From Trueperaceae bacterium (lineage in GTDB: Bacteria; Deinococcota; Deinococci; Deinococcales; Trueperaceae): 64,000 bases of DNA. Within the stretch, counting starts at the first letter, position 1, and the number at the start of each line of letters is the position of its first letter. The notes under the pieces are model-generated. The model saw only the letters and a program-made list of their open reading frames with translations. It did not search any database and was not told the DNA's origin. A program made the position numbers and the translations under genes. Location of the stretch: positions 1,632,001 to 1,696,000 of the forward strand of contig OZ243927.1 of NCBI GenBank assembly GCA_965213925.1, in the 5' to 3' direction. Below, in pieces: positions 1-64,000 of this stretch.

Positions 1-32
1 AGCCCTTCGCTGTTTCAGGATGTCACCCTGGC

Positions 33-3000
33 CTACAGCGTTTGCTCCAAGTAACCTAAGAGCTTGCTCTCGTCCACAGGCTTGCTCAGGTACTCGTTGG
101 CACCGAGCGCAAAGGCTAGGTCCATGTGCTTAGCACCCGCGCGCGTCGTCATGACGCAGATGGGCGTCGTTTCGGTCTCGCTACGGCGGCGCACCGCTTC
201 AATCAACTCGTAGCCGTTCATACGCGGCATCTCCAAGTCGGTCAAAATCGCGTCGAAGGTTTCACCGCGCATGACGATGTCAAAGGCGTCCTGACCGTCC
301 ACGGCTGTCGTAACGTCGTAACCGGCACGCTCCAACATCTTGCCGACCACGCGCCGCACGCTGACCGAGTCGTCCGCGAGTAGCACGCGCTGGACGCTCT
401 TGGGCGTGAAGACAGGGGTTTGCGCACGCACTTCGGCGGGCTGGTTGGCTTCTTTCGCCAAGCGGGTGAGTCCGGTGGGCTCGAGCAGCAACACGACTTC
501 GTTCGTGCTCGAGACCGTCGCCCCCGAGAGGTAGTAGAGCTTGGCTAAGGTGTCGCCCAAAGGCTTGATGACGACCTCGTCAATTTCATCGAAGGCGTCC
601 ACGATGAGCGCTAAGCGTTCACCGGCAGCCTCGAGGATGACGAGCGACACCGTGTCGGTCTCCGCACTCGGCAAGCCTAAGAGGTCCGCCAAGTTATAGA
701 TCGGCACCGCCTGACCTTCGAAGGCGACGCTGCCCTCGTTCGCGCGTTCACGCGAGATCGTGCGAAGCTCGCGCACCGTGTTGAGCGAGAAGGCGTACGC
801 CTGACCGCTTACGCGCACCGTCAAGGCTTCTGACACGAGGAGCGTCAAGGGCAGCTTGAGCGAGAAGCGCGTGCCCTGCCCCGGCTTGGTGAAGACCTGA
901 ATCTCCCCTTTGAGCCGCTGGATATTGGTCGCGACCGCGTCCATCCCGACGCCTCGACCCGCTTCCGTGGTGACGGACTCAGCAGTCGAAAGACCGGGGA
1001 TGAACATGAGTTGGAGCGCCTCTTGGTCGTTCATGGCGTCCACGTCGTCCTGCTTTCGGAAGCCCTTCTCGACGGCTTTGCGGCGCAAGCTGTCGGCGTT
1101 GACGCCCGCGCCGTCATCTTCAACGTCGATGACGATGCTGTTTCCTTGCAGGTACGCGCGTAAAGAGACTGTTCCTTCGGGCTCCTTACCTTGCTTCTCG
1201 CGCACCTCGCGCGGCTCGACGCCGTGCGCGATGGCGTTCTTGACCAAGTGGAGCATGGGGTCGGTGATCTCTTCCAAAATCGCGTTGTCGATTTCGGCGC
1301 TCTCGCCGCTCGTCTTCATGCGGTAGGCTTTGTCCGCGCTGGACTGCACCAAGCGGCTCAGGCGGCTGAAGAGCTGCCCGACGGGAACCATACGCGCCCG
1401 GCTGACCTCGCTGCGCAGCGCACGCGAAATCTTCTGCAAGTTCTCGGTCTCGTCCTCGAAGCCCTCGACGATGTTGCTGAGCTGACCCTGAATCTCGTCC
1501 AAGTCGTTCGACATCTCGGCGATGGAGCGTGCCAAAATGTTGAGGTCGTTATAGGTGTCGAACTCCAACTCGTCGAACATCTCTTGGACGGGCGCGTTAG
1601 TTTTCGGCGCTTGCGTTGCCTGTTTTTGCCCGCTCTGCTGGCGCAACTTTTCGGCGCTCTGCGCGGCTAGGCGCGGGTTCAAGTACTGCTCCTCGAAGTC
1701 GTTGATGGTGCGCGTCATGCGTCCCTGGCTGAGCGCCAAGAGCTGACGGATTTCGCCTAACTGACCGAGCTGAAGCCCTAAGCGCGAACGCTGCGCAACC
1801 GTTTCACCCGCTAAGTTCATCAGCGTGTCGAGCTTGTCCAAGCCGACGCGAATCGTGCGGACGCTCTTGGGCGCACTGCGAACGGGCGCGACCTCTTGGA
1901 CGGCCTGTTGCACGGCGCTGGGCTGAGCCGCTTCTGCTGTAGGCAGCGCAATCCCTAAGAGCGACGCTAAACGGGTCTGCAACTCGGGTAGGCGCGTCTC
2001 GAGTTCCGTCTCGTCACCCTCAGCCGCGCTAAGCATCATCGCCATAACGCGCGTGCCCTCTAAGAGCGCCTCATGGACCTCTCTGTCAAAGGGCAGTTCG
2101 GTCTCGCGGACCTCCGCCATCAAGTCTTCGACCAAGTGACCCAAGTCGCCCAGAGGCTGGAGGTCGACCGTGTACGACGAGCCCTTGATGGTGTGCGCGG
2201 AGCGGAAGAGCTGCGCCATCTGCTCGTCGCTCAGTTCGCCCGCTTCGGGGTTCACCTCGGCGAGCGTGTCCTGCATGGCGTCTAGGTGCTCCTCGACCTC
2301 GGGTTTGAAGTACTCCCAGATGTCGGCGGCGTTGGCGGCGTAGAAGGCGCGTAAATCTGCCGTAAGTGTTGCAACGGGCATAACCTCTTCGGGTTGTACC
2401 TCTTCGCCCAAATTTTCAGAGGCAACGTCAGCGCTCTCGAGCCCCTCTTCTTCAACCTCTTCTTGCGGCATCTCCTCGCCTAAGAGTTCGGCTAAGCGCC
2501 TGCGAACATCTAAGAGGCTATCTTCTAAGCCGACCTCACGCCCCTCGGCGGTCTGGATCATCTTCTCTAAAGTGTCCGTTCCGTCGGATAAGGCTTGCAC
2601 GGTGGGCTCGTCGAAGGGTTTATCCGCTTCGCGCACGCCCATCATGAGGTCTTCTAACTTGTGCGCGAGGTCGCCGAAGGGGTTCAGCCCGACCATGTAC
2701 GCCGCACCCTTGAGGGTGTGCATGGCGCGGAAGAGTACCGTGATGCTCTCCTCGTCGATCTCTTTGCCGAGCGTGTCGCGCACCAACTCGACGTGCTCTT
2801 CGACCTCTAAGGGGAAGAACTCCCACACGTCGCCATTCTGCACGCGGAAGCGGCGCAGCTCTTGGGTGAGCGTGACTTTCGCCGCCTCTTGCGCAATTTG
2901 CTCCTTCTGCCCTTGCCCCGCTTTGCGGATGAAGAGCGCGGGGTGCGCCTTGACGAGTTCCATGAGCAGCCTGCTGCCGCCCAGCTCGACTAGCTCGAGC

Positions 3001-3353
3001 CCCAAGTCGCCCTCTTCTTCGCCGCCCGAAATGCGCCCGAGTGCGCCTTGCAAACAGACCGTGACCTGTTCCAAAAAGCCTAACAAGCGCTCCGAGTCGG
3101 CTTCGGCGATTTCGTGACCGTTCTCTAAAAGCTGCTCGACCATCTCCGCGAGTTTGGAGACCTGCGGGTAGCCGTACAGCGCAGCCGTTCCCTTGAGGCG
3201 GTGGCTGACCACCGCCAGACTCTTGATCGTGCCCTCTTGCTCGCCCGCTTTAAGCTCCTGGGTGGCGCTTTCAAAGGTCGAAAGCGCGTCCCAGGCGTCG
3301 AGCAAGAAGCTCTCTTGGAGGTCGTTAGGGGTGTTGTTTACGTTATCCATCAT
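33..3353 (-). CDS. cheA: Hybrid chemosensory histidine kinase (CheA/ChpA-like): three Hpt domains, dimerisation, HATPase, CheW, C-terminal REC
   Basis: Three Hpt motifs (SHRLKG, MHTLKG, AHTIKG); HLVKNAIAHGVE, DDGAG, GRGVGMD; REC domain with TDLEMP and SKP. Confidence 0.93.
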   Translation of the reverse strand: MMDNVNNTPNDLQESFLLDAWDALSTFESATQELKAGEQEGTIKSLAVVSHRLKGTAALYGYPQVSKLAEMVEQLLENGHEIAEADSERLLGFLEQVTVCLQGALGRISGGEEEGDLGLELVELGGSRLLMELVKAHPALFIRKAGQGQKEQIAQEAAKVTLTQELRRFRVQNGDVWEFFPLEVEEHVELVRDTLGKEIDEESITVLFRAMHTLKGAAYMVGLNPFGDLAHKLEDLMMGVREADKPFDEPTVQALSDGTDTLEKMIQTAEGREVGLEDSLLDVRRRLAELLGEEMPQEEVEEEGLESADVASENLGEEVQPEEVMPVATLTADLRAFYAANAADIWEYFKPEVEEHLDAMQDTLAEVNPEAGELSDEQMAQLFRSAHTIKGSSYTVDLQPLGDLGHLVEDLMAEVRETELPFDREVHEALLEGTRVMAMMLSAAEGDETELETRLPELQTRLASLLGIALPTAEAAQPSAVQQAVQEVAPVRSAPKSVRTIRVGLDKLDTLMNLAGETVAQRSRLGLQLGQLGEIRQLLALSQGRMTRTINDFEEQYLNPRLAAQSAEKLRQQSGQKQATQAPKTNAPVQEMFDELEFDTYNDLNILARSIAEMSNDLDEIQGQLSNIVEGFEDETENLQKISRALRSEVSRARMVPVGQLFSRLSRLVQSSADKAYRMKTSGESAEIDNAILEEITDPMLHLVKNAIAHGVEPREVREKQGKEPEGTVSLRAYLQGNSIVIDVEDDGAGVNADSLRRKAVEKGFRKQDDVDAMNDQEALQLMFIPGLSTAESVTTEAGRGVGMDAVATNIQRLKGEIQVFTKPGQGTRFSLKLPLTLLVSEALTVRVSGQAYAFSLNTVRELRTISRERANEGSVAFEGQAVPIYNLADLLGLPSAETDTVSLVILEAAGERLALIVDAFDEIDEVVIKPLGDTLAKLYYLSGATVSSTNEVVLLLEPTGLTRLAKEANQPAEVRAQTPVFTPKSVQRVLLADDSVSVRRVVGKMLERAGYDVTTAVDGQDAFDIVMRGETFDAILTDLEMPRMNGYELIEAVRRRSETETTPICVMTTRAGAKHMDLAFALGANEYLSKPVDESKLLGYLEQTL

Positions 3354-5689
3354 GCATTCAGGCGGAAGCGCGAGAGACTCTCAGAAAGTTGGGCGGCGAG
3401 CTGCTGCAATTTCTCGGCGGCGTCACGCCCTTGCGTCACGCTACCTTGTGAGGCTTGCGAAATCTCGGTCATGGTCTGAACGATCTCGTTCACGCCCTCC
3501 ACGCCCTGCACCTGCTCCTGCGTTGCTCGTGAGATGAAGCGGGCGAGTTCGGCGGACTTCGTGGAGATGTCTGCAATCTCGCGGAGGCGCTGTCCGGCTT
3601 CGGTGGCGACCTTGTAACCCGTCTCCACCTCTTTCGACCCGCTCTCGGTCAGTTCGGCGACCTCGTTAATCTCGCTCTGAAGCTCACGGATAATTGAGGC
3701 GACCTGACGCGCCGCGTTCGCGGAGTCTTCCGCCAGTTCTTGCACCTCGGTTGCCACAGTTGCGAAGCGTTTGCCCGCTTCACCCGCACCTGCCGCCTCC
3801 AGTGACGCGGAGAGCGCCAAGAGGTTCGTCTGCGAGGCGATGCGCGAGATCGAGCGGACGATACCGGAAATCTCGTCCGAACGCTGCGTCAAGCTCTTCG
3901 TACGTTCGGTAATCGACTGCACCTCGTTACGGATGCCCTCCATACCTTTAAGCGTGTTCTGCACGGCGGTTTCACCCTGGCGCGAGGCTTCCAGCGCCTG
4001 CGTCGAAGCGTTCGCCGACTCGTCCGCCTGCTGCGCCATCTTACGAATCGAGTCCGTGACCTGCTCGGTCTCGGCGCGTGCCCGCTCCGCTTCGGCGGCT
4101 TGCCGCTGGGCGCTCTGCGCGATTGATTCGGTGGTGGCAATCATCTCGGACGCGCCCTCATTCACCGACAGCGCGGCGTCTCTCGTCTGACCTAAGAGGT
4201 ACGCGACCTCTTCGACCATGACGTTAATCGCGTCAACGATGTTGCCGAGAACGTCCTCGGAGACGTTGCCGCGCTTCGTGAAGTCGCCCTCGGCGATGTC
4301 CATCGCGACGTCAAGGAACGCGCCAACGTTGGCTTGGAGTTGGGCGCTCTGCTGGCGCTCGAGTTCGTTTCTCTCCTCAATCTGACGCAGCTCGGTAATC
4401 GCTAGGTTAAACGAGCCCGCCAGTGTACCGAGTTCGTCTTTCGTGCCGACTTTGGCAAAGCGCGAAAAGTCTCCCTTACCGACGCGCTCCGCCACCGTCG
4501 CGAGTTCGTCCACCGGGCGCGTGATCTGCCGCGCGATGTAAACGACGAGCAGTGCAATGAGCGCGAGACCCAGAGCCAGAGCGCCGAGCGTGAGAAAGAG
4601 GCTGCGACGCGCTTCGGCGACTCGAGCGTCTAAACGTTTCACCAGCACGTCGAGCGAAGCGTTGTAGGACGTAATAAAAGCGTCGATAATCTCGGTCATC
4701 TGGTCGAAGTAGAGCGTCGAGCCGTAGGTGAGCGCGTCCGGGTTTTCGGCGTTTAGAAGTGCTTCGTTGGTGAGCGAAAGCGCGGTTGGACCAAGCGGCA
4801 GCGCATCGCTTAGCGCCAGCGAACCGCTCAGTTCTGGGTCAGCGTCGAAGATGTAGCTCGAGGCTAAGTTCACGCTTCTGAGGTAATCGTTGACCTCACC
4901 GACCATCGCGGTAAGCACGGTGGCGTTTTGCTGCGTCATCTGACCGCTCGCCAAGACCCCCGCACCGTAACCGCGCATCCGTCCCAATGTCTCAGTGAGG
5001 TTGGGCAGGTCGCGGGTCACGAGTTCGGAGAGGTAAACGATCTCTTGTCTATTGTCAAACTTGAGTGTGGAGGTGTTGCCCGCTGCGGCGAGCGTCAAGA
5101 AGAGTTCGTTTTGCAGCCAAGCGGTGTGCATGTTGAAGACTTCGCCCGAAGGGAGCGTAAAGAGGTTTTCCTCGATGTTGCGCCAGCCCGCTTCTAGGTC
5201 GGCGAGTTGGCTCGAGAGTTGCAGGTTGTCGTCCACCTGCGTTTCGAACGCCAAAACTTCCGCGAGGTTGGCGTTGACTTGCGCTTGCAAGTTGTCGCGG
5301 CGCTCCGCAACCGATTCGTTACCGTTGCGAAAGGCGTTGGTAATCCCCCGGTGCTGCGGTACGAGTTGCACCAGGTCGCCCGCTTCGCGCAAGAAGAGCG
5401 CTCCCTGGTCTTTTTGCAGCGCCGTGCTCACGTTTTGCTGGAGTGACGCGGCGTAGAAAAACACGAAGATGACAAGGGGTAAGGTGAGCGACGCCGCGAT
5501 AAGCGCCAGCTTCTGCCAGATTTTGAGGTTGGCGAGCAGACTGCCTGATGTGCTGCTACCAGTATTCTTAGCTGCCTTCTTAGGCGCAGCCCGCTTCTTC
5601 TTAACCTTGCGCGTCTTCCGCGCCTTCGTCCCCTCACTCACCCCCTGTTGGGTGGGCTCGAGTCTTTCAATTTCAGGTGTATTGTCCAT
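3350..5689 (-). CDS. Methyl-accepting chemotaxis protein (2 TM, NIT-like sensor, HAMP, MCP signalling domain)
   Basis: IASQTNLLALSASLEAAGAGEAGKRFATVA hairpin; HAMP (ITRPV...DELGTLA); QHRG and ETLGRMRG motifs resemble NIT domains. Confidence 0.92.
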   Translation of the reverse strand: MDNTPEIERLEPTQQGVSEGTKARKTRKVKKKRAAPKKAAKNTGSSTSGSLLANLKIWQKLALIAASLTLPLVIFVFFYAASLQQNVSTALQKDQGALFLREAGDLVQLVPQHRGITNAFRNGNESVAERRDNLQAQVNANLAEVLAFETQVDDNLQLSSQLADLEAGWRNIEENLFTLPSGEVFNMHTAWLQNELFLTLAAAGNTSTLKFDNRQEIVYLSELVTRDLPNLTETLGRMRGYGAGVLASGQMTQQNATVLTAMVGEVNDYLRSVNLASSYIFDADPELSGSLALSDALPLGPTALSLTNEALLNAENPDALTYGSTLYFDQMTEIIDAFITSYNASLDVLVKRLDARVAEARRSLFLTLGALALGLALIALLVVYIARQITRPVDELATVAERVGKGDFSRFAKVGTKDELGTLAGSFNLAITELRQIEERNELERQQSAQLQANVGAFLDVAMDIAEGDFTKRGNVSEDVLGNIVDAINVMVEEVAYLLGQTRDAALSVNEGASEMIATTESIAQSAQRQAAEAERARAETEQVTDSIRKMAQQADESANASTQALEASRQGETAVQNTLKGMEGIRNEVQSITERTKSLTQRSDEISGIVRSISRIASQTNLLALSASLEAAGAGEAGKRFATVATEVQELAEDSANAARQVASIIRELQSEINEVAELTESGSKEVETGYKVATEAGQRLREIADISTKSAELARFISRATQEQVQGVEGVNEIVQTMTEISQASQGSVTQGRDAAEKLQQLAAQLSESLSRFRLNA

Positions 5690-5712
5690 GTAAAATGTTT
5701 TCTCCTAGATGT

Positions 5713-5743
5713 TCAGCCGCGCCCCCCAAAGAAGCGCGGCTGA
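5713..5743. terminator. GC-rich hairpin between the two MCP genes (possible terminator or mRNA-stabilising stem)
   Basis: TCAGCCGCGC...GCGCGGCTGA inverted repeat. Confidence 0.45.
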
Positions 5744-5766
5744 GAGAAGAGGTTGGTTGATTGCTG

Positions 5767-5998
5767 TGTCACCCTGAGCCGAAGGCGTGAGGGTCTCGTC
5801 CCGCAATCTCAGCAAGAGGAGTCGGCAAGGTCAGAGATTCTTACGCTCCACTTCGTTCCGCTCAGAATGACAAATTGTTATGTCACCCTGTTCACGAAGT
5901 AGAGCGAAGCTTCGGCGAAGGCGTGAGGGTCTCGCCTTTCACTCTCCGCTAGAGGAGTCAGCAAGGGCAGAGATTCTTTCACTGCGTTCAGAATGACA
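5767..5998. repeat. Two tandem REP/REPIN-like elements (5767-5872, 5881-5998)
   Basis: Each begins TGTCACCCTG and ends CAGAATGACA, sharing GAAGGCGTGAGGGTCTCG, AGAGGAGTC-GCAAGG and CAGAGATTCTT. Confidence 0.8.
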
Positions 5999-6007
5999 AG
6001 GGGGGCG

Positions 6008-8401
6008 TTAGTTCAAGCGGAAGCGCTCCAAGTTCGAGGTGAGGTTAGACGCCAACTGCTGGAGTCTCTCCGCCGTCTGGCGACCCTCTTGTCCCGTCTC
6101 ACGTGCGCGGACCGAAATCTGCGCCATCGACTGGACCTTAGAACCTACTTGTTCCACGCCTGATACCTGCTGATCCGTAGCGGCTGAAATCTGCTGGGCG
6201 AGTTGCGCGGACTGGGTGACGATCTCCGCAATTTCACGGAGACGTTCCCCCGCTTGCGTGGCGACGCGGTAGCCGGTTTCCACCTCGCGCGTTCCGTCCT
6301 CAACCGAGCCGATAACTTCTTGAACCTCTGCCTGAACGTTCTTAATCAAACCGGCGATACGCTGGGTGGCGCGCTCACTATCCTCCGCCAGCTTGCGCAC
6401 CTCACCTGCAACGATGGCGAAACGGCTGCCGGCTTCCCCTGCACCCGACGCCTCGATCGCGGCGTTAAGCGCCAAGAGGTTCGTCTGCGCGGAGATGTTG
6501 GAAATGGTATCGACAATCTCGGAAATTTCCAAGGAGCGGTCCCCTAAGCTCTTGATACGCTTCGAGATCGACTGCACCTCGCGGCGGATGCCTTGCATAC
6601 CTTCCAGGGTGTCCGTCACCGCGGCTTCACCTTGGCGGGACGCCTCGAGCGCACGCTGAGACGCCGTAGCGGACTGCGACGCACTCTGTGACATCTGGCG
6701 AATCGAGGTCGTGACCTCTTGAACGTTGTGCTCTGCGAGCTGCGCTTGGCTCGCCGCTTCATCTGACGAGGCGCTAATAGCGTCGGTAATGTTAAGCATC
6801 TCTTGCGAACCCTGGTTGACCGAGAGGGTGGCTTCTTGAACGTCACGGAGGAGGTACGCGACCTCTTCAACCATCAGGTTAATCGCGTCAACAACGTTCC
6901 CGAGAACGTCTTCTGAAACTGCGCCGCGCTTGGTCAAGTCGCCGTCGGCGATGTCCATCGCGACGTCGAGGAACGAACCGATGTTCGCCTGGAGCATTTC
7001 ACGCTGGCGGCGCTCTTCGTCGCGGTCTTCCTCGGTCTGCACCATGCCGCGCAGACGGACCGTCGTCTGGTTGAGCGAGTTCGCTAAGAGCCCCAGCTCA
7101 TCGTTGGATTTAATGTCGAGAAGTTGCGATAAGTCACCGCGTCCGATGCGGCGAGCGGCGAAGGTGAGCTTGTAGAGCGGCGCGGTGATGCTGCGTGCGA
7201 AGAGCACCGCTAAGATACTGGCGACCACTGCGGCGATACCACCGATGATGATCGCTTGAATCGTGATCTGATAAACGGCGGCGAGCGCTTCGCCGACTTC
7301 CTGGCGGATGACGACGACGAAGCCTAAGTCTGCGACGGCACTTAAAACCTGCTCCTCGAGCGTTCCCGCACCTTCGGCCACGTCCTCGTCCGCTGTAACA
7401 GCCTTGTAGCTATAAAGGACCTCTTGACCGTTGCCACCGATAAATCGATCTGAGCCCTGCGCGGCTTGGGCGAACGCTGCCGTAAACGCAGCAACGTCAA
7501 GTTCGCTGTTTTCCACGTCGCGGGGGTCGTAAATGATGCTGCCGTCCGCCTGCGCGAGCACGGCGTAGCCGGTCTCTTCGAAAGCAGGTTTTGCGACTTT
7601 AGTAAAGAGCGCGGAAGCGTCGAGCGTCGAGCGAAGAACGCCGATGATCTCTTGTGAGGATTCTGCGTACATAGGCACGGCGATGTCGAGCGCCACCGAA
7701 CCCGCACTGGCGTCAAGCTCGGGCGGCGAGATATAGACTGCGCCCGCGCCACCATTCCAAGCGGCTTGCCACCAGCCCTCGTCAGCCTGGTCGTAGTCAC
7801 CGAGCGTACCCGAAGAGGCGACGGTTGCACCGTAGCGGTCTGTAATGAAGACCTCTAAGTGCTCGCTAAAGCCGCTCATGAACTTATCAAATACGGTGAC
7901 AGCGGGCGTCACTGCGGCGTCGGTGAGAACCTGAAACTCGGCGGCGGTTGCGCCGGTTTGCGCGTAGAGTGCGTCTAGTGCGTCGATGCTGAGTGCGATT
8001 TCTTCTTCGCTACCCGTGTAGCTGGCGTTACGCGCTTCGATAGCTTGGCTCAGAATCTCTGAAAAGGAGAGCACCTGAACGCGGCTCGCCTCTTCAGTGA
8101 AAAAGAGGGACAAAATATCGGCGAGTTCTTCCGCAGAGGCAGTCTGCTCTCGCGTAATCTCTTCAGTCAGCGCGGTGCGCGTGTTTGTCGTAACAGTGAC
8201 GATGGTCGCGAGGAGCGCCACACCTAGAAGGCTGATGATAATCGCGGGCAGCTTGACCGAGAGCGACAAGACGCTCATCTGGTTTTCGCGCGCGCTCGCG
8301 CGCTTCTTGCCGCCTTTTTTCACCTTCCTGACCTTTTTAGTCTTAGGCGATGCCCCTGCGTTTTGCGGGGGGATGACTTGGGGTTCGGATTGATCCATCA
8401 A
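6008..8401 (-). CDS. Methyl-accepting chemotaxis protein (PilJ-like; dCache-like sensor, HAMP)
   Basis: [30 protein letters not shown]; sensor contains [13 protein letters not shown] and YISPPELD (Cache-like). Confidence 0.92.
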
Positions 8402-8408
8402 GGGCTCC

Positions 8409-8876
8409 TCATATGACCTCGAGCTGCTGCTCGAGGGCCTTAAATAGGGTGGGAATATTGAGAACGGTGACGCTTTCGCCCGACTGCTTGACCTCGCCTA
8501 AGCCATAGTGCTGCATTTCGGCGGAGGCGCTTTTAAGGGGCATTAGAGCAGAGCGGTCGAGCGCCGAAAAGCCTACGACCTCATCGATTTTGAGCGCTAC
8601 GAAGCGGTCTTCATAGGTGATGAGCGCGGCGAGGTCGGCTTTATTCGAGCCGCCTTCAAGCGCTAAGAGGGGCGCGAGGTCGATGAGCGGCAAGACGCTG
8701 CCGCGCACCGCGAAAACTCCTAAGAGGCTCTCAGCGGAGCGCGGGACGGGCGTGAGGTTGGGAACCGTCACGACCTGCTGCATGTAGCCGCCTTCAATGG
8801 CGAAAAGCTGACCGCCTAGGCGGAAAAAGCAAGCGGCATTGACCGTGGGTGCGGCTTGAGGTGCTGCTGACGGCAT
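8409..8876 (-). CDS. cheW: CheW-family coupling protein (PilI-like)
   Basis: [27 protein letters not shown]. Confidence 0.9.
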
Positions 8877-9236
8877 TTAGACGTGGTTCTGGACAGCCGA
8901 AAGGATGGAGTCGGGTGTGAAGGGCTTGGTCACGTAGTCAGCGGCACCTTGGCGCTTACCCCAGCGGATGTCGGTGTCTTCGCTCTTGGAGGAAACCAAA
9001 ATCACGGGGATGTCTTTGGTGGCGGCGTTGCGGCGCAGACCGCGCAAGACTTCGTAGCCGTTACGCGCGGGCATGACGATATCTAACATGATGAGGTCGG
9101 GCTTGTCCGCCGCGACTTTGTCCTCGACGGCGGTCGCGTCGGTATAGCTGCTCACGGAGTGGTTCGCGCCTTTTAAGATGCCCGCGAGCATATCGATGGT
9201 CGCCTGTGAATCGTCGATCAGAGTGATCTTTGCCAT
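8877..9236 (-). CDS. Single-domain response regulator (PilH/CheY-like)
   Basis: IDDS, LDIVMP, VSSK, WGKRQGA, YVTKP; first gene of the operon with an AGGAGG RBS. Confidence 0.92.
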   Translation of the reverse strand: MAKITLIDDSQATIDMLAGILKGANHSVSSYTDATAVEDKVAADKPDLIMLDIVMPARNGYEVLRGLRRNAATKDIPVILVSSKSEDTDIRWGKRQGAADYVTKPFTPDSILSAVQNHV

Positions 9237-9708
9237 GTGTGTTTCCTCCTCAGGAAAGTGGACGTGTGTCCAAAAAATAGAGATGAAGTGTAAAGAGTAA
9301 AGTCCGACAAAATTCTTACGAAACGCGTCTATGGGTGTTTGAATCCTTCAACCTCAGTCGTCACACTCCTCGTGTAGTCGCCGCTTGCGTAGATGGTATG
9401 GAATAAATGCGTGTCGAACAGGTACGAGGCGGCTTTACGCCCTCAATTATGAGTCGTGAGGGTGCGGCTAGGCTGGTAAGTTTTCAACGTGAACAAGGGG
9501 GGATTTTTCACTCTTGAACGCGCCGCACAGCGCACCGCTGAGCGCGTTTCTGAGAAATTTGAGAACGTGAGTCGCGAGAGCTGCGCCCACAACGTACTCC
9601 GTCAGCAAACCGGGATAGGGCAAGGTTCAGCCCGCGCTTTTGCTCGTCCGCCGGATGTGAAAAATCAACTGTGTAGGGCTCACAGCAGGAAGTGGCTTGC
9701 GGCGCAGC

Positions 9709-9739
9709 AAAAAGTAAGAGGCGATTAGAGATCGCCTCT
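9709..9739 (-). terminator. Probable intrinsic terminator downstream of the FmdB-like gene
   Basis: AGAGGCGAT/ATCGCCTCT stem followed by TACTTTTT on the minus strand. Confidence 0.6.
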
Positions 9740-9799
9740 GTATCGTCAAACTGGTTTTAAGGTGTAGTCTTAGTGCAGCGTTAAGTAAAAAGTGAGTTG

Positions 9800-9903
9800 T
9801 GTCATTCTGAGCGGAGCGAAGCGGAGTCGAAGAATCTCTGACCTTGCTGACTCCTCTGACAAAGAATGCAAGGCGAGACCCCTCGACTGGGCTCGGGGTG
9901 ACA
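9800..9903. repeat. Third copy of the REP-like element, inverted
   Basis: TGTCATTCTGAGCGGAGCGAAG...AAGAATCTCTGACCTTGCTGACTCCTCT...GGGTGACA is a near reverse complement of the 5767 and 5881 copies. Confidence 0.8.
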
Positions 9904-10005
9904 ACAGTGTCGCATTCCTTGCTTAACGGTGTAGCTAGTGTAGTTAAAGAGGTTCATGAACAAGTCAAGAGGTTGCAACGCTCTGTCATGAGTCCTCCGA
10001 ATTTG

Positions 10006-10320
10006 TCAGTCCTTCGCGCTCGCTTTAGCGGTCTCTTTGGGCTCGCTCTTTTTATCGCTCTTACTCGTCTCTTTACCCTCGGTTTTACTCTCGGACTTAC
10101 CCACGTCGTCCTTCTTCTCGCTGGTCGTCTCTTTGGGGGAGCTGGTTCTCGAGTCGGTCACGTAAAAACCCGAGCCCTTAAAGGCGATGCCCACAGGCTG
10201 AATGAGGCGCTTGACGGGCTCGCCCGTTTCGGGGTGCTCGGTCAAGGCGCTCTCAGTAATGCGCTGCTGAAGCTCAAAGGTCTCGCCGGTGATGAGATTT
10301 TTATAAACGTAGACAGGCAT
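10006..10320 (-). CDS. FmdB-family regulatory protein (Cys-less zinc-ribbon variant)
   Basis: MPVYVYK...FELQQRITE...HPETGEPVKRLIQPVGIAFKGSGFYVTD; start moved to the ATG at 10320. Confidence 0.85.
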   Translation of the reverse strand: MPVYVYKNLITGETFELQQRITESALTEHPETGEPVKRLIQPVGIAFKGSGFYVTDSRTSSPKETTSEKKDDVGKSESKTEGKETSKSDKKSEPKETAKASAKD

Positions 10321-10491
10321 GGGCTGGTCCTCCGCAAAACGCAGTACCCCATAGGGGACATAAGTCATCTCGTTGCAGATGCTCTCGGTCGGTCAAGGGG
10401 TGTTCCGTGCGCATAGGGTGAATGATGTTCGGGTCGTATCGCTGCAGCGATAACAAGCGATTCACTATATCATCCCTGTTAAGCTAGGGCG

Positions 10492-11487
10492 ATGTCGGAC
10501 GCTGCACAACCCTCTAAACTCGCCATCGTCGGCGCAGGCGCGTGGGGCACGACGCTCGCGGTGCTGCTCGCTCAGGTCAACCCGGAGCAAAGGGTCATCC
10601 TCTGGGCGCGGCGCTCCGAATTTGCCGAGCAACTCCGCGAAGCGCGCGAAAACCACGTATATTTGCCGGGCTTGCCGCTACCTGCGAACGTATACGTCAC
10701 CTCAGCTTTAGAAGAGGTCGCGGGCGCGCAAACGTTCGTCGTCGTACCGAGCAAGGGGCTCCGGGCGGTGATGGAAAGCTTGCCCTCTGTTCCCGCGCTC
10801 ATCTGTTGTGCGAAGGGGCTGGAACTCGGCTCGTTCAAACGTTTTTCTGAGGTACTGGGCGAGTATCAGCCGGGCGCAACGCTCGCCGCGCTCTCGGGTC
10901 CCAACTTGGCGAAAGAGATTGCGGCAGGGTTGCCCGCCTCGGCGACGGTAGCGTCAAAAGATGCGGGCTTAGCGCAAGAGGTCCAACAAAGACTCTCCGG
11001 TCCGACCTTCCGCGTCTACACGAGCCGCGACCTCATCGGCGTCGAGGTCAGCGGGGCGCTCAAAAACGTGATCGCGTTAGCCGCGGGGATGTGCGATGGG
11101 CTCGGGCTAGGCGACAACGCCAAAGCGACCATCATTACGAGAGGTCTCGCCGAAATCGTGCGCTTAGGCACGCATTTGGGCGGCGATATGCCGACCTTTT
11201 ACGGGTTGGCGGGTTTAGGGGACGTCGTGGCAACTTGCTCGAGCCCCGGCTCCCGCAACCACACCGCCGGGGAGCGGGTCGCTAAGGGTGACACCCTGGC
11301 GGACTTAGAGCGCGACAAGCTCAACGCGGAGGGGATTCCCACGGTGCGGGCGGTGGTCGCTTACGCTCAGAAAGAGGGGCTCGAGCTGCCGATCTCAAAA
11401 GAGGTCTACCGCGTCGTGTTCGAGGAGAAGTCGCCCCGGCAAGCCCTCCATGACCTCATGACGCGGGGGACGAAGGCGGAGTGGTGA
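10492..11487 (+). CDS. gpsA: NAD(P)H-dependent glycerol-3-phosphate dehydrogenase
   Basis: GAGAWG, LSGPNLA, GALKNVIA, GLAGLGD, SRN motifs. Confidence 0.96.
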   Translation: MSDAAQPSKLAIVGAGAWGTTLAVLLAQVNPEQRVILWARRSEFAEQLREARENHVYLPGLPLPANVYVTSALEEVAGAQTFVVVPSKGLRAVMESLPSVPALICCAKGLELGSFKRFSEVLGEYQPGATLAALSGPNLAKEIAAGLPASATVASKDAGLAQEVQQRLSGPTFRVYTSRDLIGVEVSGALKNVIALAAGMCDGLGLGDNAKATIITRGLAEIVRLGTHLGGDMPTFYGLAGLGDVVATCSSPGSRNHTAGERVAKGDTLADLERDKLNAEGIPTVRAVVAYAQKEGLELPISKEVYRVVFEEKSPRQALHDLMTRGTKAEW

Positions 11488-11500
11488 GCGGTTGCGGGTA

Positions 11501-11549
11501 GCAAGGGGTTGAAGCAAGGGGTTACAACCCCTTGTTGGTGCCCCTTGTT
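11501..11549. repeat. Nested palindrome between convergent genes (REP-like or bidirectional terminator)
   Basis: CAAGGGG...CAAGGGGTT-AC-AACCCCTTG...CCCCTTG. Confidence 0.55.
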
Positions 11550-11609
11550 AGTGAAGGCTGCTTTCCGCATGAGATGAACCTCATTTGCTCGAGCTGCGTT
11601 TAGGTATGG

Positions 11610-12332
11610 TTAGGCACGGTTCTCCGCGTACCAGGCGCAGATGTCCGTCAGTGGACATTCTGCACATTTGGGCGCTTTCCATACGCACACCCTTTGACCG
11701 TGGAGGAGCAGCGCGATATGAAAGTTGTAGAGAATGTGCGGATTTTCCGGTAGGAGCTTCGCGAGCGGTTTGTGCGCCGCCGTGGACGACCTGACCTTCC
11801 CAGAGATGAGCCCGACGCGCTGGCTGACGCGGTAGACGTGCGTGTCTACAGGAAGAATGGGTTTGCTGAAGCAGAAGAGCAGAACGAGCGCCGCCGTTTT
11901 GATACCGACGCCGGGGAGCGCGGTGAGCCACGCTAAGCCCTCGTCTACAGGTAGGTCTTTCAAAAAGTCGATCTTCGCTTCGCCTCGCTCCTCCATAATC
12001 TGCGCCAGCGTCTTCTTGATCTGCGGCGCTTTCACTTCGGGATAGTTCGAGGGCGCAATAGCCTTGGCAAGTTCCCCTTCCGGCGCGTCCCTTATCCCCT
12101 CCCATGAGCCGAAGCGCTCCCACATCCGCTTGTAGGCAAGCTCCTCGTTCGCCCACGTTGTGCGCTGCGATAAGATGGTCGAGATGAGTTCGTGCAGGGG
12201 GTCACGGCGCGGGGTGAGGTCGCGCTCACCGTAAGTTTCGACTAAGCGGGTGTAGACTTCTCTGGTCGTTGTGTCGCCGATGGTTTGCGCAGACTGCATA
12301 GGAGTAGCTTGCCGAGAAATGCTTGTAGTCAC
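11610..12332 (-). CDS. nth: Endonuclease III-family HhH-GPD DNA glycosylase with [4Fe-4S] cluster
   Basis: TILSQRT, LPGVGIKTA, PVDTHV, C-x6-C-x2-C-x5-C. Confidence 0.88.
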   Translation of the reverse strand: MTTSISRQATPMQSAQTIGDTTTREVYTRLVETYGERDLTPRRDPLHELISTILSQRTTWANEELAYKRMWERFGSWEGIRDAPEGELAKAIAPSNYPEVKAPQIKKTLAQIMEERGEAKIDFLKDLPVDEGLAWLTALPGVGIKTAALVLLFCFSKPILPVDTHVYRVSQRVGLISGKVRSSTAAHKPLAKLLPENPHILYNFHIALLLHGQRVCVWKAPKCAECPLTDICAWYAENRA

Positions 12333-12401
12333 AAGGGGTAGGGCTGCTTTTACGCGATCAGCTTACGAAACGTTTTGCGGGGAGAGCGGTACGCTAGAGG
12401 T

Positions 12402-12671
12402 GTGGCGAAGTTTGAATATATCCAGCTCGAGGTCGTTCCGGGCAGGGGTGGCGACCTCTCCGTTCTTCTGACCGAGCGTGACGGCATAGACCGCTTCGCG
12501 ACCTCTTTTGCCAATCTCGTTCCCTTCTTGAACGAACTCGGCAGTGACGGCTGGGAGGTCGTAGGGATGCTGCCGACGAGCAGCAAGGCGAAGGGTCGCG
12601 TCTATCAGGGGGTCGAGGCGGAACTCGAGGTCGAAGGCCGCGCCTACTTGCTCAAGCGCGAAATTCCTTAG
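12402..12671 (+). CDS. Small hypothetical protein (DUF4177-like)
   Basis: KFEY...LNELGSDGWEVV...YLLKRE pattern; probable GTG start after GAGG. Confidence 0.65.
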   Translation: MAKFEYIQLEVVPGRGGDLSVLLTERDGIDRFATSFANLVPFLNELGSDGWEVVGMLPTSSKAKGRVYQGVEAELEVEGRAYLLKREIP

Positions 12672-12934
12672 AATAGATATGAGATGCTCGCTCAAATAGC
12701 TTTGTCTATTGTTCCCGGAATCATTATTGCGATTCTGACCTCATACATCAGAGTGCGCAAAGCGATGCGAAGCAACTCACTCTATGAGCTACTGTTGCTA
12801 GGCAGCAAACTTGCGTAACTGGCACGTATGTTCGGAGATGAAATCCCGCTAGCCTGTACAGGCTGAGACCTGCGACAATCTGTTTCAGTCTATTTTGGAA
12901 TTGCTAAGTGGAACCCGTTGAGAGGAGCTACCCT

Positions 12935-13297
12935 ATGATCGCAGTTGCCAACCGAATCTTTGTGAACCCCGACTACGCCGAGGCGTTCGAGGCGCGGTTT
13001 CGTGACCGCGCTGGGCTCGTTGACGAGATGCCCGGCTTTATCTTCAATCAGGTCTTGCGTCCGAGCCAGCCTGGAGACCCCTATATCGTCATGACCTACT
13101 GGGAGTCGCACGAACATTTCAAAGCGTGGACGGAGTCCGAAGCGTTCAAGCAGGGTCACGCGAAGAGCGGGTCACTGCCCAAAGAGGCGTTTTCGGGGCG
13201 GAACAAGTTGGAGATTCATCAAGTCATCCAGGACTCGCGCGAGCCGGACTTGGTGCCGGAGCCGCCTTTAGAACTCGGCGAAAACGTGCATGGGTAG
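12935..13297 (+). CDS. Antibiotic-biosynthesis monooxygenase family protein (IsdG/HmoA-like)
   Basis: MIAVANRI...FEARF...MPGF...YWESHEHFKAWTESEAFKQGH; GAGGAG RBS. Confidence 0.88.
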   Translation: MIAVANRIFVNPDYAEAFEARFRDRAGLVDEMPGFIFNQVLRPSQPGDPYIVMTYWESHEHFKAWTESEAFKQGHAKSGSLPKEAFSGRNKLEIHQVIQDSREPDLVPEPPLELGENVHG

Positions 13298-13378
13298 GTC
13301 TGAGCCCGCCAATTTGCAGACGACCTCCTAATCTGCCTATCCTCTTTTACTTAAAATCGTAACTAAGGAGGGCAAGTT

Positions 13379-13594
13379 ATGGCAGACCATCTAAGCAGCG
13401 ACCCGTTGGAGAGTCCGGCAGCCTCGAGGCAGTCCTACAAAATCCCCGAACTCGCTAAGGAACTCGACGCGACCGAGGAGCAGGTCAAAAAATGGATACG
13501 CGAGGGCAACATCGAAGCGATGTCGGATGAGGAGCACGCCGAGTATCACGCGGACACGATCGAGCAGCTCCGCGCCATGCAAAATAGCGGTTAA
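13379..13594 (+). CDS. Small MerR/excisionase-type HTH protein
   Basis: YKIPELAKELDATEEQVKKWIREGNIEA; AAGGAGG RBS. Confidence 0.7.
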   Translation: MADHLSSDPLESPAASRQSYKIPELAKELDATEEQVKKWIREGNIEAMSDEEHAEYHADTIEQLRAMQNSG

Positions 13595-13622
13595 ACTCCA
13601 CCTTTAAGACCGGTAGGACAGA

Positions 13623-13661
13623 CGGCGCAGGGACGAATTTCGAACCTTCCCTGCGCTGTTT
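13623..13661 (+). terminator. Probable intrinsic terminator
   Basis: GCGCAGGGA...TCCCTGCGC stem followed by TGTTT. Confidence 0.5.
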
Positions 13662-13799
13662 ACGAGATGAGATAGAAGCTCGAGCTTTTTGGCTGTCACA
13701 TCAGAACGCCTGGCGTTCGTATATTTTGCATACTGATGTGAAGAATCCTTGTTGAATTGCCCAACAACTTCTCAAACTCCGCGTGATAGCATCATCTTT

Positions 13800-14609
13800 A
13801 TGTCAATGAGCGTTCAGGCTCCCGAAGAGGATGTCGTTACCGAAGAAGCTATACTAGATGATGAAGTCGAAGTCGCCAACAGAGGCCCCTCCCTCTACGC
13901 GACAGGCTTGATGAAGAAGTACGGCGGTCGCACCGTCGTCAAAGGCGTGGATTTCCGCCTGGAACCGGGCGAAATTGTGGCGCTTTTAGGACCGAACGGC
14001 GCGGGCAAGACGACCTCGTTTTACATGATGGTCGGGTTTGTCAGACCGAACGTGGGGCGCATCTTCTTAGGCGAAGAGAATATTACCACGTGGCCCATGT
14101 ATAAGCGGGCGCGGCGCGGGCTGGGGTATCTGGCGCAGGAGCCGAGCGCCTTTCGCAAACTCTCGGTGCGCGACAACCTCATGGCGGTTTTGGAGTATCA
14201 GAAGCTCAGCAAGCAGGAGCAGGAGCGGCGGGCGGACGAGCTGCTAGCGGAGTTCGGCTTGAGCGCCTTGGCGAACAGCCGCGCGGACACGCTCTCGGGT
14301 GGGGAGCGGCGGCGCTTGGAAATCGCCCGCAGCCTCACCATTGACCCCGCCTTTATCCTCCTGGACGAGCCCTTTACGGGCGTAGACCCCAAGTCGATCC
14401 GCGAGATTCAGCTCCTCATCGCGGATTTGCGCGAGCGGCGCGGGCTGGGCGTGCTTTTAACCGACCACAGCGTCCGCGAAACGCTGGCCATTGCCGACAG
14501 GGTTTACCTCATGTTCGACGGCAAAGTGCAGTTCGAGGGAACGCCCGAAGCGTTCGCTGAAGACGAGAACGTGCGTACCTACTACTTAGGCAGTGACTTT
14601 CAGCTCTAA
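13800..14609 (+). CDS. lptB: LptB-family ABC transporter ATP-binding protein
   Basis: [57 protein letters not shown]; start uncertain. Confidence 0.9.
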
Positions 14610-14657
14610 TTGTGCTAATTTCTAAGGGTTATTTAACGCTCTGAAAGGCTCCGCACT

Positions 14658-15971
14658 ATGCTCTACACTTTAGCGCTCTTCGCCCTACTCACCGCTCTGG
14701 CGGGCGTGATCGCGTATGCGGGCGACGTGCTTGGGACGACGGTGGGGCGGCGGCGTTTGAGCCTCTTTGGGTGGCGTCCTAAACGCACCGGGCAAGTGGT
14801 CGGGGTGACGGCGGGCATCCTCATCATGCTCTCGACTTTGGGCATTTTGTCGGTGGCGTTTCGCGGCGCGGCGGACGCGCTCCTCAACGCGCAGCAGGTG
14901 TCGCAAGAGTTGCGGGCGCTGACGAGGGAAAGAAATACCCTACAGGCTGAAACGGCGCGTTTGCGCGGAGAGATCGAAGCTAGCCGAACCCAACTCGCCG
15001 AAGCGCAAGACATCATCCAGAGCGCTGAAACGGCTCGGGACGACGCTCTAGCTGAAACGAGCCAGCTCCGCTCGACGCAGGTTTCGCTCAATCAGCAGCT
15101 CGGCACAATGCAGCGACGCGCGAGCAATTTAGGTGTCGAAGTCGGCAGTTTAGAGGCGCAGCAGGCTGCTTTAGAAGAATCGAACGAAACCTTGGAGAGA
15201 GAGAATCGCAGCTTGCAAGTTGCCAACGAAGGCTTAGCTGCCGAGAACGCCGCCTTTAGGGATAACGTCAATGAGCGGAGCAACGAGGTCGTGACGTTAC
15301 AAAATCAGCTCAGCGCGTTGCAGCGCGAGTCGCAGCGCCAAGCGCAGCGGCTCGTCGCGGCGCGCGAGCAGATCGAAGCGGTGCAGGGCGGGCGGCTCAC
15401 CTATCGGCGCGGCGAGATCGTCTACAGCCAACCCATCAGCGCGCAAGAGCCGGACGCGGTGCGCGAGTCGCTCGGCGCGTACGTCCAGGAGGCGAACCGC
15501 GCCACTGGAAGCCAAGGCGCGGGCGAAATCATCTTGCGCCGCGACCAGGTGGACAGCTTGACCGAGGCGCTCGTCGCCTCGCCGGGCGAAGACTTGGTGG
15601 TGCTCATCTCGAGCGCGGACCGTTTCGGTTTAGAGGACGTTCAGGTCGAGGTCGAGGCGTACGAAAACCTCAAGCTCTTGGAGAAGGGGCAGCTCATCTC
15701 GAGCCGCCAAATTTACCTGGGTTCAGAGGACGCGCCCGTAAGCCGCGACAACGTCCGCGCCGAGGTCGCCAGGCTGACGCAGGAGACGACGGGGCGTCTG
15801 CAGCGTATCGGGCTCTTCGAGCAGGTGCGCCCCGCACCGAGTCCGGCTGAATTCGACAGCTTCTCCTCTTGGCTGTCGCGGTTAGACGGAACTGTGGTGA
15901 TCGGCGCAGTGGCGCGAGAAAGCGTCTACGTCAACGGACCCGTCGAATTAGAATTCATCATCATGAACTAA
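14658..15971 (+). CDS. DUF3084-like membrane-anchored coiled-coil protein
   Basis: GVIAYAGDVLG...GRRRLSLFGWRPKRT N-terminus followed by a long coiled coil. Confidence 0.8.
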   Translation: MLYTLALFALLTALAGVIAYAGDVLGTTVGRRRLSLFGWRPKRTGQVVGVTAGILIMLSTLGILSVAFRGAADALLNAQQVSQELRALTRERNTLQAETARLRGEIEASRTQLAEAQDIIQSAETARDDALAETSQLRSTQVSLNQQLGTMQRRASNLGVEVGSLEAQQAALEESNETLERENRSLQVANEGLAAENAAFRDNVNERSNEVVTLQNQLSALQRESQRQAQRLVAAREQIEAVQGGRLTYRRGEIVYSQPISAQEPDAVRESLGAYVQEANRATGSQGAGEIILRRDQVDSLTEALVASPGEDLVVLISSADRFGLEDVQVEVEAYENLKLLEKGQLISSRQIYLGSEDAPVSRDNVRAEVARLTQETTGRLQRIGLFEQVRPAPSPAEFDSFSSWLSRLDGTVVIGAVARESVYVNGPVELEFIIMN

Positions 15972-16138
15972 CACGAAGTCTGTATGGCCGGATGTAAAGC
16001 GCGGCGAAGCCACCGAACCATCTTCCCGCGCCACTCGAGCCACGCTGCTTAGCATCCTGGTTCGTTAAGGGGTGACGCCCTTGCCCCGCGAAAATAGCGC
16101 CGCGCACAAACTTGTCCGCGCTCAGATTGCGCTATGCT

Positions 16139-16360
16139 TAGCATTTGTAGGTATCTTTGATGCACCTGTCAAAGATACCCGAGCGGAAAAGAGCCTTTAG
16201 CATAGGTGAAGCACATAGTGCTTTGAGCTTCGCTCTGACCTGTGAGGTAGCATCTTTGAATCTATGGGCGTTGACGTAATGTGCCGTGTACACCGGCTAA
16301 AGGCTTCTCTGCGAGTACCAACAAACGCTCTCAGTGTGTCAATAACGGATGCAAATGCTA
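16139..16360 (+). ncRNA. Candidate structured RNA or cis-regulatory leader, family not recognised
   Basis: Nested stems TAGCATTTG/CAAATGCTA, GGTATCTTTGA/TCAAAGATACC, GAGCG/CGCTC, AGCCTTTAGC/GCTAAAGGCT, GTGAAGC/GCTTCGC. Confidence 0.45.
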
Positions 16361-16398
16361 GCTAAAGGGGTATATCTAGGGCATTCGAAAGGAGAACG

Positions 16399-17250
16399 AT
16401 GCAGTTTTCTATGGTGAATGGTGAGATCGTCCAGGCGTCCAAAGCGCAGCTTCACGTGAGCGACTTGGCGCTTTTGCGCGGCTACGGGCTTTTCGACTTC
16501 TTCCGCATTAAAGAGGGCGTGCCCCTCTTTTTGGAGGACTATTTAGCGCGGTTTTACCGCTCGGCGGAAAAGCTCGGCCTAGACGTGCCTCTTTCGAAAG
16601 ATGAACTAGAAAGCCTCATCTTCAAACTGCTAGACGCAAACGGCGAGCGTGATTCGAACGTGCGGCTGCTCCTCACGGGCGGTTACTCGGACGACGGTTT
16701 CACCCCGGCCGAGCCGAACCTAGTCGCGCTGCAACACGCGCGCAAAGACTACGACCCCAAACTCTTCGAAGAGGGCGCGTCGCTTATTACACACGAATAC
16801 GTGCGCGACCTCCCCGAGGTCAAGTCCATCAACTACGCCACCGCCGTGCGGCTCATTCCCAACATGAAGCGGGCGAACGCGGTTGAGGTGCTCTATCACG
16901 ACGACGGCAATGTTGCAGAAACCTCGCGCGCGAATATCTTTATTGTCGATCAAGAAGGTACGCTCATCACACCCGCCGAAGGCATCCTAGAAGGCATCAC
17001 GCGCAAGCGCATCTTAGAGTTAGCGGAGGATATGGCGGTGGGGGTGCGGGCGGTGAGTTTAGACGAGGTGATGGGGGCTCGAGAGGTCTTTATCACCAGC
17101 ACGACTAAAGGGGCAATGCCTATCTCTGAAATCGACGGACAAACGATTGGCGAGGGTCGCGCGGGCGAAGTGACAAAGCGGCTCGGTGAGAGGTTCGGTG
17201 AGCGGGTTGAGAGGTACGTTCGGGCTCATCAGCTGGCTGCGACAAGCTAG
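16399..17250 (+). CDS. Class IV PLP-dependent aminotransferase (D-amino-acid/branched-chain/PabC family)
   Basis: DLALLRGYGLFDF, EVKSINY, ETSRANIF, ILEGITR, EVFITSTTKG. Confidence 0.92.
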   Translation: MQFSMVNGEIVQASKAQLHVSDLALLRGYGLFDFFRIKEGVPLFLEDYLARFYRSAEKLGLDVPLSKDELESLIFKLLDANGERDSNVRLLLTGGYSDDGFTPAEPNLVALQHARKDYDPKLFEEGASLITHEYVRDLPEVKSINYATAVRLIPNMKRANAVEVLYHDDGNVAETSRANIFIVDQEGTLITPAEGILEGITRKRILELAEDMAVGVRAVSLDEVMGAREVFITSTTKGAMPISEIDGQTIGEGRAGEVTKRLGERFGERVERYVRAHQLAATS

Positions 17251-17321
17251 GTTAAGCTTAGGTCGCTATCCATCCCCAATGCTCTCACTGAGTAGGGTGT
17301 TAGCCGTGAAGGGGTACAGAA

Positions 17322-17348
17322 AGAGGCTCGAGCTATTCTCGAGCCTCT
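17322..17348. terminator. Hairpin terminator downstream of the tRNA, convergent with the aminotransferase
   Basis: AGAGGCTCGAG/CTCGAGCCTCT perfect stem. Confidence 0.65.
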
Positions 17349-17355
17349 AAAGAGT

Positions 17356-17432
17356 TGGTAGCGATGGAGAGACTTGAACTCTCGACCTCACGATTATGAG
17401 TCGTGCGCTCTAACCAGCTGAGCTACATCGCC
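17356..17432 (-). tRNA. tRNA with CAT anticodon (elongator Met; Ile2 not excluded), intact with encoded CCA
   Basis: GGCGATGTAGCTCAGCTGGTTAGAGCGCACGACTCATAATCGTGAGGTCGAGAGTTCAAGTCTCTCCATCGCTACCA folds as a cloverleaf. Confidence 0.96.
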
Positions 17433-17500
17433 GTGCACCACGCGCTTTATCCGTTTCGTGTAACCACTTGCCCTCACGACTAGCGGGCTCACGATTGTCG

Positions 17501-17530
17501 AGTATAGCCCATAACGCCAGCAGTAGACAA
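17501..17530 (-). promoter_or_regulatory. Sigma70-type promoter of the tRNA, also duplicated at 49847-49876
   Basis: TTGTCT-N18-TATACT on the minus strand, about 70 nt upstream of the tRNA. Confidence 0.65.
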
Positions 17531-17851
17531 GTGGTTTTGCATCATCCACCGCTCAGCAGGTCAGCGCCCTTGGTTTGTTTGGTTTGTATTTCCAACTGAC
17601 CCGTTCAAGCCTCACCACCGGGGCACTTGCTCGGCTCCCTGGCGGTCGCTTGAGGTCGCAAGTACCCCGCTTCCGCTCCCGCTGGTCGCTCCAGTCGCTC
17701 CTTAGTCCATTAGGGTAGGGGTACTAGCCTAAGCCATGCTTGTTCACTCCGGCACACGAATATATTCGTGTGCCCTTTTTGCGTCCCTCACGAACTTTCC
17801 GACTTTACAAGACCCTGCCAATTGGGGTAGGCTCTAGGCCCAGGAGGAACC

Positions 17852-18160
17852 ATGCGGCGACGTTATCTTCGTCTTCACCCCAAGGTCAGAGCGCGTCGGG
17901 TAGGAGCGGTGTCTACTCCCAGACAGCCTACGCTACTCACCCCTTCGCCTGCGCCAATCTCCGCGCATTCAAGGACGTCTACTACTCGGAACAAGTACCT
18001 CAAAGCCTATGTGTCTCGCACCATGCACGAGCGCTTTCACGCCGAAGCCGCACGTCAGAACAAGACTATGAGCGCCTTGCTCCAGGAGCTAGTTGGCGAT
18101 TATCTAACCCAAATTGAGGTCCAAGAGCGCTGGTCAGCCCTGCGTAGCGCACCCAGATAG
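17852..18160 (+). CDS. Ribbon-helix-helix (CopG/Arc-like) DNA-binding protein
   Basis: KYLKAYVSRTMHERFHAEAARQNKTMSALLQELVGDYL; AGGAGG RBS. Confidence 0.7.
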   Translation: MRRRYLRLHPKVRARRVGAVSTPRQPTLLTPSPAPISAHSRTSTTRNKYLKAYVSRTMHERFHAEAARQNKTMSALLQELVGDYLTQIEVQERWSALRSAPR

Positions 18161-18221
18161 GTCCTACCGGCCCCATACAGCCTCGACATAGCAGGACGAC
18201 ATTACGAAAGGATCTAACATC

Positions 18222-18560
18222 GTGAATGACGCTCGAGAAATCAAGCGGCTGCAACGCCAAATTCTCGACTTGCAGGGAGACTTGAGTAGGCTGAAAACTA
18301 CCGTTGACACCCAGAAGTACCGCACCGAGAGCGACTTCGACACTCAGACTTACCTGATCAGCAAGCTGGAGCAGGACCTAAAGTGGTTGAAGCGTAAAGG
18401 TGATAGCTCCAGCCAACTATCTTTGGCTACCTCCTCTCGAGAGGTTAGGGGCATTTTTCAACACTTACCGGACCCTTTGCCCTTCTTCGCCGGAGTTCTG
18501 CTCGGCGTTGTGATTGCGAGCCTGCTTTTCATATTCGACATCGCTGCACGCGCCGCCTGA
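18222..18560 (+). CDS. Hypothetical coiled-coil protein with a C-terminal TM helix
   Basis: Heptad-like N-terminus; FFAGVLLGVVIASLLFIF. Confidence 0.55.
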   Translation: MNDAREIKRLQRQILDLQGDLSRLKTTVDTQKYRTESDFDTQTYLISKLEQDLKWLKRKGDSSSQLSLATSSREVRGIFQHLPDPLPFFAGVLLGVVIASLLFIFDIAARAA

Positions 18561-18740
18561 GTTGCGCTTTGCCTGCCCGGATCGAGATGATACCCCCGCT
18601 AGGACTCAAGCCGTGAGAGATGGGCGCACGGCTTCCAAGAACCTTGAGCCCATTCGCCAAAAGAAAAGCAAGTCCAGTGAGCAACAAGAAGAGTAGGTAG
18701 TTTGAGTGTTACGCGCGATGAGTGGTGGAGCCTACGACAT

Positions 18741-19604
18741 CTACGAGATCAGTTTGGAAGGGTGTGCCGCCAGGTCATTAGCGATCTGGCGGGCGATGAT
18801 ATGCGCGTCCTCATAGTCAAGCGTTTCGATCCCGTCGTCACGCAGCAGGTGGAGCAGTTCGTCCGTCTCGCCCGCTTCTACTAGATTGGAGGGATAGTAG
18901 CCAAGCACGGCGAACTTGGCGTCTTGGTAGACGGTATCCAAGCCCGAGGCGCTCCGCACGTCCCGCGCGGTCATGCGGTAGCTCTGCACCGTCCCGGAAG
19001 TTTTCTCGGTGCCCGTAAAGGGGATGAGCTGGTAGTAGTGCATAACGTCGTTCTGATACGCGAAGTCGATTTTAGGTGCAGGGACAGGCGGCTTGACGTC
19101 CTGCTTGACCTCAGGACGCTCGAAGAGCCCAGCCTGTCTAAAGACGCTGCTAACCTGCTTGCGCATGGCTTGGCGCGTGACGCGCAGTCTCTTCGTGCCT
19201 TCTTCAGGGACCGCGACGAACTGGTGAAACAGCTTCTCCAAGGTTTCCTCTGGGTTGGAGGTCAAGGCGGAGCGCGGCTCGCTGAGTTGGATGTTGTTGT
19301 GATAAAAAGCTCTCAGTCTATGAAGCCCTGAAGGGGTCAGGATGCCTTCTGGAGAGACTCCCTCTTCGATAAAACTATTCAACTGCTTATGGTCGAACGC
19401 ATATCTGAGTTTCGTTAGCGCGTGCCTCACGAAATGCCCATCCCAGTTGCTGAGCGCCTTAGCCCTGCTGTCATCGCCGAAGCTCGGCAGGTAACGCAAC
19501 CCTTGAAACCTCGTCTCAGGGCACACGAGAATAACTCCCACGTTGACAAACTCTTCGCGGAGCATGTTGGGTATGTAGCGGACTACTGCGTATAGTGCAC
19601 GCAT
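18741..19604 (-). CDS. DUF3037-domain protein (usual partner of HipA-like kinases)
   Basis: YAVVRYIPNMLREEFVNVGVILVCP; IQLSEPR; KIDFAYQN; start set at the ATG at 19604. Confidence 0.82.
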   Translation of the reverse strand: MRALYAVVRYIPNMLREEFVNVGVILVCPETRFQGLRYLPSFGDDSRAKALSNWDGHFVRHALTKLRYAFDHKQLNSFIEEGVSPEGILTPSGLHRLRAFYHNNIQLSEPRSALTSNPEETLEKLFHQFVAVPEEGTKRLRVTRQAMRKQVSSVFRQAGLFERPEVKQDVKPPVPAPKIDFAYQNDVMHYYQLIPFTGTEKTSGTVQSYRMTARDVRSASGLDTVYQDAKFAVLGYYPSNLVEAGETDELLHLLRDDGIETLDYEDAHIIARQIANDLAAHPSKLIS

Positions 19605-19736
19605 CCTCTTCACAACCACTATGTTACCTTTGGTGTCCTTTTGCAACCTCCTCGCCAGGTGTTCAGGCAGTGCCCTGACCCTCTGAGATAGGTAGTTTAG
19701 CAGGGCTTCTGCGTTGGGAAACCGCGCCGATTCAGC

Positions 19737-20201
19737 TCATACAACATCGAATGATAGGTTTATCTTGAGTGTTACCGTCTCTGTTTGCTTTGCGAGACCC
19801 TCATCGGGCTCGGGCATTTCTTGGTGATTCTCTTCCAATGGGGGACCTTCGTTTTCGGCTGCATCAAGCTCTTCCAGAGCAGCGGAGATGTTGGCTTCGG
19901 TGGCTTTGCCATACACGATAACCCCGAACCTTATGACATCGGTGATGTCTTGCATGGAGTTGTAGTCGGGGCGTCTCGTGGCGTAGGCGCTCACAGCGGC
20001 GATCATGGTGACTGTAAGCTGACGCGCGTCGAGCGGTACGAGTCCAGGTGTGTTACTGTTCAAGGTCCAGCCCGCGAGGTTGAGGGCATAGTCTGCTGCA
20101 AAGGCTTCTAGCGGCTCTAAGTCCATGAGTTCCACAACTTGTCTAGCATTCTGAGTACGTTCCATATTTATATTCCCTTTCCAAAAGCTGATCTCAGACA
20201 A
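19737..20201 (-). CDS. Hypothetical protein
   Basis: 154-aa ORF with no recognised motif. Confidence 0.5.
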   Translation of the reverse strand: MSEISFWKGNINMERTQNARQVVELMDLEPLEAFAADYALNLAGWTLNSNTPGLVPLDARQLTVTMIAAVSAYATRRPDYNSMQDITDVIRFGVIVYGKATEANISAALEELDAAENEGPPLEENHQEMPEPDEGLAKQTETVTLKINLSFDVV

Positions 20202-20468
20202 CTCCAGTCATCCTTGGGTGCGGCTTTTTCTGGCTGTATTTCGCTGCATCTCCGCAAGTGCACACGGCGGGGCTACATAACCTCTTTTCCGGGCTTCGAC
20301 CTTATCCAACCTACATCTTCAAGTGTTTCGAAGCCGGTCATGGCGCTTGTGTTTGCTAGAGGCACGTTCGTGTAGGTCGAGCCAAACCTGTTTACGCTAT
20401 GCTTCCCTGGCTGCTCCTTCGTCGGCGCACGCGAGGTGGCTGTATAGGTTCTATGGAGCCGTGCCCTC

Positions 20469-21725
20469 TTACGCAGCCTGTCGCACCACAGCCCGCTCCC
20501 GCATCGCTAAAAGCCACTCTATCTCCGTTCGCCGAGCCCCCGAGTCCGGTTCTCCGCGCTGATACGCCAACGCCCAGTCAGCCCGCTCGACGGCTTCGTG
20601 GTAGCGCCCCTCAGCGAGCAGCAGCGCGACCTGCGCTTTGACTTGTTCCCTCTCGTCGCCGTTCAGTTCCGCCCCTCGCCCGAAGTGTACCTGCGCGGTT
20701 TCTTGATCACCGAGGTGGAAGGCGTAGAAATAGGCGGCTTCAAAGTGGAGCGTCGGGTTGAACACGGGGCTGATTGCTTGGGCGGCGGTAAGCGCCTTAT
20801 CTAAGGCATCCTTTGCAGCCTGCACATCTCCGCTGTCCAGGGCGTAGAAGTACCCCGAGATGAGCCCAGGAAAGGCTTCTGCAGGGTTGCGTTCCGGGTC
20901 GAACTGGTCGTAGGGCGCAAGCACACGCAGGTCCCAATCGCGCGGTCTGACAGAACCAAAATAGAGACCCTGGTAGCGGTAGCTCTGCTGTAACCTCTCC
21001 ACGAACGCTGGGTCACGTAAGTTGAGGAGTTGGAGACCATCGAAGAGGAAGTTGCCTACCTTTAGCGGCGCGAGATTACCTAACGCCTGCCACGCCGCGA
21101 ATGTGCCGATGGTCGTCAGCAGAAGCGCAGTGTACAGCTCCCAAGCGTAGAGTTCGTAGGGCTCGAAAGCAGCCAAACCGAGCGCCCGGTGAGCCCCGAA
21201 CGCGGTGACTGCCAAGACGAGTGAGGCGAGCGGACCTGCCAAGAGGATGAGAGCATACCTGCGGCGGAAGTGCGGGTCGTCGGGGTTCTCGGTGTGGAGG
21301 TGAGCCGCGCCGCTCGGCTTGACTCCCGCCCAGTTGTACTTGACCCTGACGCCGCGTTTGTGTGGCTCAATGTGAAGAGGTCCCACCCATATGTACAGCG
21401 TCTTGAAGCCGACCAAGCGCCCCGCTAGGGCGTGTCCCAACTCGTGCACGAAGGTCAGCAGCCATAAGAGGGGCACAGCGAGCAGAAAGGCAACGGCGAC
21501 CCCTTGGCTGTTCAATGCGCCCAAATAGTCGGTGAAAGGCGCGAAGTCGAGGTCGAGGAAGCCGCCAAGCATCCCCAAGAACAAAAAGAGCGCCAAGAGG
21601 ATAAGAACTACGCGCCCACGACCATCTTGTGCCGCGCTTGGTGGTCGGGGTTGCGGCGCGGGCACGTTCTCAGACCCCGTAGGAGTAGGTAAGTCGGTCG
21701 TTTGCGCTTTGCGAGACTGGTTCAT
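20469..21725 (-). CDS. M50-family (site-2 protease) membrane metallopeptidase with TPR-like C-terminus
   Basis: HELGH, LAGPLAS, NLAP...FDG; several TM helices. Confidence 0.85.
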   Translation of the reverse strand: MNQSRKAQTTDLPTPTGSENVPAPQPRPPSAAQDGRGRVVLILLALFLFLGMLGGFLDLDFAPFTDYLGALNSQGVAVAFLLAVPLLWLLTFVHELGHALAGRLVGFKTLYIWVGPLHIEPHKRGVRVKYNWAGVKPSGAAHLHTENPDDPHFRRRYALILLAGPLASLVLAVTAFGAHRALGLAAFEPYELYAWELYTALLLTTIGTFAAWQALGNLAPLKVGNFLFDGLQLLNLRDPAFVERLQQSYRYQGLYFGSVRPRDWDLRVLAPYDQFDPERNPAEAFPGLISGYFYALDSGDVQAAKDALDKALTAAQAISPVFNPTLHFEAAYFYAFHLGDQETAQVHFGRGAELNGDEREQVKAQVALLLAEGRYHEAVERADWALAYQRGEPDSGARRTEIEWLLAMRERAVVRQAA

Positions 21726-22461
21726 AGAGATTCCCGCTTAACTCTAGGGCAGCCGAGAGGTTTAAGCGCGTGAAACGGTCACGCCAACTTGCCTCTTCCC
21801 CTGTGAGAAATCGGGCTTGTTAGTTTCTAAGCGCTGCTCAAAAGTACCCCCCTCCCCTCGTAGTTCACGAAGCGGCAGGGGTTTAGCGCCGTGCGCCCGC
21901 TGGCTGCGTTTTATCTCGAGAAACCCTCTCGTTCCCCTACAGACGTTGCCCCGTAACCTCTTTTTGCGCAGGAGTGCAGAACCGCCCCCCTCCGGGTAGG
22001 TCTAAATCGTAAGCCGTTTTGGGCAAGCGCTTTGTCTAAACCAGCCTCGACGTGTCCCCCTGGGGTGATGAGTTTTGTACCGGAGATGCCGACTAATTTC
22101 TCCCCTTGTCTGCCCTTACTTGATCGTCTAAATTGCCCTGAACCGGACCACGCTTGCCCCCACCGCGAGCTTAAACCATGCCCACGCTGTCTTGGCAGCC
22201 GTGCTCTGCCACTGCCTCCACTCATTACGAGTGAAGGAGTTTTACATGAACCATACAGCCCGCTTTTACCGCCACCTCTTCACGCCCATTCAGTCTCTGT
22301 CCTGCCGGATGCTCACGCCTGTTACTCCGTTTAAGAACGCGCAGGAAGCGACAACTCTTCCCATAGGTGGATCACCTTGCCAGCCAGCGCCAACAAGTGA
22401 ATTTCACACCCCTACCGCGCCCCCTGGCTTACACTCAGTTTGGACTATTACCGAGGCAACA

Positions 22462-23520
22462 ATGCACCAAGAATCTCGCCGCCGCACGATCTACCTCATC
22501 GCCATCTCGATTGGGCTACCCACTTTGCTCGTCGTCTGGTGGCTTCAGCACGCTATAGACCCCTTCGTGCGCGTGGCTCACCCCCTGCTCATGGGTTATC
22601 TCGCCTGGGCTGTCATCGCCCTGAAGCGCGAGCGCGTGCCCCTAAAGGTCATCGAACAAGCGACCTTCTGGGTCAACGTAGCCTTCTGGTATAGCAACTT
22701 CGCCTACAGCCTCATCAGCGGTCACACCTTTACGGTGGGCTGGGCTGAGGTCATGAGCGTCACCATGCTCAACTTCTTTATCCTGGCTGTCCTGTCGCAC
22801 TTGGTCTTCTCGACGCGCTTTGGAGGACGGGTCAACTTGGGGCTCCTGGGTCTCTCCGCCCTCATCGGCGTGGGCGGGCTCCTGCCGGACGTGATGCAGG
22901 GGCAGCACCAACAGGAACTCACCTGGCTCATCCACTTCGAACTCGCCTTTGCGGTGCTCATCGGTTTCATCTACGTCGTCGCCAAGAGCAAAGACGATTA
23001 CACCGAAGCCGCACTCCACGCCCAAAACCTGCACACGATGGCGTATGAGGACGCGCTCACGGGGCTACCCAACCGCCGCCGGGTCGAGGGCGAGCTGGAC
23101 TGGCAAATCGAGATCAGCGGGCGCTATGGACGCCCCCTGTCGCTCATCAGCTTCGACCTGGACAAGTTCAAGAGCATCAACGACACGTTAGGTCATGCGG
23201 TGGGCGACGAGGTGCTCACCTCGGTGGCTAGGCTCGTCAAGCCCCTGCTGCGAGCGAGTGACACCTTGGGGCGTTGGGGCGGGGAGGAGTTCGTCATCGT
23301 CGTGCCGGAGTCAGACCTAGAACACGCCTCTGCCTTTGCCGAGCGCATCCGCACTGCCATCCAGCACGCCCAGCATCCGCACGGGCTTGGCGTTACCGCG
23401 AGCTTTGGGGTGGTGACGTGGGAGCCAGGGATGAGTGCTCAGGACCTCTTGGAAGTGGCGGACAGGCGGCTCTACCAAGCTAAGGCGGGTGGGAGAAACC
23501 GAGTGGCAGTGGGTGCTTGA
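22462..23520 (+). CDS. Membrane diguanylate cyclase (about 6 TM + GGDEF)
   Basis: DALTGLPNRR, DLDKFKSIND, RASD I-site, GGEEF; an alternative in-frame start with RBS lies at 22247. Confidence 0.92.
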   Translation: MHQESRRRTIYLIAISIGLPTLLVVWWLQHAIDPFVRVAHPLLMGYLAWAVIALKRERVPLKVIEQATFWVNVAFWYSNFAYSLISGHTFTVGWAEVMSVTMLNFFILAVLSHLVFSTRFGGRVNLGLLGLSALIGVGGLLPDVMQGQHQQELTWLIHFELAFAVLIGFIYVVAKSKDDYTEAALHAQNLHTMAYEDALTGLPNRRRVEGELDWQIEISGRYGRPLSLISFDLDKFKSINDTLGHAVGDEVLTSVARLVKPLLRASDTLGRWGGEEFVIVVPESDLEHASAFAERIRTAIQHAQHPHGLGVTASFGVVTWEPGMSAQDLLEVADRRLYQAKAGGRNRVAVGA

Positions 23521-24106
23521 CGCGCCCCCTGTGCGACGTCAACTTGCCCCGGTGAGGACCTCATCACAGGCGGGCTTACGACCCCGCTTTTCCCCGTCCT
23601 CGCCGGGAGAAGTCACATAGCGCACCTTGATCCCCGGTTTGCGCAGCAAACCCGCTACGCAGTAGCGGAACACGTCGGGCAAGGTTCCAATCTCGAGACC
23701 AGTCGGAGTTTGTAAGCCCTGTTTAGGGGCTGTTACCTCTCCACAACCCGCTGTACTGAATCCTGCCGGGAGTGACGCCTTCGGCGAATAGGCTTCGCCT
23801 ATTCCATCAATTGACCGGGAAGAGTGGGCTCAACCCTAGCCTAAACCAAACACCCCAATCGGTAGATCAACTCGATCATGCCGGGAGGGAGGAAGCAGGT
23901 ATATAAGCCCTAGCTGGTGGGGTAATAGCAGGATGAAACTCGCCCCCCTTGGAGTTCTTAACCTCTACCCCTGGGGAGTCTATAAACCCCAGCCCCCTCT
24001 ACAGGCATGGTTCTTACCCCCTGAAGAGCGTGAGGTCGAGAAGAACCGACAGGGACGAGGAAAATTGCCTTTTAGTTGAGGCTTGCCGACTTACAACCCG
24101 CGAAGT

Positions 24107-25702
24107 TTACTCTATGAGACCCCCTTCAAGTTCGGTGTGAATGTCCATCTGAGCTGCGGTGTCTTTAACGACCTGCTTAATCTTAGATTCCCACTTGGTT
24201 ATGCTTTTCGTCTTGTAGCTCACCGTGAAGCCATCGAATTGGTAGAGCGTGACTTTGAAAACCTTTTTATTTGGCTCGGCGAGCTGATAAACCGGCGCAA
24301 GTAGTCTCAACTCGGTCTGTTGGGCTCTTCTGGCGAGCACCTGCTTTGCGCTCTTACGTGTGTTGTCACCTAGATATCTGGATTCGATACCGAAGCGCTC
24401 TGCTAGGTTTGACGAGCAAAGCTCCTGCATAATCTTCTCGATCTCTTCTTCGCGAGCATCGAAGAGGTCTTGAATGATCGGAATCGCCTCGAATTTTTCG
24501 TAAAGACTATCGGGTTGACCAGAAGACAACAAGGCGCGTTTGACGTTGTGCTTCTCAGCACCAAAGACTAGCGCGTAGATAGCGGTTTTCAAATCAGGTT
24601 TGATAGTCTGGAGGTCTACTCCAAGCTCGTCCGCTAGATAAGCCCAGGCTGAACCCTGCGTTTCTAGCAGGACTTGAAGGTCCGTGACGCCCCACTTCTT
24701 CGCTACGATAGCAAGCTGAGCCGATTTCAGGTCGTACTCGTACCAGCCACGTGTGAGTTGCCGCCGAACATCTTTCCTAATACTTAAAAGGGAGGGATAA
24801 CTTCCGTACAGCCGCGCTGTCTTCTCTACCGTGTGGATCATCGGCTTCGGGCACCCTAGGATGAAGAGGAGTTGCCCCCAAGCCTGATGCTGGGAGCGTT
24901 CAGTCCTACCCATACAGTTTGCTAGGTGTTGAATTGCAGTCTCGCGGTTCTTCTTCACGATGTCAGAGAACACTTGGATATCGAGCCCGTTCTGGTACTC
25001 GACAATCATCTCGCTATCTGACTTGAGCTTTTCAGACACAATTTCCCAATCTGAGCTAAAGCACGGCATAGGCTTTACAGAGCTGTAAGGGGCAGACAAA
25101 TCTTCTAAATTGGTAAGTTTCTGAGCTGGGAAGAGTGATTGAAGATGGCTGATGGTAGAGGATGAGTCTGCTATGTCGACATGCAAGGGTATCGACGCTG
25201 CCTGCTCGAAAACCGCTCCGCGCCAGTCTGCTTGAATCTGGCGCGTGACCTTCTTGCCGGTCGAGAGGACTACCTCATCCTCTTTGCCCTCTTTAAGGTC
25301 CCGCCACATCAGCTCGCGTAAAGCCTCTGCCTCTGGACCGAGCCCTGTGTTTTCAACCTCACGCGCTTTACCTTGCTTGTACCTTTCATGTGTATGGTCA
25401 GTATACTCGAAGCCCGGCACAACATCCCTTTTGAAAGCCTCTAAGAATCTATAGCCCACGTAGTTTGAATTCGCCTTTTTGCCCTCAAACGAAGCGAGCT
25501 TCTCCCTGGATATCACGATATTGCCCAGCTCATCTTCATCGCCTATTTCATCGCTATCTTTTTCTTCTTTATTGTCAAACTTAGACGGAAAAAGCAAATA
25601 CATCATTAGATGCCAGTATGCCGGGTTCTTCTCCAGCCCTGAATAGGCTTGCACAACTGCTTCTCTAAATCTTCTGCTGCCCGTAGTCCTCGCGTAGCTC
25701 AT
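24107..25702 (-). CDS. Divergent family-A (PolA/T7-like) nucleotide polymerase-like protein
   Basis: TARLYGSYPSLLSIRKDVR (cf. TGRLSSxxPNLQNIP), motif A YDLKSAQL, motif B KTAIYALVFG, AQQTE, motif C QFDGF. Confidence 0.65.
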   Translation of the reverse strand: MSYARTTGSRRFREAVVQAYSGLEKNPAYWHLMMYLLFPSKFDNKEEKDSDEIGDEDELGNIVISREKLASFEGKKANSNYVGYRFLEAFKRDVVPGFEYTDHTHERYKQGKAREVENTGLGPEAEALRELMWRDLKEGKEDEVVLSTGKKVTRQIQADWRGAVFEQAASIPLHVDIADSSSTISHLQSLFPAQKLTNLEDLSAPYSSVKPMPCFSSDWEIVSEKLKSDSEMIVEYQNGLDIQVFSDIVKKNRETAIQHLANCMGRTERSQHQAWGQLLFILGCPKPMIHTVEKTARLYGSYPSLLSIRKDVRRQLTRGWYEYDLKSAQLAIVAKKWGVTDLQVLLETQGSAWAYLADELGVDLQTIKPDLKTAIYALVFGAEKHNVKRALLSSGQPDSLYEKFEAIPIIQDLFDAREEEIEKIMQELCSSNLAERFGIESRYLGDNTRKSAKQVLARRAQQTELRLLAPVYQLAEPNKKVFKVTLYQFDGFTVSYKTKSITKWESKIKQVVKDTAAQMDIHTELEGGLIE

Positions 25703-25840
25703 TGTAAGTTCTCCGCTGTCGTAGATTCATTGACCTCAAAGCCCCACATCACCACAAAGCCCCAGACTCAGCAGTTAAAAACTTCTTGCGAGAGGGAATT
25801 CTCTATACCAAAGCCCACCCATGCGTTAAACTTCTCAAAG

Positions 25841-26122
25841 ATGTCAGCTCAACTCACGACCAACCACGCTAAGATCATCAACGAACTCTGGCAAGCCGCC
25901 GTCAACCTACGCGGCTCAATAGAACCTGCCGACTACAAGCGCTACGTCCTGACGATCATCTTCCTGCGCTTCTTGTCACTGGGCTACGAGCGCAGGTGTG
26001 AGGCGCTTCAAGCGCTGACTGACGACCCCGAGAGCGAGTACCACACGACCGCCCCGGAGGTCGCTGAGAGCATCTTAGAAAACGAGACATTCCTCACGCG
26101 ACATAACTTTTCTCGTGTGTAA
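25841..26122 (+). pseudogene. hsdM: Type I R-M HsdM N-terminal remnant
   Basis: NELWQAAVNLRGSIEPADYKRYVLTIIFLRFLS is the HsdM N-terminal signature; stops after about 93 aa. Confidence 0.85.
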
Positions 26123-26185
26123 CAATACGCTTATTTAACCGGGCTGAAGGGCGTTCTTAGAGGTCTTTGCACCGGCAGTGGAGTT

Positions 26186-29113
26186 TTGACCTTGGCTCAT
26201 GAATTTCAACCAGGCATGATCATTCGGGCGCGGGGCAGACTGTGGCGCGTAGACAGCGTTGACGCTTCGACCGTGACCGGCACGAGCCTCGACAGCCCCG
26301 ACGCTAGATCGCGCCGCTTTTTCGTCCCCTTTGAAGGGCGCGGCATCACGGTTGCGCAGATGGACCTTCCGCCAGCGGTGGAGGGCGACGCGGTCCTGCA
26401 CGACCTCTTCTTACGCGCGACGCGCATGACGATGATGCACGGCACCGCGCCCCTCGCGAGCCTCCAGCGCTCGCGCGTGATCCCCACGAACTACCAGCTT
26501 GTCCCGGTCATGATGGCGCTCGACATGCCCCGCGTGCGTATCCTGATCGCTGATGACGTAGGGCTCGGCAAAACCGTCGAGGCTGGGCTTATCACCTCGG
26601 AACTTCTCGCGCGTAAGCAAGCTGAGCGCGTGCTCGTTCTCACCCCTGCGAACCTCAAGGATCAGTGGCGCGAAGCCTTTTCACACTTTTTCCACCTCAA
26701 TCTCGAGTCGCTAAGCACCCCTGAGATTCGTAAGCTCGGCAGGCGGCTACCGCCCGGCGCGAACCCCTGGTCGCACTTCCCCTTCGTGGCGGCGAGCATC
26801 GACTACGCCAAGCAGGACAGCGTCAAGAACCTCATCTTGAGCCAGAGCTGGGATTTGGTCATCGTCGATGAGGCGCACGGTTCGGCTGCGCCTACGGCGG
26901 GTGCGAGAGGTTCAGGTAACAAAGACCGCTACGAGTTCGTTCAGGACCTCGCTCGCCGCTGCCGCCATCTGGTCCTTGCCACCGCGACCCCGCACAATGG
27001 CTACACCGCCTCGTTCGCGAGCCTTTTGCGGCTCCTCGACGAGACGTATTCCCCGGAGGGTCGTCTCGAACAACCCCTGCAACTCGTGGACGGCGACCTG
27101 CACGAGCCGATCATCCGCCGCCGCCGCGCCGAGCGTCACGTGATTCAGCGCCGCCGCCAAGACGTGCAGAACTGGTTTGTCAAAGAGAATAAGCGCTCGC
27201 CCTTCCCGGAGCGCAACAGCCGCGAGGTGTTTATCGAGCCGAGCCGCCCCGAGCTTGAGGTCTACCACGCCTTCCAGAGCTACCAGCGCTTCATCTTCGA
27301 GGGTAAGGAGAGCAAAGACGTGCACGTGCTGGCTCGCTGGATGGTCATGCACTTTTTGCGCCGCGCGACAAGCTCACCGAACGCGCTCAAGGTGTCTTTG
27401 CGCAAGCGCACCGAGAAGCTGAAGCGCAAACTCGAACGCCCGGACGAGGGCGACGAAAACGAGCGAGTCAGCAGCCCAGTCGAGCAGGCGCTCAAGGGCG
27501 CGACCCTCGATGCGGGCGACACCGACCTCTTCGCAGAGGAAGAACTCGACGACAAGCTCGACAAGCTGAGCATCTTGCAGCGCTCGGAGATAAGGGCGGA
27601 GATAGGCTTTTTAGAGGGCATCTTAGACGCCGTGAACCGCTGGCGACCCGGCTCGGACACGAAGCTCAAAAAGCTCAAGAGCCTCCTGAACGACTACAGC
27701 GAGTTGGGGCGCTATCCCCGCACCATCATCTTCACCCGCTACCTCGACACCATGACCTATTTAGCGAGCGAACTCGCCAAAGAGAAGGTTTTCGACATCT
27801 TCACGGTGGACGGGTCGCTGAGCGACAAAGCGCGCGCCGAGCGCATCCGCGACTTTGGACGCGCCGAGCGCGGCTTGCTGATTGCAACCGACGCGATCAG
27901 CGAAGGGCTCAACTTGCAGTTCGTCGCCAACCAGCTCGTCCACTACGAGCTTCCCTGGAACCCGAACCGCTTGGAGCAGCGCAACGGGCGGGTGGACCGC
28001 TTCAAGCAGCCCGAGGCGGAGGTGCGCATCCGCACCCTGATCAACGAACGCTCCTTCGACCTGGTGGTGTTTCGCAAGCTCATCGGCAAGGCGCAGCGTA
28101 TCCGCGAGGCTTACGGCTTTTTGCCCCCCTACTTCAGCGATGAGAAGTATTCCGAAGACCTCATCGGCGAGTTGATCGACGAGAACCTCACCGAACAGCG
28201 TTTCTTGCAGCCCGGTCTCTTCAACCAAGCGTCTCCCGAAGAGATTACCGAAGAGGAGCGGCTCGCCGCCGACAAGATGCGAGAAGAGTCGTTCTACGGT
28301 CACGCGACCTTTAACCTCCCGGACGTCGAGGAGCGCCTCCAGGCGTCGCAAGACGTCATCGGCAGCCCGAAAGAGGTCGAGCAGCTTGTCGTGCAGGCAC
28401 TTAGATACCTCGACTGGCGCGTGGACGAGCGGCGCGGCGTCTACCACGTCCAGCGCGGCGGTGCTGAGCCTATCGCCGGAGTCCCTGACGACTTGGGGCT
28501 CATCACCTTCGACGCGGACGTCGCGGTTATGAACCCAGACGTCAATCACCTAGACATCGCTCACCCCGTTGTGACGCGGCTGCTGACCTACATCAGGCGC
28601 ATGAGCTACGGCAGCCTCAAAGACGCACGCACGGCGGTCGTGACGCGGCTACTGCCTGCGGGCACCCCGGCGCACGCCGTGTTCCACACCCGCGCCCGCT
28701 ACATAGTCGGGCGAAACGGTGGAGGAGACGGCAAGCAGAGCAGTAGGCAAGGCAGCAAGCAACTCGTCGAGGCGCTCGTACCCGTCGGCGTGGACCTCAT
28801 GACGGGCGAGGTTGCGCCCCACGCGCTCACCCTCCAGCTTTTGACGGCGGAGCCGCGCCCTTCGACCTTTACAGGGGCGTCCGTGCGGACGTTCATCGAC
28901 AAGGCGCTCCACCTCCCCAAGCTGCGCGACATCGTCTCGGCGGCGGTGCAGCGCAAAGGCGAGGAACTGCGCGAGGAGCGCAGAAAGTTGCGTGCCAAAC
29001 TCGAGGAAACCTACCCCAGCCAGTCCACCTGGTTAGAGGGCATCGACGAGATTCACCCAGCCGCCCACGATATCCTGGCGCTGAGCGTCGTCGTCCCGGC
29101 GAGGCGGAGCTGA
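26186..29113 (+). CDS. SNF2-family helicase (DrmD-like)
   Basis: LIADDVGLGKT, DEAH, TATPHNG, SEGLNLQ, LPWNPNRLEQRNGRVDR. Confidence 0.9.
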   Translation: MTLAHEFQPGMIIRARGRLWRVDSVDASTVTGTSLDSPDARSRRFFVPFEGRGITVAQMDLPPAVEGDAVLHDLFLRATRMTMMHGTAPLASLQRSRVIPTNYQLVPVMMALDMPRVRILIADDVGLGKTVEAGLITSELLARKQAERVLVLTPANLKDQWREAFSHFFHLNLESLSTPEIRKLGRRLPPGANPWSHFPFVAASIDYAKQDSVKNLILSQSWDLVIVDEAHGSAAPTAGARGSGNKDRYEFVQDLARRCRHLVLATATPHNGYTASFASLLRLLDETYSPEGRLEQPLQLVDGDLHEPIIRRRRAERHVIQRRRQDVQNWFVKENKRSPFPERNSREVFIEPSRPELEVYHAFQSYQRFIFEGKESKDVHVLARWMVMHFLRRATSSPNALKVSLRKRTEKLKRKLERPDEGDENERVSSPVEQALKGATLDAGDTDLFAEEELDDKLDKLSILQRSEIRAEIGFLEGILDAVNRWRPGSDTKLKKLKSLLNDYSELGRYPRTIIFTRYLDTMTYLASELAKEKVFDIFTVDGSLSDKARAERIRDFGRAERGLLIATDAISEGLNLQFVANQLVHYELPWNPNRLEQRNGRVDRFKQPEAEVRIRTLINERSFDLVVFRKLIGKAQRIREAYGFLPPYFSDEKYSEDLIGELIDENLTEQRFLQPGLFNQASPEEITEEERLAADKMREESFYGHATFNLPDVEERLQASQDVIGSPKEVEQLVVQALRYLDWRVDERRGVYHVQRGGAEPIAGVPDDLGLITFDADVAVMNPDVNHLDIAHPVVTRLLTYIRRMSYGSLKDARTAVVTRLLPAGTPAHAVFHTRARYIVGRNGGGDGKQSSRQGSKQLVEALVPVGVDLMTGEVAPHALTLQLLTAEPRPSTFTGASVRTFIDKALHLPKLRDIVSAAVQRKGEELREERRKLRAKLEETYPSQSTWLEGIDEIHPAAHDILALSVVVPARRS

Positions 29114-32100
29114 TGGCGCACGCGCTCAACGCCATCTCTGTATCGGGCAACCTGCTCAGCAACGAGTTTTTGCACACCAGCACGCAGCCCGGCGGGAAGT
29201 TCCAGGCGTTCGACCCGAGCACCTTCGACCCGAGCTGGAAGCGCGAGGCGGACTTCGAGGCGGCGCTGAGCCGCGCCTGGGAAGACCTCAAGGACCGCTT
29301 CGACGAGATTTACCCCAGCCTGCCCTACATGGACCTCCCGGCGGTACGGAGGGGGTGGACGCTGCCCCTCTTGCGGACGCTCGGCTTCGCCCCGGCGTAT
29401 CAAAAAGCGCGGCTCAAGCTCCCGCGTTTGAGCGAAACCTTCCCCATCAGCCACCGTGGATGGGGGACCGACGACGCCCCCGTCATGCACCTGCTCTCCC
29501 CTCAGAGCGACTTAGACAGCAAGCCCGCCGAACGCGGCGCGAAGAGCCCGCAGATGATGGTGCAGACCTTCCTCAACCAGGACAGCACGCAGTCGTGGGG
29601 CATCTTGTCGAACGGCGCGGTGCTGAGGCTCCTCCGGGTCTATCACCACACGAGCCAGGCGGGTTACGTCCAGTTCGACCTCGTACAGCTCTTCTTGACC
29701 CGCGACTACGACGAATTCAGGAGCCTCTACCGCCTCGCACACGCCAGCCGCTTCGTGCCGCGCGGCACGACCTTAGTCGAGGCGAAAGCTGAGTCGGAGG
29801 ACAAGTTAGAGGATGAGGGCGAGGACGAAAACGCGCCCGCCGAAGCGAAACGCCTCCCGGTCTGGCTCGAGGTCTGCTACGAGCACGCCCGCAGCGAGGG
29901 CAGCCGAGCTGAGGCGAGCCTCCGCAAAAACGTCATGGAAGCGCTTATCGTGTTGGGCAACGGTCTCCTAACCCCAGGGCTGCGCCAGCGCCTAATCGAG
30001 CGCCCCGCCGACATGGATATCTACTACCGCCAGCTCCTCCGGGTTGTATACCGCTGCATCTTCCTGCTCTTCGCCGAGCAGCGCGGGCTCATCCGCACCG
30101 ACTCGCCCTTCGCTGAGGTCTACCACGACGAATACAGCCTCACCGCGCTGCGCAACCTCGCCGAGGAGCAGCGCCTAGTGCGCGACCACGGGTCTGATTT
30201 GTGGGAGCGGCTGCTCCTCACCTTCGAGCTGGCTCGCGTCGGCAACGAAGACCTGGGCGTTCAAGCCTTTAACGGCGACCTCTTCGACGCCGAAAACCTC
30301 TACCTCGTCTACGGCAACGTGTTCGACCCGGCGCTGCGCAACACCCGCGACGACCTCCCCCGGCTCACGAACCAAGAGACGCTGCGCTTCATCGAATGCT
30401 TAGGCTTCACCACCGTCAACGGCACCTTGGAGCGCATCAACTACCGCGACCTCAAAGTTGAAGAGATCGGGCACATCTACGAAGGGCTCCTCGACTTCGC
30501 GCCGCACCTCGCCGCGCAAGACCTGATGTCGGAGAGCGGTCCCGTCGCCAAGGGCGCGTTCTACTTAGACGAGCGCAGCACGAGTCGCAAGACGAGCGGC
30601 TCCTACTACACCCCGAAAGAGCTGGTGCAAGAGATCATCAGCCGAGCACTGCTACCCGTCATCGACGAGCGCCTAGCGGCGGCGGACAATACCTTACAGG
30701 CGCAAGAGGAGGCGCTCCTCAGCATCAAAGTCCTCGACCCCGCCTGCGGCAGCGGCGCGTTTCTCATCGCCGCCAACGACGCGCTCGCCAAGCGCCTCGC
30801 CGATTTGCGCTGGCAAGCGGCGCGCGAAGAAGCGCTTAGGAGTGCCGCCGACACCTTTCTTTTCGAGGGGCGCGTAGGCGCAAGCGCCGCCAACCCCTCG
30901 CAGACCCACGAGCGGTACTACGAAGAGGTCCAGAAAGCCAAGCGCGACGTGCTCGCGAGCTGCATCTACGGCGTAGACCTCAACGACATGGCAGTCGAAC
31001 TCGCCAAGGTGAGCCTCTGGATAGACGCCGCCAGCAGCGGCAAACCCCTCAACTTCCTAGACCACCGCATCCGCTGCGGCAACTCCCTACTCGGTGCGCC
31101 GCTGAACTTTATCTACCTGGGCATCAACCCGGACGCCTACAAGGGACGCGGCGACGCTGACAAAGACACCCTAGCGGAGGTCCGCAAGGTCTTCAGCCCC
31201 AAACAGTACGCGGAGCGGCACAAGAGGTTAGACGAAGAGGGGGCGCTCTTCGACCTCAAGATTCAGCTCCCCGACTTAGGCGCGGTGCGCGAGGACTCCG
31301 TGGAGGGCGTGCGGGAAAAAGAGGAACGCTACGAGCGCCTACGCGCCCAAGACGCCCTCGCCAAGTGGCAACTCGTCGCCGACTACTGGACGAGCGCCTT
31401 TTTCTACCCCGTGAAGCCCAACACCGGGACCATCCCCAACCAGAAGAGCCTCAACCTCATCGTCCAGGCGCTAGAAGAGCGCACCACCGACCAGCTCAAA
31501 CAGCTCACGCCCCTCTCCCCGCAGGTGCTCGGGCACATTGCCGCTCTAAAGCACCAGTACAACTTCTTCCACTACTGGTTAGAATTCCCCGAAGCGTTCT
31601 TTGACAGCGCAGGCAACCTCAAGGCGCAGCGCGGCTTCGATGTGATTGTGGGCAACCCGCCCTGGGAAGTTGTACAGCCCGAAGAGAAGAAGTGGTTTGC
31701 GGGACGCAATGAGGAGATAGCCGAAGCGTCGGGGGCGAAGCGGAAGAAACTCATTAAAAAGCTAGAAACCGAAGACCTCGACCTTTACGAAAAGTGGAAC
31801 GAGCACGCTACAGAGACTCACGCGACTGCGAACTTCGTCAAGGCGTCCGGGCGTTACCCCACGTTGAATACTGGCAAGGTCAACCTGTATGCGGTATTCG
31901 CGGCGGGGAATAAAGACCTGACGAGTTCTACCGGACGCACTGGCATCATCGTGCCGTCGGGCATTGCCACCGACAACACGACTAAAGACCTCTTCAGGGA
32001 CTTCGTAGAATCTCAGAGCCTCGTCTCTTTAGACGACTTCGAGAACCGCGAAAAGCTCTTCGTGGGCGTTGACAGCCGCATGAAGTTCTGCCTCCTGGTC

Positions 32101-33396
32101 CTCACCGCCCCCGGTTCTGGTCCCGAAGAGGCGCAGTTCAGCTTTTTCAACACCAACGTGAAGCACCTCAGCGACCTGAGTCGCCACTTTACCCTCTCCG
32201 CCGAAGACTTTAAGCGCATCAATCCCAACACGCTAACCTGCCCGACCTTTCGAACTGGCAGAGACGCCGAGATTACGCTGAAGATGTACAAGCGAGCGGG
32301 CGTGTTTATAGACGAGAACGATGAGGAGAACGGCAACCCCTGGGGCGCGTCATTTATGCAAATGTTCAACATGACGAGCGACTCGAGCCTCTTCCGCACC
32401 AGGGAGGAACTCGAGGCTGAGGGGCTTACGCTGACAGGCAACAGGTTTGTTCGAGGTGAAGAGGTCTATCTGCCGCTCTACGAAGGCAAGATGGCTCACA
32501 TCTATGACCATCACTTTGCCTTTTTCGATTCTTATGAAGGTGAGTACCAGTCTTACGATGAGAAGAATGCTACCGCACCTCTCACCACGCAATTTTACGT
32601 CCATCACAACGAGGTAAAAGAGCGTGTATCTCGTCGTAAGTGGGAGCGAAAGTGGTTCTTCGGGGTACGGAGAGTAACGCGCAGTAATGACACCAGAACT
32701 GTTATCGGTTCGTTTGTTCCGTATTGTGCAATTACATATGGTCTTTACGTACTTTTTTCGCCCGTATCGTTATTGAACTACATTGCTCTCGTAGCTAACT
32801 TAAACTCTATAACATTCGACTACCACGCTCGTAATGCACTTAGTCAGCCTTCGCTAACTTACGGTGTGCTGTATCAGCTACCTAATGTCAAAATTACCAA
32901 GTATTCCAAAGAAAACCTCCACTTCATCCTCCCCCGCGTGCTCGAACTCACCTACACCGCCTGGGACATCAAGCCCTTCGCCGACGACCTCTGGCGCGAA
33001 GCGGGCGAGGAGGTGCGGGGACTGTTTCGGGAGGCGTGGCGGGCGAACGCGGCGGCGTCGGGTGGAGGTCATGCGACCCAGCCGCCAGCGTGGGCAGAGG
33101 TTGACGCGGAAGTTGATGCGGCGGGCTGCCCGTTAGCGCCTTTTACCTGGAACGAGGCGAGACGCGCCGAGTTGCGCTCAGAGCTGGACGCGCTTTACGC
33201 GCACCTGTATGGGCTGACACGCGAGGAGCTGGCGTGGATTTTGGACCCGCGCGACATCGACCCGGCAACGCCGTCGGTGTCCTTTCCGGGCTTGCGGCGG
33301 AGCGAGGAGAAGCGGTACGGGGAGTACCGGACGAAGCGGCTGGTGCTTGAGTATTTCGATAGGTTGGCGGAGGCTCGAGAGGGCGTAGAGGTATAA
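29113..33396 (+). CDS. Large N6-adenine DNA methyltransferase (Eco57I/type IIG-like, DrmMI-like)
   Basis: [39 protein letters not shown]; overlaps the SNF2 stop codon (TGATG). Confidence 0.92.
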
Positions 33397-33476
33397 GCTG
33401 CGGAGCGCGGCTATCCCTAAATTCGCCCTTGATAGAGGCTATAATGGACCAAACGAAGCAAATAAGGAGTCGTGCT

Positions 33477-33644
33477 ATGCCTAAGCGCCCATTAAAACGA
33501 GCGAGTGACCTGACTCGAGAGTTCCTCAAAGACCCCGAGTACGCCGCGCTGTACCGCGAAGCGAATGAGGAGGACGAGGCGGCGCGGCGGGCTGTGTGTG
33601 AGGCTCGAGTGTCCGCTGCATCTGAGACGGAGGACGAGCAGTAG
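33477..33644 (+). pseudogene. Truncated HigA/Xre-type antitoxin-like fragment
   Basis: EFLKDPEYAALY resembles antitoxin N-termini; AAGGAG RBS; no HTH follows. Confidence 0.4.
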
Positions 33645-33835
33645 ACGCGCTGATCAGATGCGAAATACCTCACTTCTGTGACCTTCTTCTGATGAAGTGC
33701 GTTAGGCTTGACAGAGGTATACAACATGGTTTCTTTATCTATTTCTGAACTCAGACTGGCGCAGCCTGACGTGCGAACGCTAAGCGCGAACCGAGGTGGG
33801 TGTCCGTCAGTATGTCTTACTTGTGAGGGGTTATC

Positions 33836-36800
33836 TTGGTCCGTATAAGGCTTAGTGAGGTTGACTGGAAGACGCCTGCGCACTTTTTTAGCGCCATCCT
33901 CCCCAAACTCGTCACGGGCGACGCGGGTTTGGACTTTACGGGCGTCGAAGCGGTGAAGCGCCCGGAGGTCGAGCCCCTGCTCAATAACCTCGCGGCGATG
34001 GGTTGGTCCGAGGGCGAGCTTCGTGAGCGTCTCGGCGTCGAGACCATGAACCAGAATGTGCAACACGTCATCTTGCCGCTGTTTGGGCTCCAACCGCCCG
34101 AGCGCGAAGCGCCCCCGGAATTCACGAACAACCCGTTCAGCCAGCTCAGCGAGATTCAGCGCACCTACAAGTCTTATGTGGACACGTTCGTCAACATCAA
34201 GAACGAGCACGTTCGCGCCTGGGTCGAGGACAGGGTCCAGCGCGACAACCTCCTCTGGAACGAACCTTTTCTGGAGATACGGCGACGCTTTAGGGCTGGA
34301 CCTGCCCTGGAGGAGTTTATCGGCAAGGGTTGGCTTCCGGCGTCAGCCCGCCCTATCTTCCGCGTCAGCGCCGAGGACAGAGACGACACTCGCCCTATCC
34401 GCCCGCACTACCACCAGGCGAAGGCGTTAGAACTCGCCCACGAGGGCAAGAGCTTTGTCGTGGCGACGGGCACGGGCTCGGGGAAGTCGTTCGCGTTCGG
34501 GCTGCCCGTCATCGCCGACGCCTTGCGCAACCGGGAGAAGCCCGGCATCAAAGCCCTCATCCTCTACCCGATGAACGCCCTGGCGAACTCTCAATACGCG
34601 GACTTCGCGCAGCGGCTCCACGGCAGCGGGCTCAAGGTCGCGCTCTATAACGGCGACACGCCCTATACGAAAGAGGAGGGCGAGCAGTTCAGAAGCCGGG
34701 TGGAGGCGGCGAATCTGCGCTTTATCAGCGACGCGGAGTTGTGGAGCCGCGAGGAGATTCGCCAGACGCTGCCCGACATCCTCATGACGAACTACGCGCA
34801 GTTAGAGTTGCTGCTGACTCGCGGGGAGGACCGGCAGCTCTTCCCGGAAACGCACCGGGGTGCCCTGCGCTACCTGGTGCTCGACGAGGTGCACACCTAC
34901 GCGGGCAAGCGCGGCGCGGAGGTTGCGTGTCTCATTCGCCGCCTCAAACAGCACACGGGCACCACCCGCAGCCTCCAGATGATCGGCACCTCCGCCACGG
35001 TAGAGTCTGATCAAGGGGAGTCCGGCGAGGGGGAGAGCGCCGAGGACGCTATCACCCGCTTTGCCGAGACCCTCTTCGGGCAGAGCGTACAGGGCGTCAT
35101 CTCCGAAACGTATGTCGAAGGGGGCGACACTGCCGACACCCTTTTGCCTGCCGATATCGGGGTCTCGCCGAGCGACATCAGCGCGTTTGACGGGCAGGAC
35201 GAGACGGTCTTCGCCCTCGCTGAAGCTGTGCTAGAGCGTTCGCTCACCCCTTCCGAGAGATCGCCTCAAGCGATTGGGGCGCTGTTTAGAGACTACGCGC
35301 CGCTGCACTTTCTCGAGGCGGCGCTCTACGAGAAACCGCAGCCCATGAGCGCCCTCGTGGAGGGGTACAAGCAGCGTTACCGACCTGAGCACACGCTAGA
35401 GCAAGTCGAGACGGAGCTGCGTGCCGCGCTCTTTCTAGGGCAGTACGGCGAGTTAGAGCGCGAGGGCGTCTTCGAACCCCGCATCGTCCTCAAACTCCAC
35501 AACTTCTACTCACAAGGTCTCGGCGTAAGCGGTACGCTCACCCACCCGCCCGCGCTGTCCATCCGCGGGGAGGCGCAGCTCAAGACCGAGGACGGCTTTA
35601 GCGCCCCCGCCTTCCCGATGGTCTTTTGCCGCGTGTGCGGACAGGAATACTACATCGCCGACCTCAAACACGCCGCGTTGCAGCCGTCAGCGACGATTTA
35701 CGAGCACACCGAAGACACCTTCTACCTGCGCCCCGGTGCCTGGAGCCCGGACGCCGAACCCCTCCCGGATGCGTGGCTGACCGACAAGCTCGGCAAGGTG
35801 CAGGCTCAGTTCGAATCTCACGTGCCCCGAAACTTCCGGGTTGACCCTCTCCACGCGGAGGTCGGCGAGGGCGAGCCGTTCGCGTTCGTCAAAGCGCCTT
35901 TTCTGTTCTGCCCCACCTGCCAGACCAGCTACGACAGACGACGCAGCGAAATCGGCAAGCTCATCCCTTATGGCATGGTCGGGCGCTCGACGGCTACCGA
36001 CATCCTTATCGCCCGGACGCTCGACGTGCTGCCCAAAGACCAACGTAAGGTGATCGGCTTCGTCGATAATCGCCAAGACACCGAGTTTCAGGCGGCTCAC
36101 TTCCGGGACCTCGCCCGCAAGCTCGTCTACCGGCAGACCGTCGTGGACATCCTTAAACACGAGCCCGACCAGCGCACCGAGCTTGACAGCTTGGGTACCG
36201 CTGTGTGGAAAGCCTGGAAGAACGAGGACCACCGGAAGGTCGCCGACACGCTCTACGACGCCAGCAGCAAAGTCGGGCAGGCGTTTCAGGGTCTCCTTCA
36301 AGGGTTTGGGGTCAGCGACGCGAGCCGCAGCCAACAGCCCAACATCCTCAATTTGGAGGAAGCTGGGGTCGTCCGCTACGACTACCGATTTCTGGATGAG
36401 GTTCTAAACCACGACACCTTCTGGCGCGGTCTTGAGGGCAGCGAAGAGGTACGCCACGACTTCTTGCGCGGCTTTCTCGACCTCATGCGCCGCCGAGACG
36501 GGACCTTCGAGAAGTCGATCTTTAGAAATGACGTCTACATCTTCGACATCCAGCAGCCCCTCGACGATAACGTGCGCGGGGAGCGCTTCTGGGAGCCCAC
36601 CTACCCTACGCTCTTCACCTTGAAGTCCGGTCAACCTAATCCTAAGTTCGCGAAGACCTCGGCGCTCACCGGCTCGTCTCGGCGCACGAAGTTCGAGGCG
36701 TGGTTCATGAGCGTGTTCGACCTTGAACGCGACGCTGTTCGGGGCAAGATAGAGACGCTCGTGCAGCTTCTCAAAGACGCGAATATCCTCCATTTAGAGA

Positions 36801-39652
36801 ACCTACCGGGTTACCGCAGAACGTTTACACCAGGCTTTTTGATCAATCCGAACGCCGTCGAGGTCGTGCTCACCGAACAAGACGAAGTCAGGGTGTGCCC
36901 TCGCAGCCGCATGGTCAGCCACAACAAGGTGCTCAACCGCTCGCCAGAATTCCCCAACCTCGACCTGCAAAAGCGAACCACCCACTCGTATTTCAACCAG
37001 CAGTACCGCGACGTCATGCGGCTCGACCTGAGCGACGCGGAGGCGCATAGCGGTCAGGTTGATGGGGACGAGCGGCGCGAGATCGAGACGCGCTTTCGGA
37101 GCGACGACGATAAGCTCAACGTCCTCATCGCCACCCCGACGATGGAGATGGGCATCGATATCGGCTCGCTGTCCGCCGTGTATATGCGCAACGTTCCCCC
37201 GAACCCGGCGAACTACGCGCAGCGCTCCGGGCGTGCGGGTCGCAAGGGTCAGTCGGCGCTCGTCCAGGTTTTCTGCGGCGGTGGGGCGGCTAGAGGACCA
37301 CACGACCAGTACTTTTACCGCTACCCCGAGCGCATGATCAGCGGGCGGGTCTCCGCGCCCAGGTTCCTATTGGACAACGAGCGGCTCATCGCCTCACACA
37401 TCCACGCGCTCATCTTAGAGGTGCTCACCCAGCGCAACCAGCTCGAACTCCCTAAAACCGTACCCGACCTCGTCTCTACCGAAAACCCGACGGGCGTCTA
37501 CACGATGTACGCCGATCTCAAGCAGCGTTTCGAAAGTGGCTTAGCGAAGCACCGAGCCGCTATCATTCAAGCGGTACAAGACGCCTTCTCGAGCGAAATA
37601 GACCGCTTCGGCTGGCTCGACGCGGTCTTTATCGAGACCACCGTGGATCACTTCGTCCAAAACCTCGACGGCGTTTTGGACGAGTGGCGCGACGAGTATA
37701 GGCTCGCCAAAGGCGACTACGATTCGCTGACCATGCGGCTCAAGCATCTGCCTGACAGCCACCGGGACTATCAGGAGATCAGGCGCGAGCACGGGCACGC
37801 CTTTAGCCATGTTCAGTTTCTTAGAGGCGAGGGTAAAAGCAGCCTCGACCTGAGGCGCTACTTGGGCGGTCAGGGGTTCTTGCCTAACTACGCCTTCCCC
37901 CGCCGCGCCGCCCGCGTCGAATTTCGCACCGAGACATTCGACCAGCTCGAACGCCCGCCGCTCCTCGCCCTGCGCGAGATCGCGCCCGGCAATAGCCTCT
38001 ACTACAAGCGGCAGCACTTTCTGGTGTCTAGGGCGTCGATCCCTCAGTCCGGCTTCGACGACCGCCAGGCGAAACGCTGCCCTAGCTGCAAGCGTGTCAC
38101 CCTCCTCCAGGAGGACGCGCAACTCAACCTCTGTCCAGCCTGCGGTCAAGACCTCTCGAATGTCGCCGCCGCGATTGAGGCGGTTCGCTTGCCCGTCATG
38201 CAGGCTGAACCGCGCGCCCGCATCACATCCGACGCAGAGGAGCGTCAGCGGCGCGGCTTCCAGATCAGCTCCGACTACCGCCCCCGCCGCACGACGCGCC
38301 ACCAGGCGGACTTGGGCGGCGACACCTTGACCCTGAGCTACGAACATAACGGCGTCATCACCACGGTCAACGCCGGACCCAGAACGCTGCTTGGTGACGA
38401 GCAGCTCCTCGACGGCTTCGCCTTCTGCCCGCGCTGCAAGCGTTGGCTGTTTAGCGACGAAGCGATCCAGGAACACGTGCAAGAGAGCGGCGGAAAATGT
38501 CCTCAAAACGCGACCGCTGAGGACGTTAAGCGGAACCTCACCCTGTTCGTTGAGCAGCAGAGCGACGTTATCGCCGCCGATGTTCCCTATCCTGTCGACC
38601 TCCACCCTTCGAACGTGGATGCGTTTTACACCTCCCTCCTCTGGGCATTGCAGCGCGGCGCTCTCCTCACGCTGGAGCTTGAAGACGACGAGCTTTCGGG
38701 CTTCCTTCTCAGGCAAAACGACGAGCGCACCCCCTACCGCCTCGTGCTTCACGAGACCTCCGAGGGGGGGTTAGGCGCACTGTCCTCGCTCACCGACCCG
38801 CTGGCGTTTCGGGCGCTCGTCACCCGCACGCTGGAACTCCTCCATGACGCTGACGCTGCTGGCTGCGAACGGGCGTGCTACGAATGCCTCCTCTCCTACG
38901 AAAACCAGTACGAACACCACCACTTAGACCGCAACCTCGTGCTGCCCACTCTCCGGGCGGCGCGGGGGCTCGAGTGGCGTAAGGTTACCAGCGACGATCA
39001 TCTTCAGCACCTTAAAGAGCGCTGCCAGTCGAGCTTAGAGCGGCGCTTCTTAGACGAACTAAGCGAGCGCGGTATCCGCCTACCCGACCGAGCCCAGTCC
39101 CCTTTCGAGGTCATGCCGGGCGTCAATACCGTCGCGGACTTTTACTACCGCCCGGACCTCTATATCTACGTCGACGGACCCCACCACGACACGGACACCC
39201 AGCGAAAAAAGGACGCAGAAATCCGCGACGCGATGCTCATGTTCGGACTGGAACCCTTTGTGATTCGCCACGACGATGTTTGGAATGACAAACTCGAGAC
39301 GCTTCGCAACCGGCTGAGCAACGCCTCGGTTGCCCAGACGCCCCCCTCCGACTGGCGCGACATCATCGACCTTATTGGAGACATGGATGAGCGCTGGGCG
39401 AAACTCGTTGCAGATTTAAGCGAAAAAGGTCTTCCGAAACCCCACATCGACGATGTCTATAGAGACTTGAGCGCCGATGGTCAAACCACGGGCTACAGCG
39501 CACTCGCCATTTGGCGGAAGAACGGACGCGCCCTCGCTCTGGTAGACCAAGATACGCCGGACGCAGACTATAGCCTTTCTCTCCTGCGGGCTACTCCTGA
39601 AAGCCCACCTGACGACATCGCAAAGGCGATTGAGGAGTACCTGAACACGTGA
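33836..39652 (+). CDS. Giant DEAD/DEAH (YprA-like) helicase with Zn ribbons, DUF1998 and a C-terminal DUF559/Vsr-like nuclease domain
   Basis: TGTGSGKS, YPMNALANSQ, DEVH, SAT, TMEMGIDIG, YAQRSGRAGR; several CxxC; EGGLG...CERACYECL; SSLERRF...ADFYY...YVDGPHH. Confidence 0.9.
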   Translation: MVRIRLSEVDWKTPAHFFSAILPKLVTGDAGLDFTGVEAVKRPEVEPLLNNLAAMGWSEGELRERLGVETMNQNVQHVILPLFGLQPPEREAPPEFTNNPFSQLSEIQRTYKSYVDTFVNIKNEHVRAWVEDRVQRDNLLWNEPFLEIRRRFRAGPALEEFIGKGWLPASARPIFRVSAEDRDDTRPIRPHYHQAKALELAHEGKSFVVATGTGSGKSFAFGLPVIADALRNREKPGIKALILYPMNALANSQYADFAQRLHGSGLKVALYNGDTPYTKEEGEQFRSRVEAANLRFISDAELWSREEIRQTLPDILMTNYAQLELLLTRGEDRQLFPETHRGALRYLVLDEVHTYAGKRGAEVACLIRRLKQHTGTTRSLQMIGTSATVESDQGESGEGESAEDAITRFAETLFGQSVQGVISETYVEGGDTADTLLPADIGVSPSDISAFDGQDETVFALAEAVLERSLTPSERSPQAIGALFRDYAPLHFLEAALYEKPQPMSALVEGYKQRYRPEHTLEQVETELRAALFLGQYGELEREGVFEPRIVLKLHNFYSQGLGVSGTLTHPPALSIRGEAQLKTEDGFSAPAFPMVFCRVCGQEYYIADLKHAALQPSATIYEHTEDTFYLRPGAWSPDAEPLPDAWLTDKLGKVQAQFESHVPRNFRVDPLHAEVGEGEPFAFVKAPFLFCPTCQTSYDRRRSEIGKLIPYGMVGRSTATDILIARTLDVLPKDQRKVIGFVDNRQDTEFQAAHFRDLARKLVYRQTVVDILKHEPDQRTELDSLGTAVWKAWKNEDHRKVADTLYDASSKVGQAFQGLLQGFGVSDASRSQQPNILNLEEAGVVRYDYRFLDEVLNHDTFWRGLEGSEEVRHDFLRGFLDLMRRRDGTFEKSIFRNDVYIFDIQQPLDDNVRGERFWEPTYPTLFTLKSGQPNPKFAKTSALTGSSRRTKFEAWFMSVFDLERDAVRGKIETLVQLLKDANILHLENLPGYRRTFTPGFLINPNAVEVVLTEQDEVRVCPRSRMVSHNKVLNRSPEFPNLDLQKRTTHSYFNQQYRDVMRLDLSDAEAHSGQVDGDERREIETRFRSDDDKLNVLIATPTMEMGIDIGSLSAVYMRNVPPNPANYAQRSGRAGRKGQSALVQVFCGGGAARGPHDQYFYRYPERMISGRVSAPRFLLDNERLIASHIHALILEVLTQRNQLELPKTVPDLVSTENPTGVYTMYADLKQRFESGLAKHRAAIIQAVQDAFSSEIDRFGWLDAVFIETTVDHFVQNLDGVLDEWRDEYRLAKGDYDSLTMRLKHLPDSHRDYQEIRREHGHAFSHVQFLRGEGKSSLDLRRYLGGQGFLPNYAFPRRAARVEFRTETFDQLERPPLLALREIAPGNSLYYKRQHFLVSRASIPQSGFDDRQAKRCPSCKRVTLLQEDAQLNLCPACGQDLSNVAAAIEAVRLPVMQAEPRARITSDAEERQRRGFQISSDYRPRRTTRHQADLGGDTLTLSYEHNGVITTVNAGPRTLLGDEQLLDGFAFCPRCKRWLFSDEAIQEHVQESGGKCPQNATAEDVKRNLTLFVEQQSDVIAADVPYPVDLHPSNVDAFYTSLLWALQRGALLTLELEDDELSGFLLRQNDERTPYRLVLHETSEGGLGALSSLTDPLAFRALVTRTLELLHDADAAGCERACYECLLSYENQYEHHHLDRNLVLPTLRAARGLEWRKVTSDDHLQHLKERCQSSLERRFLDELSERGIRLPDRAQSPFEVMPGVNTVADFYYRPDLYIYVDGPHHDTDTQRKKDAEIRDAMLMFGLEPFVIRHDDVWNDKLETLRNRLSNASVAQTPPSDWRDIIDLIGDMDERWAKLVADLSEKGLPKPHIDDVYRDLSADGQTTGYSALAIWRKNGRALALVDQDTPDADYSLSLLRATPESPPDDIAKAIEEYLNT

Positions 39653-41745
39653 GGTTCATCATCGCCAGCACCTTTACCGATAGCCTCGCTAAGCTGGACC
39701 CGCAGAGCCAGTCTTTAGTCAAACAGTCCGCCTTCGACTTCCAACTCAACCCGGAGAACCCCGGCTTCCAATTTCACCGCGTTACCAAAGCGAAAGAGAA
39801 GCTCTTCTGGTCCTTTCGCGTCAACCGCGACATCCGCATCATCCTCTACAAGAGCGCAGCAGATTTCATCCTCTGTTACACCGACCACCATGACGCCGCT
39901 TATACTTGGGCTGAGCGGCGCAAGATGGACATCCACCCCGAAACGGGCGCTGCGCAGCTCGTCGAGATTCGGGAGCGGACCGAAGAGATCGTCCAGCGCA
40001 TCTATAAGCAGGTCGAGCAGGAGCCTGCCCTTTTCGAGCGCTACGAGCCTGACTATCTTCTCGCCTTGGGTGTTCCTCACGAGTGGCTCGACGCTGTACG
40101 GTACGTCGGCGAGGGTGGCTTCTTCGAACTCATCGGTGTGCTCCCGGAAGAGGCTGGCGAGCATCTCATGCAGCTTGCTCAGGGTCATCCCGTCCCTCGA
40201 CCCGTTCTACTCCGAGAACAAGACCCCTTCACGCACCCCGACGCCAAGCGCCGCTTTAGAGTCGTAGACCAAGATCAGCGGCTTTTAGAGAGCGCCCTCG
40301 CCGCGCCGTGGGAGCAGTGGATCGTCTTCTTGCACCCGGACCAACGCACTGTAGTTGAAAACGACTATAGCGGTCCCGCACGTGTCTCTGGCGGCGCGGG
40401 CACCGGCAAGACTGTTGTGGCGCTCCACCGCGTCGCCCACCTCGCCGAACAAAACCCCGATGCTCGCATTTTACTCACCACCTTTTCCACCACGCTCGCC
40501 AAACGCCTCCAGCACAACCTCGTCCTTCTCATCGGTGAAGAGGTTCAGACCCGCGTCACGGTCTGCAACCTACATAGCCTCGCCAAAGACCTTTGGGAAG
40601 CGCACGCCCAAGTACCCTTCAAACCCCTTACAGGTGACAAGCTCGCCCAGCATCTCCAACGAGCCATGAAAACCGTCGGGCATACTGAATTCTCTATCGA
40701 CTTTCTTAGGAGCGAGTGGCACGCACTCGTCGAAGAGTCGGGCATCGGCAGTTGGAACGCTTACAAGACCGTCCCGCGTACAGGGCGCAGCGTCCCGCTC
40801 GGAGCACGCCAACGGCGTGCGGTCTGGAACGTTTTTGAGGAGGTCAAACGCGCTCTACAAGCAGACAGCCTCACCAGCTTCAGCCAACTCTGCTTCGAAG
40901 CCGCGCACCTGTTCGCGGACGCCCCGAAGCCCTTTGATCATATTGTCGCGGACGAGATTCAGGACTTCGGCACGCCAGAGCTTACCTTCCTGCGCGCCCT
41001 CGTACCTGAAGCGCCGAACGACCTCTTCCTATGCGGTGACATGGGGCAGCGCATCTACAAGCCTCGAACTTCATTCTTAGCCCAAGGGGTTGATATCCGG
41101 GGACGCTCAACTATTCTCAGGCTCAACTATAGAACCACAGAGCAGATTCGCCGCTACGTCGATACCCTCTTGCCAGGCGCAATCGCCGACGGGGACGGCG
41201 AGACAGAAGCCCGCAACGCTGTTTCCGTTCTGAGCGGTCCTGAGCCTGAAGTCGCGTTATTCAGAGACACTTTAGAGGAAGCGGACCATGTCGCCAACTG
41301 GCTTAAAGCGCTTCTAAGCGGAGGCTATGAGGCGAGAGACATCGCCGTTTTCGCCCGCACAAAGGCTGTGCTTCAGGAGCGAGCTGAGCCCGTACTCGCA
41401 CGCTGCGGTATCGAGACCTGCCACCTAACGGACGACACAGCTTCCCTAGTCGAACACGCCGCTCTCGGCACAATGCACCGCGCTAAGGGACTGGAGTTCA
41501 AGGCTGTCCTCGTGGTGGGCTGCGAAAGTGAATTGCTTCCTCTCACTTGGGTGCTCAACTCCCTAGAACCAAGCGAACAAGACAGTTTCGTAGAGCAGGA
41601 GCGTAATTTACTCTATGTTGCGTGCACACGGGCGAGAGAGCGGCTTCTCCTTACCTCCGTCGGTACGCCGTCGCGGTATCTCGCGAATGAGATGTACACG
41701 GTCTCGTCAAAAGGCGGCAAGGTTTCGGGCGGGTGGAACTCGTAG
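39649..41745 (+). CDS. UvrD/Rep SF1 helicase with RelE-like N-terminal domain
   Basis: NPGFQFHRV...WSFRVNRDIRII; GGAGTGKT, DEIQD, NYRT, HRAKGLEF, YVACTRA; GTGA overlap with the upstream gene. Confidence 0.88.
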   Translation: MRFIIASTFTDSLAKLDPQSQSLVKQSAFDFQLNPENPGFQFHRVTKAKEKLFWSFRVNRDIRIILYKSAADFILCYTDHHDAAYTWAERRKMDIHPETGAAQLVEIRERTEEIVQRIYKQVEQEPALFERYEPDYLLALGVPHEWLDAVRYVGEGGFFELIGVLPEEAGEHLMQLAQGHPVPRPVLLREQDPFTHPDAKRRFRVVDQDQRLLESALAAPWEQWIVFLHPDQRTVVENDYSGPARVSGGAGTGKTVVALHRVAHLAEQNPDARILLTTFSTTLAKRLQHNLVLLIGEEVQTRVTVCNLHSLAKDLWEAHAQVPFKPLTGDKLAQHLQRAMKTVGHTEFSIDFLRSEWHALVEESGIGSWNAYKTVPRTGRSVPLGARQRRAVWNVFEEVKRALQADSLTSFSQLCFEAAHLFADAPKPFDHIVADEIQDFGTPELTFLRALVPEAPNDLFLCGDMGQRIYKPRTSFLAQGVDIRGRSTILRLNYRTTEQIRRYVDTLLPGAIADGDGETEARNAVSVLSGPEPEVALFRDTLEEADHVANWLKALLSGGYEARDIAVFARTKAVLQERAEPVLARCGIETCHLTDDTASLVEHAALGTMHRAKGLEFKAVLVVGCESELLPLTWVLNSLEPSEQDSFVEQERNLLYVACTRARERLLLTSVGTPSRYLANEMYTVSSKGGKVSGGWNS

Positions 41746-41821
41746 GGCCCGCCTAAAGCATCGCCGATGAGGAGACCGACCAAAACTCCGGTGAGGTGGT
41801 CGGATCATCTAATGAGAATAA

Positions 41822-41971
41822 CACCGCGAGGACATCAAGGCGGCGGTGCGCTCAGCGGTCAAGCGGGTGCTGAGACACCGCAAGGTCAAGCGGGAGGACT
41901 GGGACACGCTGGTGGTGCTTATCATGGACCAGGCGGAGGCGCTGTATAAGGACTGGCCGCAGGCGGCGTAG
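41822..41971 (+). pseudogene. hsdR: Type I R-M HsdR extreme C-terminal remnant
   Basis: HREDIKAAVRSAVKRVLRHRKVKRED...DQAEALYKDWPQAA*; 11 mismatches in 150 nt versus 55890-56039 (hand count). Confidence 0.8.
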
Positions 41972-42157
41972 TCGCCAAGTCCTTCACCCTTCACTAAAAT
42001 GGGTCAACCCCACCACAGAACCCGTTGGAGCCCTGCCGCTGTAAGAATTCTGTCAGTGGATGCTCTTTATGCTTGAAGCGATTGCTCGCTCATTAAGAAA
42101 ATATACAAACGGAGGTTTGGACAAGCTGAGCGGGCGTCCGAGGCACGGGAGGACTCT

Positions 42158-44245
42158 ATGATTCGGATGAAGGCATCATTCCTTACGGAACTGCACAGCT
42201 TGCCTGCGGGACCACAAAAAAAGGCGGACAAGGTCATCACGGCTCTCGAGAGACAACGAGGGCGCTACCCGGACGCCATCAAGCTCAAAGGCTACCGCGA
42301 CCTCTACCGCGTCCGCATCGGCAAGTACCGCCTCATCTACGAGAAGAGCCGCAACCAAGTTTTGGCGCACTGCATCAGACCGCGAGCGACCGTATATAAG
42401 AGCTTGGAACTCGTCGAAGAGGAGCAGCTTGACCACTTGGACGCGGAGTTTGACGATGTACTCGACACCTCCCTATCAGCCGAACGAGAGGTTGGTCATG
42501 GCGAAGAAGACTTACCCGAGCGGCTCACCCCTCAGTTCCTGAGCGCGTGGAACATTCCTAAGCCCTACCACAGCGCCCTAGCACATTGCCGCACCGAGAC
42601 GGACCTCTTGGAGACCTGCCTTAAAGGGGTACCCTACCCCGTCTTTTCCAGTCTCATCGCCGCTCTATACCCGTCAAACCTTCAGCAGCTACAAGCGGAC
42701 GCGACCTACCGCCTGCCTAGCGAAGAGGAGCGTAAACGCCTCGCGGCGGGCGAGCTGACTAGCTTTTTGCTGGTTTTAGACGACGAGCAGACCCGCTTGG
42801 CGGAGCTGAGCCTGGATACCGCGCGAGGACCGATCCTCGTCAAGGGCGGACCGGGCAGCGGCAAGAGCACCATCGCCCTACACCGCATCAAAAAGATTCT
42901 GGAGCGGGAACACCAGAAGCTCGCAGACGCCCCCGTGCGCATCCTCTTCGCCACCTATACCAAAGCACTCACCAACGCCAACAAAGAGCTGCTGAATAGC
43001 CTGCTAGGGACGGGCAAGCACACCGTCGAGGTCACTACCGTCGACGCGGTGGCTTATCGAGTCGTGAGAAAGTGTGGGTCGTTACCCGTAGAGCGGTTGA
43101 GCGAGGACCACGCCGCGACCCTGAAGTTTTTTAGAGAGGCCAAGGCGTCTGTAAACCTCCCTAAGTCGCTTCAAGCCTTTCAGGAGGGCTACCTTGTCGA
43201 AGAACTCTTCCAGGTCATCGAAGCTCAGGGGCTCCTGACCGAAGAGGACTACTTGCGCAGCAAGCGACTGGGTCGCAAAGCCAAGCTCCCGAAGGCCGCG
43301 CGGCAGGCGCTCTGGAGCATCTACGAGCGCTTCTTGGAGCGGATGCTCGCGGCGCGGATGCAGACCTGGGACGGGCTCCGCACCGAAGCCTACGGCTACG
43401 TGCGAAACGGCATCTACGGGGAGAAGTACGACTACGTGGTCATCGACGAGGCGCAAGACCTCACCCCCTCCGGGCTGCGCCTGATGGTCGAACTCTGCAA
43501 GCACCCTAACGCCCTCTACCTCACCGCAGACGCCGACCAAGCGCTCTACAAGTCGGGTTTCTCGTGGCGCAAGGTCCACGCCGACCTCAACGTCAGCGGG
43601 CGCACCTACGTGCTCAGGCGCAACTACCGCAATACCCAGGAGATTAGCGCGGCAGTAGACGATATCCAGCAGCAGATGAGCGGCGAGCGCCAAGAAGCCC
43701 ATCAACTAGGCGTGAAACGGGGGCGCAAACCGAAAGTGATTTTGACAACGCCAAACACAGAGGTCGCCCAGCTCAAACAGCACCTCAAGGCGGCGTGCAA
43801 GGACACTAAGCAGCCCCTCACCAACGTCGCGGTGCTCCTCGCCGGCGACCAGAAGTACGCCCACACGCGGGGTCGGCAGCTCGCCCAGGCACTTAAAGAC
43901 ACCGGCTTGCCCGCGAACTACTTCGCCGCCAAAGATTTGAGGCTTGACGCACGCTGCATCAAGGTCATGTCGCTTTACGCGAGCAAAGGGTTGGAGTTCC
44001 CGGTCGTAGTCCTCTGGGATGTCAACGACGGTCTCCTGCCACGTCGGGTGGAGCACCTACCCGAAGCGGAGCAGCGCGAGGAAGCGAGTCGAGACCGGCG
44101 GCTTTTCTACGTCGGGGCGTCGCGGGCCATGCAGAGTCTAGCGGTGTTTGCGGACCGGGACAAAGTCTCGCGGTTTGTTACGGAGCTGTCACCTGATGTC
44201 TGGGAATTGCCCGCTTGGGATGAGGCGGTGTTGAAGGCTGCTTGA
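42158..44245 (+). CDS. RelE/ParE-UvrD helicase fusion
   Basis: IKLKGYRDLYRVRIGKYRLIY; GGPGSGKS, DEAQD, NYRN, SKGLEF, YVGASRA. Confidence 0.88.
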   Translation: MIRMKASFLTELHSLPAGPQKKADKVITALERQRGRYPDAIKLKGYRDLYRVRIGKYRLIYEKSRNQVLAHCIRPRATVYKSLELVEEEQLDHLDAEFDDVLDTSLSAEREVGHGEEDLPERLTPQFLSAWNIPKPYHSALAHCRTETDLLETCLKGVPYPVFSSLIAALYPSNLQQLQADATYRLPSEEERKRLAAGELTSFLLVLDDEQTRLAELSLDTARGPILVKGGPGSGKSTIALHRIKKILEREHQKLADAPVRILFATYTKALTNANKELLNSLLGTGKHTVEVTTVDAVAYRVVRKCGSLPVERLSEDHAATLKFFREAKASVNLPKSLQAFQEGYLVEELFQVIEAQGLLTEEDYLRSKRLGRKAKLPKAARQALWSIYERFLERMLAARMQTWDGLRTEAYGYVRNGIYGEKYDYVVIDEAQDLTPSGLRLMVELCKHPNALYLTADADQALYKSGFSWRKVHADLNVSGRTYVLRRNYRNTQEISAAVDDIQQQMSGERQEAHQLGVKRGRKPKVILTTPNTEVAQLKQHLKAACKDTKQPLTNVAVLLAGDQKYAHTRGRQLAQALKDTGLPANYFAAKDLRLDARCIKVMSLYASKGLEFPVVVLWDVNDGLLPRRVEHLPEAEQREEASRDRRLFYVGASRAMQSLAVFADRDKVSRFVTELSPDVWELPAWDEAVLKAA

Positions 44246-44417
44246 CGAGTCTAGCGTTCGCCTTCGTGGAGGCAGCTACTGAGGAGCACCGCTGGGTGAA
44301 CGAACGTCGCGACGAAGCCAGTTCTTATGGACACTACCAACCACTGCACACTATCCACCATAGCCACGCACTTTGCACCAACGAAAGGATCAGCAAAACT
44401 ATGACTGCGAGGATTTC

Positions 44418-45119
44418 ATGCTGATAGCCCGACTTTCTCTTCGGATTATCTACCCGCTATGCTTCGCTTTAGCCTCACTTCTCTCTTTCGGCCTCGCCCA
44501 ACCGGGGAGTCCACCTCCACTGGGACTCGTTCTCAAAATCGAAACGGCGCAGCGGCTCAGACAGGGACAACTAGAAAAGCTCGTCTGGATCGAGCGAGCC
44601 ACCGCTAAGCGCGTTGAGGTGTTTACCAGCAGATCAGGTCGGACGCACGTGCGATTTGATTTCGAGGCGAACGGTGAGTGGTTTTCCGCCATCATGTTTG
44701 CCGGTGAATGGACGGAAACCGAGGTCTCACTGCTGCGTTCCCAAGAGGTTAGTCTAATCGGACTCTGGGACAGATACGGCGGCGCGCATTCACTGGTGAC
44801 TAAGTGGGTGACGCTCGCAAACGCTTACGCGGACCCCTACGAAACGGCTCAGGCTGTTGACCGGGAACGAGACATGGTCAGCATAGAGAACGCTCACACC
44901 TATGACATCACTAAGTTTGTAAGCCGATCAACCCGGATGCACGCGCGTTTCAAATTTCGCGTTGCGGGTCGTAGCGACGAGTTTAGCGGCATCGTTTATG
45001 AGGGCGTGTGGAACACCGATCTGCTGGACCGATTACGCTCTGGAACGGCTAATCTGGTGGGCTACTGGGAGGAGTATCAAGGTGAACCCTCGTTTGTACT
45101 CCGCGCTGTGGAGCCCTGA
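44418..45119 (+). CDS. Secreted protein with two tandem beta-rich (possibly OB-fold) repeats
   Basis: Signal-peptide-like N-terminus ending GLA-Q; repeat FTSRSGRTHVRF...GLWDRYGG versus FVSRSTRMHARF...GYWEEYQG. Confidence 0.65.
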   Translation: MLIARLSLRIIYPLCFALASLLSFGLAQPGSPPPLGLVLKIETAQRLRQGQLEKLVWIERATAKRVEVFTSRSGRTHVRFDFEANGEWFSAIMFAGEWTETEVSLLRSQEVSLIGLWDRYGGAHSLVTKWVTLANAYADPYETAQAVDRERDMVSIENAHTYDITKFVSRSTRMHARFKFRVAGRSDEFSGIVYEGVWNTDLLDRLRSGTANLVGYWEEYQGEPSFVLRAVEP

Positions 45120-46867
45120 TGCCGTCGATATTCGCTAAACCATCCTTTAGGGCGTCGTCTCTTTCAAACGTGTTCTACGAGTATCTGGAGTCGCTTGGAG
45201 ATGATACCGAGGTGCTGCTGGAGTTTGTGTCACTCGGACCCGATAAGCGTCAGATAGACTGCGCCATTCTCAGCCCCAAAGGTGTTGACCTCATCGAAGT
45301 CAAAAATAAGTGGGGCAAAGTCACGGGCAGAGCGAACTGTGAATGGCAGGTTGAATATCGGGGAAAAGTCGAAGCTATCTATAACGTCAAACGCGGCGTC
45401 CGAGAGAACCCGTTCGGGCAAGCGGACCATTCTGCTCGGGACTTCAAAGAGGGAATTCGCTGGTTCACTCACAAAGACATTCCGGTTTACCCTTTGGTAC
45501 TCATCCCGCAGGGTCACCCCCAATCGTTCTTTGAGCGCCACAACTTCGTTTATCACGCCAACGGCGTTGCCGAGCTGCCTGCCAAGCTGCGAGCACTGCA
45601 TCCAAAGCGTCCTGAGCAGCACTGGGATAGAGCACAACGCCGAGCGCTGATTGAACACCTGGGGTTAAGTGAGGTCGGCTTAGCCAGGGTTGTAGGTGAG
45701 TTGCTCGATCAGCATACTGGGGAGGGCATTGCAGGAGCCAGAGTTCGCTTTGAGAGTGCACCTGCAACCGAGACCGGGCAAGAGCCGAGTACGCTCACCA
45801 ACGACAGGGGAGAGTTCAGCGCTATGCTTCCTGTCGGGCACATGCGCCTCGTAATTCAGCCTCCAGAACCCTACCTGTCACGTAAAGTGCCCAAGGAGGC
45901 GACGCAAGGCTTCAACAAGCTTGACCCTATCCGACTGACCTCTCGAGATCACAGCTCGCCCCCGAACGAGGTATTCGGTAAGACCTTAGAAGAGATTAAA
46001 GTACAGCTTCACCAGCTTAATCAACGCCCGAGAGATAGCTTTCGCGAAGAGTTCAAACAGGAGGTCCAGGACGAGCTTCAAGACCAAGGAGACACGCTCA
46101 GGCTCTTGTCAAGCGAGTTTCGGCGTCTTGAAAACAGATTAGAGCAGCCCGTTGAACCCTCTCGTGAGGACCCCTGCGTAAGAGATGCACGTGACCTCAA
46201 GCAGCAGCTCACTGACCCACGCACACCACTAGATAAGGTAACAGGTACGACAACGCAGTCAAGAGCACAGCAAGCAGTCGAGCATGGGCCCGTGCCGGAG
46301 CGCAAAGTGCAACTCGGTAGCTCGGCCGAGCCAGGGCAAGCACTCCACAACGAGAGCTTGACAGATGTCTCGTCGGAGCCTTCCCGCTCTCAACCTTTTC
46401 GGAAACGCTCACGTCGGCTAGGTCTTTTGTATGTAAGCGCCGCGTTTCTCGTACTGGCAGGCGCTGGCACATGGTTCACAGCACAAGAGAGACCCGAGCA
46501 AGGAATATTAGCGGTCCCTACGGAGAGGCGAGTGGGGCAGACGCCAGCGGCACAGAGCAGCTTTGTGACACGCCTTCAAAACCTCTTTTACCAGCGTTCC
46601 ACCTTGCCTGGACAGCCTGTTCTTCTCGAGACCGAGTCCCAGCGCTTACCTGAGCAAGCCGTTTTAGAGCGCCCCCACGCCGGAGCCTCAGCGATTTCAT
46701 CTCACGCTTGTCCGCAGAGTCATCCTCTTAAAGGCAACGTCAACGCGCAGGGCGTCAAGATTTATCATCGACCAAGTCAGACATACTACGGCGTCACCGT
46801 GCCTGAAGCCTGTTTTGCGTCGTCAGAGGAGGCGCTGAGGGCTGGCTTTCGAGCGAGCAAGAAATAG
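45119..46867 (+). CDS. NERD nuclease fused to an Ig-like domain, coiled coil, TM helix and C-terminal thermonuclease-associated (Ada-like) domain
   Basis: QIDCAIL...IEVKN, ENPFGQ; GIAGARV...TNDRGEF; LGLLYVSAAFLVLAGAGTWF; CP..HPLKGN...KIYH...CFASSEEALRAGFR. Confidence 0.8.
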   Translation: MPSIFAKPSFRASSLSNVFYEYLESLGDDTEVLLEFVSLGPDKRQIDCAILSPKGVDLIEVKNKWGKVTGRANCEWQVEYRGKVEAIYNVKRGVRENPFGQADHSARDFKEGIRWFTHKDIPVYPLVLIPQGHPQSFFERHNFVYHANGVAELPAKLRALHPKRPEQHWDRAQRRALIEHLGLSEVGLARVVGELLDQHTGEGIAGARVRFESAPATETGQEPSTLTNDRGEFSAMLPVGHMRLVIQPPEPYLSRKVPKEATQGFNKLDPIRLTSRDHSSPPNEVFGKTLEEIKVQLHQLNQRPRDSFREEFKQEVQDELQDQGDTLRLLSSEFRRLENRLEQPVEPSREDPCVRDARDLKQQLTDPRTPLDKVTGTTTQSRAQQAVEHGPVPERKVQLGSSAEPGQALHNESLTDVSSEPSRSQPFRKRSRRLGLLYVSAAFLVLAGAGTWFTAQERPEQGILAVPTERRVGQTPAAQSSFVTRLQNLFYQRSTLPGQPVLLETESQRLPEQAVLERPHAGASAISSHACPQSHPLKGNVNAQGVKIYHRPSQTYYGVTVPEACFASSEEALRAGFRASKK

Positions 46868-46936
46868 CTGCTTGGTTTTTCAGCGGGTCACGTGAACATC
46901 AAAGTGCAACCTTAAATGCCTAATTGTAAATCCCTG

Positions 46937-46960
46937 TTTCCACTTTCCGGAAAGTGGAAA
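46937..46960. promoter_or_regulatory. Perfect 24-bp palindrome, probable operator of the HTH/NTase operon
   Basis: TTTCCACTTTCCGGAAAGTGGAAA just upstream of the start codon. Confidence 0.7.
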
Positions 46961-46973
46961 TCTGTGTTAAGCT

Positions 46974-47492
46974 GTGCTTGTGTTACAGCCTCAAGACGTG
47001 CTGGTCGGCCTTAAATTTGCCGCCAGTCCAACTCAGCCGATCGGCTACGAGCGGCTTGCAGATGAACTCGGCATTGGCTTGTCAAGTGCGCACCGCTCCG
47101 TCCAGCGCCTCACCAAAGCTGGGCTGCTCAGTCCAGAGCGCAAAGTCAACCGAGCGGCGCTCTTGGAGTTCGTCTTACACGGGGTCCGGTACGCCTACTA
47201 CGTCAAACCAGGTGAGCTTACGCGCGGTCTCCCTACCGCCTACGCTGCGCCGCCGCTTGCTGGCATCATCAGGTCGGGTAGTGAGATACCTGTTTGGCCC
47301 GACCCGGAGGGCACGGTGCGGGGCTACGCGGTAACGCCCCTACATAAGTCAGTGCCGGAGGCGGCAAAGCGTGACCCCGACTTGTATGAGCTTCTCGCGC
47401 TCGTGGACGCGGTTCGGATAGGCCGCGTCAGAGAGCAGAAGATCGCATCTGAATTGCTAACGGAGCGCCTGAAGTCAGGCATTAGGCTATGA
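46974..47492 (+). CDS. Winged-HTH protein (AbiEi/antitoxin-like)
   Basis: YERLADELGIGLSSAHRSVQRL; RGLPTA, PVWP, LALVDAVRIGRVRE. Confidence 0.72.
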   Translation: MLVLQPQDVLVGLKFAASPTQPIGYERLADELGIGLSSAHRSVQRLTKAGLLSPERKVNRAALLEFVLHGVRYAYYVKPGELTRGLPTAYAAPPLAGIIRSGSEIPVWPDPEGTVRGYAVTPLHKSVPEAAKRDPDLYELLALVDAVRIGRVREQKIASELLTERLKSGIRL

Positions 47493-48178
47493 GTGATCCC
47501 GTTTTAGAGAACATCATGACGGTGGCGCAATGCTTGCAGGAGGTCGGCGTGGAGGACGCCGTCTTTGTCGGGGGTGCGACGGTGGGCTTGCTACTCACGG
47601 ACCCGGCTGCGCCTGAAGCGAGGCCGACGCTGGATGTTGACGTTGTCACGCCCGTCGCGTCCCGCCGCGCTTTCAACATGCTTGAGGCTAAGCTCAGGGA
47701 GGCAGGTTACACGCAGCCGTTAGGAGAGCCTATCTGCCGCTGGGTCATCGCCGGGGTCACAGTGGACCTCATGCCGCCGGACGAGGCCATCCTCGGCTTC
47801 TCGAACCGCTGGTACGGCGACCTTGTCGAGCACGCCGAGCCTAGAGCGCTGCCGAACGGCACTCTTATCCAGTTAGTCAGCACGCCCTACCTAGTCGCCA
47901 CCAAGCTCGAAGCGTTCCGGGGACGGGGGCAAGAGGACTACCGCTTCAGTCATGACCTCGAAGACATCATTATCCTCTTTGACGGACGCGAAGAGGTCGT
48001 GGGCGAGATAGAGCGAGCGCTTGACGACGTTCGCACCTATATCGTCAGCGAGTTCAGGCGGCTGCTGGGCGACACCGAGTTCCTGGAGGCTGTACCCGAG
48101 CACTTAGCTCCAGACGCGGCTAGTCAGGCGAGGGCGTCAGTAATTCTCGAGCGTATGAGGCGTCTGCTTGTGCTCTAA
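47489..48178 (+). CDS. Nucleotidyltransferase-fold protein (AbiEii-like)
   Basis: FVGG...RPTLDVDVV, VDLMP, TKLEAFRGRG, SHDLEDI; ATGA overlap. Confidence 0.75.
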   Translation: MSDPVLENIMTVAQCLQEVGVEDAVFVGGATVGLLLTDPAAPEARPTLDVDVVTPVASRRAFNMLEAKLREAGYTQPLGEPICRWVIAGVTVDLMPPDEAILGFSNRWYGDLVEHAEPRALPNGTLIQLVSTPYLVATKLEAFRGRGQEDYRFSHDLEDIIILFDGREEVVGEIERALDDVRTYIVSEFRRLLGDTEFLEAVPEHLAPDAASQARASVILERMRRLLVL

Positions 48179-48237
48179 CAAGAAGGTCAATAGAGGTCGT
48201 GCTGCGCGGTTCTTAACCCATGTCGTCGCTTCAGGCG

Positions 48238-48522
48238 TCAGTTAGCAGGTACGATCACCGGCGCGTCCGCGTCTTCACGCTCGCCCGAGCTATCCGAAGG
48301 CCGGCTCACCAGCTCACCCTGCACGACTATCGCGCTCAACCCGCCGCTATCTGAGTTGATCGCCTCTTGCGCGCGTAGGAACTGCATCACTTCCACCGTC
48401 TCGGGCACGGAGAGTCCCACGCTACGTTCCGGCTACCGACCGTCAGAATCATCAGGGGCAGTGTGCCGTCAGTGGTAATACCCGCCGCCGTACGTGGGTA
48501 GCGCCGCACCACCAGTAACCAT
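48238..48522 (-). pseudogene. Phosphodiester glycosidase (DUF2233/NAGPA) C-terminal remnant
   Basis: RYPRTAAGITTDG, frameshift, DGR*PERSVGLSVPE...AINSDSGGLS...RPSDSSGER. Confidence 0.7.
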
Positions 48523-48710
48523 TATCAAGCTCACGAGTGTGATCAACTGCCGAACGCGGTGTATTGTGCTCTGCCTATATGTTTACCCCAGACACTGGTA
48601 GAAGCTAGCAGGCAGGCGTCAGCCGCGCGTCGGTATGGACTGATGGCGGTTCTAGGCGCACCATAACGTCTACCCCTCGGGTTAGAAGCAAATTAGTCAC
48701 GACGAGAGCG

Positions 48711-49598
48711 CTAAAGCTCGACTTCAAGAAGGGGTGAGGCTCGCCTATGAATCTCCTTGAGGTCTTCTGTACCCATTGCGGCGTAGCGGTCCGACATGGT
48801 AAGCGTCTTATGCCCCAAGATGCGCTTCAAAGTAAACACATCCCCGCCATTCTTGATGAACTGGACGGAGAACCCCCGCCGGAAGGCGTGCGGCCCCTTG
48901 GGAGCGATCTCAGCCCCTTCACAGAGGTCGTGGAGCATTTTGCGCAGCCCGTAGCGGGTGAGAGGCGTGTCCTCGTCCGAGAGGTAGATATAAGGCAGCG
49001 ACGTAGCGGGCCGCTCCGATTGAATGTAGCGCTTCAGCACCCTGAGCGCTATTCTGGAGATGGGCACGACGCGGTCTTTGCCACCCTTGCCTTTATTGAC
49101 CCACAGCCTGCCGTTCGGCTCCAGGTGGCTGAGCTGGAGAGCCAGCAGTTCGGAAGCGCGGAGCCCCGTGTCGTAGAGAGTGGTCACGATGGACTGGTTG
49201 CGCAGGGGTTTGCGCGTCGCTTTGGCGGCCTGCATCAGCAGCTTATACTCGTGCTGCTCGATGACATCCTGACGCTCCTCGGGAACTTTGGGTAATTTGA
49301 TTTTGAGAAACGGATTCTTGGCGATGACCTCTTCGCGGAGAAGCCAGTTAAAAAAGACCCTGAGCGCTCTGAGCCGGGCATGAACACCCCCGCTGGACAA
49401 CTCCTGCTGCTGGGTCATGTGAGCGATATAGTCGCGTATAAGCGTGCTGGTTACGTCACCTGCCAGGAAAACACCCTGCTCGCCCGCGTACTCGACGAAC
49501 TTCTCCAGAGCCGTCCGGTAGTAGCTGAGCGTGTTCCGTGAGAGCTGGCGTATTTCGCAGTCGCTGATAAATTCCCGTGCCGTCTCGCCGAGTTCCAT
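48711..49598 (-). CDS. Tyrosine recombinase/integrase
   Basis: YDTGLRASEL, GKGGKDR, HAFRR, LGH, RYA; AGGAGG RBS; 120 nt from the att junction. Confidence 0.95.
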   Translation of the reverse strand: MELGETAREFISDCEIRQLSRNTLSYYRTALEKFVEYAGEQGVFLAGDVTSTLIRDYIAHMTQQQELSSGGVHARLRALRVFFNWLLREEVIAKNPFLKIKLPKVPEERQDVIEQHEYKLLMQAAKATRKPLRNQSIVTTLYDTGLRASELLALQLSHLEPNGRLWVNKGKGGKDRVVPISRIALRVLKRYIQSERPATSLPYIYLSDEDTPLTRYGLRKMLHDLCEGAEIAPKGPHAFRRGFSVQFIKNGGDVFTLKRILGHKTLTMSDRYAAMGTEDLKEIHRRASPLLEVEL

Positions 49599-49717
49599 GT
49601 CGCCTCCTGCTGGAGGAGGTCACACGACTCGCCGAAAGCGTGCACATGATTCGCCTAATTTTGAGTGGTTTTTGAAGTTCAAAAAATGCGAGTTTTTGCG
49701 TCCTACACGGGATTTAA

Positions 49718-49996
49718 ACTTGAACTCTCGACCTCACGATTATGAGTCGTGCGCTCTAACCAGCTGAGCTACATCGCCGTGCACCACGCGCTTTATCCGT
49801 TTCGTGTAACCACTTGCCCTCACGACTAGCGGGCTCACGATTGTCGAGTATAGCCCATAACGCCAGCAGTAGACAAGTGGTTTTGCATCATCCACCGCTC
49901 AGCAGGTCAGCGCCCTTGGTTTGTTTGGTTTGTATTTCCAACTGACCCGTTCAAGCCTCACCACCGGGGCACTTGCTCGGCTCCCTGGCGGTCGCT
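49718..49996. repeat. att-type direct repeat: 5' 61 nt of the tRNA (3' 16 nt missing) plus its upstream region
   Basis: Matches 17372-17650 with no difference that I could see; identity starts at the T-loop (ACTTGAA). Confidence 0.93.
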
Positions 49997-51165
49997 CTGC
50001 ACTGTCCCGGAGTAGGCCCAGGAGGAACCATTTTCTCGGTGTCTACTCCCAGACAGCCTACGCTACTCACCCCTTCGCCTGCGCCAATCTCCGCGCATTC
50101 AAGGACGTCTACTACTCGGAACAAGTACCTCAAAGCCTATGTGTCTCGCACCATGCACGAGCGTCACGCCGAAGCCGCACGTCAGAACAAGACAGCGCCT
50201 TGCTCCAGGACTAGTTGGCGATTATCTAACCCTTATCAGCCCTGCGTAGCGCACCCAGATAGGTCTACCGGACAGCCTCGACGCAGGACGTCGAAAGGAT
50301 TTCGTGAATGACGCGCAAGCGGCTGCAACGCCAAATTCTCGACTTGCGAGACTTGAGTAGGCTGAAAACTACCGTTGACACCCAGAAGTACCGCACCGAG
50401 AGCGACTTCGACCTCAGACACCTGATCAGCAAGCTGCTGAAGCGTAAAGGTGATAGAGCCAACTATCTTTGGCCTCGAGAGGTTAGGGGCATTTTTCAAC
50501 ACTTACCGGACCCTTTGCCCTTCTTCGCCGGAGTTCTGCTCGGCTACAAGCCTGCTTTTCATATTCGACATCGCGCACGCGCCGCCTGAGCTTTGCCTGC
50601 CCGGCGAGATGATACCCCCGCTAGGACTCAAGCCGTGAGAGATGGGCGCACGGCTTCCAAGAACCTTGAGCCCATTCGCCAAAAGAAAAGCTTGAGCAAC
50701 AAGAAGAGTAGGTAGTTTGAGTGTTACCCCCTACGACCCGAGATCACAGGTCATTAGCGATCTGGCGGGCGGATATGCGCGTCCTCATAGTCAAGCGTTT
50801 CGATCCCGTCGTCACGCAGCAGGTGGAGCCGTCCGTTGCTTCTACTAGATTGGAGGGATAGTAGCCAAGCACGGCGAACTTGGCGTCTTGGTAGCGGTAT
50901 CCAAGCCCGAGGCGGCACGTCCCGCGCGGCATAGCTCTGCACCGTCCCGGAGTTTTTCTCGGTGTCCGTAAAGTGGATGAGCTGGTAGTAGTGCATGACG
51001 TTTTTCTTATACGCGAAGTTCTGACATGCGAAGTCGATTTTAGGCGCAGGGACAGGCGGCTTGACGTCCTGCTTGACCTCAGGGTGCTCGAAGAGCCCAG
51101 CCTGTCTAAAGACGCTGCTAACCTGCTTACGCATAGCTTGGCGCGTGATGCGCGGTCTCGCTTCT
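49997..51165. pseudogene. Broken copies of the RHH, TM-protein and DUF3037 genes
   Basis: Aligns to about 17810-19190 with many deletions; DUF3037 fragment at about 50740-51165 on the minus strand. Confidence 0.75.
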
Positions 51166-51524
51166 CTTAGAAATACCCCCTACCCTCACAGCTTGTGGAG
51201 CAGTCAAGGCTCGCCTCCTTGTACTCACGCCTGCTGGCTGCATAACGCTCCTGAAATCCACTTCGTTCCCCTACAAACGTTGCCCCGCAACCTCCTTGTG
51301 CGCAGGAGTGTTGAACCGCCCCCCCTCTTCTAAGGACCGAGTAGCGAACCGTTTTAGAAAGCGAGTTCGTCTAGCCCAATTAGAACAGCCCCCCCGGTCG
51401 CACCCTTGCCTCTATTTCTACAACGAGGCGTGAAGTATTTCATTCTCGCAGTCACTATTACAAGATTTACCCCATGTCCCTGTCTCGTTTAGGTAGAGTT
51501 TGAACAGGGAAGGAGTGCGTTTAC

Positions 51525-54500
51525 TTGCCGTCGTCACACACCACAGAAGCAGAACAAAATGAAGAGATAGACCAAAAGCTCGCTCAATCAGGAGCGGGCG
51601 CACTGACGCGCCTCTCGAGCCAGATACTCGACGCTACGAATGCCGTCTTGACAGTTACCGACCCGACGCGCCCTGACAACCCGCTCATCTACGTCAACGA
51701 GGGCTTCGAGCAGCTAACGGGCTACCGCCGCGAGGAGGTTCTTGGTCGCAACTGCCGCTTTTTGCAGGGTGCGGACCGCGACCAACCCGGCGCTCAAAAG
51801 CTCCGTGAGGCTGTCCAAAAGGGCGAGCATGTCCGGGTCGAGCTGCGTAACTACAAGAAGTCAGGAGAGATGTTCTGGAATGAGCTTTACCTCTCACCCG
51901 TCTACGACGGCGAGGGCAGGCTCGCGCTCTATGTGGGCGTCCAGAACGACATCACCGAGCGTAAGACAGCGTTTCAAGCTAGCGAGGAGCAGTTGCACGC
52001 GGCTTTAGACGCTGCCCAAATGGGCACTTGGGACTATGACTTAAAGCATGACATGGTCCATTGGGATGGGCGCTGCCGCGAGCTTTTCAACCTATCCGAG
52101 CGGGAAACCACGACGTTGGAAGAGCCCCTCGCAAAGATTCACCCTGATGATAGACCCTATGTTGACGTGCAAATTACAGCGGCGCACGACCCTGATAGCG
52201 ATGGGCATTACAGCGCCGAATACCGCGTTATGACGCCTACGGGCAGCCGCTGGATTCGGGCGTCGGGACAAGTCCACTTTGAAGGAAGCGGGGACGCTCG
52301 GCAGGCGGTTCGCTCGGTGGGTGTGGTTATGGACATCACCGAGCGCAAGCAGCAAGAAAACGCACTGCGCGAGATGAGCGAGCAGGTGCGGCTGCTCGTC
52401 GAAGGGGCTCGAGACTACGCCATTATCATGCTAGACCTAGAGAGGCGCGTCACCAAGTGGAACCCCGGAGCCGAGCGCATCACGGGCTACTCCGAAAGGG
52501 AGGTGTTGGGCCGCCGCGTGGATGCGATCTACACACCCGAAGACCGCGAACACGGCGTGCCCGCGCAGGAGGTGCGCCGGGCCAGCGAGCGCGGCGAGGC
52601 TAAGGATGTACGCTGGCATCTGCGCAAAGACGGCACACGCTTCTTCGCAAACGGCACGGTGACGGCCTTGCGCGACGACGAGGGCGAACTGCACGGCTTC
52701 GCCAAAGTCATCCAGGACGCCACGGAGCAAAAGCGAGCGGAGGTGGCGCTGCGCAAGAGCGAAGAGCAGCGGCGCGTCGCCTTAGAGTCTGCCGCGATGG
52801 GCACGTGGGATATCGACATCATAAACGACAGGCTCTACATGGATACGCGCTGCCGCGAGCTGTTCAACGTCCCCGCAGAGGGCGTGGTCAAACTCGAGCA
52901 ACCGCTCGCTCACGTTCACCCGGAAGAGCGGGACTACGTCACCCAGAAGATTGCGGCGGCCACGCAACCAGATGCGAGCGGACGTTACGACCTCGAGTAC
53001 CGCGTCCTCAAACTAGAGGGCGGCGTTCGCTGGGTGAGGGCCACCGGTCAGACGCTTTTTGAGGGCGAAGGCGAAGCGCGCCGCGCGGCGCGCTTCACTG
53101 GCGTGGTGACGGAGACGACCCAACGCAAAGAAACCGAAGCAGCCCTGCGTCAGTCCGAAGCGGAATACCGCACGCTGTTCGAGACTATGACCCAAGCCAT
53201 CGTCTACCAAAATGCCGAGGGCGTGATTATTTCCGCGAACCCCGCCGCCAGAAGGATTTTGGGCTTGTCCGTAGACGAGCTGACGGGGCGCGTTTCGGTG
53301 GACCCCCGCTGGCAAGCCCTGCGCGAGGACGGCTCACCTTATCCGGGCGAAGAGCACCCGCCGATGCAGGCGTTACGCACCGGCGAGGTCGTTGAAGACG
53401 TCGTGATGGCGGTCTACAACTCCGAAGACGACGCCTACCGCTGGCTCTCGGTGGACTCGGTGCCACAGTTTAAGCCGGGTGAAGACAAACCCTATCAGGT
53501 CTACTCGCTCTTCGACGACATCACCGCCCGTAAAGAGGCTGAAGCCGAGCGCGACCAGACCCAGAGGGAGTTAGAGCGTGCCAATGCTCAGCTCTACCAC
53601 GACGCCTTCCACGATACATTGACGGGGCTTCCTAATCGGCAGCTTTTGATCGAGCGCTTGGAGCGGGTGCTGATGCGGCAGCAGCGCTACGAGGACCACA
53701 CCGCCGCCCTCTTATTCATGGACTTCGACCGCTTCAAGCTGGTCAACGACTCGCTAGGTCACGCGGTCGGCGACGCCATGCTCAAAGCCATCGCCGAGCG
53801 CCTCGAAGCGTGCATCCGTCCCTCGGACTCAGTGGCGCGGCTCGGTGGCGACGAGTTTGTCGTCCTCTTGGAGTGTGTCACTCGTACAGTTGAAGTCACG
53901 CGGGTCGCCCGGCGCATCAAAGAGGCGTTCGCCTATCCGCTCAAGGTCGAGGGGCACGAGCTTCACACCTCGGCGAGCATCGGCATCGTCGCCTCGACCA
54001 CGTCCTACAAGGGTGCAGGCGAGGTCTTGCGCGACGCCGACATCGCTATGTACCGCGCCAAGGCGCAGGGGCGAGGCAGCTACCAGCTCTTCAGCGCTGT
54101 GATGCGCAGTCAGGCGGTGACGGCCCTCCAGATAGAGCAGGAGTTGCGCGAGGCGCTCAAGCGGGATGAACTGCGCGTCGCCTATCAACCCATCATGTCC
54201 GCTTCGGAGGCGCTCGTAGGCTTTGAAGCGCTCGTACGCTGGCAACACCCTGAGCGGGGTCTCCTCCAGCCGGGTCAATTTCTACCTTTCGCCGAGGAAG
54301 CCGGGTTGCTCCGCGAGCTTGACTTCTGGGTCTGGCGCGAAGCCTGTACCCAAGTCGGGCAGTGGCAGCGAGATACGCTCCAGCCCCTCACTCTTTCGCT
54401 CAACCTCTCGAGCCAGCAGTTCCTCCACGCCGACCTCGTAGACGACCTAAAAGCGCTTTTACAAGAGACCGGCTTTGACCCCGCGAACCTCGTGCTGGAG

Positions 54501-54893
54501 ATCACCGAAGGGGTGCTCATCGACTCGTCCGAGTTCGTCAAGGCGACCCTAGCGGAGCTTAAAGCGCTGGGACTCAGGCTCTACCTGGACGACTTCGGCA
54601 CGGGTTACTCGTCTCTGGCTTACTTGCAGCGCTTTCCGGTAGACGCCCTAAAGATCGACCGCTCCTTTGTAATGGAGATGCTCGACGACGAGGGCAGCGC
54701 CGAACTGGTGCGCACTATCTTAGCGATGGCCCAAAACTTGGGCTTGGTAGCCGTAGCTGAAGGGGTCGAGCACAGAGCGCAGTTGGCGAGGCTTAAAGAG
54801 CTAGGCTGCGCCTATACTCAGGGTTTTCTCTTCGCGAAGCCGCTGAACCAGACCGAAGTCGTCTCGTTCTTGGCTCAGACCAGCTTGAGTTGA
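51525..54893 (+). CDS. LOV-PAS(x4)-GGDEF-EAL signalling protein (putative blue-light-regulated c-di-GMP enzyme)
   Basis: DNPLIYVN...GRNCRFLQG; GGDEF; FEALVRW; DDFGTGYSSL. Confidence 0.93.
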   Translation: MPSSHTTEAEQNEEIDQKLAQSGAGALTRLSSQILDATNAVLTVTDPTRPDNPLIYVNEGFEQLTGYRREEVLGRNCRFLQGADRDQPGAQKLREAVQKGEHVRVELRNYKKSGEMFWNELYLSPVYDGEGRLALYVGVQNDITERKTAFQASEEQLHAALDAAQMGTWDYDLKHDMVHWDGRCRELFNLSERETTTLEEPLAKIHPDDRPYVDVQITAAHDPDSDGHYSAEYRVMTPTGSRWIRASGQVHFEGSGDARQAVRSVGVVMDITERKQQENALREMSEQVRLLVEGARDYAIIMLDLERRVTKWNPGAERITGYSEREVLGRRVDAIYTPEDREHGVPAQEVRRASERGEAKDVRWHLRKDGTRFFANGTVTALRDDEGELHGFAKVIQDATEQKRAEVALRKSEEQRRVALESAAMGTWDIDIINDRLYMDTRCRELFNVPAEGVVKLEQPLAHVHPEERDYVTQKIAAATQPDASGRYDLEYRVLKLEGGVRWVRATGQTLFEGEGEARRAARFTGVVTETTQRKETEAALRQSEAEYRTLFETMTQAIVYQNAEGVIISANPAARRILGLSVDELTGRVSVDPRWQALREDGSPYPGEEHPPMQALRTGEVVEDVVMAVYNSEDDAYRWLSVDSVPQFKPGEDKPYQVYSLFDDITARKEAEAERDQTQRELERANAQLYHDAFHDTLTGLPNRQLLIERLERVLMRQQRYEDHTAALLFMDFDRFKLVNDSLGHAVGDAMLKAIAERLEACIRPSDSVARLGGDEFVVLLECVTRTVEVTRVARRIKEAFAYPLKVEGHELHTSASIGIVASTTSYKGAGEVLRDADIAMYRAKAQGRGSYQLFSAVMRSQAVTALQIEQELREALKRDELRVAYQPIMSASEALVGFEALVRWQHPERGLLQPGQFLPFAEEAGLLRELDFWVWREACTQVGQWQRDTLQPLTLSLNLSSQQFLHADLVDDLKALLQETGFDPANLVLEITEGVLIDSSEFVKATLAELKALGLRLYLDDFGTGYSSLAYLQRFPVDALKIDRSFVMEMLDDEGSAELVRTILAMAQNLGLVAVAEGVEHRAQLARLKELGCAYTQGFLFAKPLNQTEVVSFLAQTSLS

Positions 54894-54910
54894 GCCAAGA
54901 AGAAGCGGGG

Positions 54911-55187
54911 TTAGTTTGCCTTGCTCTCTTGACGTAGGACCTCGGCTAGCTGCTGCAACACATCCGCCGAACGCGCCAAGCTTGGCGCGGTGCGCACGGC
55001 GTTCTGGCGCTCACTTGAGCTCGGGTCGTAGAGTTCTTCAATTTCACGTACCACATAAGCCGCGAGCGCCTCGGTGAGGCTCAGGGTCTCGAGGTTTTTA
55101 GAGAACTCTGCGTGCTGAAGCGCTAAGAAATCGTCTGGGTAAGCCTTATTCAAGGTCTCAATTAGTTCGTTTAGGTTTTTCGGCATA
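54911..55187 (-). CDS. Hypothetical protein
   Basis: Helical ORF with likely start MPKNLNEL after GAAAGG. Confidence 0.5.
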
Positions 55188-55607
55188 ACGGTTACCTTTC
55201 CCGAACTCAACATGAGAGAAGTGCTGAGCGTCACCCCATTAAGGAGCTACGGGGACGCTTAACGCATAGGCGCGTATTATAGCTCGAAGCTCGTCATGAC
55301 CCAGACGGCTCATCTCACACCTGGACTACACAAGGGTTTCAGCGATCTGCCAGTTGCTAGGTCGCGCCCGGTCCATCTGCCCGCTCTGCCCTCACAGGAG
55401 AGGGCTTCCACTACCTCCACACGATTACTTGTGGAGGTTTTTATGTTCATCAATCCGTTCCGCCCCGTCCGCTTCCTCTCTTGGTCGCACCACGTACCCA
55501 ACTGGCTCGGTCACAGTAGCTCGTCTTCTCTCACTTACGAGGGCAAATTCAACACGCCCGCCGCGCCTTGTAGCTTACACTCGACCTGGAACATCACCGA
55601 GGCTACG

Positions 55608-56039
55608 ATGCACCAGGAATCTCGCCGCCTAGAGACGACCCTCCAGAGCTACCACAACCGCCTGATCGACGCGGCGGCGGTGATTCAAACGATGATCGCG
55701 ATTAAAGAGGACCTCGCGGCGAGCGAACGGCGGGCGGAAAGCCTTGGGCTCAGCGAAGACGAGCTAGCCTTCTACGACGCCGTGCACAGCACCTACCCGG
55801 ACCTCTACGACGACGCCTTCTTGCGCGACCTCATTCACGAGGTCGTGGCGTCCGTGCGCCGCAACCTCAAGGTGGACTGGACCGAGCCCCACCGCGAGGA
55901 CATCAAGGCGGCGGTACGCTCAGCGGTCAAGCGGATGCTGAGACACCGTAAGGTCAAGCGGGAGGACCTGGACACGCTCGTGGTGCTGATCATGGATCAA
56001 GCGGAGGCGCTGTATAAGGACTGGCCGCAAGCGGCATAG
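55608..56039 (+). pseudogene. hsdR: Chimera: first codons of a GGDEF gene (MHQESRR) fused to the HsdR C-terminal (DUF3387-like) domain
   Basis: YHNRLIDAA...LGLSEDELAFYDA...NLKVDWTEPHREDIKAAVRSAVKR; upstream DNA matches 22400-22483. Confidence 0.78.
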
Positions 56040-56091
56040 CCGGCGAAGTGAACGACTCACCTCTGACTGGCTTTCTCAACGTAAGTTCCGC

Positions 56092-56496
56092 TCACTCCGC
56101 TTCTAACACCGCACGTATAGCCTCTAAGACCTCATCGGGGTCATCCTTGGTGACATAACCTTTAGCCCCTGCACCGATAGCCGCTTGCTGGTAGAGCGGG
56201 TCAACGTGCCCGGTGACGACCAGGCAGCGCAGCGCGGGCTGCTCAAGCTGCAAGCGCTTGATGAGCTGCAAACCGCTCATGCCGGGCAGCGAGAGGTCCA
56301 CCAGGACGAGGTCGGGCGCGAGTTCGGGAAGCTGGATAAGCGCGTCCTCTGCCGTTTCCGCCTCACCGACGAGCATTAGGTCGGGCTCCTCTTCGACTAA
56401 CCGCCGTAACGCCCGCCGCATGACCGGATGGTCTTCGACGAGAAAGAGGCTGTGTGTTTGAGCTATGATGCGTTGACCTTCTACGGTATGGATCAA
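56092..56496 (-). CDS. NarL-type receiver-only response regulator
   Basis: VEDHPVMR, VDLSLPGMSG, GAKGYVTK; no HTH. Confidence 0.88.
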   Translation of the reverse strand: MIHTVEGQRIIAQTHSLFLVEDHPVMRRALRRLVEEEPDLMLVGEAETAEDALIQLPELAPDLVLVDLSLPGMSGLQLIKRLQLEQPALRCLVVTGHVDPLYQQAAIGAGAKGYVTKDDPDEVLEAIRAVLEAE

Positions 56497-56513
56497 TTAC
56501 CCGCCCCTATCCT

Positions 56514-58820
56514 TCAGTTCAGCATAAGGGCGCTCGTAGGCATGAGAATAGTGACCTGTGTACCCTGCCCTCTCATAGAGGCGACGTCCAAGCGGCCCCC
56601 GAAGAGTTGCAAGCGCTTACGTACCCCCGACAAGCCTAAACCAGTGCCGAATCCCTCACGGTCTAACGCTGCGGGGTTGAAACCGCAGCCCAGGTCGCTG
56701 ACGCAGATCGAGAGTCCGTCCCCCTGTTCGGATAACGTGACGGTGGCCGCCTCTACCTCGGCGTGTTTGACCACGTTGAAGAGCAGCTCGCGCACCAGGT
56801 TGAAGAGCAAGACCCGCACCGCCTCATCAGGAACCGTAAGCGCGTCGGCGGTGTCTACCGTGACGGAGAGGCGGTGACGCCGCTTCATATCGCTACTGAG
56901 CCATTTCAGCGCCTCGACCAAGCCCTCTTCCTTGAGGACAGGCGGGCTCAGGTCGGTAGTTGTAATGCGGGCGAGCTGCAACGCCTCTTTGACCAAAGCG
57001 TTGGTCTTGCTGAGCTGCGCTTGCATCTCATCGTTGTCCTTCGCCGCCCGGCGGATGTCGCGCAGGGCGAACTGCACGGCGTAGAGTTGCTGCTGCACAC
57101 CGTCGTGGAGGACTTGGGCGAGCTTAGCGCGCTCTCGCGCCTCAGCTAGGGTGAGCTGACCTGCGAGGTCTTGCACCTGTTTCGTGCGCGCCTCAACCCG
57201 CGCCTCCAGCTCGCGGTTGAGATCGGCTAGGGCGTTTTCAGCCTGCTTGCGCTCGGTGATATCCTTGAACAGGATGCCGACCCTCCGGCTCTTTACGTCG
57301 CCGACCCGGAAGGCGTAGACCTCGAACCAGCGGCCCATCTCCCGTGAGCCGTTCTCGAAGCGGGTCGGCTCGCCTGTCAGAGCGACCTCGCCGTAGAGAT
57401 CGAACCAGTGCTGCTCCAGGTTCGGGACGAGGTCTCGCGCCGTTTTACCGACTGCGTTTTTGAGCCCCGTCTGATCTTCAAATCTAGGATTCGTTTCTAA
57501 AAAGCGGTAGTTTAGCGGCTTATCGTCGGCGTCAAACAACACCTCGATCACGCAAAATCCCTCGTCGGTGGCGTTGAAGAGCGTGCGGTAGCGTACTTCA
57601 CTCTTCTCTTGGGCGTCTTCCGCTCGCCGCTGCTCGGTGATGTCCAGAGCCGCTGTCACAAAGTACTGCCCGCCCCCGAGCGGCAGCGGCTCCGAGCCAT
57701 AGACGCGCCAGGTTCGCGTCTCGCCTGAGGCCGTATAAATGGTCAGCTCATTAGGTGGCGGGGTATCTCGCTGCTCCAATTGGGCGTGCCAGCTCGCTAT
57801 GTCTTCTTCTGGCACGTGCAACCCCCTGCGGAGCCAACTCGCGCTGTCGGGCAGGTCCTCCTTGCGGTAGCCCGTCAGCTCGGTGAAGGCGCGGCTGAGC
57901 TGGAGAATCTCCCCCGTGGCGGTGTGGACGATCATCGGGATGGGCGCGTGCTGCACAGTGGCGCGAAAGAGGGTTTCGCTCTCGCGCAGCGTGACCTCGT
58001 CTCGGCGGCGCTCGGTCACGTCCACGCCCGAAGGGATGAGATAGGTGACCTCTTTCGCTTCGTTGAAGATAGGCACGAGCATAAAATCCACAGTCATAAA
58101 GCGGTCCTCGCTGGCGTGAGTGCCGACACGAGGACCTAAGTGGATTACAGTGTCGAAGCGCGACGCTTCGCCCTCACGGGCGCGCGCAACGGCATCACGT
58201 ATCTCAGCTTTAGCCTCATCCGAGTAGGTCCAATAGGGCAGGTCGTAGAGGGGTTTGTCGATGACGTCTGCGAACGTGAGGGAGGTGGCCTTGACTACGG
58301 GACGGTTGACCTCTAAAAGCACACCGTCCGGGGTGGTGAGACCGACGAAGGTGGGCATATGGTCGATCAAGTCGCGCAGGTACTGTTTGCTCGTTTCCAG
58401 CGTCAGCATCGCCGACCGCTCGTCGGTGGCGTCGCGCAGCACCTTAGCGTAGCCGAGCAGTTGACCGTCCTCGTCCCTCAGGGCGCTCAAGATACCGTGT
58501 GCGAAGAAGGTGCTGCCGTCGGCGCGGACGTGCCAGCGCTCATCTGCCGCGTAGCCCACCTCCCCGGCGGTCGCCATCTCCTGTTCAGGTACGCCAGCGA
58601 CCCGGTCGTCTTCGGTGAAGAGGAGGCGGAAGTCCTGACCGACGAAGGTCTCGTAGGTGTAGCCGAGCAGGGCCTCGACGCCTGGGTTACAGCTCATGAC
58701 TTTGCCGCTTAGATCGGTGGCGAAAACCGCATATTCGCTCAGGTTCGCTAGGATCAAGTCGGCGAGTTGTGCGGACCGAGTCGGAGCGCGTTTCGCACCG
58801 ACCTCTTCGGGCTGAGACAT
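56514..58820 (-). CDS. Multi-PAS sensor histidine kinase (HisKA_3/NarX type)
   Basis: Four PAS-like units; ERAKLAQVLHDGVQQ, ELLFNVVKHA, DLGCGF, GLGL; start moved to MSQPEE. Confidence 0.9.
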   Translation of the reverse strand: MSQPEEVGAKRAPTRSAQLADLILANLSEYAVFATDLSGKVMSCNPGVEALLGYTYETFVGQDFRLLFTEDDRVAGVPEQEMATAGEVGYAADERWHVRADGSTFFAHGILSALRDEDGQLLGYAKVLRDATDERSAMLTLETSKQYLRDLIDHMPTFVGLTTPDGVLLEVNRPVVKATSLTFADVIDKPLYDLPYWTYSDEAKAEIRDAVARAREGEASRFDTVIHLGPRVGTHASEDRFMTVDFMLVPIFNEAKEVTYLIPSGVDVTERRRDEVTLRESETLFRATVQHAPIPMIVHTATGEILQLSRAFTELTGYRKEDLPDSASWLRRGLHVPEEDIASWHAQLEQRDTPPPNELTIYTASGETRTWRVYGSEPLPLGGGQYFVTAALDITEQRRAEDAQEKSEVRYRTLFNATDEGFCVIEVLFDADDKPLNYRFLETNPRFEDQTGLKNAVGKTARDLVPNLEQHWFDLYGEVALTGEPTRFENGSREMGRWFEVYAFRVGDVKSRRVGILFKDITERKQAENALADLNRELEARVEARTKQVQDLAGQLTLAEARERAKLAQVLHDGVQQQLYAVQFALRDIRRAAKDNDEMQAQLSKTNALVKEALQLARITTTDLSPPVLKEEGLVEALKWLSSDMKRRHRLSVTVDTADALTVPDEAVRVLLFNLVRELLFNVVKHAEVEAATVTLSEQGDGLSICVSDLGCGFNPAALDREGFGTGLGLSGVRKRLQLFGGRLDVASMRGQGTQVTILMPTSALMLN

Positions 58821-59143
58821 ATGTCTATCATAAGGTGCGGTATTAACCGGAAGCAACGGACACAAAAAGACCGCCCGACCTTCGGGTTCAGGCGGCTCCC
58901 CCGGCGATGCTGTCCTGCAGGACAGCATTTAGCTGAGTTAAAAGCGGTGGCTCGCGCTAGGTCTATATGTACCGAGAAAAAGGGTACAAAGTACTCAAAT
59001 AAGCCTCGGGCGGAGCCGAGTTAGGGGCAGCGGCGGCTCGGCTCGAAGATGGTCTAGCTTAGCCCAGCTCTATCTAAGCAGCCGGGAAGTCTCACGCATG
59101 AGGTCGTAGAGCGCGGAGAAGTCTCTTGTTCCCGCAACTTACC

Positions 59144-61537
59144 CTACCGCCACCCCTCAACCTCCGGCAGGTCTTCGCCGTGCTCAGTGATGTAGCGGTG
59201 GTGCTCTTCTAACTTCGCCTCGTACTTTTCTCTAAGCGCCGCTTTCTGCCCCTTTAGGTCGTCCCGGTGCTCAGTATGACGCAGCACCGACAGGGCAAGC
59301 TGAAAGCGGCTCATCCGGTTGAAGACCAGCATATCGAAAGGGGTTGTTGTGCTGCCCTCTTCGATGTAGCCGTGCACGTGGAAGCGGCTGGGGTTGGGGC
59401 GGCGGTGGATGAGTTCGTGAATAACCCTGGGGTAACCGTGGAAGCCGAAGGTCACGTCCATGTCATCTGTGAAAAGGTCTGTAAAGGTGTCCGCGTCTAG
59501 ACCGTCCGGGTGCTCGGGGTCCAACGCTAAGAGGTTGGCGACGTTCACTACGCGCACATTCAACTCGGGCAGATCGCGGCGTAAGAGCATGGCAGCTGCG
59601 ACTGTTTCTATAGTCGGCACGTCACCTGCGCAGGCGAGCACGATATCGGGTTTCTCTTTTTGTGCCTCACCCTCTCCAGCATGACCCGCCCAGTCCCACA
59701 CCGACGCGCCCCGTGCTAGGTGCGCCTGCGCCTCCTCCAGGGTCAACCACTGCGGCATCTCCTGTTTCGAGGCGACGATCAGGTTGATCTGGGCGCGGCT
59801 CTTTAAGCAGCGCTCGGTCACCGCGAGCAGGCTGTTCGCGTCGGGCGGCAGATAGATACGCACGATCTCGTTCTTCTTGGTGAGTAAGGTATTGATGAAA
59901 CCCGGTCCCTGATGGCTGTAGCCGTTGTGGTCTTGCCGCCAGGAGTGCGACGTTAAGAGGTAGTTTAGAGAAGCGATAGGCTTGCGCCAGGGGGTATCTC
60001 TCGCTGACTTGAGCCACTTGGCGTACTGGTTCGCCATCGAGTCGATGATGGTGATGAAGGCTTCGTAGCAGGCGAAGAGCCCGTGCCGTCCGGTGGTGAG
60101 GTAGCCCTCTAGCCAGCCTTCGCAGGTGTGTTCCGAGAGGACTTCCATGACGCGGCCCTCCTTGGAGACGTGCGCGTCGGTCTCCTCCAAGGGCCAGGTG
60201 AAGACGCGCTCGGTCACATCGAAGACAGCGTCCAGCTTGTTCGAGTCGATCTCGTCGGGGCAGAGCAGGCGGAAGTTCTTCTCTTCATCGTTCTCCTTGA
60301 AGAGGTCGCGCAAATAAGCGCCGACTGTTTTCGTGGCGCTCGCCTCGACGTTGCCCGGCTCGTCTACCTCTACCGCGTAGTCGGAGAGGTCCGGCAACTT
60401 CAGCGGGACCAAAAGCTCGCCGCCGTTCGCGTGCGGGTTGCGGCCTAACCTCTTGCCGGGTTCGGGCAAGAGGGACTGCACCGCCTCATTCGGCTCGCCA
60501 GCTTCATCGAAGAGAGATGTAGGGTCGTAGCTCTCTAGCCAAGCCTTCAACGTTTCGAACTCCTCGTCGTCGTTCTTAGGGTCGGAAAGCGGCGTACCGT
60601 GGGCGCGGAAGGTCCCCTCGACGGGCTTGCCCTCCAAGCTCCCCGGTCCGGTCCAGCCTTTTGGGGTTCGCAGCACGATCATCGGCAGGGCGGGCTTGGT
60701 GAAGCTCGGGTTCTCCCTGGCTTCCTCTTGCAGGTCGCGAATCTCTCCGTAAGCCCGGTCCAGCGTCTCCCACAGCGCTTCGTGGACGGCCCTCGGCTCG
60801 TCGCCCGCCACGAAGTGCACGCGGTAGCCGTAGCCCTCGAAGAGCTTCTGGAGTTCGTCGTCGCCCATACGCCCGAGGAGGGTCAGGCCGCCTATCTTAT
60901 ATTCGTTGAGGTGCAGTATCGGTAGAACGGCACCGTCCCTAGCTGGGTTCAAGAACTTGTTCGAGTGCCACGCTGCCGCCAAAGGTCCCGTCTCCGCCTC
61001 GCCGTCGCCGACTACACAGGCGACGATCAGCTCAGGGTTGTCGAAGGCCGCCCCATACGCATGAGAGAGGCTGTAGCCGAGTTCGCCCCCCTCTTGAATC
61101 TGACCGGGCGTGAAGGGGCGCAGGTGGCTGGGCAGTCCTTCGGGCCAGGAGAAGAGCTTGCAGAGGTTCGCCATGCCCTCCTTGCCGACACGGAATCTGT
61201 CGTCAATTTCGCCTAACGTTTCCTCGAGGTACAAATTCGCCAAAATCGCAGGCGCACCGTGTCCCGGTCCGGTCACGAGCAGCACGTCCGCGTCTGTATC
61301 CTGAACGAGCCTGTTGAGGTGCGCGTAGATGAGGTTCAGACCCGGCTGCGTGCCCCAGTGTCCCAGGATGCGCGTCTTGACGTGCTCCCGCGCTAGAGGT
61401 TCGCGCAGGAGCGCATTCTCCTTGAGGTGAAGCTGCGCTGCGCCTAAGTAGTTGACCGCTCGCCAGTAGGCGTGAAGCTGCTCCAACCTCTCCTGAGCGA
61501 CCTCTTGACTGTCCGTATAACTCACTGTGCTGCTCAT
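59144..61537 (-). CDS. xfp: Phosphoketolase (xylulose-5-P/fructose-6-P)
   Basis: LGHWGT, GPGHG, EGGELGYSL, GDGEAETGPL, WRQDHNGYSHQ. Confidence 0.95.
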   Translation of the reverse strand: MSSTVSYTDSQEVAQERLEQLHAYWRAVNYLGAAQLHLKENALLREPLAREHVKTRILGHWGTQPGLNLIYAHLNRLVQDTDADVLLVTGPGHGAPAILANLYLEETLGEIDDRFRVGKEGMANLCKLFSWPEGLPSHLRPFTPGQIQEGGELGYSLSHAYGAAFDNPELIVACVVGDGEAETGPLAAAWHSNKFLNPARDGAVLPILHLNEYKIGGLTLLGRMGDDELQKLFEGYGYRVHFVAGDEPRAVHEALWETLDRAYGEIRDLQEEARENPSFTKPALPMIVLRTPKGWTGPGSLEGKPVEGTFRAHGTPLSDPKNDDEEFETLKAWLESYDPTSLFDEAGEPNEAVQSLLPEPGKRLGRNPHANGGELLVPLKLPDLSDYAVEVDEPGNVEASATKTVGAYLRDLFKENDEEKNFRLLCPDEIDSNKLDAVFDVTERVFTWPLEETDAHVSKEGRVMEVLSEHTCEGWLEGYLTTGRHGLFACYEAFITIIDSMANQYAKWLKSARDTPWRKPIASLNYLLTSHSWRQDHNGYSHQGPGFINTLLTKKNEIVRIYLPPDANSLLAVTERCLKSRAQINLIVASKQEMPQWLTLEEAQAHLARGASVWDWAGHAGEGEAQKEKPDIVLACAGDVPTIETVAAAMLLRRDLPELNVRVVNVANLLALDPEHPDGLDADTFTDLFTDDMDVTFGFHGYPRVIHELIHRRPNPSRFHVHGYIEEGSTTTPFDMLVFNRMSRFQLALSVLRHTEHRDDLKGQKAALREKYEAKLEEHHRYITEHGEDLPEVEGWR

Positions 61538-61591
61538 ATGATCCCCTTCCGCTCGATCCTTACACCTTAGCGTGACCTCTTAACGGGCGTG

Positions 61592-63262
61592 TCAGCGTCT
61601 GGCCCAACGTTGCGCCGCGAGTGCGCCCAGCGCCAACGCGCCAGCCCCCACTGCGCCGCCCGCGAGCGCCTTGCGCCTGCGTCCCTGGGACAAGAGCGCT
61701 TGCGCCGCTAGATAGCCAGAAGTCGCGTTCGTACCGCCGCCCGGCCAGGTCGCCGCGCCGACCATCCAGAGGTTCGTTAGGGGCATCTTGTAGTTCGACC
61801 AGCCCTGGATGGGCCGGAAGAAGTAGTTCTGCTTCAGGTGATGGCTCCCCCCGACGCTGTCACCGCCGACGAGGTTGGGGTTGTGGCGCTCTAAGTCGGC
61901 GGGCGAATAGACGACGCGCTCCAAGATGAGGTCGCGAATGCCCGGTGCGTACGCCTCCAGCTTGTCCAAGACACGCTCCGCGACGGGTTCTTTGGCCTCG
62001 TCCCAGGTGCGGGTCTCAATCTGACCCAAGGCGTCACCCCGGATAGTGCTGGGGAGCGTGCGCACCTGAAGCCAGAGGATGTGCTGGCCGTCGGGGGCTC
62101 TCGAAGGATCGAATACAGTGGGCTGCCCGACGATGAGCAGCGGGCTCGCGGGCAGGGTGCCGTTCAGGGCGTCCGTGTAAGTGCGGGCCAAGTCTTCGAC
62201 GTAGGGTGCGATGTGGACATAGGCGAAGTCACCTATCTCTTCGCCCGCTGCCCACTGCGGCTTACCTCGGAGCGCCAGGTGCACCATCATGGTGGCGGGG
62301 CCGTACTCGTAGCGCTTGACCTCGCGGCGAAACCCTTTGGGTAGCGGCGCGTCACGCAGCAGCCGCTCGAAGAGCACCGTCGGGGTGAGGTTGGCGACGA
62401 CGGCGCGTTTCGCGCTCAGCCGCTCGCCGCTCGCCAATTCGACGCCGGTGGCACGTCCATTCTGCATGGTAATGCGCGTGACCTCGGCTTCCGTGCGCAC
62501 CTCGCCGCCGTACTCGCGGAGGAGGCCCACCAAGGCTTGCGGCATCTTCGACGCGCCGCCCTTAGGAATCGCCATGCCCTCCTCCATGTCCGCGAAGGTC
62601 TCTAGGAGCGGGAACTGCGCCCCGCCCGAGACGTCCGGCCCGAAGTCGAGGTGCATCCCCCAGGTGGCGATGACGGCCTGCATCTCTTGAGTCGCAAAGA
62701 AGCTCTCACCGAGTTCGCGGGTGGAATTCAGCAGCAAGCGGGTGAGTTCCAAGACCTCGCCCGCGCCTACCTTGCGTACGGCGTCTGCGACGGCCACGCC
62801 CATCTGTACCGACGGGAGCGGCGAGCCGTAGAGGGGCAAGAACGCCTCTTGCAGTTTGTGGTAGTGCCCGTAGAGCTGCTGCCAACCTTCGGCGTCTTTG
62901 GAGTTGCGGTCTCGGATGAGCCCCAGCGTCTTGTCCGTGTCGCCGTAGACGCGCACGCTCTCGCCGCCCGGAAAGAGGTTGCAGTAGGGCTTGTCCGAAA
63001 CGGTGTATTGGAGCCCGTGCCGCTCTAAATCTTCGCTGAGTTCTCCGTAGACGCTCGAGGCGAGAAAGAGGTTCTGGTTCATCGAATAGAGGTCGTGGAC
63101 GAAGCCGGGGCGGGTGATTTCAGCGCTCTGCACCGCGCCGCCCACCCTCTCGTTGCGCTCCACAACGAGCGTCTTCCAACCCGCTTTGGCGAGGTAAAGC
63201 GCCGTCACGAGACCGTTGTGACCTGCGCCGACGACGATAGCGTCATACGTACCGTTATTCAT
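61592..63262 (-). CDS. Phytoene desaturase-family FAD-dependent oxidoreductase
   Basis: GAGHNGL...ERNERVGG; SPADLE..NPNLVGGD; GAATWPGGG. Confidence 0.88.
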   Translation of the reverse strand: MNNGTYDAIVVGAGHNGLVTALYLAKAGWKTLVVERNERVGGAVQSAEITRPGFVHDLYSMNQNLFLASSVYGELSEDLERHGLQYTVSDKPYCNLFPGGESVRVYGDTDKTLGLIRDRNSKDAEGWQQLYGHYHKLQEAFLPLYGSPLPSVQMGVAVADAVRKVGAGEVLELTRLLLNSTRELGESFFATQEMQAVIATWGMHLDFGPDVSGGAQFPLLETFADMEEGMAIPKGGASKMPQALVGLLREYGGEVRTEAEVTRITMQNGRATGVELASGERLSAKRAVVANLTPTVLFERLLRDAPLPKGFRREVKRYEYGPATMMVHLALRGKPQWAAGEEIGDFAYVHIAPYVEDLARTYTDALNGTLPASPLLIVGQPTVFDPSRAPDGQHILWLQVRTLPSTIRGDALGQIETRTWDEAKEPVAERVLDKLEAYAPGIRDLILERVVYSPADLERHNPNLVGGDSVGGSHHLKQNYFFRPIQGWSNYKMPLTNLWMVGAATWPGGGTNATSGYLAAQALLSQGRRRKALAGGAVGAGALALGALAAQRWARR

Positions 63263-63272
63263 AAGCCCCCCC

Positions 63273-63340
63273 GAGACCCTGCAAAAAATGAGACCCTACA
63301 AAAAACAAGACTCTGCGAAAAACAAGACTTTGCAAAAAAC
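63273..63340. repeat. Four imperfect 17-bp tandem repeats
   Basis: GAGACCCTGCAAAAAAT / GAGACCCTACAAAAAAC / AAGACTCTGCGAAAAAC / AAGACTTTGCAAAAAAC. Confidence 0.85.
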
Positions 63341-63522
63341 GCGAACCTTGCGTGCCGCTACACCCACTCTAAACCCAGCCGAGACTAGGAAAGTGCGACG
63401 CCGCGCAAGGTCTTATAGTGAGCCGCTATTATAAAAACTTGTGCAGAAACCCGTGCAGAGACTGTAGGCGCGAATCATAACGGTTCTTCCCGGAAGGTCT
63501 ACGTTGGCGTCGGAGGGGTAGC

Positions 63523-64000
63523 ATGAGCGAATTTGAACACACCACCAATGTAGAGGCGTCACCGGACAGGGTTTGGGACTTCGTCGCGGACGTGCGCAAC
63601 CTGCCCAAGTACCTGCCGACGACCCACAGCGCCGAGCCCGCGCAAGGCGAGCGCGTCGAGGTCAAAGGCGAAGCCCAAGGGCACGAGTACGACTCGGAGG
63701 GTTACTTCCGGGAGGACCGGGAGAACTACCGGCTCGAGTGGGGCGCGGACGAGGGGTACTACTCGGGCTGGCTGGAGATCGCGGAGAACGGGAACGGCTC
63801 GGACGTGACGGTGCACCTGACCTTTACGGGCGCGCCCCCGCACGGGGAGGGCGACCCGCCGGGGGACAACACCTCCGAACAAGCGCCCGACCGCGACGAC
63901 GTGCAAGAGGGGCTGGTCTCAGCGCTGGAGTCCATCAAGAACTTCGTGGAGGGGGACCGGCCCGACACCAAAGACGAGTCGAGAGCGGCGACCTACGACG
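63523..64000 (+). CDS. SRPBCC-family protein, runs off the window end (missing from the ORF track)
   Basis: GGAGG RBS; MSEFEHTTNVEASPDRVWDFVADVRNLPKYLP...LVSALESIKNFVE. Confidence 0.85.
   Translation, partial: MSEFEHTTNVEASPDRVWDFVADVRNLPKYLPTTHSAEPAQGERVEVKGEAQGHEYDSEGYFREDRENYRLEWGADEGYYSGWLEIAENGNGSDVTVHLTFTGAPPHGEGDPPGDNTSEQAPDRDDVQEGLVSALESIKNFVEGDRPDTKDESRAATYD

Follow-up and report, generated by a model that had tools for sequence, protein, structure and literature searches.

A tyrosine integrase, a gene resembling that of a DNA polymerase and a series of defence-like genes lie together beside a tRNA gene in a Trueperaceae bacterium, raising the question of whether they form one mobile element and what the polymerase-like gene does in it. 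We analysed the whole 64,000-nt stretch around them, called the window below, and all positions are counted from its first letter. The reading we favour, and hold to be probable on the whole, is that of a complete element from a family with a two-gene backbone, whose polymerase-like enzyme would copy the excised circle.

Limits and gene content of the element

Self-comparison of the window revealed a 279-nt direct repeat (17372–17650 and 49718–49996, 100% identical) that brackets 17372–49717, a span of exactly one repeat unit, 32,346 bp. The repeat begins in the T-loop of a tRNA-Met gene, as it does in another element of the family (L112), and here 16 nt from the 3' end of the tRNA. This tRNA is the sole one found in the window by ARAGORN, which called none in the right repeat; the element brings its own copy of the 5' part of tRNA-Met and of the region upstream. 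In the same-genus genome G002, tRNA-Met lies about 0.5 kb from the homologue of window 59144–63244, and window 17433–59143 is therefore an insert relative to G002. Probably, 17372–49717 is one complete site-specific integrative element that is still mobile. The features of the window are as follows.

17356–17432 (−), intact tRNA-Met (anticodon CAT), integration target (ARAGORN and sequence reading)
17372–17650, left att repeat: 61 nt of the 5' side of the tRNA, beginning in the T-loop, and 218 nt of upstream sequence; 100% identical to 49718–49996
17651–19191, left-arm module A: small ORFs and the 3' part of the DUF3037 gene; second copy at 49997–51159 (blastn, 85.6–88.1% identity)
18741–19646 (−), DUF3037/PDC-M66B candidate defence protein (Pfam E 4.1e-19; PADLOC E 1e-14)
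20469–21725 (−), peptidase M50-like protein (Pfam E 3.7e-8)
22192–23520 (+), membrane GGDEF diguanylate cyclase, cargo (Pfam E 5.1e-45; NCBIfam)
24107–25702 (−), polymerase-like protein P0001, 531 aa, backbone gene: putative winged-helix-like N-domain (~1–155) and exonuclease-less family-A polymerase thumb, palm and fingers (~160–531) (profiles, alignments, AF2 model)
25649–26122 (+), hsdM N-terminal fragment, type I R-M scar (HsdM_N E 9.7e-11)
26186–29113 (+), SNF2 helicase, DrmD-like (PADLOC DrmD 2.9e-109; NCBIfam DISARM_DrmD 391.6 bits, under the cut-off of 610)
29113–33396 (+), N6-adenine methyltransferase, DrmMI/type IIG-like (PADLOC DrmMI 1.1e-92; Pfam Eco57I, MmeI_Mtase)
33836–39652 (+), 1938-aa DEAD helicase with MZB (DUF1998) domain, DruE-like (PADLOC DruE 2.9e-109; Pfam)
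39649–41745 (+), UvrD/GajB-like helicase (Pfam, PADLOC, NCBIfam)
41822–41980, hsdR 3'-end scar, 91.25% identical to 55890–56049 within the T1RH-like_C ORF 55296–56039
42158–44245 (+), UvrD-like (UvrD/GajB-like) helicase with a weak ParE-like N-terminus (Pfam, PADLOC)
45119–46867 (+), NERD nuclease-related protein with a C-terminal sunset domain (Pfam, NCBIfam)
46974–48178 (+), PDC-M21A/PDC-M21B pair, AbiEi/AbiEii-like (PADLOC 1e-46 and 5.3e-61)
48711–49598 (−), XerC/D-like tyrosine integrase, 295 aa, backbone gene (Pfam, NCBIfam, PHROGs)
49718–49996, right att repeat: incomplete tRNA copy without the last 16 nt at the 3' end (repeat comparison)
49997–51324, remnant A-prime, a decayed left-arm copy with a ~2.7-kb deletion (repeat comparison, blastn)
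55296–56039 (+), hsdR C-terminal fragment in the remnant region (T1RH-like_C E 2.1e-36)

Most of what the first-pass annotation had listed was recovered. Its tyrosine integrase is full-length, with a Phage_integrase match at E 1.8e-31 and SAM-like N-domains in Pfam; it is XerD/XerC-like, yet stays under the NCBIfam equivalog cut-offs, and its start codon is 120 nt from the right att repeat. The type I R-M scar is seen both in the hsdM fragment and in the hsdR 3' end, and the several defence-like modules correspond to the DrmD-, DrmMI- and DruE-like proteins, the two UvrD/GajB-like helicases, NERD, PDC-M21A/B and DUF3037/PDC-M66B. Compared with DISARM class 1 and its set of DrmD, DrmMI, DrmA, DrmB and DrmC, 26186–41745 holds DrmD-like and DrmMI-like genes, and its MZB/DUF1998 helicase matched best as DruE and weakly as DrmA (1e-13); no PLD/DrmC gene was found in this stretch, where a UvrD-like gene stands instead.

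The proposed absence of capsid, terminase, relaxase and T4SS genes also held in a Pfam scan of 25 ORFs and a PHROGs scan of 13, with coverage that is systematic for ORFs of at least 60 aa. Portal and tail genes and a satellite-type primase or Rep were likewise not seen in these scans, and the 25 Pfam-scanned ORFs contained no coupling protein, the relaxase, coupling protein and T4SS genes being the marks of ICEs and IMEs. DNA_pol_B matched none of these 25 element ORFs, and no piPolB gene was seen among them. The ribbon-helix-helix regulator that had been announced was not found: none of the scanned ORFs matched such a family (systematic for ORFs of at least 60 aa), and the sole regulator-like match was a weak winged-HTH in 46974–47492 (Pfam).

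Two tandem family members had also been proposed, but the second is a remnant only: it has a left-arm copy (about 86–88% identity) and an hsdR scar, and no integrase or polymerase-like gene inside the window. At 6.6–8.9 kb beyond the window, a truncated integrase copy (99% amino acid identity over residues 132–291) accompanies a third partial left arm. Module A was not found in 30 relatives.

The polymerase-like protein

P0001 itself matched no entry of Pfam, NCBIfam or PADLOC and no PDB sequence, nor was it matched by PF00476 at E ≤ 0.01. The polymerase-like gene and a polymerase fold of its product are nevertheless borne out by family profiles and by the AF2 fold. DNA_pol_A (PF00476) was matched by 15 of 96 family members at E ≤ 0.01 (best 3e-11), while the homologue at locus L006 reached 22 bits, under the cut-off of 34.3. 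The family profile aligned with 24 Pol I sequences by hhalign (91.7%, E 7.9e-7) over 222 columns that span residues 292–526, the palm and fingers, and a profile search of the PDB returned 8 rows, Pol nu (E 0.0043) and Pol theta among them.

Eight residues (R297, D324, W353, K372, Y376, E464, D490 and G491) were invariant in 125 sequences. The catalytic Asp residues of motif A (D324) and motif C (D490), invariant in both the 125 and a set of 96 sequences, fall inside the hhalign match to the corresponding Pol I regions. In motif B, the O-helix, neither K372 nor Y376 varies, and G381 varies little or not at all; the three align to the RRxAKxxNFGxxYG region. Motif C of the 125 sequences has G491 where HDE has its second acidic residue; the consensus reads QHDG and P0001 has FDG. 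From the alignments, Gln329 is presumably the counterpart of the steric-gate Glu of Klenow. Both departures count against the favoured reading.

The AF2 model of P0001 (pLDDT 88.1, pTM 0.86) folds as a Klenow-type right hand with thumb, palm and fingers. In Foldseek there were 163 matches at E ≤ 0.001, and all 50 matches listed were family-A DNA polymerases with a probability of 1.00. VIA-align gave Z scores of 15.6 for the apicoplast Pol, 15.3 for Aquifex Pol I, 14.6 for Pol nu, 14.5 for Klenow and 13.1 for T7 DNAP, with 288–309 residues aligned in the model range of ~160–531; T7 and mitochondrial RNA polymerases scored lower (Z ~10) than these family-A DNA polymerases (13–15.6). Neither a 3'-5' nor a 5'-3' exonuclease domain was found in P0001. 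Its N-terminus may be winged-helix-like, as the model faintly suggests; the iteron initiators Pi and RepE are among its structural matches, with Z scores of 5.5–5.6 that fall within the noise range.

P0001 thus shares with the family-A DNA polymerases (Pol I/Klenow, Pol nu, Pol theta, T7 DNAP, apicoplast Pol) the thumb, palm and fingers and the motif A, B and C residues, and differs from them in its lack of an exonuclease, its core of ~370 aa behind the winged-helix-like N-domain, its HDG/FDG motif C and its position under Pfam detection. It fits none of the PolA1, PolA1-like, PolA2/APEX and PolA3 groups as set out in the available part of PMC12926913, nor any cluster described in the corresponding part of PMC10201439.

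Its gene is 23 kb from the integrase and has a G+C of 0.49–0.51 against about 0.6, and for these reasons it could be a separate acquisition from the rest of the element.

Distribution of the family and its shared backbone

The P0001 family comprises 1764 representative clusters (50% identity). Within the same phylum, the gene was present in 26 of 364 genomes, patchily and mostly in single copy; it was not found in genomes G001 or G002. As the loci compared below were picked by a motif-A peptide pattern, they sample only part of the family. The linkage to integrases and att sites that had been predicted was observed: a recombinase lies within 10 kb of the polymerase-like gene in 7 of 8 genome loci, and a tyrosine recombinase does so in 15 of 20 fetched same-phylum loci, the other 5 having none by our in-house HMM. 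Eight same-phylum loci are elements of 5.2–13.7 kb delimited by 60–189-nt partial-tRNA direct repeats at various tRNAs, and three further elements are flanked by repeats, one of them from another phylum, at tRNA-Lys. The integrase of the window is 43% identical to the L112 integrase that adjoins a polymerase-like gene.

When the eight elements and that of the window were compared by all-vs-all BLASTP, the polymerase-like and integrase families were the only ones common to all nine. The presence of the polymerase-like gene in 9/9 elements while defence genes vary suggests that it is a backbone signature, not cargo. Cargo is defence-rich by both PADLOC, which had matches in 7 of the 9 elements scanned, and Pfam. 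It differs between elements, and the co-occurrence with hsdM that the first-pass annotation had offered as a check turned out to be no family feature. Small serine resolvases occur in 4 of the 9 elements and would fit a circular replicating stage. An HTH_17 (Xis/AlpA-like) gene is directly upstream of the polymerase-like gene in two loci. An element family that unites an integrase with a polymerase-like protein very probably exists; the pair, which recurs in small islands of other bacteria, appears to be undescribed, the element family has no name and the protein family no annotation.

The family is not restricted to capsid-less islands. One clade (10 rows, SH-aLRT 98; labelled from context in 7 rows and by similarity only in 3) belongs to Mu-like or tailed prophages, where the gene sits in the late region, beside the terminase. 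In other phyla, a large serine recombinase may stand beside the gene instead of a tyrosine integrase, and 8 of 18 metagenome or viral loci had neither a recombinase nor phage structural genes. A search with P0001 came up empty against 50,697 phage records and hit a single one of 72,556 plasmid records, that of a 557-kb plasmid, and so no autonomous replicon built on a P0001-type gene is known in the records searched.

Possible roles of the polymerase-like gene

We consider it fairly likely that the gene serves the life cycle of the element rather than being cargo. A different interpretation, unlikely but deserving attention, is that the protein works as an accessory effector: one gene would encode an anti-phage or anti-defence enzyme that synthesises or alters nucleic acid, outside the replication machinery of the element. 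Its gene stands alone, with no conserved neighbour across 40 loci, in islands rich in defence genes; its occurrence is patchy; its surroundings showed no repeat array of the iteron or origin type; and the place of the prophage clade beside the terminase suits an accessory gene better than a replicase. An effector, however, would not be expected among the only two genes common to all nine att-delimited elements, known defence genes being variable there, and none of the five family members tested had a PADLOC match.

The enzyme might also act in integration, transfer or repair, filling gaps, converting single-stranded DNA to duplex after transformation or conjugation, or repairing transposition intermediates of the Mu-like phages. 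This would account for its presence in integrase elements and transposable phages alike, and it agrees with the conserved catalytic residues and with the finding that Pol nu and Pol theta, both repair enzymes, are the best PDB profile matches and rank among the top structural ones. We judge it improbable, as tyrosine and serine recombinases leave no gaps and the ranking within family A is weak, the Z scores of 13–15.6 being nearly tied across subfamilies. Very improbable is a tRNA-linked hotspot built by successive insertions and homologous recombination, with the two genes as unrelated leftovers and the 279-nt repeat as a duplication: the mosaic region with its hsdM and hsdR scars, the partial left arms and truncated integrase copy, the uneven G+C inside the island and a perfect repeat that is long for an att core and could recombine through RecA all fit it, but the same pair recurs in compact tRNA-repeat-flanked elements of eight other genomes with an integrase of the same lineage, the repeat begins in the T-loop as in L112, and the full-length integrase lies 120 nt from it.

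In the favoured reading of a complete element with a two-gene backbone, the constant part would be a short XerC/D-like tyrosine integrase and a ~470–530-aa protein with a winged-helix-like domain and an exonuclease-less family-A core, the remainder being exchangeable, mostly anti-phage cargo. The integrase would recombine the att repeats so that the element leaves as a circle, the N-domain may direct the polymerase-like enzyme to element DNA, and the enzyme would then copy the circle, either in episomal replication after excision or in second-strand synthesis after uptake. A role as replicase of the excised circle in particular is a tentative proposal. A bolder and rather doubtful version is that these elements form a third type of self-synthesizing integrative element, the first on a family-A polymerase. 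In it the winged helix would target a minimal, exonuclease-less PolA to the circle origin, and this enzyme would start and complete replication independently of the host replisome and perhaps of any pre-made primer; Mu-like phages would have adopted the same enzyme.

P4-like and PICI-type satellites, like other tRNA-integrated islands that have their own replicase, carry an integrase at one end beside a tRNA and one replication-type gene. The layout of the present element is similar, but the scans yielded neither a primase, helicase or Rep family nor recognisable genes for packaging or capsid redirection. Casposons and polintons are integrating elements with their own DNA polymerase, protein-primed and of family B, and with Cas1 or retroviral-type integrases, in contrast to the family-A-like enzyme and tyrosine integrase (in other phyla a large serine recombinase) seen here. 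A self-encoded polymerase is the defining hallmark of casposons, polintons and pipolins, and in all three it belongs to family B.

A close comparison is with pipolins, which the available part of PMC11551731 describes as tRNA-integrated with direct repeats, with a tyrosine recombinase, a self-encoded polymerase as hallmark, variable defence cargo and no capsid or conjugation genes. The window element shares all these traits, with one polymerase-type gene; it differs in that the pipolin hallmark is the primer-independent family-B piPolB and not a family-A homologue, typical relatives here are 5–14 kb, and no plasmid form was found. The element would be a functional counterpart of pipolins with a family-A in place of a family-B polymerase.

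In tiny islands that carry defence genes, an unannotated, widespread family (1764 clusters) pairs a minimal family-A-like polymerase with an integrase. If our reading is true, the vehicles of defence islands would gain a new type of backbone and the family-A polymerases a new subfamily; the compact exonuclease-free enzyme, in some cases from likely thermophiles, may be of practical use. The two-gene signature offers a simple marker to find and delimit such islands in genomes.

Boundaries, cargo and surroundings of the window element

The element is delimited by a direct repeat that overlaps a tRNA gene, and its main landmarks are as follows.

17356-17432, (-), tRNA-Met(CAT), the sole tRNA of the window
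17372-17650 and 49718-49996, 279-nt direct repeat, 100% identical
24107-25702, (-), polymerase-like ORF (P0001), 531 aa
48711-49598, (-), integrase, 295 aa, start 120 nt from the right repeat

The limits proposed by the first-pass annotation, 17372 to 49717, agree exactly with the positions of the repeat. Beginning in the T-loop, 16 nt from the 3' end of tRNA-Met, the repeat spans the 5' 61 nt of the tRNA plus 218 nt upstream; in the copy at 49718 the 3' 16 nt of the tRNA are missing, and no tRNA is called there. The 5' part of the working tRNA gene and its upstream region are therefore supplied by the element, with the displaced original at the far end. The tyrosine integrase noted at first pass is a full-length gene with a Phage_integrase match (E 1.8e-31) and SAM-like domains; it is XerC/D-like, under the equivalog cut-offs, and is 43% identical to the integrase that adjoins the polymerase-like gene in L112, another locus of the phylum.

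Cargo between the repeats (Pfam, PADLOC and NCBIfam scans)
DUF3037/PDC-M66B
M50-like protein
22192-23520, GGDEF cyclase
hsdM N-terminal fragment
DrmD-like SNF2 helicase
DrmMI/type IIG-like methylase
DruE-like helicase, 1938 aa, with MZB domain
two UvrD/GajB-like helicases
45119-46867, NERD protein
AbiE-like pair PDC-M21A/B

The several defence-like modules suspected from the sequence were recovered as the DrmD-, DrmMI-, DruE- and UvrD/GajB-like, PDC-M21A/B and PDC-M66B matches, and the suspected type I R-M scar as the hsdM N-terminal fragment together with an hsdR 3' scar at 41822-41980. None of the element ORFs scanned with Pfam and PHROGs matched a capsid, terminase, relaxase or T4SS family, in agreement with the first reading; the RHH regulator also claimed there was not found in the element ORFs scanned.

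A cluster at 25649-41980 of DrmD-like, DrmMI-like, DruE-like (helicase with MZB/DUF1998) and UvrD-like genes is flanked by the hsdM 5' fragment and the hsdR 3' scar, and looks as if the inner part of a type I R-M operon had been exchanged for it. DISARM and Druantia signatures both occur in this cluster, and the PLD/DrmC gene is absent. The NERD protein ends in a 'sunset' domain (NCBIfam E 3.5e-13). Before it come a UvrD-like helicase and a 248-aa ORF that matches no family; together these may form an undescribed defence module. Recent duplication was considered for the GGDEF proteins at 22192-23520 and 51525-54893 and rejected, as identity over their GGDEF domain is only 35%.

In a genome of the same genus (G002), ~0.5 kb separates tRNA-Met from the phosphoketolase and amine oxidase genes that correspond to window 59144-63244 (84% DNA identity). 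Compared with that genome, window 17433-59143 is thus an insertion. The 3' side of tRNA-Met is variable too, because ~8.6 kb intervenes in G002 (locus L027, G002:C2:869000-888999, positions 1440-10020) between tRNA-Met and the aminotransferase gene that adjoins it in the window. Past the right repeat, the left arm (the sequence just inside the left repeat, 17907-19191) recurs at 49997-51159 with 86-88% identity and a ~2.7-kb deletion; 51253-51324 corresponds to 21920-21990, and an hsdR C-terminal fragment (55296-56039) is 91% identical at its 3' end to the hsdR scar inside the element. A search of 30 relatives did not recover the left-arm module. The claim of two tandem family members stood in part: the left-arm copy speaks for a second one, but this remnant has neither integrase nor polymerase-like gene, and no third tRNA fragment closing a second element was found in the window or nearby in the genome.

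Three successive pieces lie 6.6-8.9 kb past the right end of the window (G000:C1 1702570-1704863 in the window's own genome; L135:6570-8863). The first is an incomplete copy of the integrase, with 99% aa identity across residues 132-291; the second is the 5' part of the DUF3037 gene that the remnant lacks, 90% identical in DNA to window 19392-19713; the third is an M50-like gene with 53% aa identity. They resemble what a deletion at the junction of two tandem elements would leave. The phosphoketolase and amine oxidase genes, which are conserved chromosomal genes, separate these pieces from the remnant (49997-51324). With the remnant and the pieces beyond the window, the locus thus comprises a single complete element and the rearranged remains of one or more relatives. 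Outside the island there are a 630-nt direct repeat (3726-4339 and 6381-6994, 72% identical) and a 110-nt inverted repeat (5764-5872 and 9800-9907, 82% identical) with related short copies.

Sequence and predicted fold of the polymerase-like protein

Single-sequence searches with P0001 returned no family in Pfam, NCBIfam or PADLOC, nothing in PHROGs beyond a 27-residue match at E 0.034, and 0 matches among PDB sequences at E<=10. A word-indexed protein search gave 14 relatives, whose alignment contained blocks resembling family-A motifs A, B and C. The impression that the family is rare was overturned by an exhaustive search: the profile of this alignment matched 1764 of 1.84 billion representative proteins at E<=0.001 (1096 at E<=1e-30), so the family is large. 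Its members are mostly 430-530 aa among the 150 matches listed, and the only name attached to them in the sources seen is "hypothetical protein".

Searched against the PDB, the family profile returned eight rows: Pol nu (E 0.0043), six Pol theta sequences and one unrelated entry. Aligned by hhalign, 125 members matched 24 chromosomal Pol I sequences from related genomes over 222 columns, residues 292-526 (91.7% probability, E 7.9e-7). Pfam DNA_pol_A was matched by 15 of 96 members at E<=0.01 (best 3e-11) and at 22 bits by one further member, while no other Pfam family recurred in more than two of the 96. R297, D324, W353, K372, Y376, E464, D490 and G491 are invariant in 125 sequences. Motif C is HDG in the family and FDG in P0001, with the Gly invariant, and departs from the canonical enzymes. 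The position of the Klenow steric-gate Glu is presumably Gln329 in P0001, according to our own alignment.

The AlphaFold2 model of P0001 (pLDDT 88.1, pTM 0.86) has disorder confined to 194-223. In Foldseek, family-A DNA polymerases alone made up the best 50 of 163 matches (E<=0.001, prob 1.00), with E 7.9e-8 for Klenow 1kfd. The independent structure aligner VIA, run against representative structures, ranked family-A DNA polymerases highest as well.

VIA matches of the P0001 model
Apicoplast Pol, Z 15.6 (292 residues, rmsd 3.6)
Aquifex Pol I, Z 15.3
Pol nu, Z 14.6
Klenow, Z 14.5
T7 DNAP, Z 13.1
Pol theta, Z 13.0
T7 and mitochondrial RNA polymerases, Z ~10

The family-A matches span residues ~160-531 of the model, corresponding to thumb, palm and fingers, and no exonuclease domain is present. 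The initial description of P0001 as a polymerase-like, family-A-like enzyme is upheld by the profile, hhalign, Pfam and structure matches to family-A DNA polymerases. The thumb carries a ~52-residue low-confidence insertion (residues ~171-223) that is missing in the nearest relative.

The N-terminal domain, residues 1-164, was folded alone with pLDDT 90.3. It had no Foldseek match at E<=0.001, and its weak VIA matches (Z <=6.4) were nearly all winged-helix DNA-binding domains (MarR, OmpR/PhoB, LexA, CRP); we therefore label it no more than winged-helix-like. The iteron initiators Pi and RepE are among these matches at Z 5.5-5.6, which is within the noise range of the tool. A search for shorter proteins with residues 1-290 yielded a single 272-aa fragment, from a 1.9-kb contig, and so gave no evidence that the N-domain occurs by itself.

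Compact elements and wider contexts of the family

The family profile was positive in 26 of 364 genomes of the phylum, mostly in single copy, a few of the matches being fragments or genes broken by stop codons; it gave no hit in the two other genomes of the window's genus. Twenty phylum loci were fetched with ~10 kb on each side. A tyrosine-recombinase HMM built from five sequences was positive at 15 of the 20, and the sequence of two of the five negatives runs to the end of its contig. At many loci a tRNA and the polymerase-like gene both adjoin the integrase. Among the 12 loci with a nearby tRNA, eight contain a further, partial copy of the tRNA (60-189 nt), one has a 27-nt match only (E 0.028), and three have no second copy.

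Repeat-delimited elements carrying the polymerase-like gene
L125, 5.2 kb, tRNA-Asn, partial-tRNA repeats
L114, 6.5 kb, tRNA-Ser, partial-tRNA repeats
L112, 6.8 kb, tRNA-Ser, partial-tRNA repeats
L111, 7.3 kb, tRNA-Trp, partial-tRNA repeats
L128, 7.5 kb, tRNA-Thr, partial-tRNA repeats
L129, 8.3 kb, tRNA-Ile, partial-tRNA repeats
L123, 9.6 kb, tRNA-Ser, partial-tRNA repeats
L122, 13.7 kb, tRNA-Met, partial-tRNA repeats
L001, 12.8 kb, tRNA-Lys, different phylum, repeat-flanked by self-BLAST
L119, 9.5 kb, repeat-flanked by self-BLAST
L121, 6.5 kb, repeat-flanked by self-BLAST, polymerase-like gene broken

The linkage of polymerase-like homologues to tyrosine integrases and tRNA att sites, proposed as a check at first pass, is thus seen in the 15 integrase-positive loci and the eight elements delimited by tRNA repeats. 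When these eight and the window element were compared all against all by BLASTP, the polymerase-like protein and the integrase were the sole families in 9/9. P0001 is 34% identical to the protein of L111 (9226-10665, +), which, like that of L125 (9279-10667, -), is a compact homologue. A small serine resolvase (221-237 aa) occurs in four of the nine (L112:11212-11910, L114:11193-11891, L128:12224-12937 and L129:6934-7599) and may serve multimer resolution or cargo shuffling. Cargo of the compact elements comprises GmrSD, HEPN, AAA_15/21 ATPases, type III R-M, PIN, DUF5677 and DUF4325 by Pfam, and NsnA, NsnB, DitA, PDC-S02, PDC-S19, R-M and PtuA/AriA-like genes by PADLOC, which had matches in 7/9 elements (the eight plus L001) and none in L111 and L128.

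Pattern scans seeded on the motif-A peptide, covering only the clade with the DLKSAQLAI motif and hence part of the family, gave 8 genome, 4 viral and 31 metagenome loci, with genes called by a greedy longest-ORF rule. A recombinase lies within the fetched 10 kb at seven of the eight genome loci, of tyrosine type at L001, L004, L005 and L008 and of large serine type at L003, L006 and L007, with R-M, Dnd-like, Mrr, PLD or toxin-antitoxin genes alongside. The eighth, L002, lies within a prophage that has tape-measure, DUF2586, amidase and terminase genes. Among 18 further loci scanned with Pfam, nine have phage structural genes (L056, L057, L058, L065, L067, L068, L072, L088 and L089), including Mu Gp36, Mu-like protease, baseplate J, terminase, DUF2586 and prohead protease; two have serine recombinases (L075 and L089), and eight, many on short contigs, have neither.

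Phage-borne and some island-borne members are of a long form (560-645 aa), the N-terminus of which differs from that of P0001, as the match is confined to residues ~230-526. At L002, L056, L057, L058, L068, L072 and L088, in Mu-like or tailed prophages, the long form (roughly 450-610 aa at these loci) adjoins the large terminase gene; at L058 the Mu-like protease profile matches both 11220-11744 and 18918-19811, ORFs that lie 7 kb from each other. No conserved partner or neighbour gene was found across 40 loci, an HTH_17 gene just upstream of the polymerase-like gene being present in two only. By tblastn, P0001 had no match in phage records and one in plasmid records; the gene table of that plasmid, which is incomplete, lists no integrase within 15 kb of the match.

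A quick ML tree of 55 rows places the window protein with L111, L060 and L001 (SH-aLRT 99). The 10 phage-labelled rows form one clade (SH-aLRT 98); the label was given by context for seven of them and by similarity alone for L064, L069 and L073. Tyrosine- and serine-recombinase contexts are scattered over several clades.

Relation to known systems and a possible life cycle

Timinskas et al. 2026 (PMC12926913) divide PolA into PolA1, PolA1-like, PolA2/APEX and PolA3, the last being 3'-5' exonuclease-proficient and prophage-linked; in the available part of that paper, none of these groups describes an exonuclease-less protein of ~470 aa. In the available part of Czernecki et al. 2023 (PMC10201439), the clusters comprise phage, organellar and bacterial enzymes, and the word "integrase" occurs 0 times in the whole paper. 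Full-text literature searches found no description of a PolA-like protein tied to a phage defence system; for pipolins together with family A, the matches listed both concern pipolins. Among the matches listed for tRNA-integrated tyrosine-recombinase defence elements, none contains "family A DNA polymerase", and none of those listed for Mu-like prophages was relevant. The element family is undescribed in the sense that it was not found in the literature searched, which covers few subscription journals.

The first-pass observation is real, and its main inference, a pipolin-like element with a family-A-like enzyme, held up when fold and integrase/att linkage were examined, but the element is not a pipolin. 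It shares with pipolins the layout of an integrative defence island with a self-encoded polymerase as hallmark, without being a member of that family.

Given the observed att structure, full-length integrase, conserved polymerase residues and two-gene backbone across elements, we suppose that the integrase would excise the element as a 32.3-kb circle, which the polymerase-like enzyme, a putative replicase, may then copy, guided by its N-domain. Against replication of a circle, searches around the polymerase-like gene for iterons or origin-like repeats gave just short two-copy matches, no autonomous replicon was found in phage or plasmid records, and one clade of the family is located in late regions of Mu-like prophages. 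The resolvases in 4/9 elements would fit a circular multicopy stage, and the distinction between backbone and cargo, as read from gene content, favours a role for the polymerase-like gene in the element's own life cycle.

Follow-up and report, generated by a model that had tools for sequence, protein, structure and literature searches.

What does a stand-alone relative of family-A DNA polymerases, so divergent that curated protein families do not recognise it, do in a genomic island that carries defence genes? The question is raised by a gene in a 64-kb stretch of DNA from a Trueperaceae bacterium (contig OZ243927.1), here called the window, to whose first letter all coordinates refer. The gene and its immediate surroundings are the following:

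24107..25702, minus strand: intact open reading frame, stop codon included, of 531 aa (N-terminal domain and compact family-A-type core)
25711..25714, minus strand: GGAG ribosome-binding site, 8 nt 5' of the ATG
23800..25900: low-GC patch around the polymerase gene, GC 0.43-0.55 versus 0.60-0.67 on both sides

The AT-richness of the gene, visible by eye, is borne out by calculation: GC is 0.49-0.51 over 24-26 kb compared with about 0.60-0.64 in the flanks. The gene is present in a single copy in this genome and was not found in any of the 40 relatives searched. It was acquired horizontally. The intergenic region 23521-24106, in which short repeats are weak, is unique in the genome, and its being a copy of an IS or a MITE is thus ruled out; in the vicinity of the gene, no Rfam family attains its gathering score. 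Directly abutting the polymerase gene is a truncated HsdM_N ORF. Joint acquisition of this fragment with the polymerase was considered and rejected, as the HsdM beside a relative (locus L092) is only marginally similar to it (34% over 35 aa).

The sequence-only reading of this DNA had described a stand-alone, highly divergent family-A polymerase-like protein, and structural comparison confirms this description. The AF2 model (pLDDT 81, pTM 0.79) retrieves family-A DNA polymerases exclusively among the top 50 Foldseek matches (E ~1e-7, prob 1.00). In VIA-align it superposes on Pol theta with Z 19.6 (rmsd 3.4, 303 residues aligned), on Klenow fragment (1kfd) with Z 19.0 (rmsd 3.8, 307 aligned) and on Pol nu with Z 19.0. 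The right-hand palm, whose presence was to be checked against Klenow, is there. The extent of the fold had been underestimated: the polymerase part is not about 240 aa long but spans residues ~155-531, a complete thumb-palm-fingers arrangement of ~375 aa in the model. The N-terminal half, formerly called unrecognised, consists of the thumb (~155-290) and a separate domain of ~150 aa. The core is composed of these elements:

24833..25243, minus strand: helical thumb, residues ~154-290 in the structure model; VIA aligned ranges start at residues 153-173
24110..24832, minus strand: palm and fingers (291-531); R297 and R313, both invariant, lie before motif A
24713..24733, minus strand: motif A, DLKSAQL, residues 324-330; catalytic D324 at nt 24731-24733, Q329 at the steric-gate position of Klenow E710
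24560..24601, minus strand: motif B or O-helix, K368-x3-K372-x3-Y376-x3-F380-G381, including KTAIYALVFG (372-381)
24311..24322, minus strand: Q461-x2-E464 motif (AQxxEL in the family)
24227..24241, minus strand: motif C, QFDGF, residues 488-492; catalytic D490 at nt 24233-24235

The three motifs quoted in the earlier reading are all present at these places. The Q461-x2-E464 motif we take, from its residues, to occupy the position of the RxxxNxxxQG helix of Pol I, and Y376 presumably corresponds to Klenow F762, as in T7 DNA polymerase. Sequence profiles detect the same relationship at low level. Among PDB sequences, a profile built from 15 homologues finds human Pol nu at E 0.0043 and Pol theta at E 0.19-0.9; motifs A and B are in register, and D324 falls on the motif-A Asp in Pol theta. 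Sub-threshold matches to PF00476 (DNA_pol_A) were obtained for 4 of these 15 family members (best E 0.0035, at E<=1) and for 3 of 23 others (best 3.9e-5, 23.2 bits); all of these lie below the gathering threshold of 34.3 bits, and the 531-aa protein itself has no match at E<=0.1. The motif resemblance does not represent chance look-alikes.

Conservation was counted in 194 distinct family members. Both catalytic aspartates are kept, as had been claimed: D324 in 194/194 and D490 in 189/194 (four gaps, one Glu). Arg297, located between strands E289-291 and E298-300 of the model, is invariant, as are K372 and Y376 (194 each), followed by G381 (193), K368 and F/Y380 (191 each). Motif C reads Q-H-D-G in the majority of the family, and the Glu of the Pol I motif is replaced by Gly in 190/194. 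At the steric gate, where Gln had been noticed, position 329 holds Gln in 163 members, His in 30, Gly in one and Glu in none. All family-invariant residues are retained in the 531-aa protein. The position of strand E320-325 and of hairpin E482-488/E491-496, together with the global superposition, suggests that D324 and D490 would be juxtaposed in space, and the protein is probably an active, template-dependent nucleotide polymerase.

The part preceding the core is of a different nature:

25253..25702, minus strand: N-terminal domain, residues 1-150, with family-wide R13, R114 and G149

It is modelled as a mixed alpha/beta domain (pLDDT 85). Winged helices head its structural matches (MarR, the OmpR DNA-binding domain, Pi/RepE/RepA and ORC2), with a best VIA Z of 5.5, which lies below the noise level stated for the tool. 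The domain is thus weakly winged-helix-like in the model and possibly binds DNA. The earlier statement that no exonuclease is apparent agrees with this: among the 50 matches listed for the N-domain model there is no DnaQ-type exonuclease, the best being winged-helix proteins at Z<=5.5, and no exonuclease motifs are seen in the family alignment. The enzyme appears to be a polymerase devoid of proofreading and 5' nuclease domains. Two lineage-specific insertions of low confidence interrupt the model, residues 44-56 and the 49-aa segment 171-219 in the thumb, the latter specific to the 531-aa protein. Among 23 longer relatives, terminal extensions (N- or C-terminal) contain no recognisable domain, save for one C-terminal GIY-YIG nuclease.

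The protein belongs to a large, unnamed, uncurated and horizontally mobile family. It numbers 1764 clusters (50% identity) at E<=1e-3 and 1096 at <=1e-30, the matches extending over the full length. Searches with the single sequence found nothing in Pfam, NCBIfam, PADLOC or the PDB sequences, and only two weak matches in PHROG (E 0.034 and 0.19). In the protein atlas, the 30 nearest clusters are all "hypothetical protein" with no Pfam family in common, and the nearest named cluster, DNA_pol_A, stands at only 0.76, a value to be taken as a lead. A translated search (tblastn) of 50,697 deposited phage records with the 531-aa protein came back empty, and one of 72,556 plasmids produced a single match, a "hypothetical protein" on a megaplasmid of Deinococcus peraridilitoris. 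Within the same phylum the family occurs in 26 of 364 genomes, some copies being split or bearing in-frame stops. Members are "hypothetical" wherever checked, and a curated profile would end their scoring as unknown cargo in surveys of defence islands.

The gene resides in an island of ~32.3 kb, delimited by direct repeats at a tRNA-Met gene:

17372..18500: left direct repeat of ~1.1 kb, island boundary, starting within tRNA-Met (17356-17432, minus strand)
48714..49598, minus strand: tyrosine integrase of the island (Phage_integrase, E 1.8e-31)
49718..50500: right direct repeat, its blocks 100% identical to the left copy; tRNA-like fragment at 49708-49778

Genomes of the same genus share only 16388-17545 of the segment 16000-34000. 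The island carries a DISARM/Druantia-like defence system, and the polymerase gene is embedded among defence genes, between PDC-M66B-like/GGDEF genes on one side and the DrmD/DrmMI/DruE-like system on the other, 23 kb from the integrase. No replicative-type helicase and no recognisable origin were found in the 64-kb window, nor any MP/SSB-like partner downstream of the polymerase, where the same-strand ORFs of at least 25 aa are two short, unlikely ones. Neither the integrated-island setting nor the membership in a large family formed part of the sequence-only reading.

Other members of the family are found in comparable surroundings, namely in prophages and in genomic islands that integrate. 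There is no conserved partner gene: across 45 loci, no neighbour cluster is common to more than 7. Genes that recur nearby encode tyrosine or serine recombinases, restriction and further defence functions or phage proteins, and in some cases helicases of the DUF927/D5 type. A recombinase lies in the fetched flank at 6 of 8 genome loci, and restriction-modification (RM) genes at 4 of 8. At the 17 loci from the same phylum, a recombinase is located within +/-4 ORFs in 10 cases and directly adjacent in 7, restriction or other defence domains within +/-4 ORFs in 11, and DUF927/D5_N helicase genes occur in 3. A minimal element of five genes recurs in loci L007, L024, L028 and L029: a 155-aa ORF, EndoVII, the polymerase, a ~90-aa ORF and a large serine recombinase. 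No Pfam family matches the ~90-aa ORFs that lie downstream at some loci, and these ORFs are mutually unlike. On prophage-like contigs the polymerase gene stands beside terminase and tail genes, in variable, moron-like positions; in locus L002 it is orientated opposite to its neighbours.

A group of polymerases with similar properties, TV-Pol (transposon/virus polymerase), has been described bioinformatically and predicted to act as primase-polymerases (Iyer, Abhiman, Aravind 2008, Biol Direct 3:39, PMC2579912). Membership of the present family in this group is moderately supported, namely in the subset that has an N-terminal domain and whose genes adjoin those of integrases or resolvases at integration hot spots rich in restriction systems. 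As described there, TV-Pols share with it a stand-alone length of 400-600 aa, a minimal superfamily-A core of thumb, palm and fingers with no nuclease, two catalytic aspartates, an Arg kept invariably in the hairpin that precedes motif A and a basic-x3-Lys pattern in the first fingers helix. Shared with that description are also the adjoining lambda-type integrases, resolvases and transposases in RM-rich hot spots, the occurrence in Planctomycetota, Bacteroidota and phages, and the occasional vicinity of D5-type helicases (here 3/17 loci). Differences from the published description are present as well. The minimal core set out in the paper comprises a two-helix thumb and a fingers HTH with RxxxK; in the family the basic motif is KxxxK (K368 in 191/194), and no Asp of the fingers is conserved to 85% or more, whereas one is reported as conserved. 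The N-domain, predicted there as all-helical, is alpha/beta and winged-helix-like in our model, and one member is fused to GIY-YIG, contrary to the paper's "never fused to nucleases".

Among the named TV-Pols (Ma-LMM01, Sputnik V13, Brucella, CCPol), sequence comparison covered Ma-LMM01. Among its 65 ORFs, the family profile matches MAP_030 best (E 0.0058); this ORF neighbours two transposase genes and is presumably the one meant by Iyer et al. 2008. Profile-profile comparison of the 194 sequences with the Ma-LMM01 candidate group gives E 1.5e-4 (prob 52%) over 289 columns, with the Asp, Lys..Gly, Q..E and QHDG motifs collinear; with the 15-homologue alignment the values are E 0.005 and prob 7%. 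A direct HMM search of the Ma-LMM01 genome with the 15-homologue profile had no match at E<=10, and the Ma-LMM01 group profile retrieved no polymerase from PDB, only one spurious row (E 1.6).

We propose, with a probability of about one half, that the polymerase belongs to a TV-Pol-like mobile family and that its most likely task is replicating or priming the element that carries it. The tRNA-Met island, or elsewhere a prophage or small integrative element, would excise, and on the resulting circle the polymerase would initiate DNA synthesis, extend it, or both. De novo priming would be possible, as with CCPol-MP of SCCmec, and the N-terminal domain would take the template- or origin-binding part that is elsewhere supplied by MP or a helicase. 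The primase-like activity suggested in the earlier reading agrees with the TV-Pol prediction (PMC2579912) and with the DNA-primase activity reported for CCPol-MP (PMC7581432). If true, the proposal would account for the persistence and spread of such islands once they have excised, and it would provide a simple system of one protein in which to study how a Pol I-type active site initiates de novo. The distance of 23 kb to the integrase and the lack of a helicase, an MP/SSB-like partner and an origin in the window speak against it, as do the low significance of the link to Ma-LMM01, the partial agreement with the TV-Pol description, the Gly in place of Glu in motif C, and the finding that defence genes neighbour the polymerase no less often than recombinases do (11/17).

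An unlikely alternative is that the polymerase is a component of anti-phage defence, acting singly or with its neighbours, for example by forming aberrant or decoy nucleic acid, depleting nucleotides or sensing phage DNA ends, and that its location reflects clustering of defence genes in islands. Its setting in the window between two sets of defence-type genes, the defence-type domains near 11/17 same-phylum loci, the RM genes at 4/8 genome loci, the moron-like phage positions, the patchy distribution and some decayed copies are all consistent with such a role. Against it, PADLOC recognises nothing, no partner gene is conserved, and a literature search for PolA-like anti-phage proteins found no paper. 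The recombinase is the most regular neighbour (adjacent in 7/17) while defence cargo varies by locus, a pattern expected of an island backbone gene, and minimal elements exist with only a regulator, the polymerase and a recombinase (L014 and the four five-gene loci). Recombinase adjacency and the DUF927/D5 helicases in 3/17 loci favour element replication over defence. Very improbable is a functionless remnant of an older element that has lost its type I restriction system, of which the adjacent HsdM fragment would be a relic, and its recombinase. The truncated HsdM_N, the distant integrase, the two low-confidence insertions (44-56, 171-219) and pseudogenes among relatives would suit decay, which is contradicted by an open frame of 531 codons, a good ribosome-binding site and the complete set of family-invariant residues.

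The remaining alternatives concern what the enzyme makes and whom it serves. That it forms RNA or mixed products, as a single-subunit polymerase laying RNA primers or transcribing, is distinctly unlikely. In its favour, position 329 is Gln or His and never Glu in the 194 members. According to the account in PMC7581432, the dNTP-preferring CCPol keeps its Glu, and T7-type RNA polymerases share the superfamily and use an N-terminal DNA-binding domain. Against RNA synthesis, the 50 VIA matches listed and the top 50 of Foldseek are all DNA polymerases, with no T7, N4 or mitochondrial RNA polymerase among them, and Gln and His side chains are still bulky; no feature of the sequence decides sugar selectivity. 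The tyrosine at the presumed F762 position is moreover T7 DNA polymerase-like. Least probable of all is a domesticated or cargo polymerase for repair or translesion synthesis in the host, comparable to actinobacterial APEX or PolA2. An exonuclease-less family-A enzyme next to the normal polymerases of the host, with the repair enzymes Pol theta and Pol nu as best matches in structure and sequence, would agree with such service. The absence from 40/40 relatives, the presence in only 26/364 genomes of the phylum, the foreign GC, the mobile context at all loci examined and the lack of any link to repair genes argue against it, and the protein lies outside all 19 PolA clusters (PMC10201439) and PolA1-3 (PMC12926913) as these are set out in the two papers.

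Replication or priming of the carrying element thus being the preferred reading, a bolder version can be formulated, which is possible with the odds against it: TV-Pol-like enzymes with an N-terminal domain might be self-sufficient, origin-specific primase-polymerases. The winged-helix-like N-domain would recognise a site on the excised island and hold the template, and the family-A active site would start chains de novo, possibly with ribonucleotides because of the Gln/His steric gate, and then elongate them. In that case one gene beside an integrase would suffice to replicate defence islands as well as small integrative elements and certain prophages. Alongside DnaG and AEP, these polymerases would represent a third, widespread class of primase, and they would generally drive the mobility of defence islands. 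Gln or His at the sugar-selecting position offers a direct, testable handle on the choice between dNTP and NTP.

With Pol I (Klenow, Taq, Bst), T7 DNA polymerase, Pol theta and Pol nu the family shares the domain fold (Z 17-19.6), motifs A, B and C in order, the catalytic Asp pair and the Lys, Tyr and Gly of the O-helix. It differs from these canonical members in identity of only ~10-14%, a much shorter core (~375 aa), apparent absence of even vestigial 3'-5' or 5'-3' exonuclease domains, HDG/FDG instead of HDE in motif C, the Gln/His steric gate, carriage by mobile elements and patchy distribution. Family-A polymerases are primer-dependent enzymes. Functional analogues are piPolB of pipolins and the prim-pol (AEP) of P4-like islands, self-sufficient replication enzymes located by an integrase in islands with variable, often defence, cargo; their folds, family B and AEP, are unrelated. 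To our knowledge, the only characterised analogue is CCPol-MP, also the sole exception shown on the DNA side to the primer dependence of family A.

In SCCmec, an element with serine recombinases, de novo priming of DNA is the work of CCPol-MP, whose polymerase is of the A family (PMC7581432; Bebel et al. 2020, eLife 9:e55478; Rice 2023). As characterised in these sources, CCPol resembles the present family in being an exonuclease-less A-family enzyme with shortened thumb, carried by an integrative element that is moved by site-specific recombinases, and in its proposed role of replicating that element after excision. CCPol is annotated by NCBI with a PolA domain, whereas the 531-aa protein matches no curated model. 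Priming by CCPol needs a separate OB-fold protein, MP, and the CCPol gene shares an operon with that of the Cch2 helicase; here neither a small partner nor a helicase is conserved. CCPol keeps the steric-gate Glu (E174) and strongly prefers dNTPs (PMC7581432), whereas the family has Gln or His, and the family protein possesses the N-terminal domain that CCPol, as described, lacks.

P0001, the polymerase-like protein of the window, is encoded by an intact reading frame, and the three motifs quoted in the sequence-only reading lie within it:

24107-25702, minus strand: P0001 gene, a single uninterrupted ORF of 531 codons (ORF call)
residues 324-330 of P0001: DLKSAQL
residues 372-381 of P0001: KTAIYALVFG
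residues 488-492 of P0001: QFDGF

A GGAG can be read in the sequence 8 nt before the ATG. As had been remarked, the gene is richer in AT than its surroundings: GC content is 0.49-0.51 between 24 and 26 kb, compared with about 0.60-0.64 to either side, and at 200-nt resolution the trough begins near 23.8 kb, ends near 25.9 kb and falls as low as 0.425.

Taken alone, P0001 has no match in Pfam, NCBIfam, PADLOC or the PDB sequence set, and gives only noise against PHROGs. A word-indexed search retrieved 14 homologues at 25-40% identity. In the alignment of these 15 proteins (A1), residues D324, K368, K372, Y376 and G381 are invariant and Q461, E464, Y487, D490 and G491 almost so. Among PDB sequences the A1 profile matched human Pol nu (E 0.0043) and Pol theta (E 0.19-0.9), with the motif A Asp and motif B in register. 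When each member was scanned separately, PF00476 (DNA_pol_A) was the sole Pfam family matched by more than one of them (4 of 15, best E 0.0035, all under the curated cut-off); sub-threshold matches also occur in 3 of 23 further relatives (best E 3.9e-5, 23.2 bits, cut-off 34.3).

The AlphaFold2 model of P0001, built on A1, has a mean pLDDT of 81 and a pTM of 0.79, with low confidence confined to residues 45-59 and 175-225. Foldseek returned 154 PDB matches at E<=0.001, the best 50 of which are family-A DNA polymerases throughout (E ~1e-7, probability 1.00). Superposition by VIA-align gave Z 19.6 with Pol theta (rmsd 3.4, 303 aligned), 19.0 with both Pol nu and Klenow, 18.9 with Taq and 18.3 with T7 DNA polymerase, and the 50 matches listed include no single-subunit RNA polymerase. 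In these superpositions P0001 is aligned from residues 153-173 through to 531, which gives the polymerase fold an extent of about 375 residues with thumb, palm and fingers. The observation of a divergent family-A polymerase-like protein, for which an AlphaFold/Foldseek comparison with Klenow had been proposed, is correct, well above chance; the motifs placed in the C-terminal ~240 residues are real, and the fold reaches beyond them to include the thumb. Two insertions are private to P0001 and occur in none of the 14 homologues found first: in the N-terminal domain an acidic run (EEKDSDEIGDEDE, residues 44-56), and in the thumb a 49-residue segment (171-219) modelled at low confidence, whose position is comparable to the site of the thioredoxin-binding loop of T7 DNA polymerase. 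Because of these insertions, P0001 is longer than the family median of 477 residues (194 members).

Residues 1-150 form a domain conserved throughout the family (R13 in 163, R114 in 188 and G149 in 191 of 194 members), as also seen in alignment A2. Modelled alone on 32 sequences, it reached a pLDDT of 85. A structural search against all representatives gave a best Z of 5.5, under the noise guide of the tool, and most of the 50 listed matches are winged-helix DNA-binding proteins: the MarR family, OmpR-type domains, the plasmid initiators Pi, RepE and RepA, and ORC2. A winged-helix-like fold of the model is a lead, not a finding. No exonuclease motifs had been apparent in the sequence-only reading, and no DnaQ/RNase H-type exonuclease is found among these 50 matches. 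The N-terminal half, described there as unrecognised, consists of the weakly matched residues 1-150 and of the thumb (residues ~155-290). P0001 shows no editing domain and possesses an extra, conserved N-terminal one.

Conservation was assessed on 194 distinct members aligned to the A1 HMM, made up of the top 150 representatives, the proteins of A1 and translations of genes at the loci examined. D324, R297, K372, Y376 and W353 are invariant in all of them, and G381 (193), K368 (191), E464 (191), G491 (190) and Q461 (181) nearly so. D490 is present in 189, the rest being four gaps in truncated sequences and one Glu, so that retention of both catalytic Asp residues extends from P0001 to its family. 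The same applies to the loss of the steric-gate Glu: at this position, assigned by the motif-A register of A1 against Pol nu and Pol theta and with the usual Klenow residue numbering for the Glu, there are 163 Gln, 30 His, one Gly and no Glu. Motif C is mostly Q-H-D-G (His in 118 members, Phe in 61), and the acidic residue following the motif C Asp in Pol I is Gly here. The metal-binding and triphosphate-binding residues of the polymerase domain are intact. The Gln/His gate, which may bear on sugar selectivity, is the one feature separating the family from CCPol, the SCCmec primase-polymerase, and from all canonical DNA polymerases.

The family is large. Among representatives of clusters at 50% identity, the A1 profile matched 1764 at E<=1e-3, of which 1096 reach E<=1e-30; the best 150 of the 1764 are 391-627 residues long, and almost all of them cover the profile from one end to the other. 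The 30 nearest clusters in the ESM Atlas are all annotated as 'hypothetical protein' and share no common Pfam family, Uroviricota being their most frequent labelled taxon. The genome of the window carries one copy of the gene, which was not found in 40 relatives, two of the same genus included. In a phylum-wide sample the family occurs in 26 of 364 genomes, 24 of them among the 125 genomes of one family. Several same-phylum copies (G074, G062, G082, G086, G100) are decayed, with in-frame TAG stops, two-piece genes or N-terminal fragments only, which fits a gene dispensable to the host. A 77-kb metagenome contig (Ga0209949_1000042; L036 and L038) carries two divergent polymerase genes about 10 kb apart.

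Across window positions 16000-34000, what is shared with same-genus genomes is limited to the aminotransferase gene and the region of tRNA-Met (query 388-1545, window ~16388-17545). A direct repeat begins within tRNA-Met (17372-17650 = 49718-49996, 100%), followed by more identical blocks up to ~18500 / ~50500, and a weak tRNA match lies at 49708-49778. Together with a tyrosine integrase and the absence from the same genus, the repeats place the P0001 gene within a strain-specific island of ~32.3 kb at tRNA-Met, which contains:

18744-19646: DUF3037 / PDC-M66B-like gene (PADLOC candidate system, E 1e-14), at the island end opposite the integrase
25649-26122, plus strand: truncated HsdM N-terminus (HsdM_N match ~25880-26017), directly upstream of the P0001 gene
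within 26186-39652: DrmD-like SNF2 helicase (E 2.9e-109)
within 26186-39652: DrmMI-like/type IIG methylase, 1427 aa
within 26186-39652: DruE-like helicase, 1938 aa, DUF1998/MZB domain (top score Druantia DruE, E 2.9e-109)
39649-41745 and 42158-44245: two UvrD/GajB-like helicases
45119-46867: NERD protein
46974-48175: PDC-M21A/B pair beside the integrase (PADLOC candidate systems, E 1e-46 and 5e-61)
48714-49598: tyrosine integrase (Pfam scan)
within the island: M50-like peptidase and GGDEF protein (domain matches)

The repeat of ~1.1 kb (17372-18500 / 49718-50500) contains small ORFs and is far above the usual att length, a hint that related elements integrated in tandem or one after another. 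The operon at 26186-39652 looks like a DISARM/Druantia hybrid, not a textbook DISARM. Between it and the P0001 gene, the HsdM fragment retains only the N-terminal 46 residues of the methylase domain, probably what is left of a type I restriction-modification (RM) system that a later insertion displaced. A replicative-type helicase is absent from the island, as is a small partner ORF downstream of the P0001 gene; the 586-bp spacer on that side is unique in the genome.

Such surroundings could make P0001 a component of defence, a reading built on gene neighbourhood and weakened by comparison of other loci: 8 from species-representative genomes, 4 from viral contigs, 32 from metagenome contigs (many short) and 17 from the phylum sample. 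Defence genes are indeed frequent. Clear RM genes accompany 4 of the 8 genome loci (MmeI-type, Eco57I-type, type III, AlwI with two D12 methylases, Mrr), and a Dnd-like DUF4007/PAPS-reductase set one; of the 17 same-phylum loci (127 ORFs scanned, +/-4 ORFs around the polymerase gene), 11 show domains that we recognised as defence-type (GmrSD, McrBC, MrcB_N, MmeI, type I and III RM, DUF499-HEPN, AAA_15/21, SNF2-NOV_C, HerA). However, this cargo changes between loci while the recombinase persists: by Pfam annotation a tyrosine or serine recombinase is present in 6 of the 8 genome loci, and one lies within 4 ORFs in 10 of the 17, as immediate neighbour in 7 (L077 and L079 being near-duplicates). 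Clustering of all neighbouring ORFs at the first 45 loci yielded no conserved partner gene, the commonest cluster being confined to 7 loci of one group of related phage-like contigs. Minimal elements wholly without defence genes also exist: a recurrent one (L007, L024, L028, L029) consists of a 155-aa ORF, EndoVII, polymerase, a ~90-aa ORF and a large serine recombinase, and L014 of HTH, polymerase and integrase.

The habitual place of the family is thus beside the recombinase of integrative elements with variable cargo. One genome locus is a prophage (tape measure, amidase, terminase), and in phage-like contigs the polymerase gene adjoins the large terminase (L002, L011, L012, L021, L025, L042) or tail genes (L009, L020). 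At L011:5290-9741, a viral contig, it lies between the large terminase and a Mu-like head protease, the expected place of a portal; no portal was recognised among the scanned ORFs, and the protease ORF spans half its profile. Of the 17 same-phylum loci, 3 carry a helicase gene of the DUF927 or D5_N type, in one case directly adjoining (L088). The DUF927 genes lie near or beside the polymerase gene (L084:9556-11370, L088:7636-10674), the adjoining one encoding a 1013-aa protein; this helicase type is described in SCC Cch and SaPI Rep proteins (PMC7581432).

The best reading is that P0001 is a replication enzyme of the element that carries it. Once the island is excised as a circle, the polymerase would elongate DNA chains on it and perhaps also start them. 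The N-terminal domain may hold the template or origin, a part comparable to that of MP in CCPol, of the promoter-binding domain in T7 RNA polymerase, or of the helicase in D5-linked members of the 'transposon/virus polymerases' (TV-Pols; Iyer, Abhiman and Aravind 2008). The main interest lies in a candidate single-protein primase-polymerase that may drive replication of a defence island.

The accessible parts of a 19-cluster PolA reclassification (PMC10201439) and of a bacterial polymerase survey (PMC12926913) contain nothing like P0001. The description that fits is TV-Pol; the sequence-only interpretation was in the right area, already anticipated in print in 2008. TV-Pols are nuclease-free proteins of 400-600 aa whose minimal superfamily A core comprises thumb, palm and fingers, either linked to a D5-type helicase or bearing an N-terminal globular domain, predicted to be primase-polymerases of replicative elements and never fused to nucleases (PMC2579912). 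The last statement is contradicted by P0022, a 602-aa representative protein of the family with a C-terminal GIY-YIG nuclease domain (25.1 bits, over the Pfam cut-off), the result of a homing-endonuclease fusion or else a functional addition. SCCmec CCPol is presented as the only TV-Pol assayed biochemically; together with MP, a small OB-fold protein, it synthesises DNA primers de novo (PMC7581432; PMC10061031).

Homology was examined in Microcystis phage Ma-LMM01, the sole named TV-Pol host compared. The A1 HMM found nothing in it at E<=10. With hhalign, one of its 65 ORFs of at least 250 aa stands out (E 0.0058, 250 columns; runners-up at most 58): MAP_030, a 506-aa 'hypothetical protein' adjoining two transposase genes, which we take to be the TV-Pol meant in the 2008 paper, whose text names no ORF. 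An alignment of its six database homologues (A3), whose profile alone matched no polymerase in the PDB, gave E 0.005 (probability 7%) against A1 and E 1.5e-4 (probability 52%, 289 columns) against the 194-sequence profile. Both groups are collinear in two Arg before motif A, the motif-A Asp, the motif-B Lys and Gly, and Q..E; the MAP_030 group has His at the gate position and a motif C, QHDG, identical to that of the P0001 family. In contrast, the published RxxxK and conserved fingers Asp of TV-Pols are not matched among the 194 members, which have KxxxK and no fingers Asp at 85% conservation or more, and their all-helical N-terminal domain is not matched by our model. On these sequence comparisons the P0001 family likely belongs to the TV-Pols, with a probability of about two in three, and P0001 would then be a new, very divergent addition to a kind described earlier yet experimentally almost untouched.
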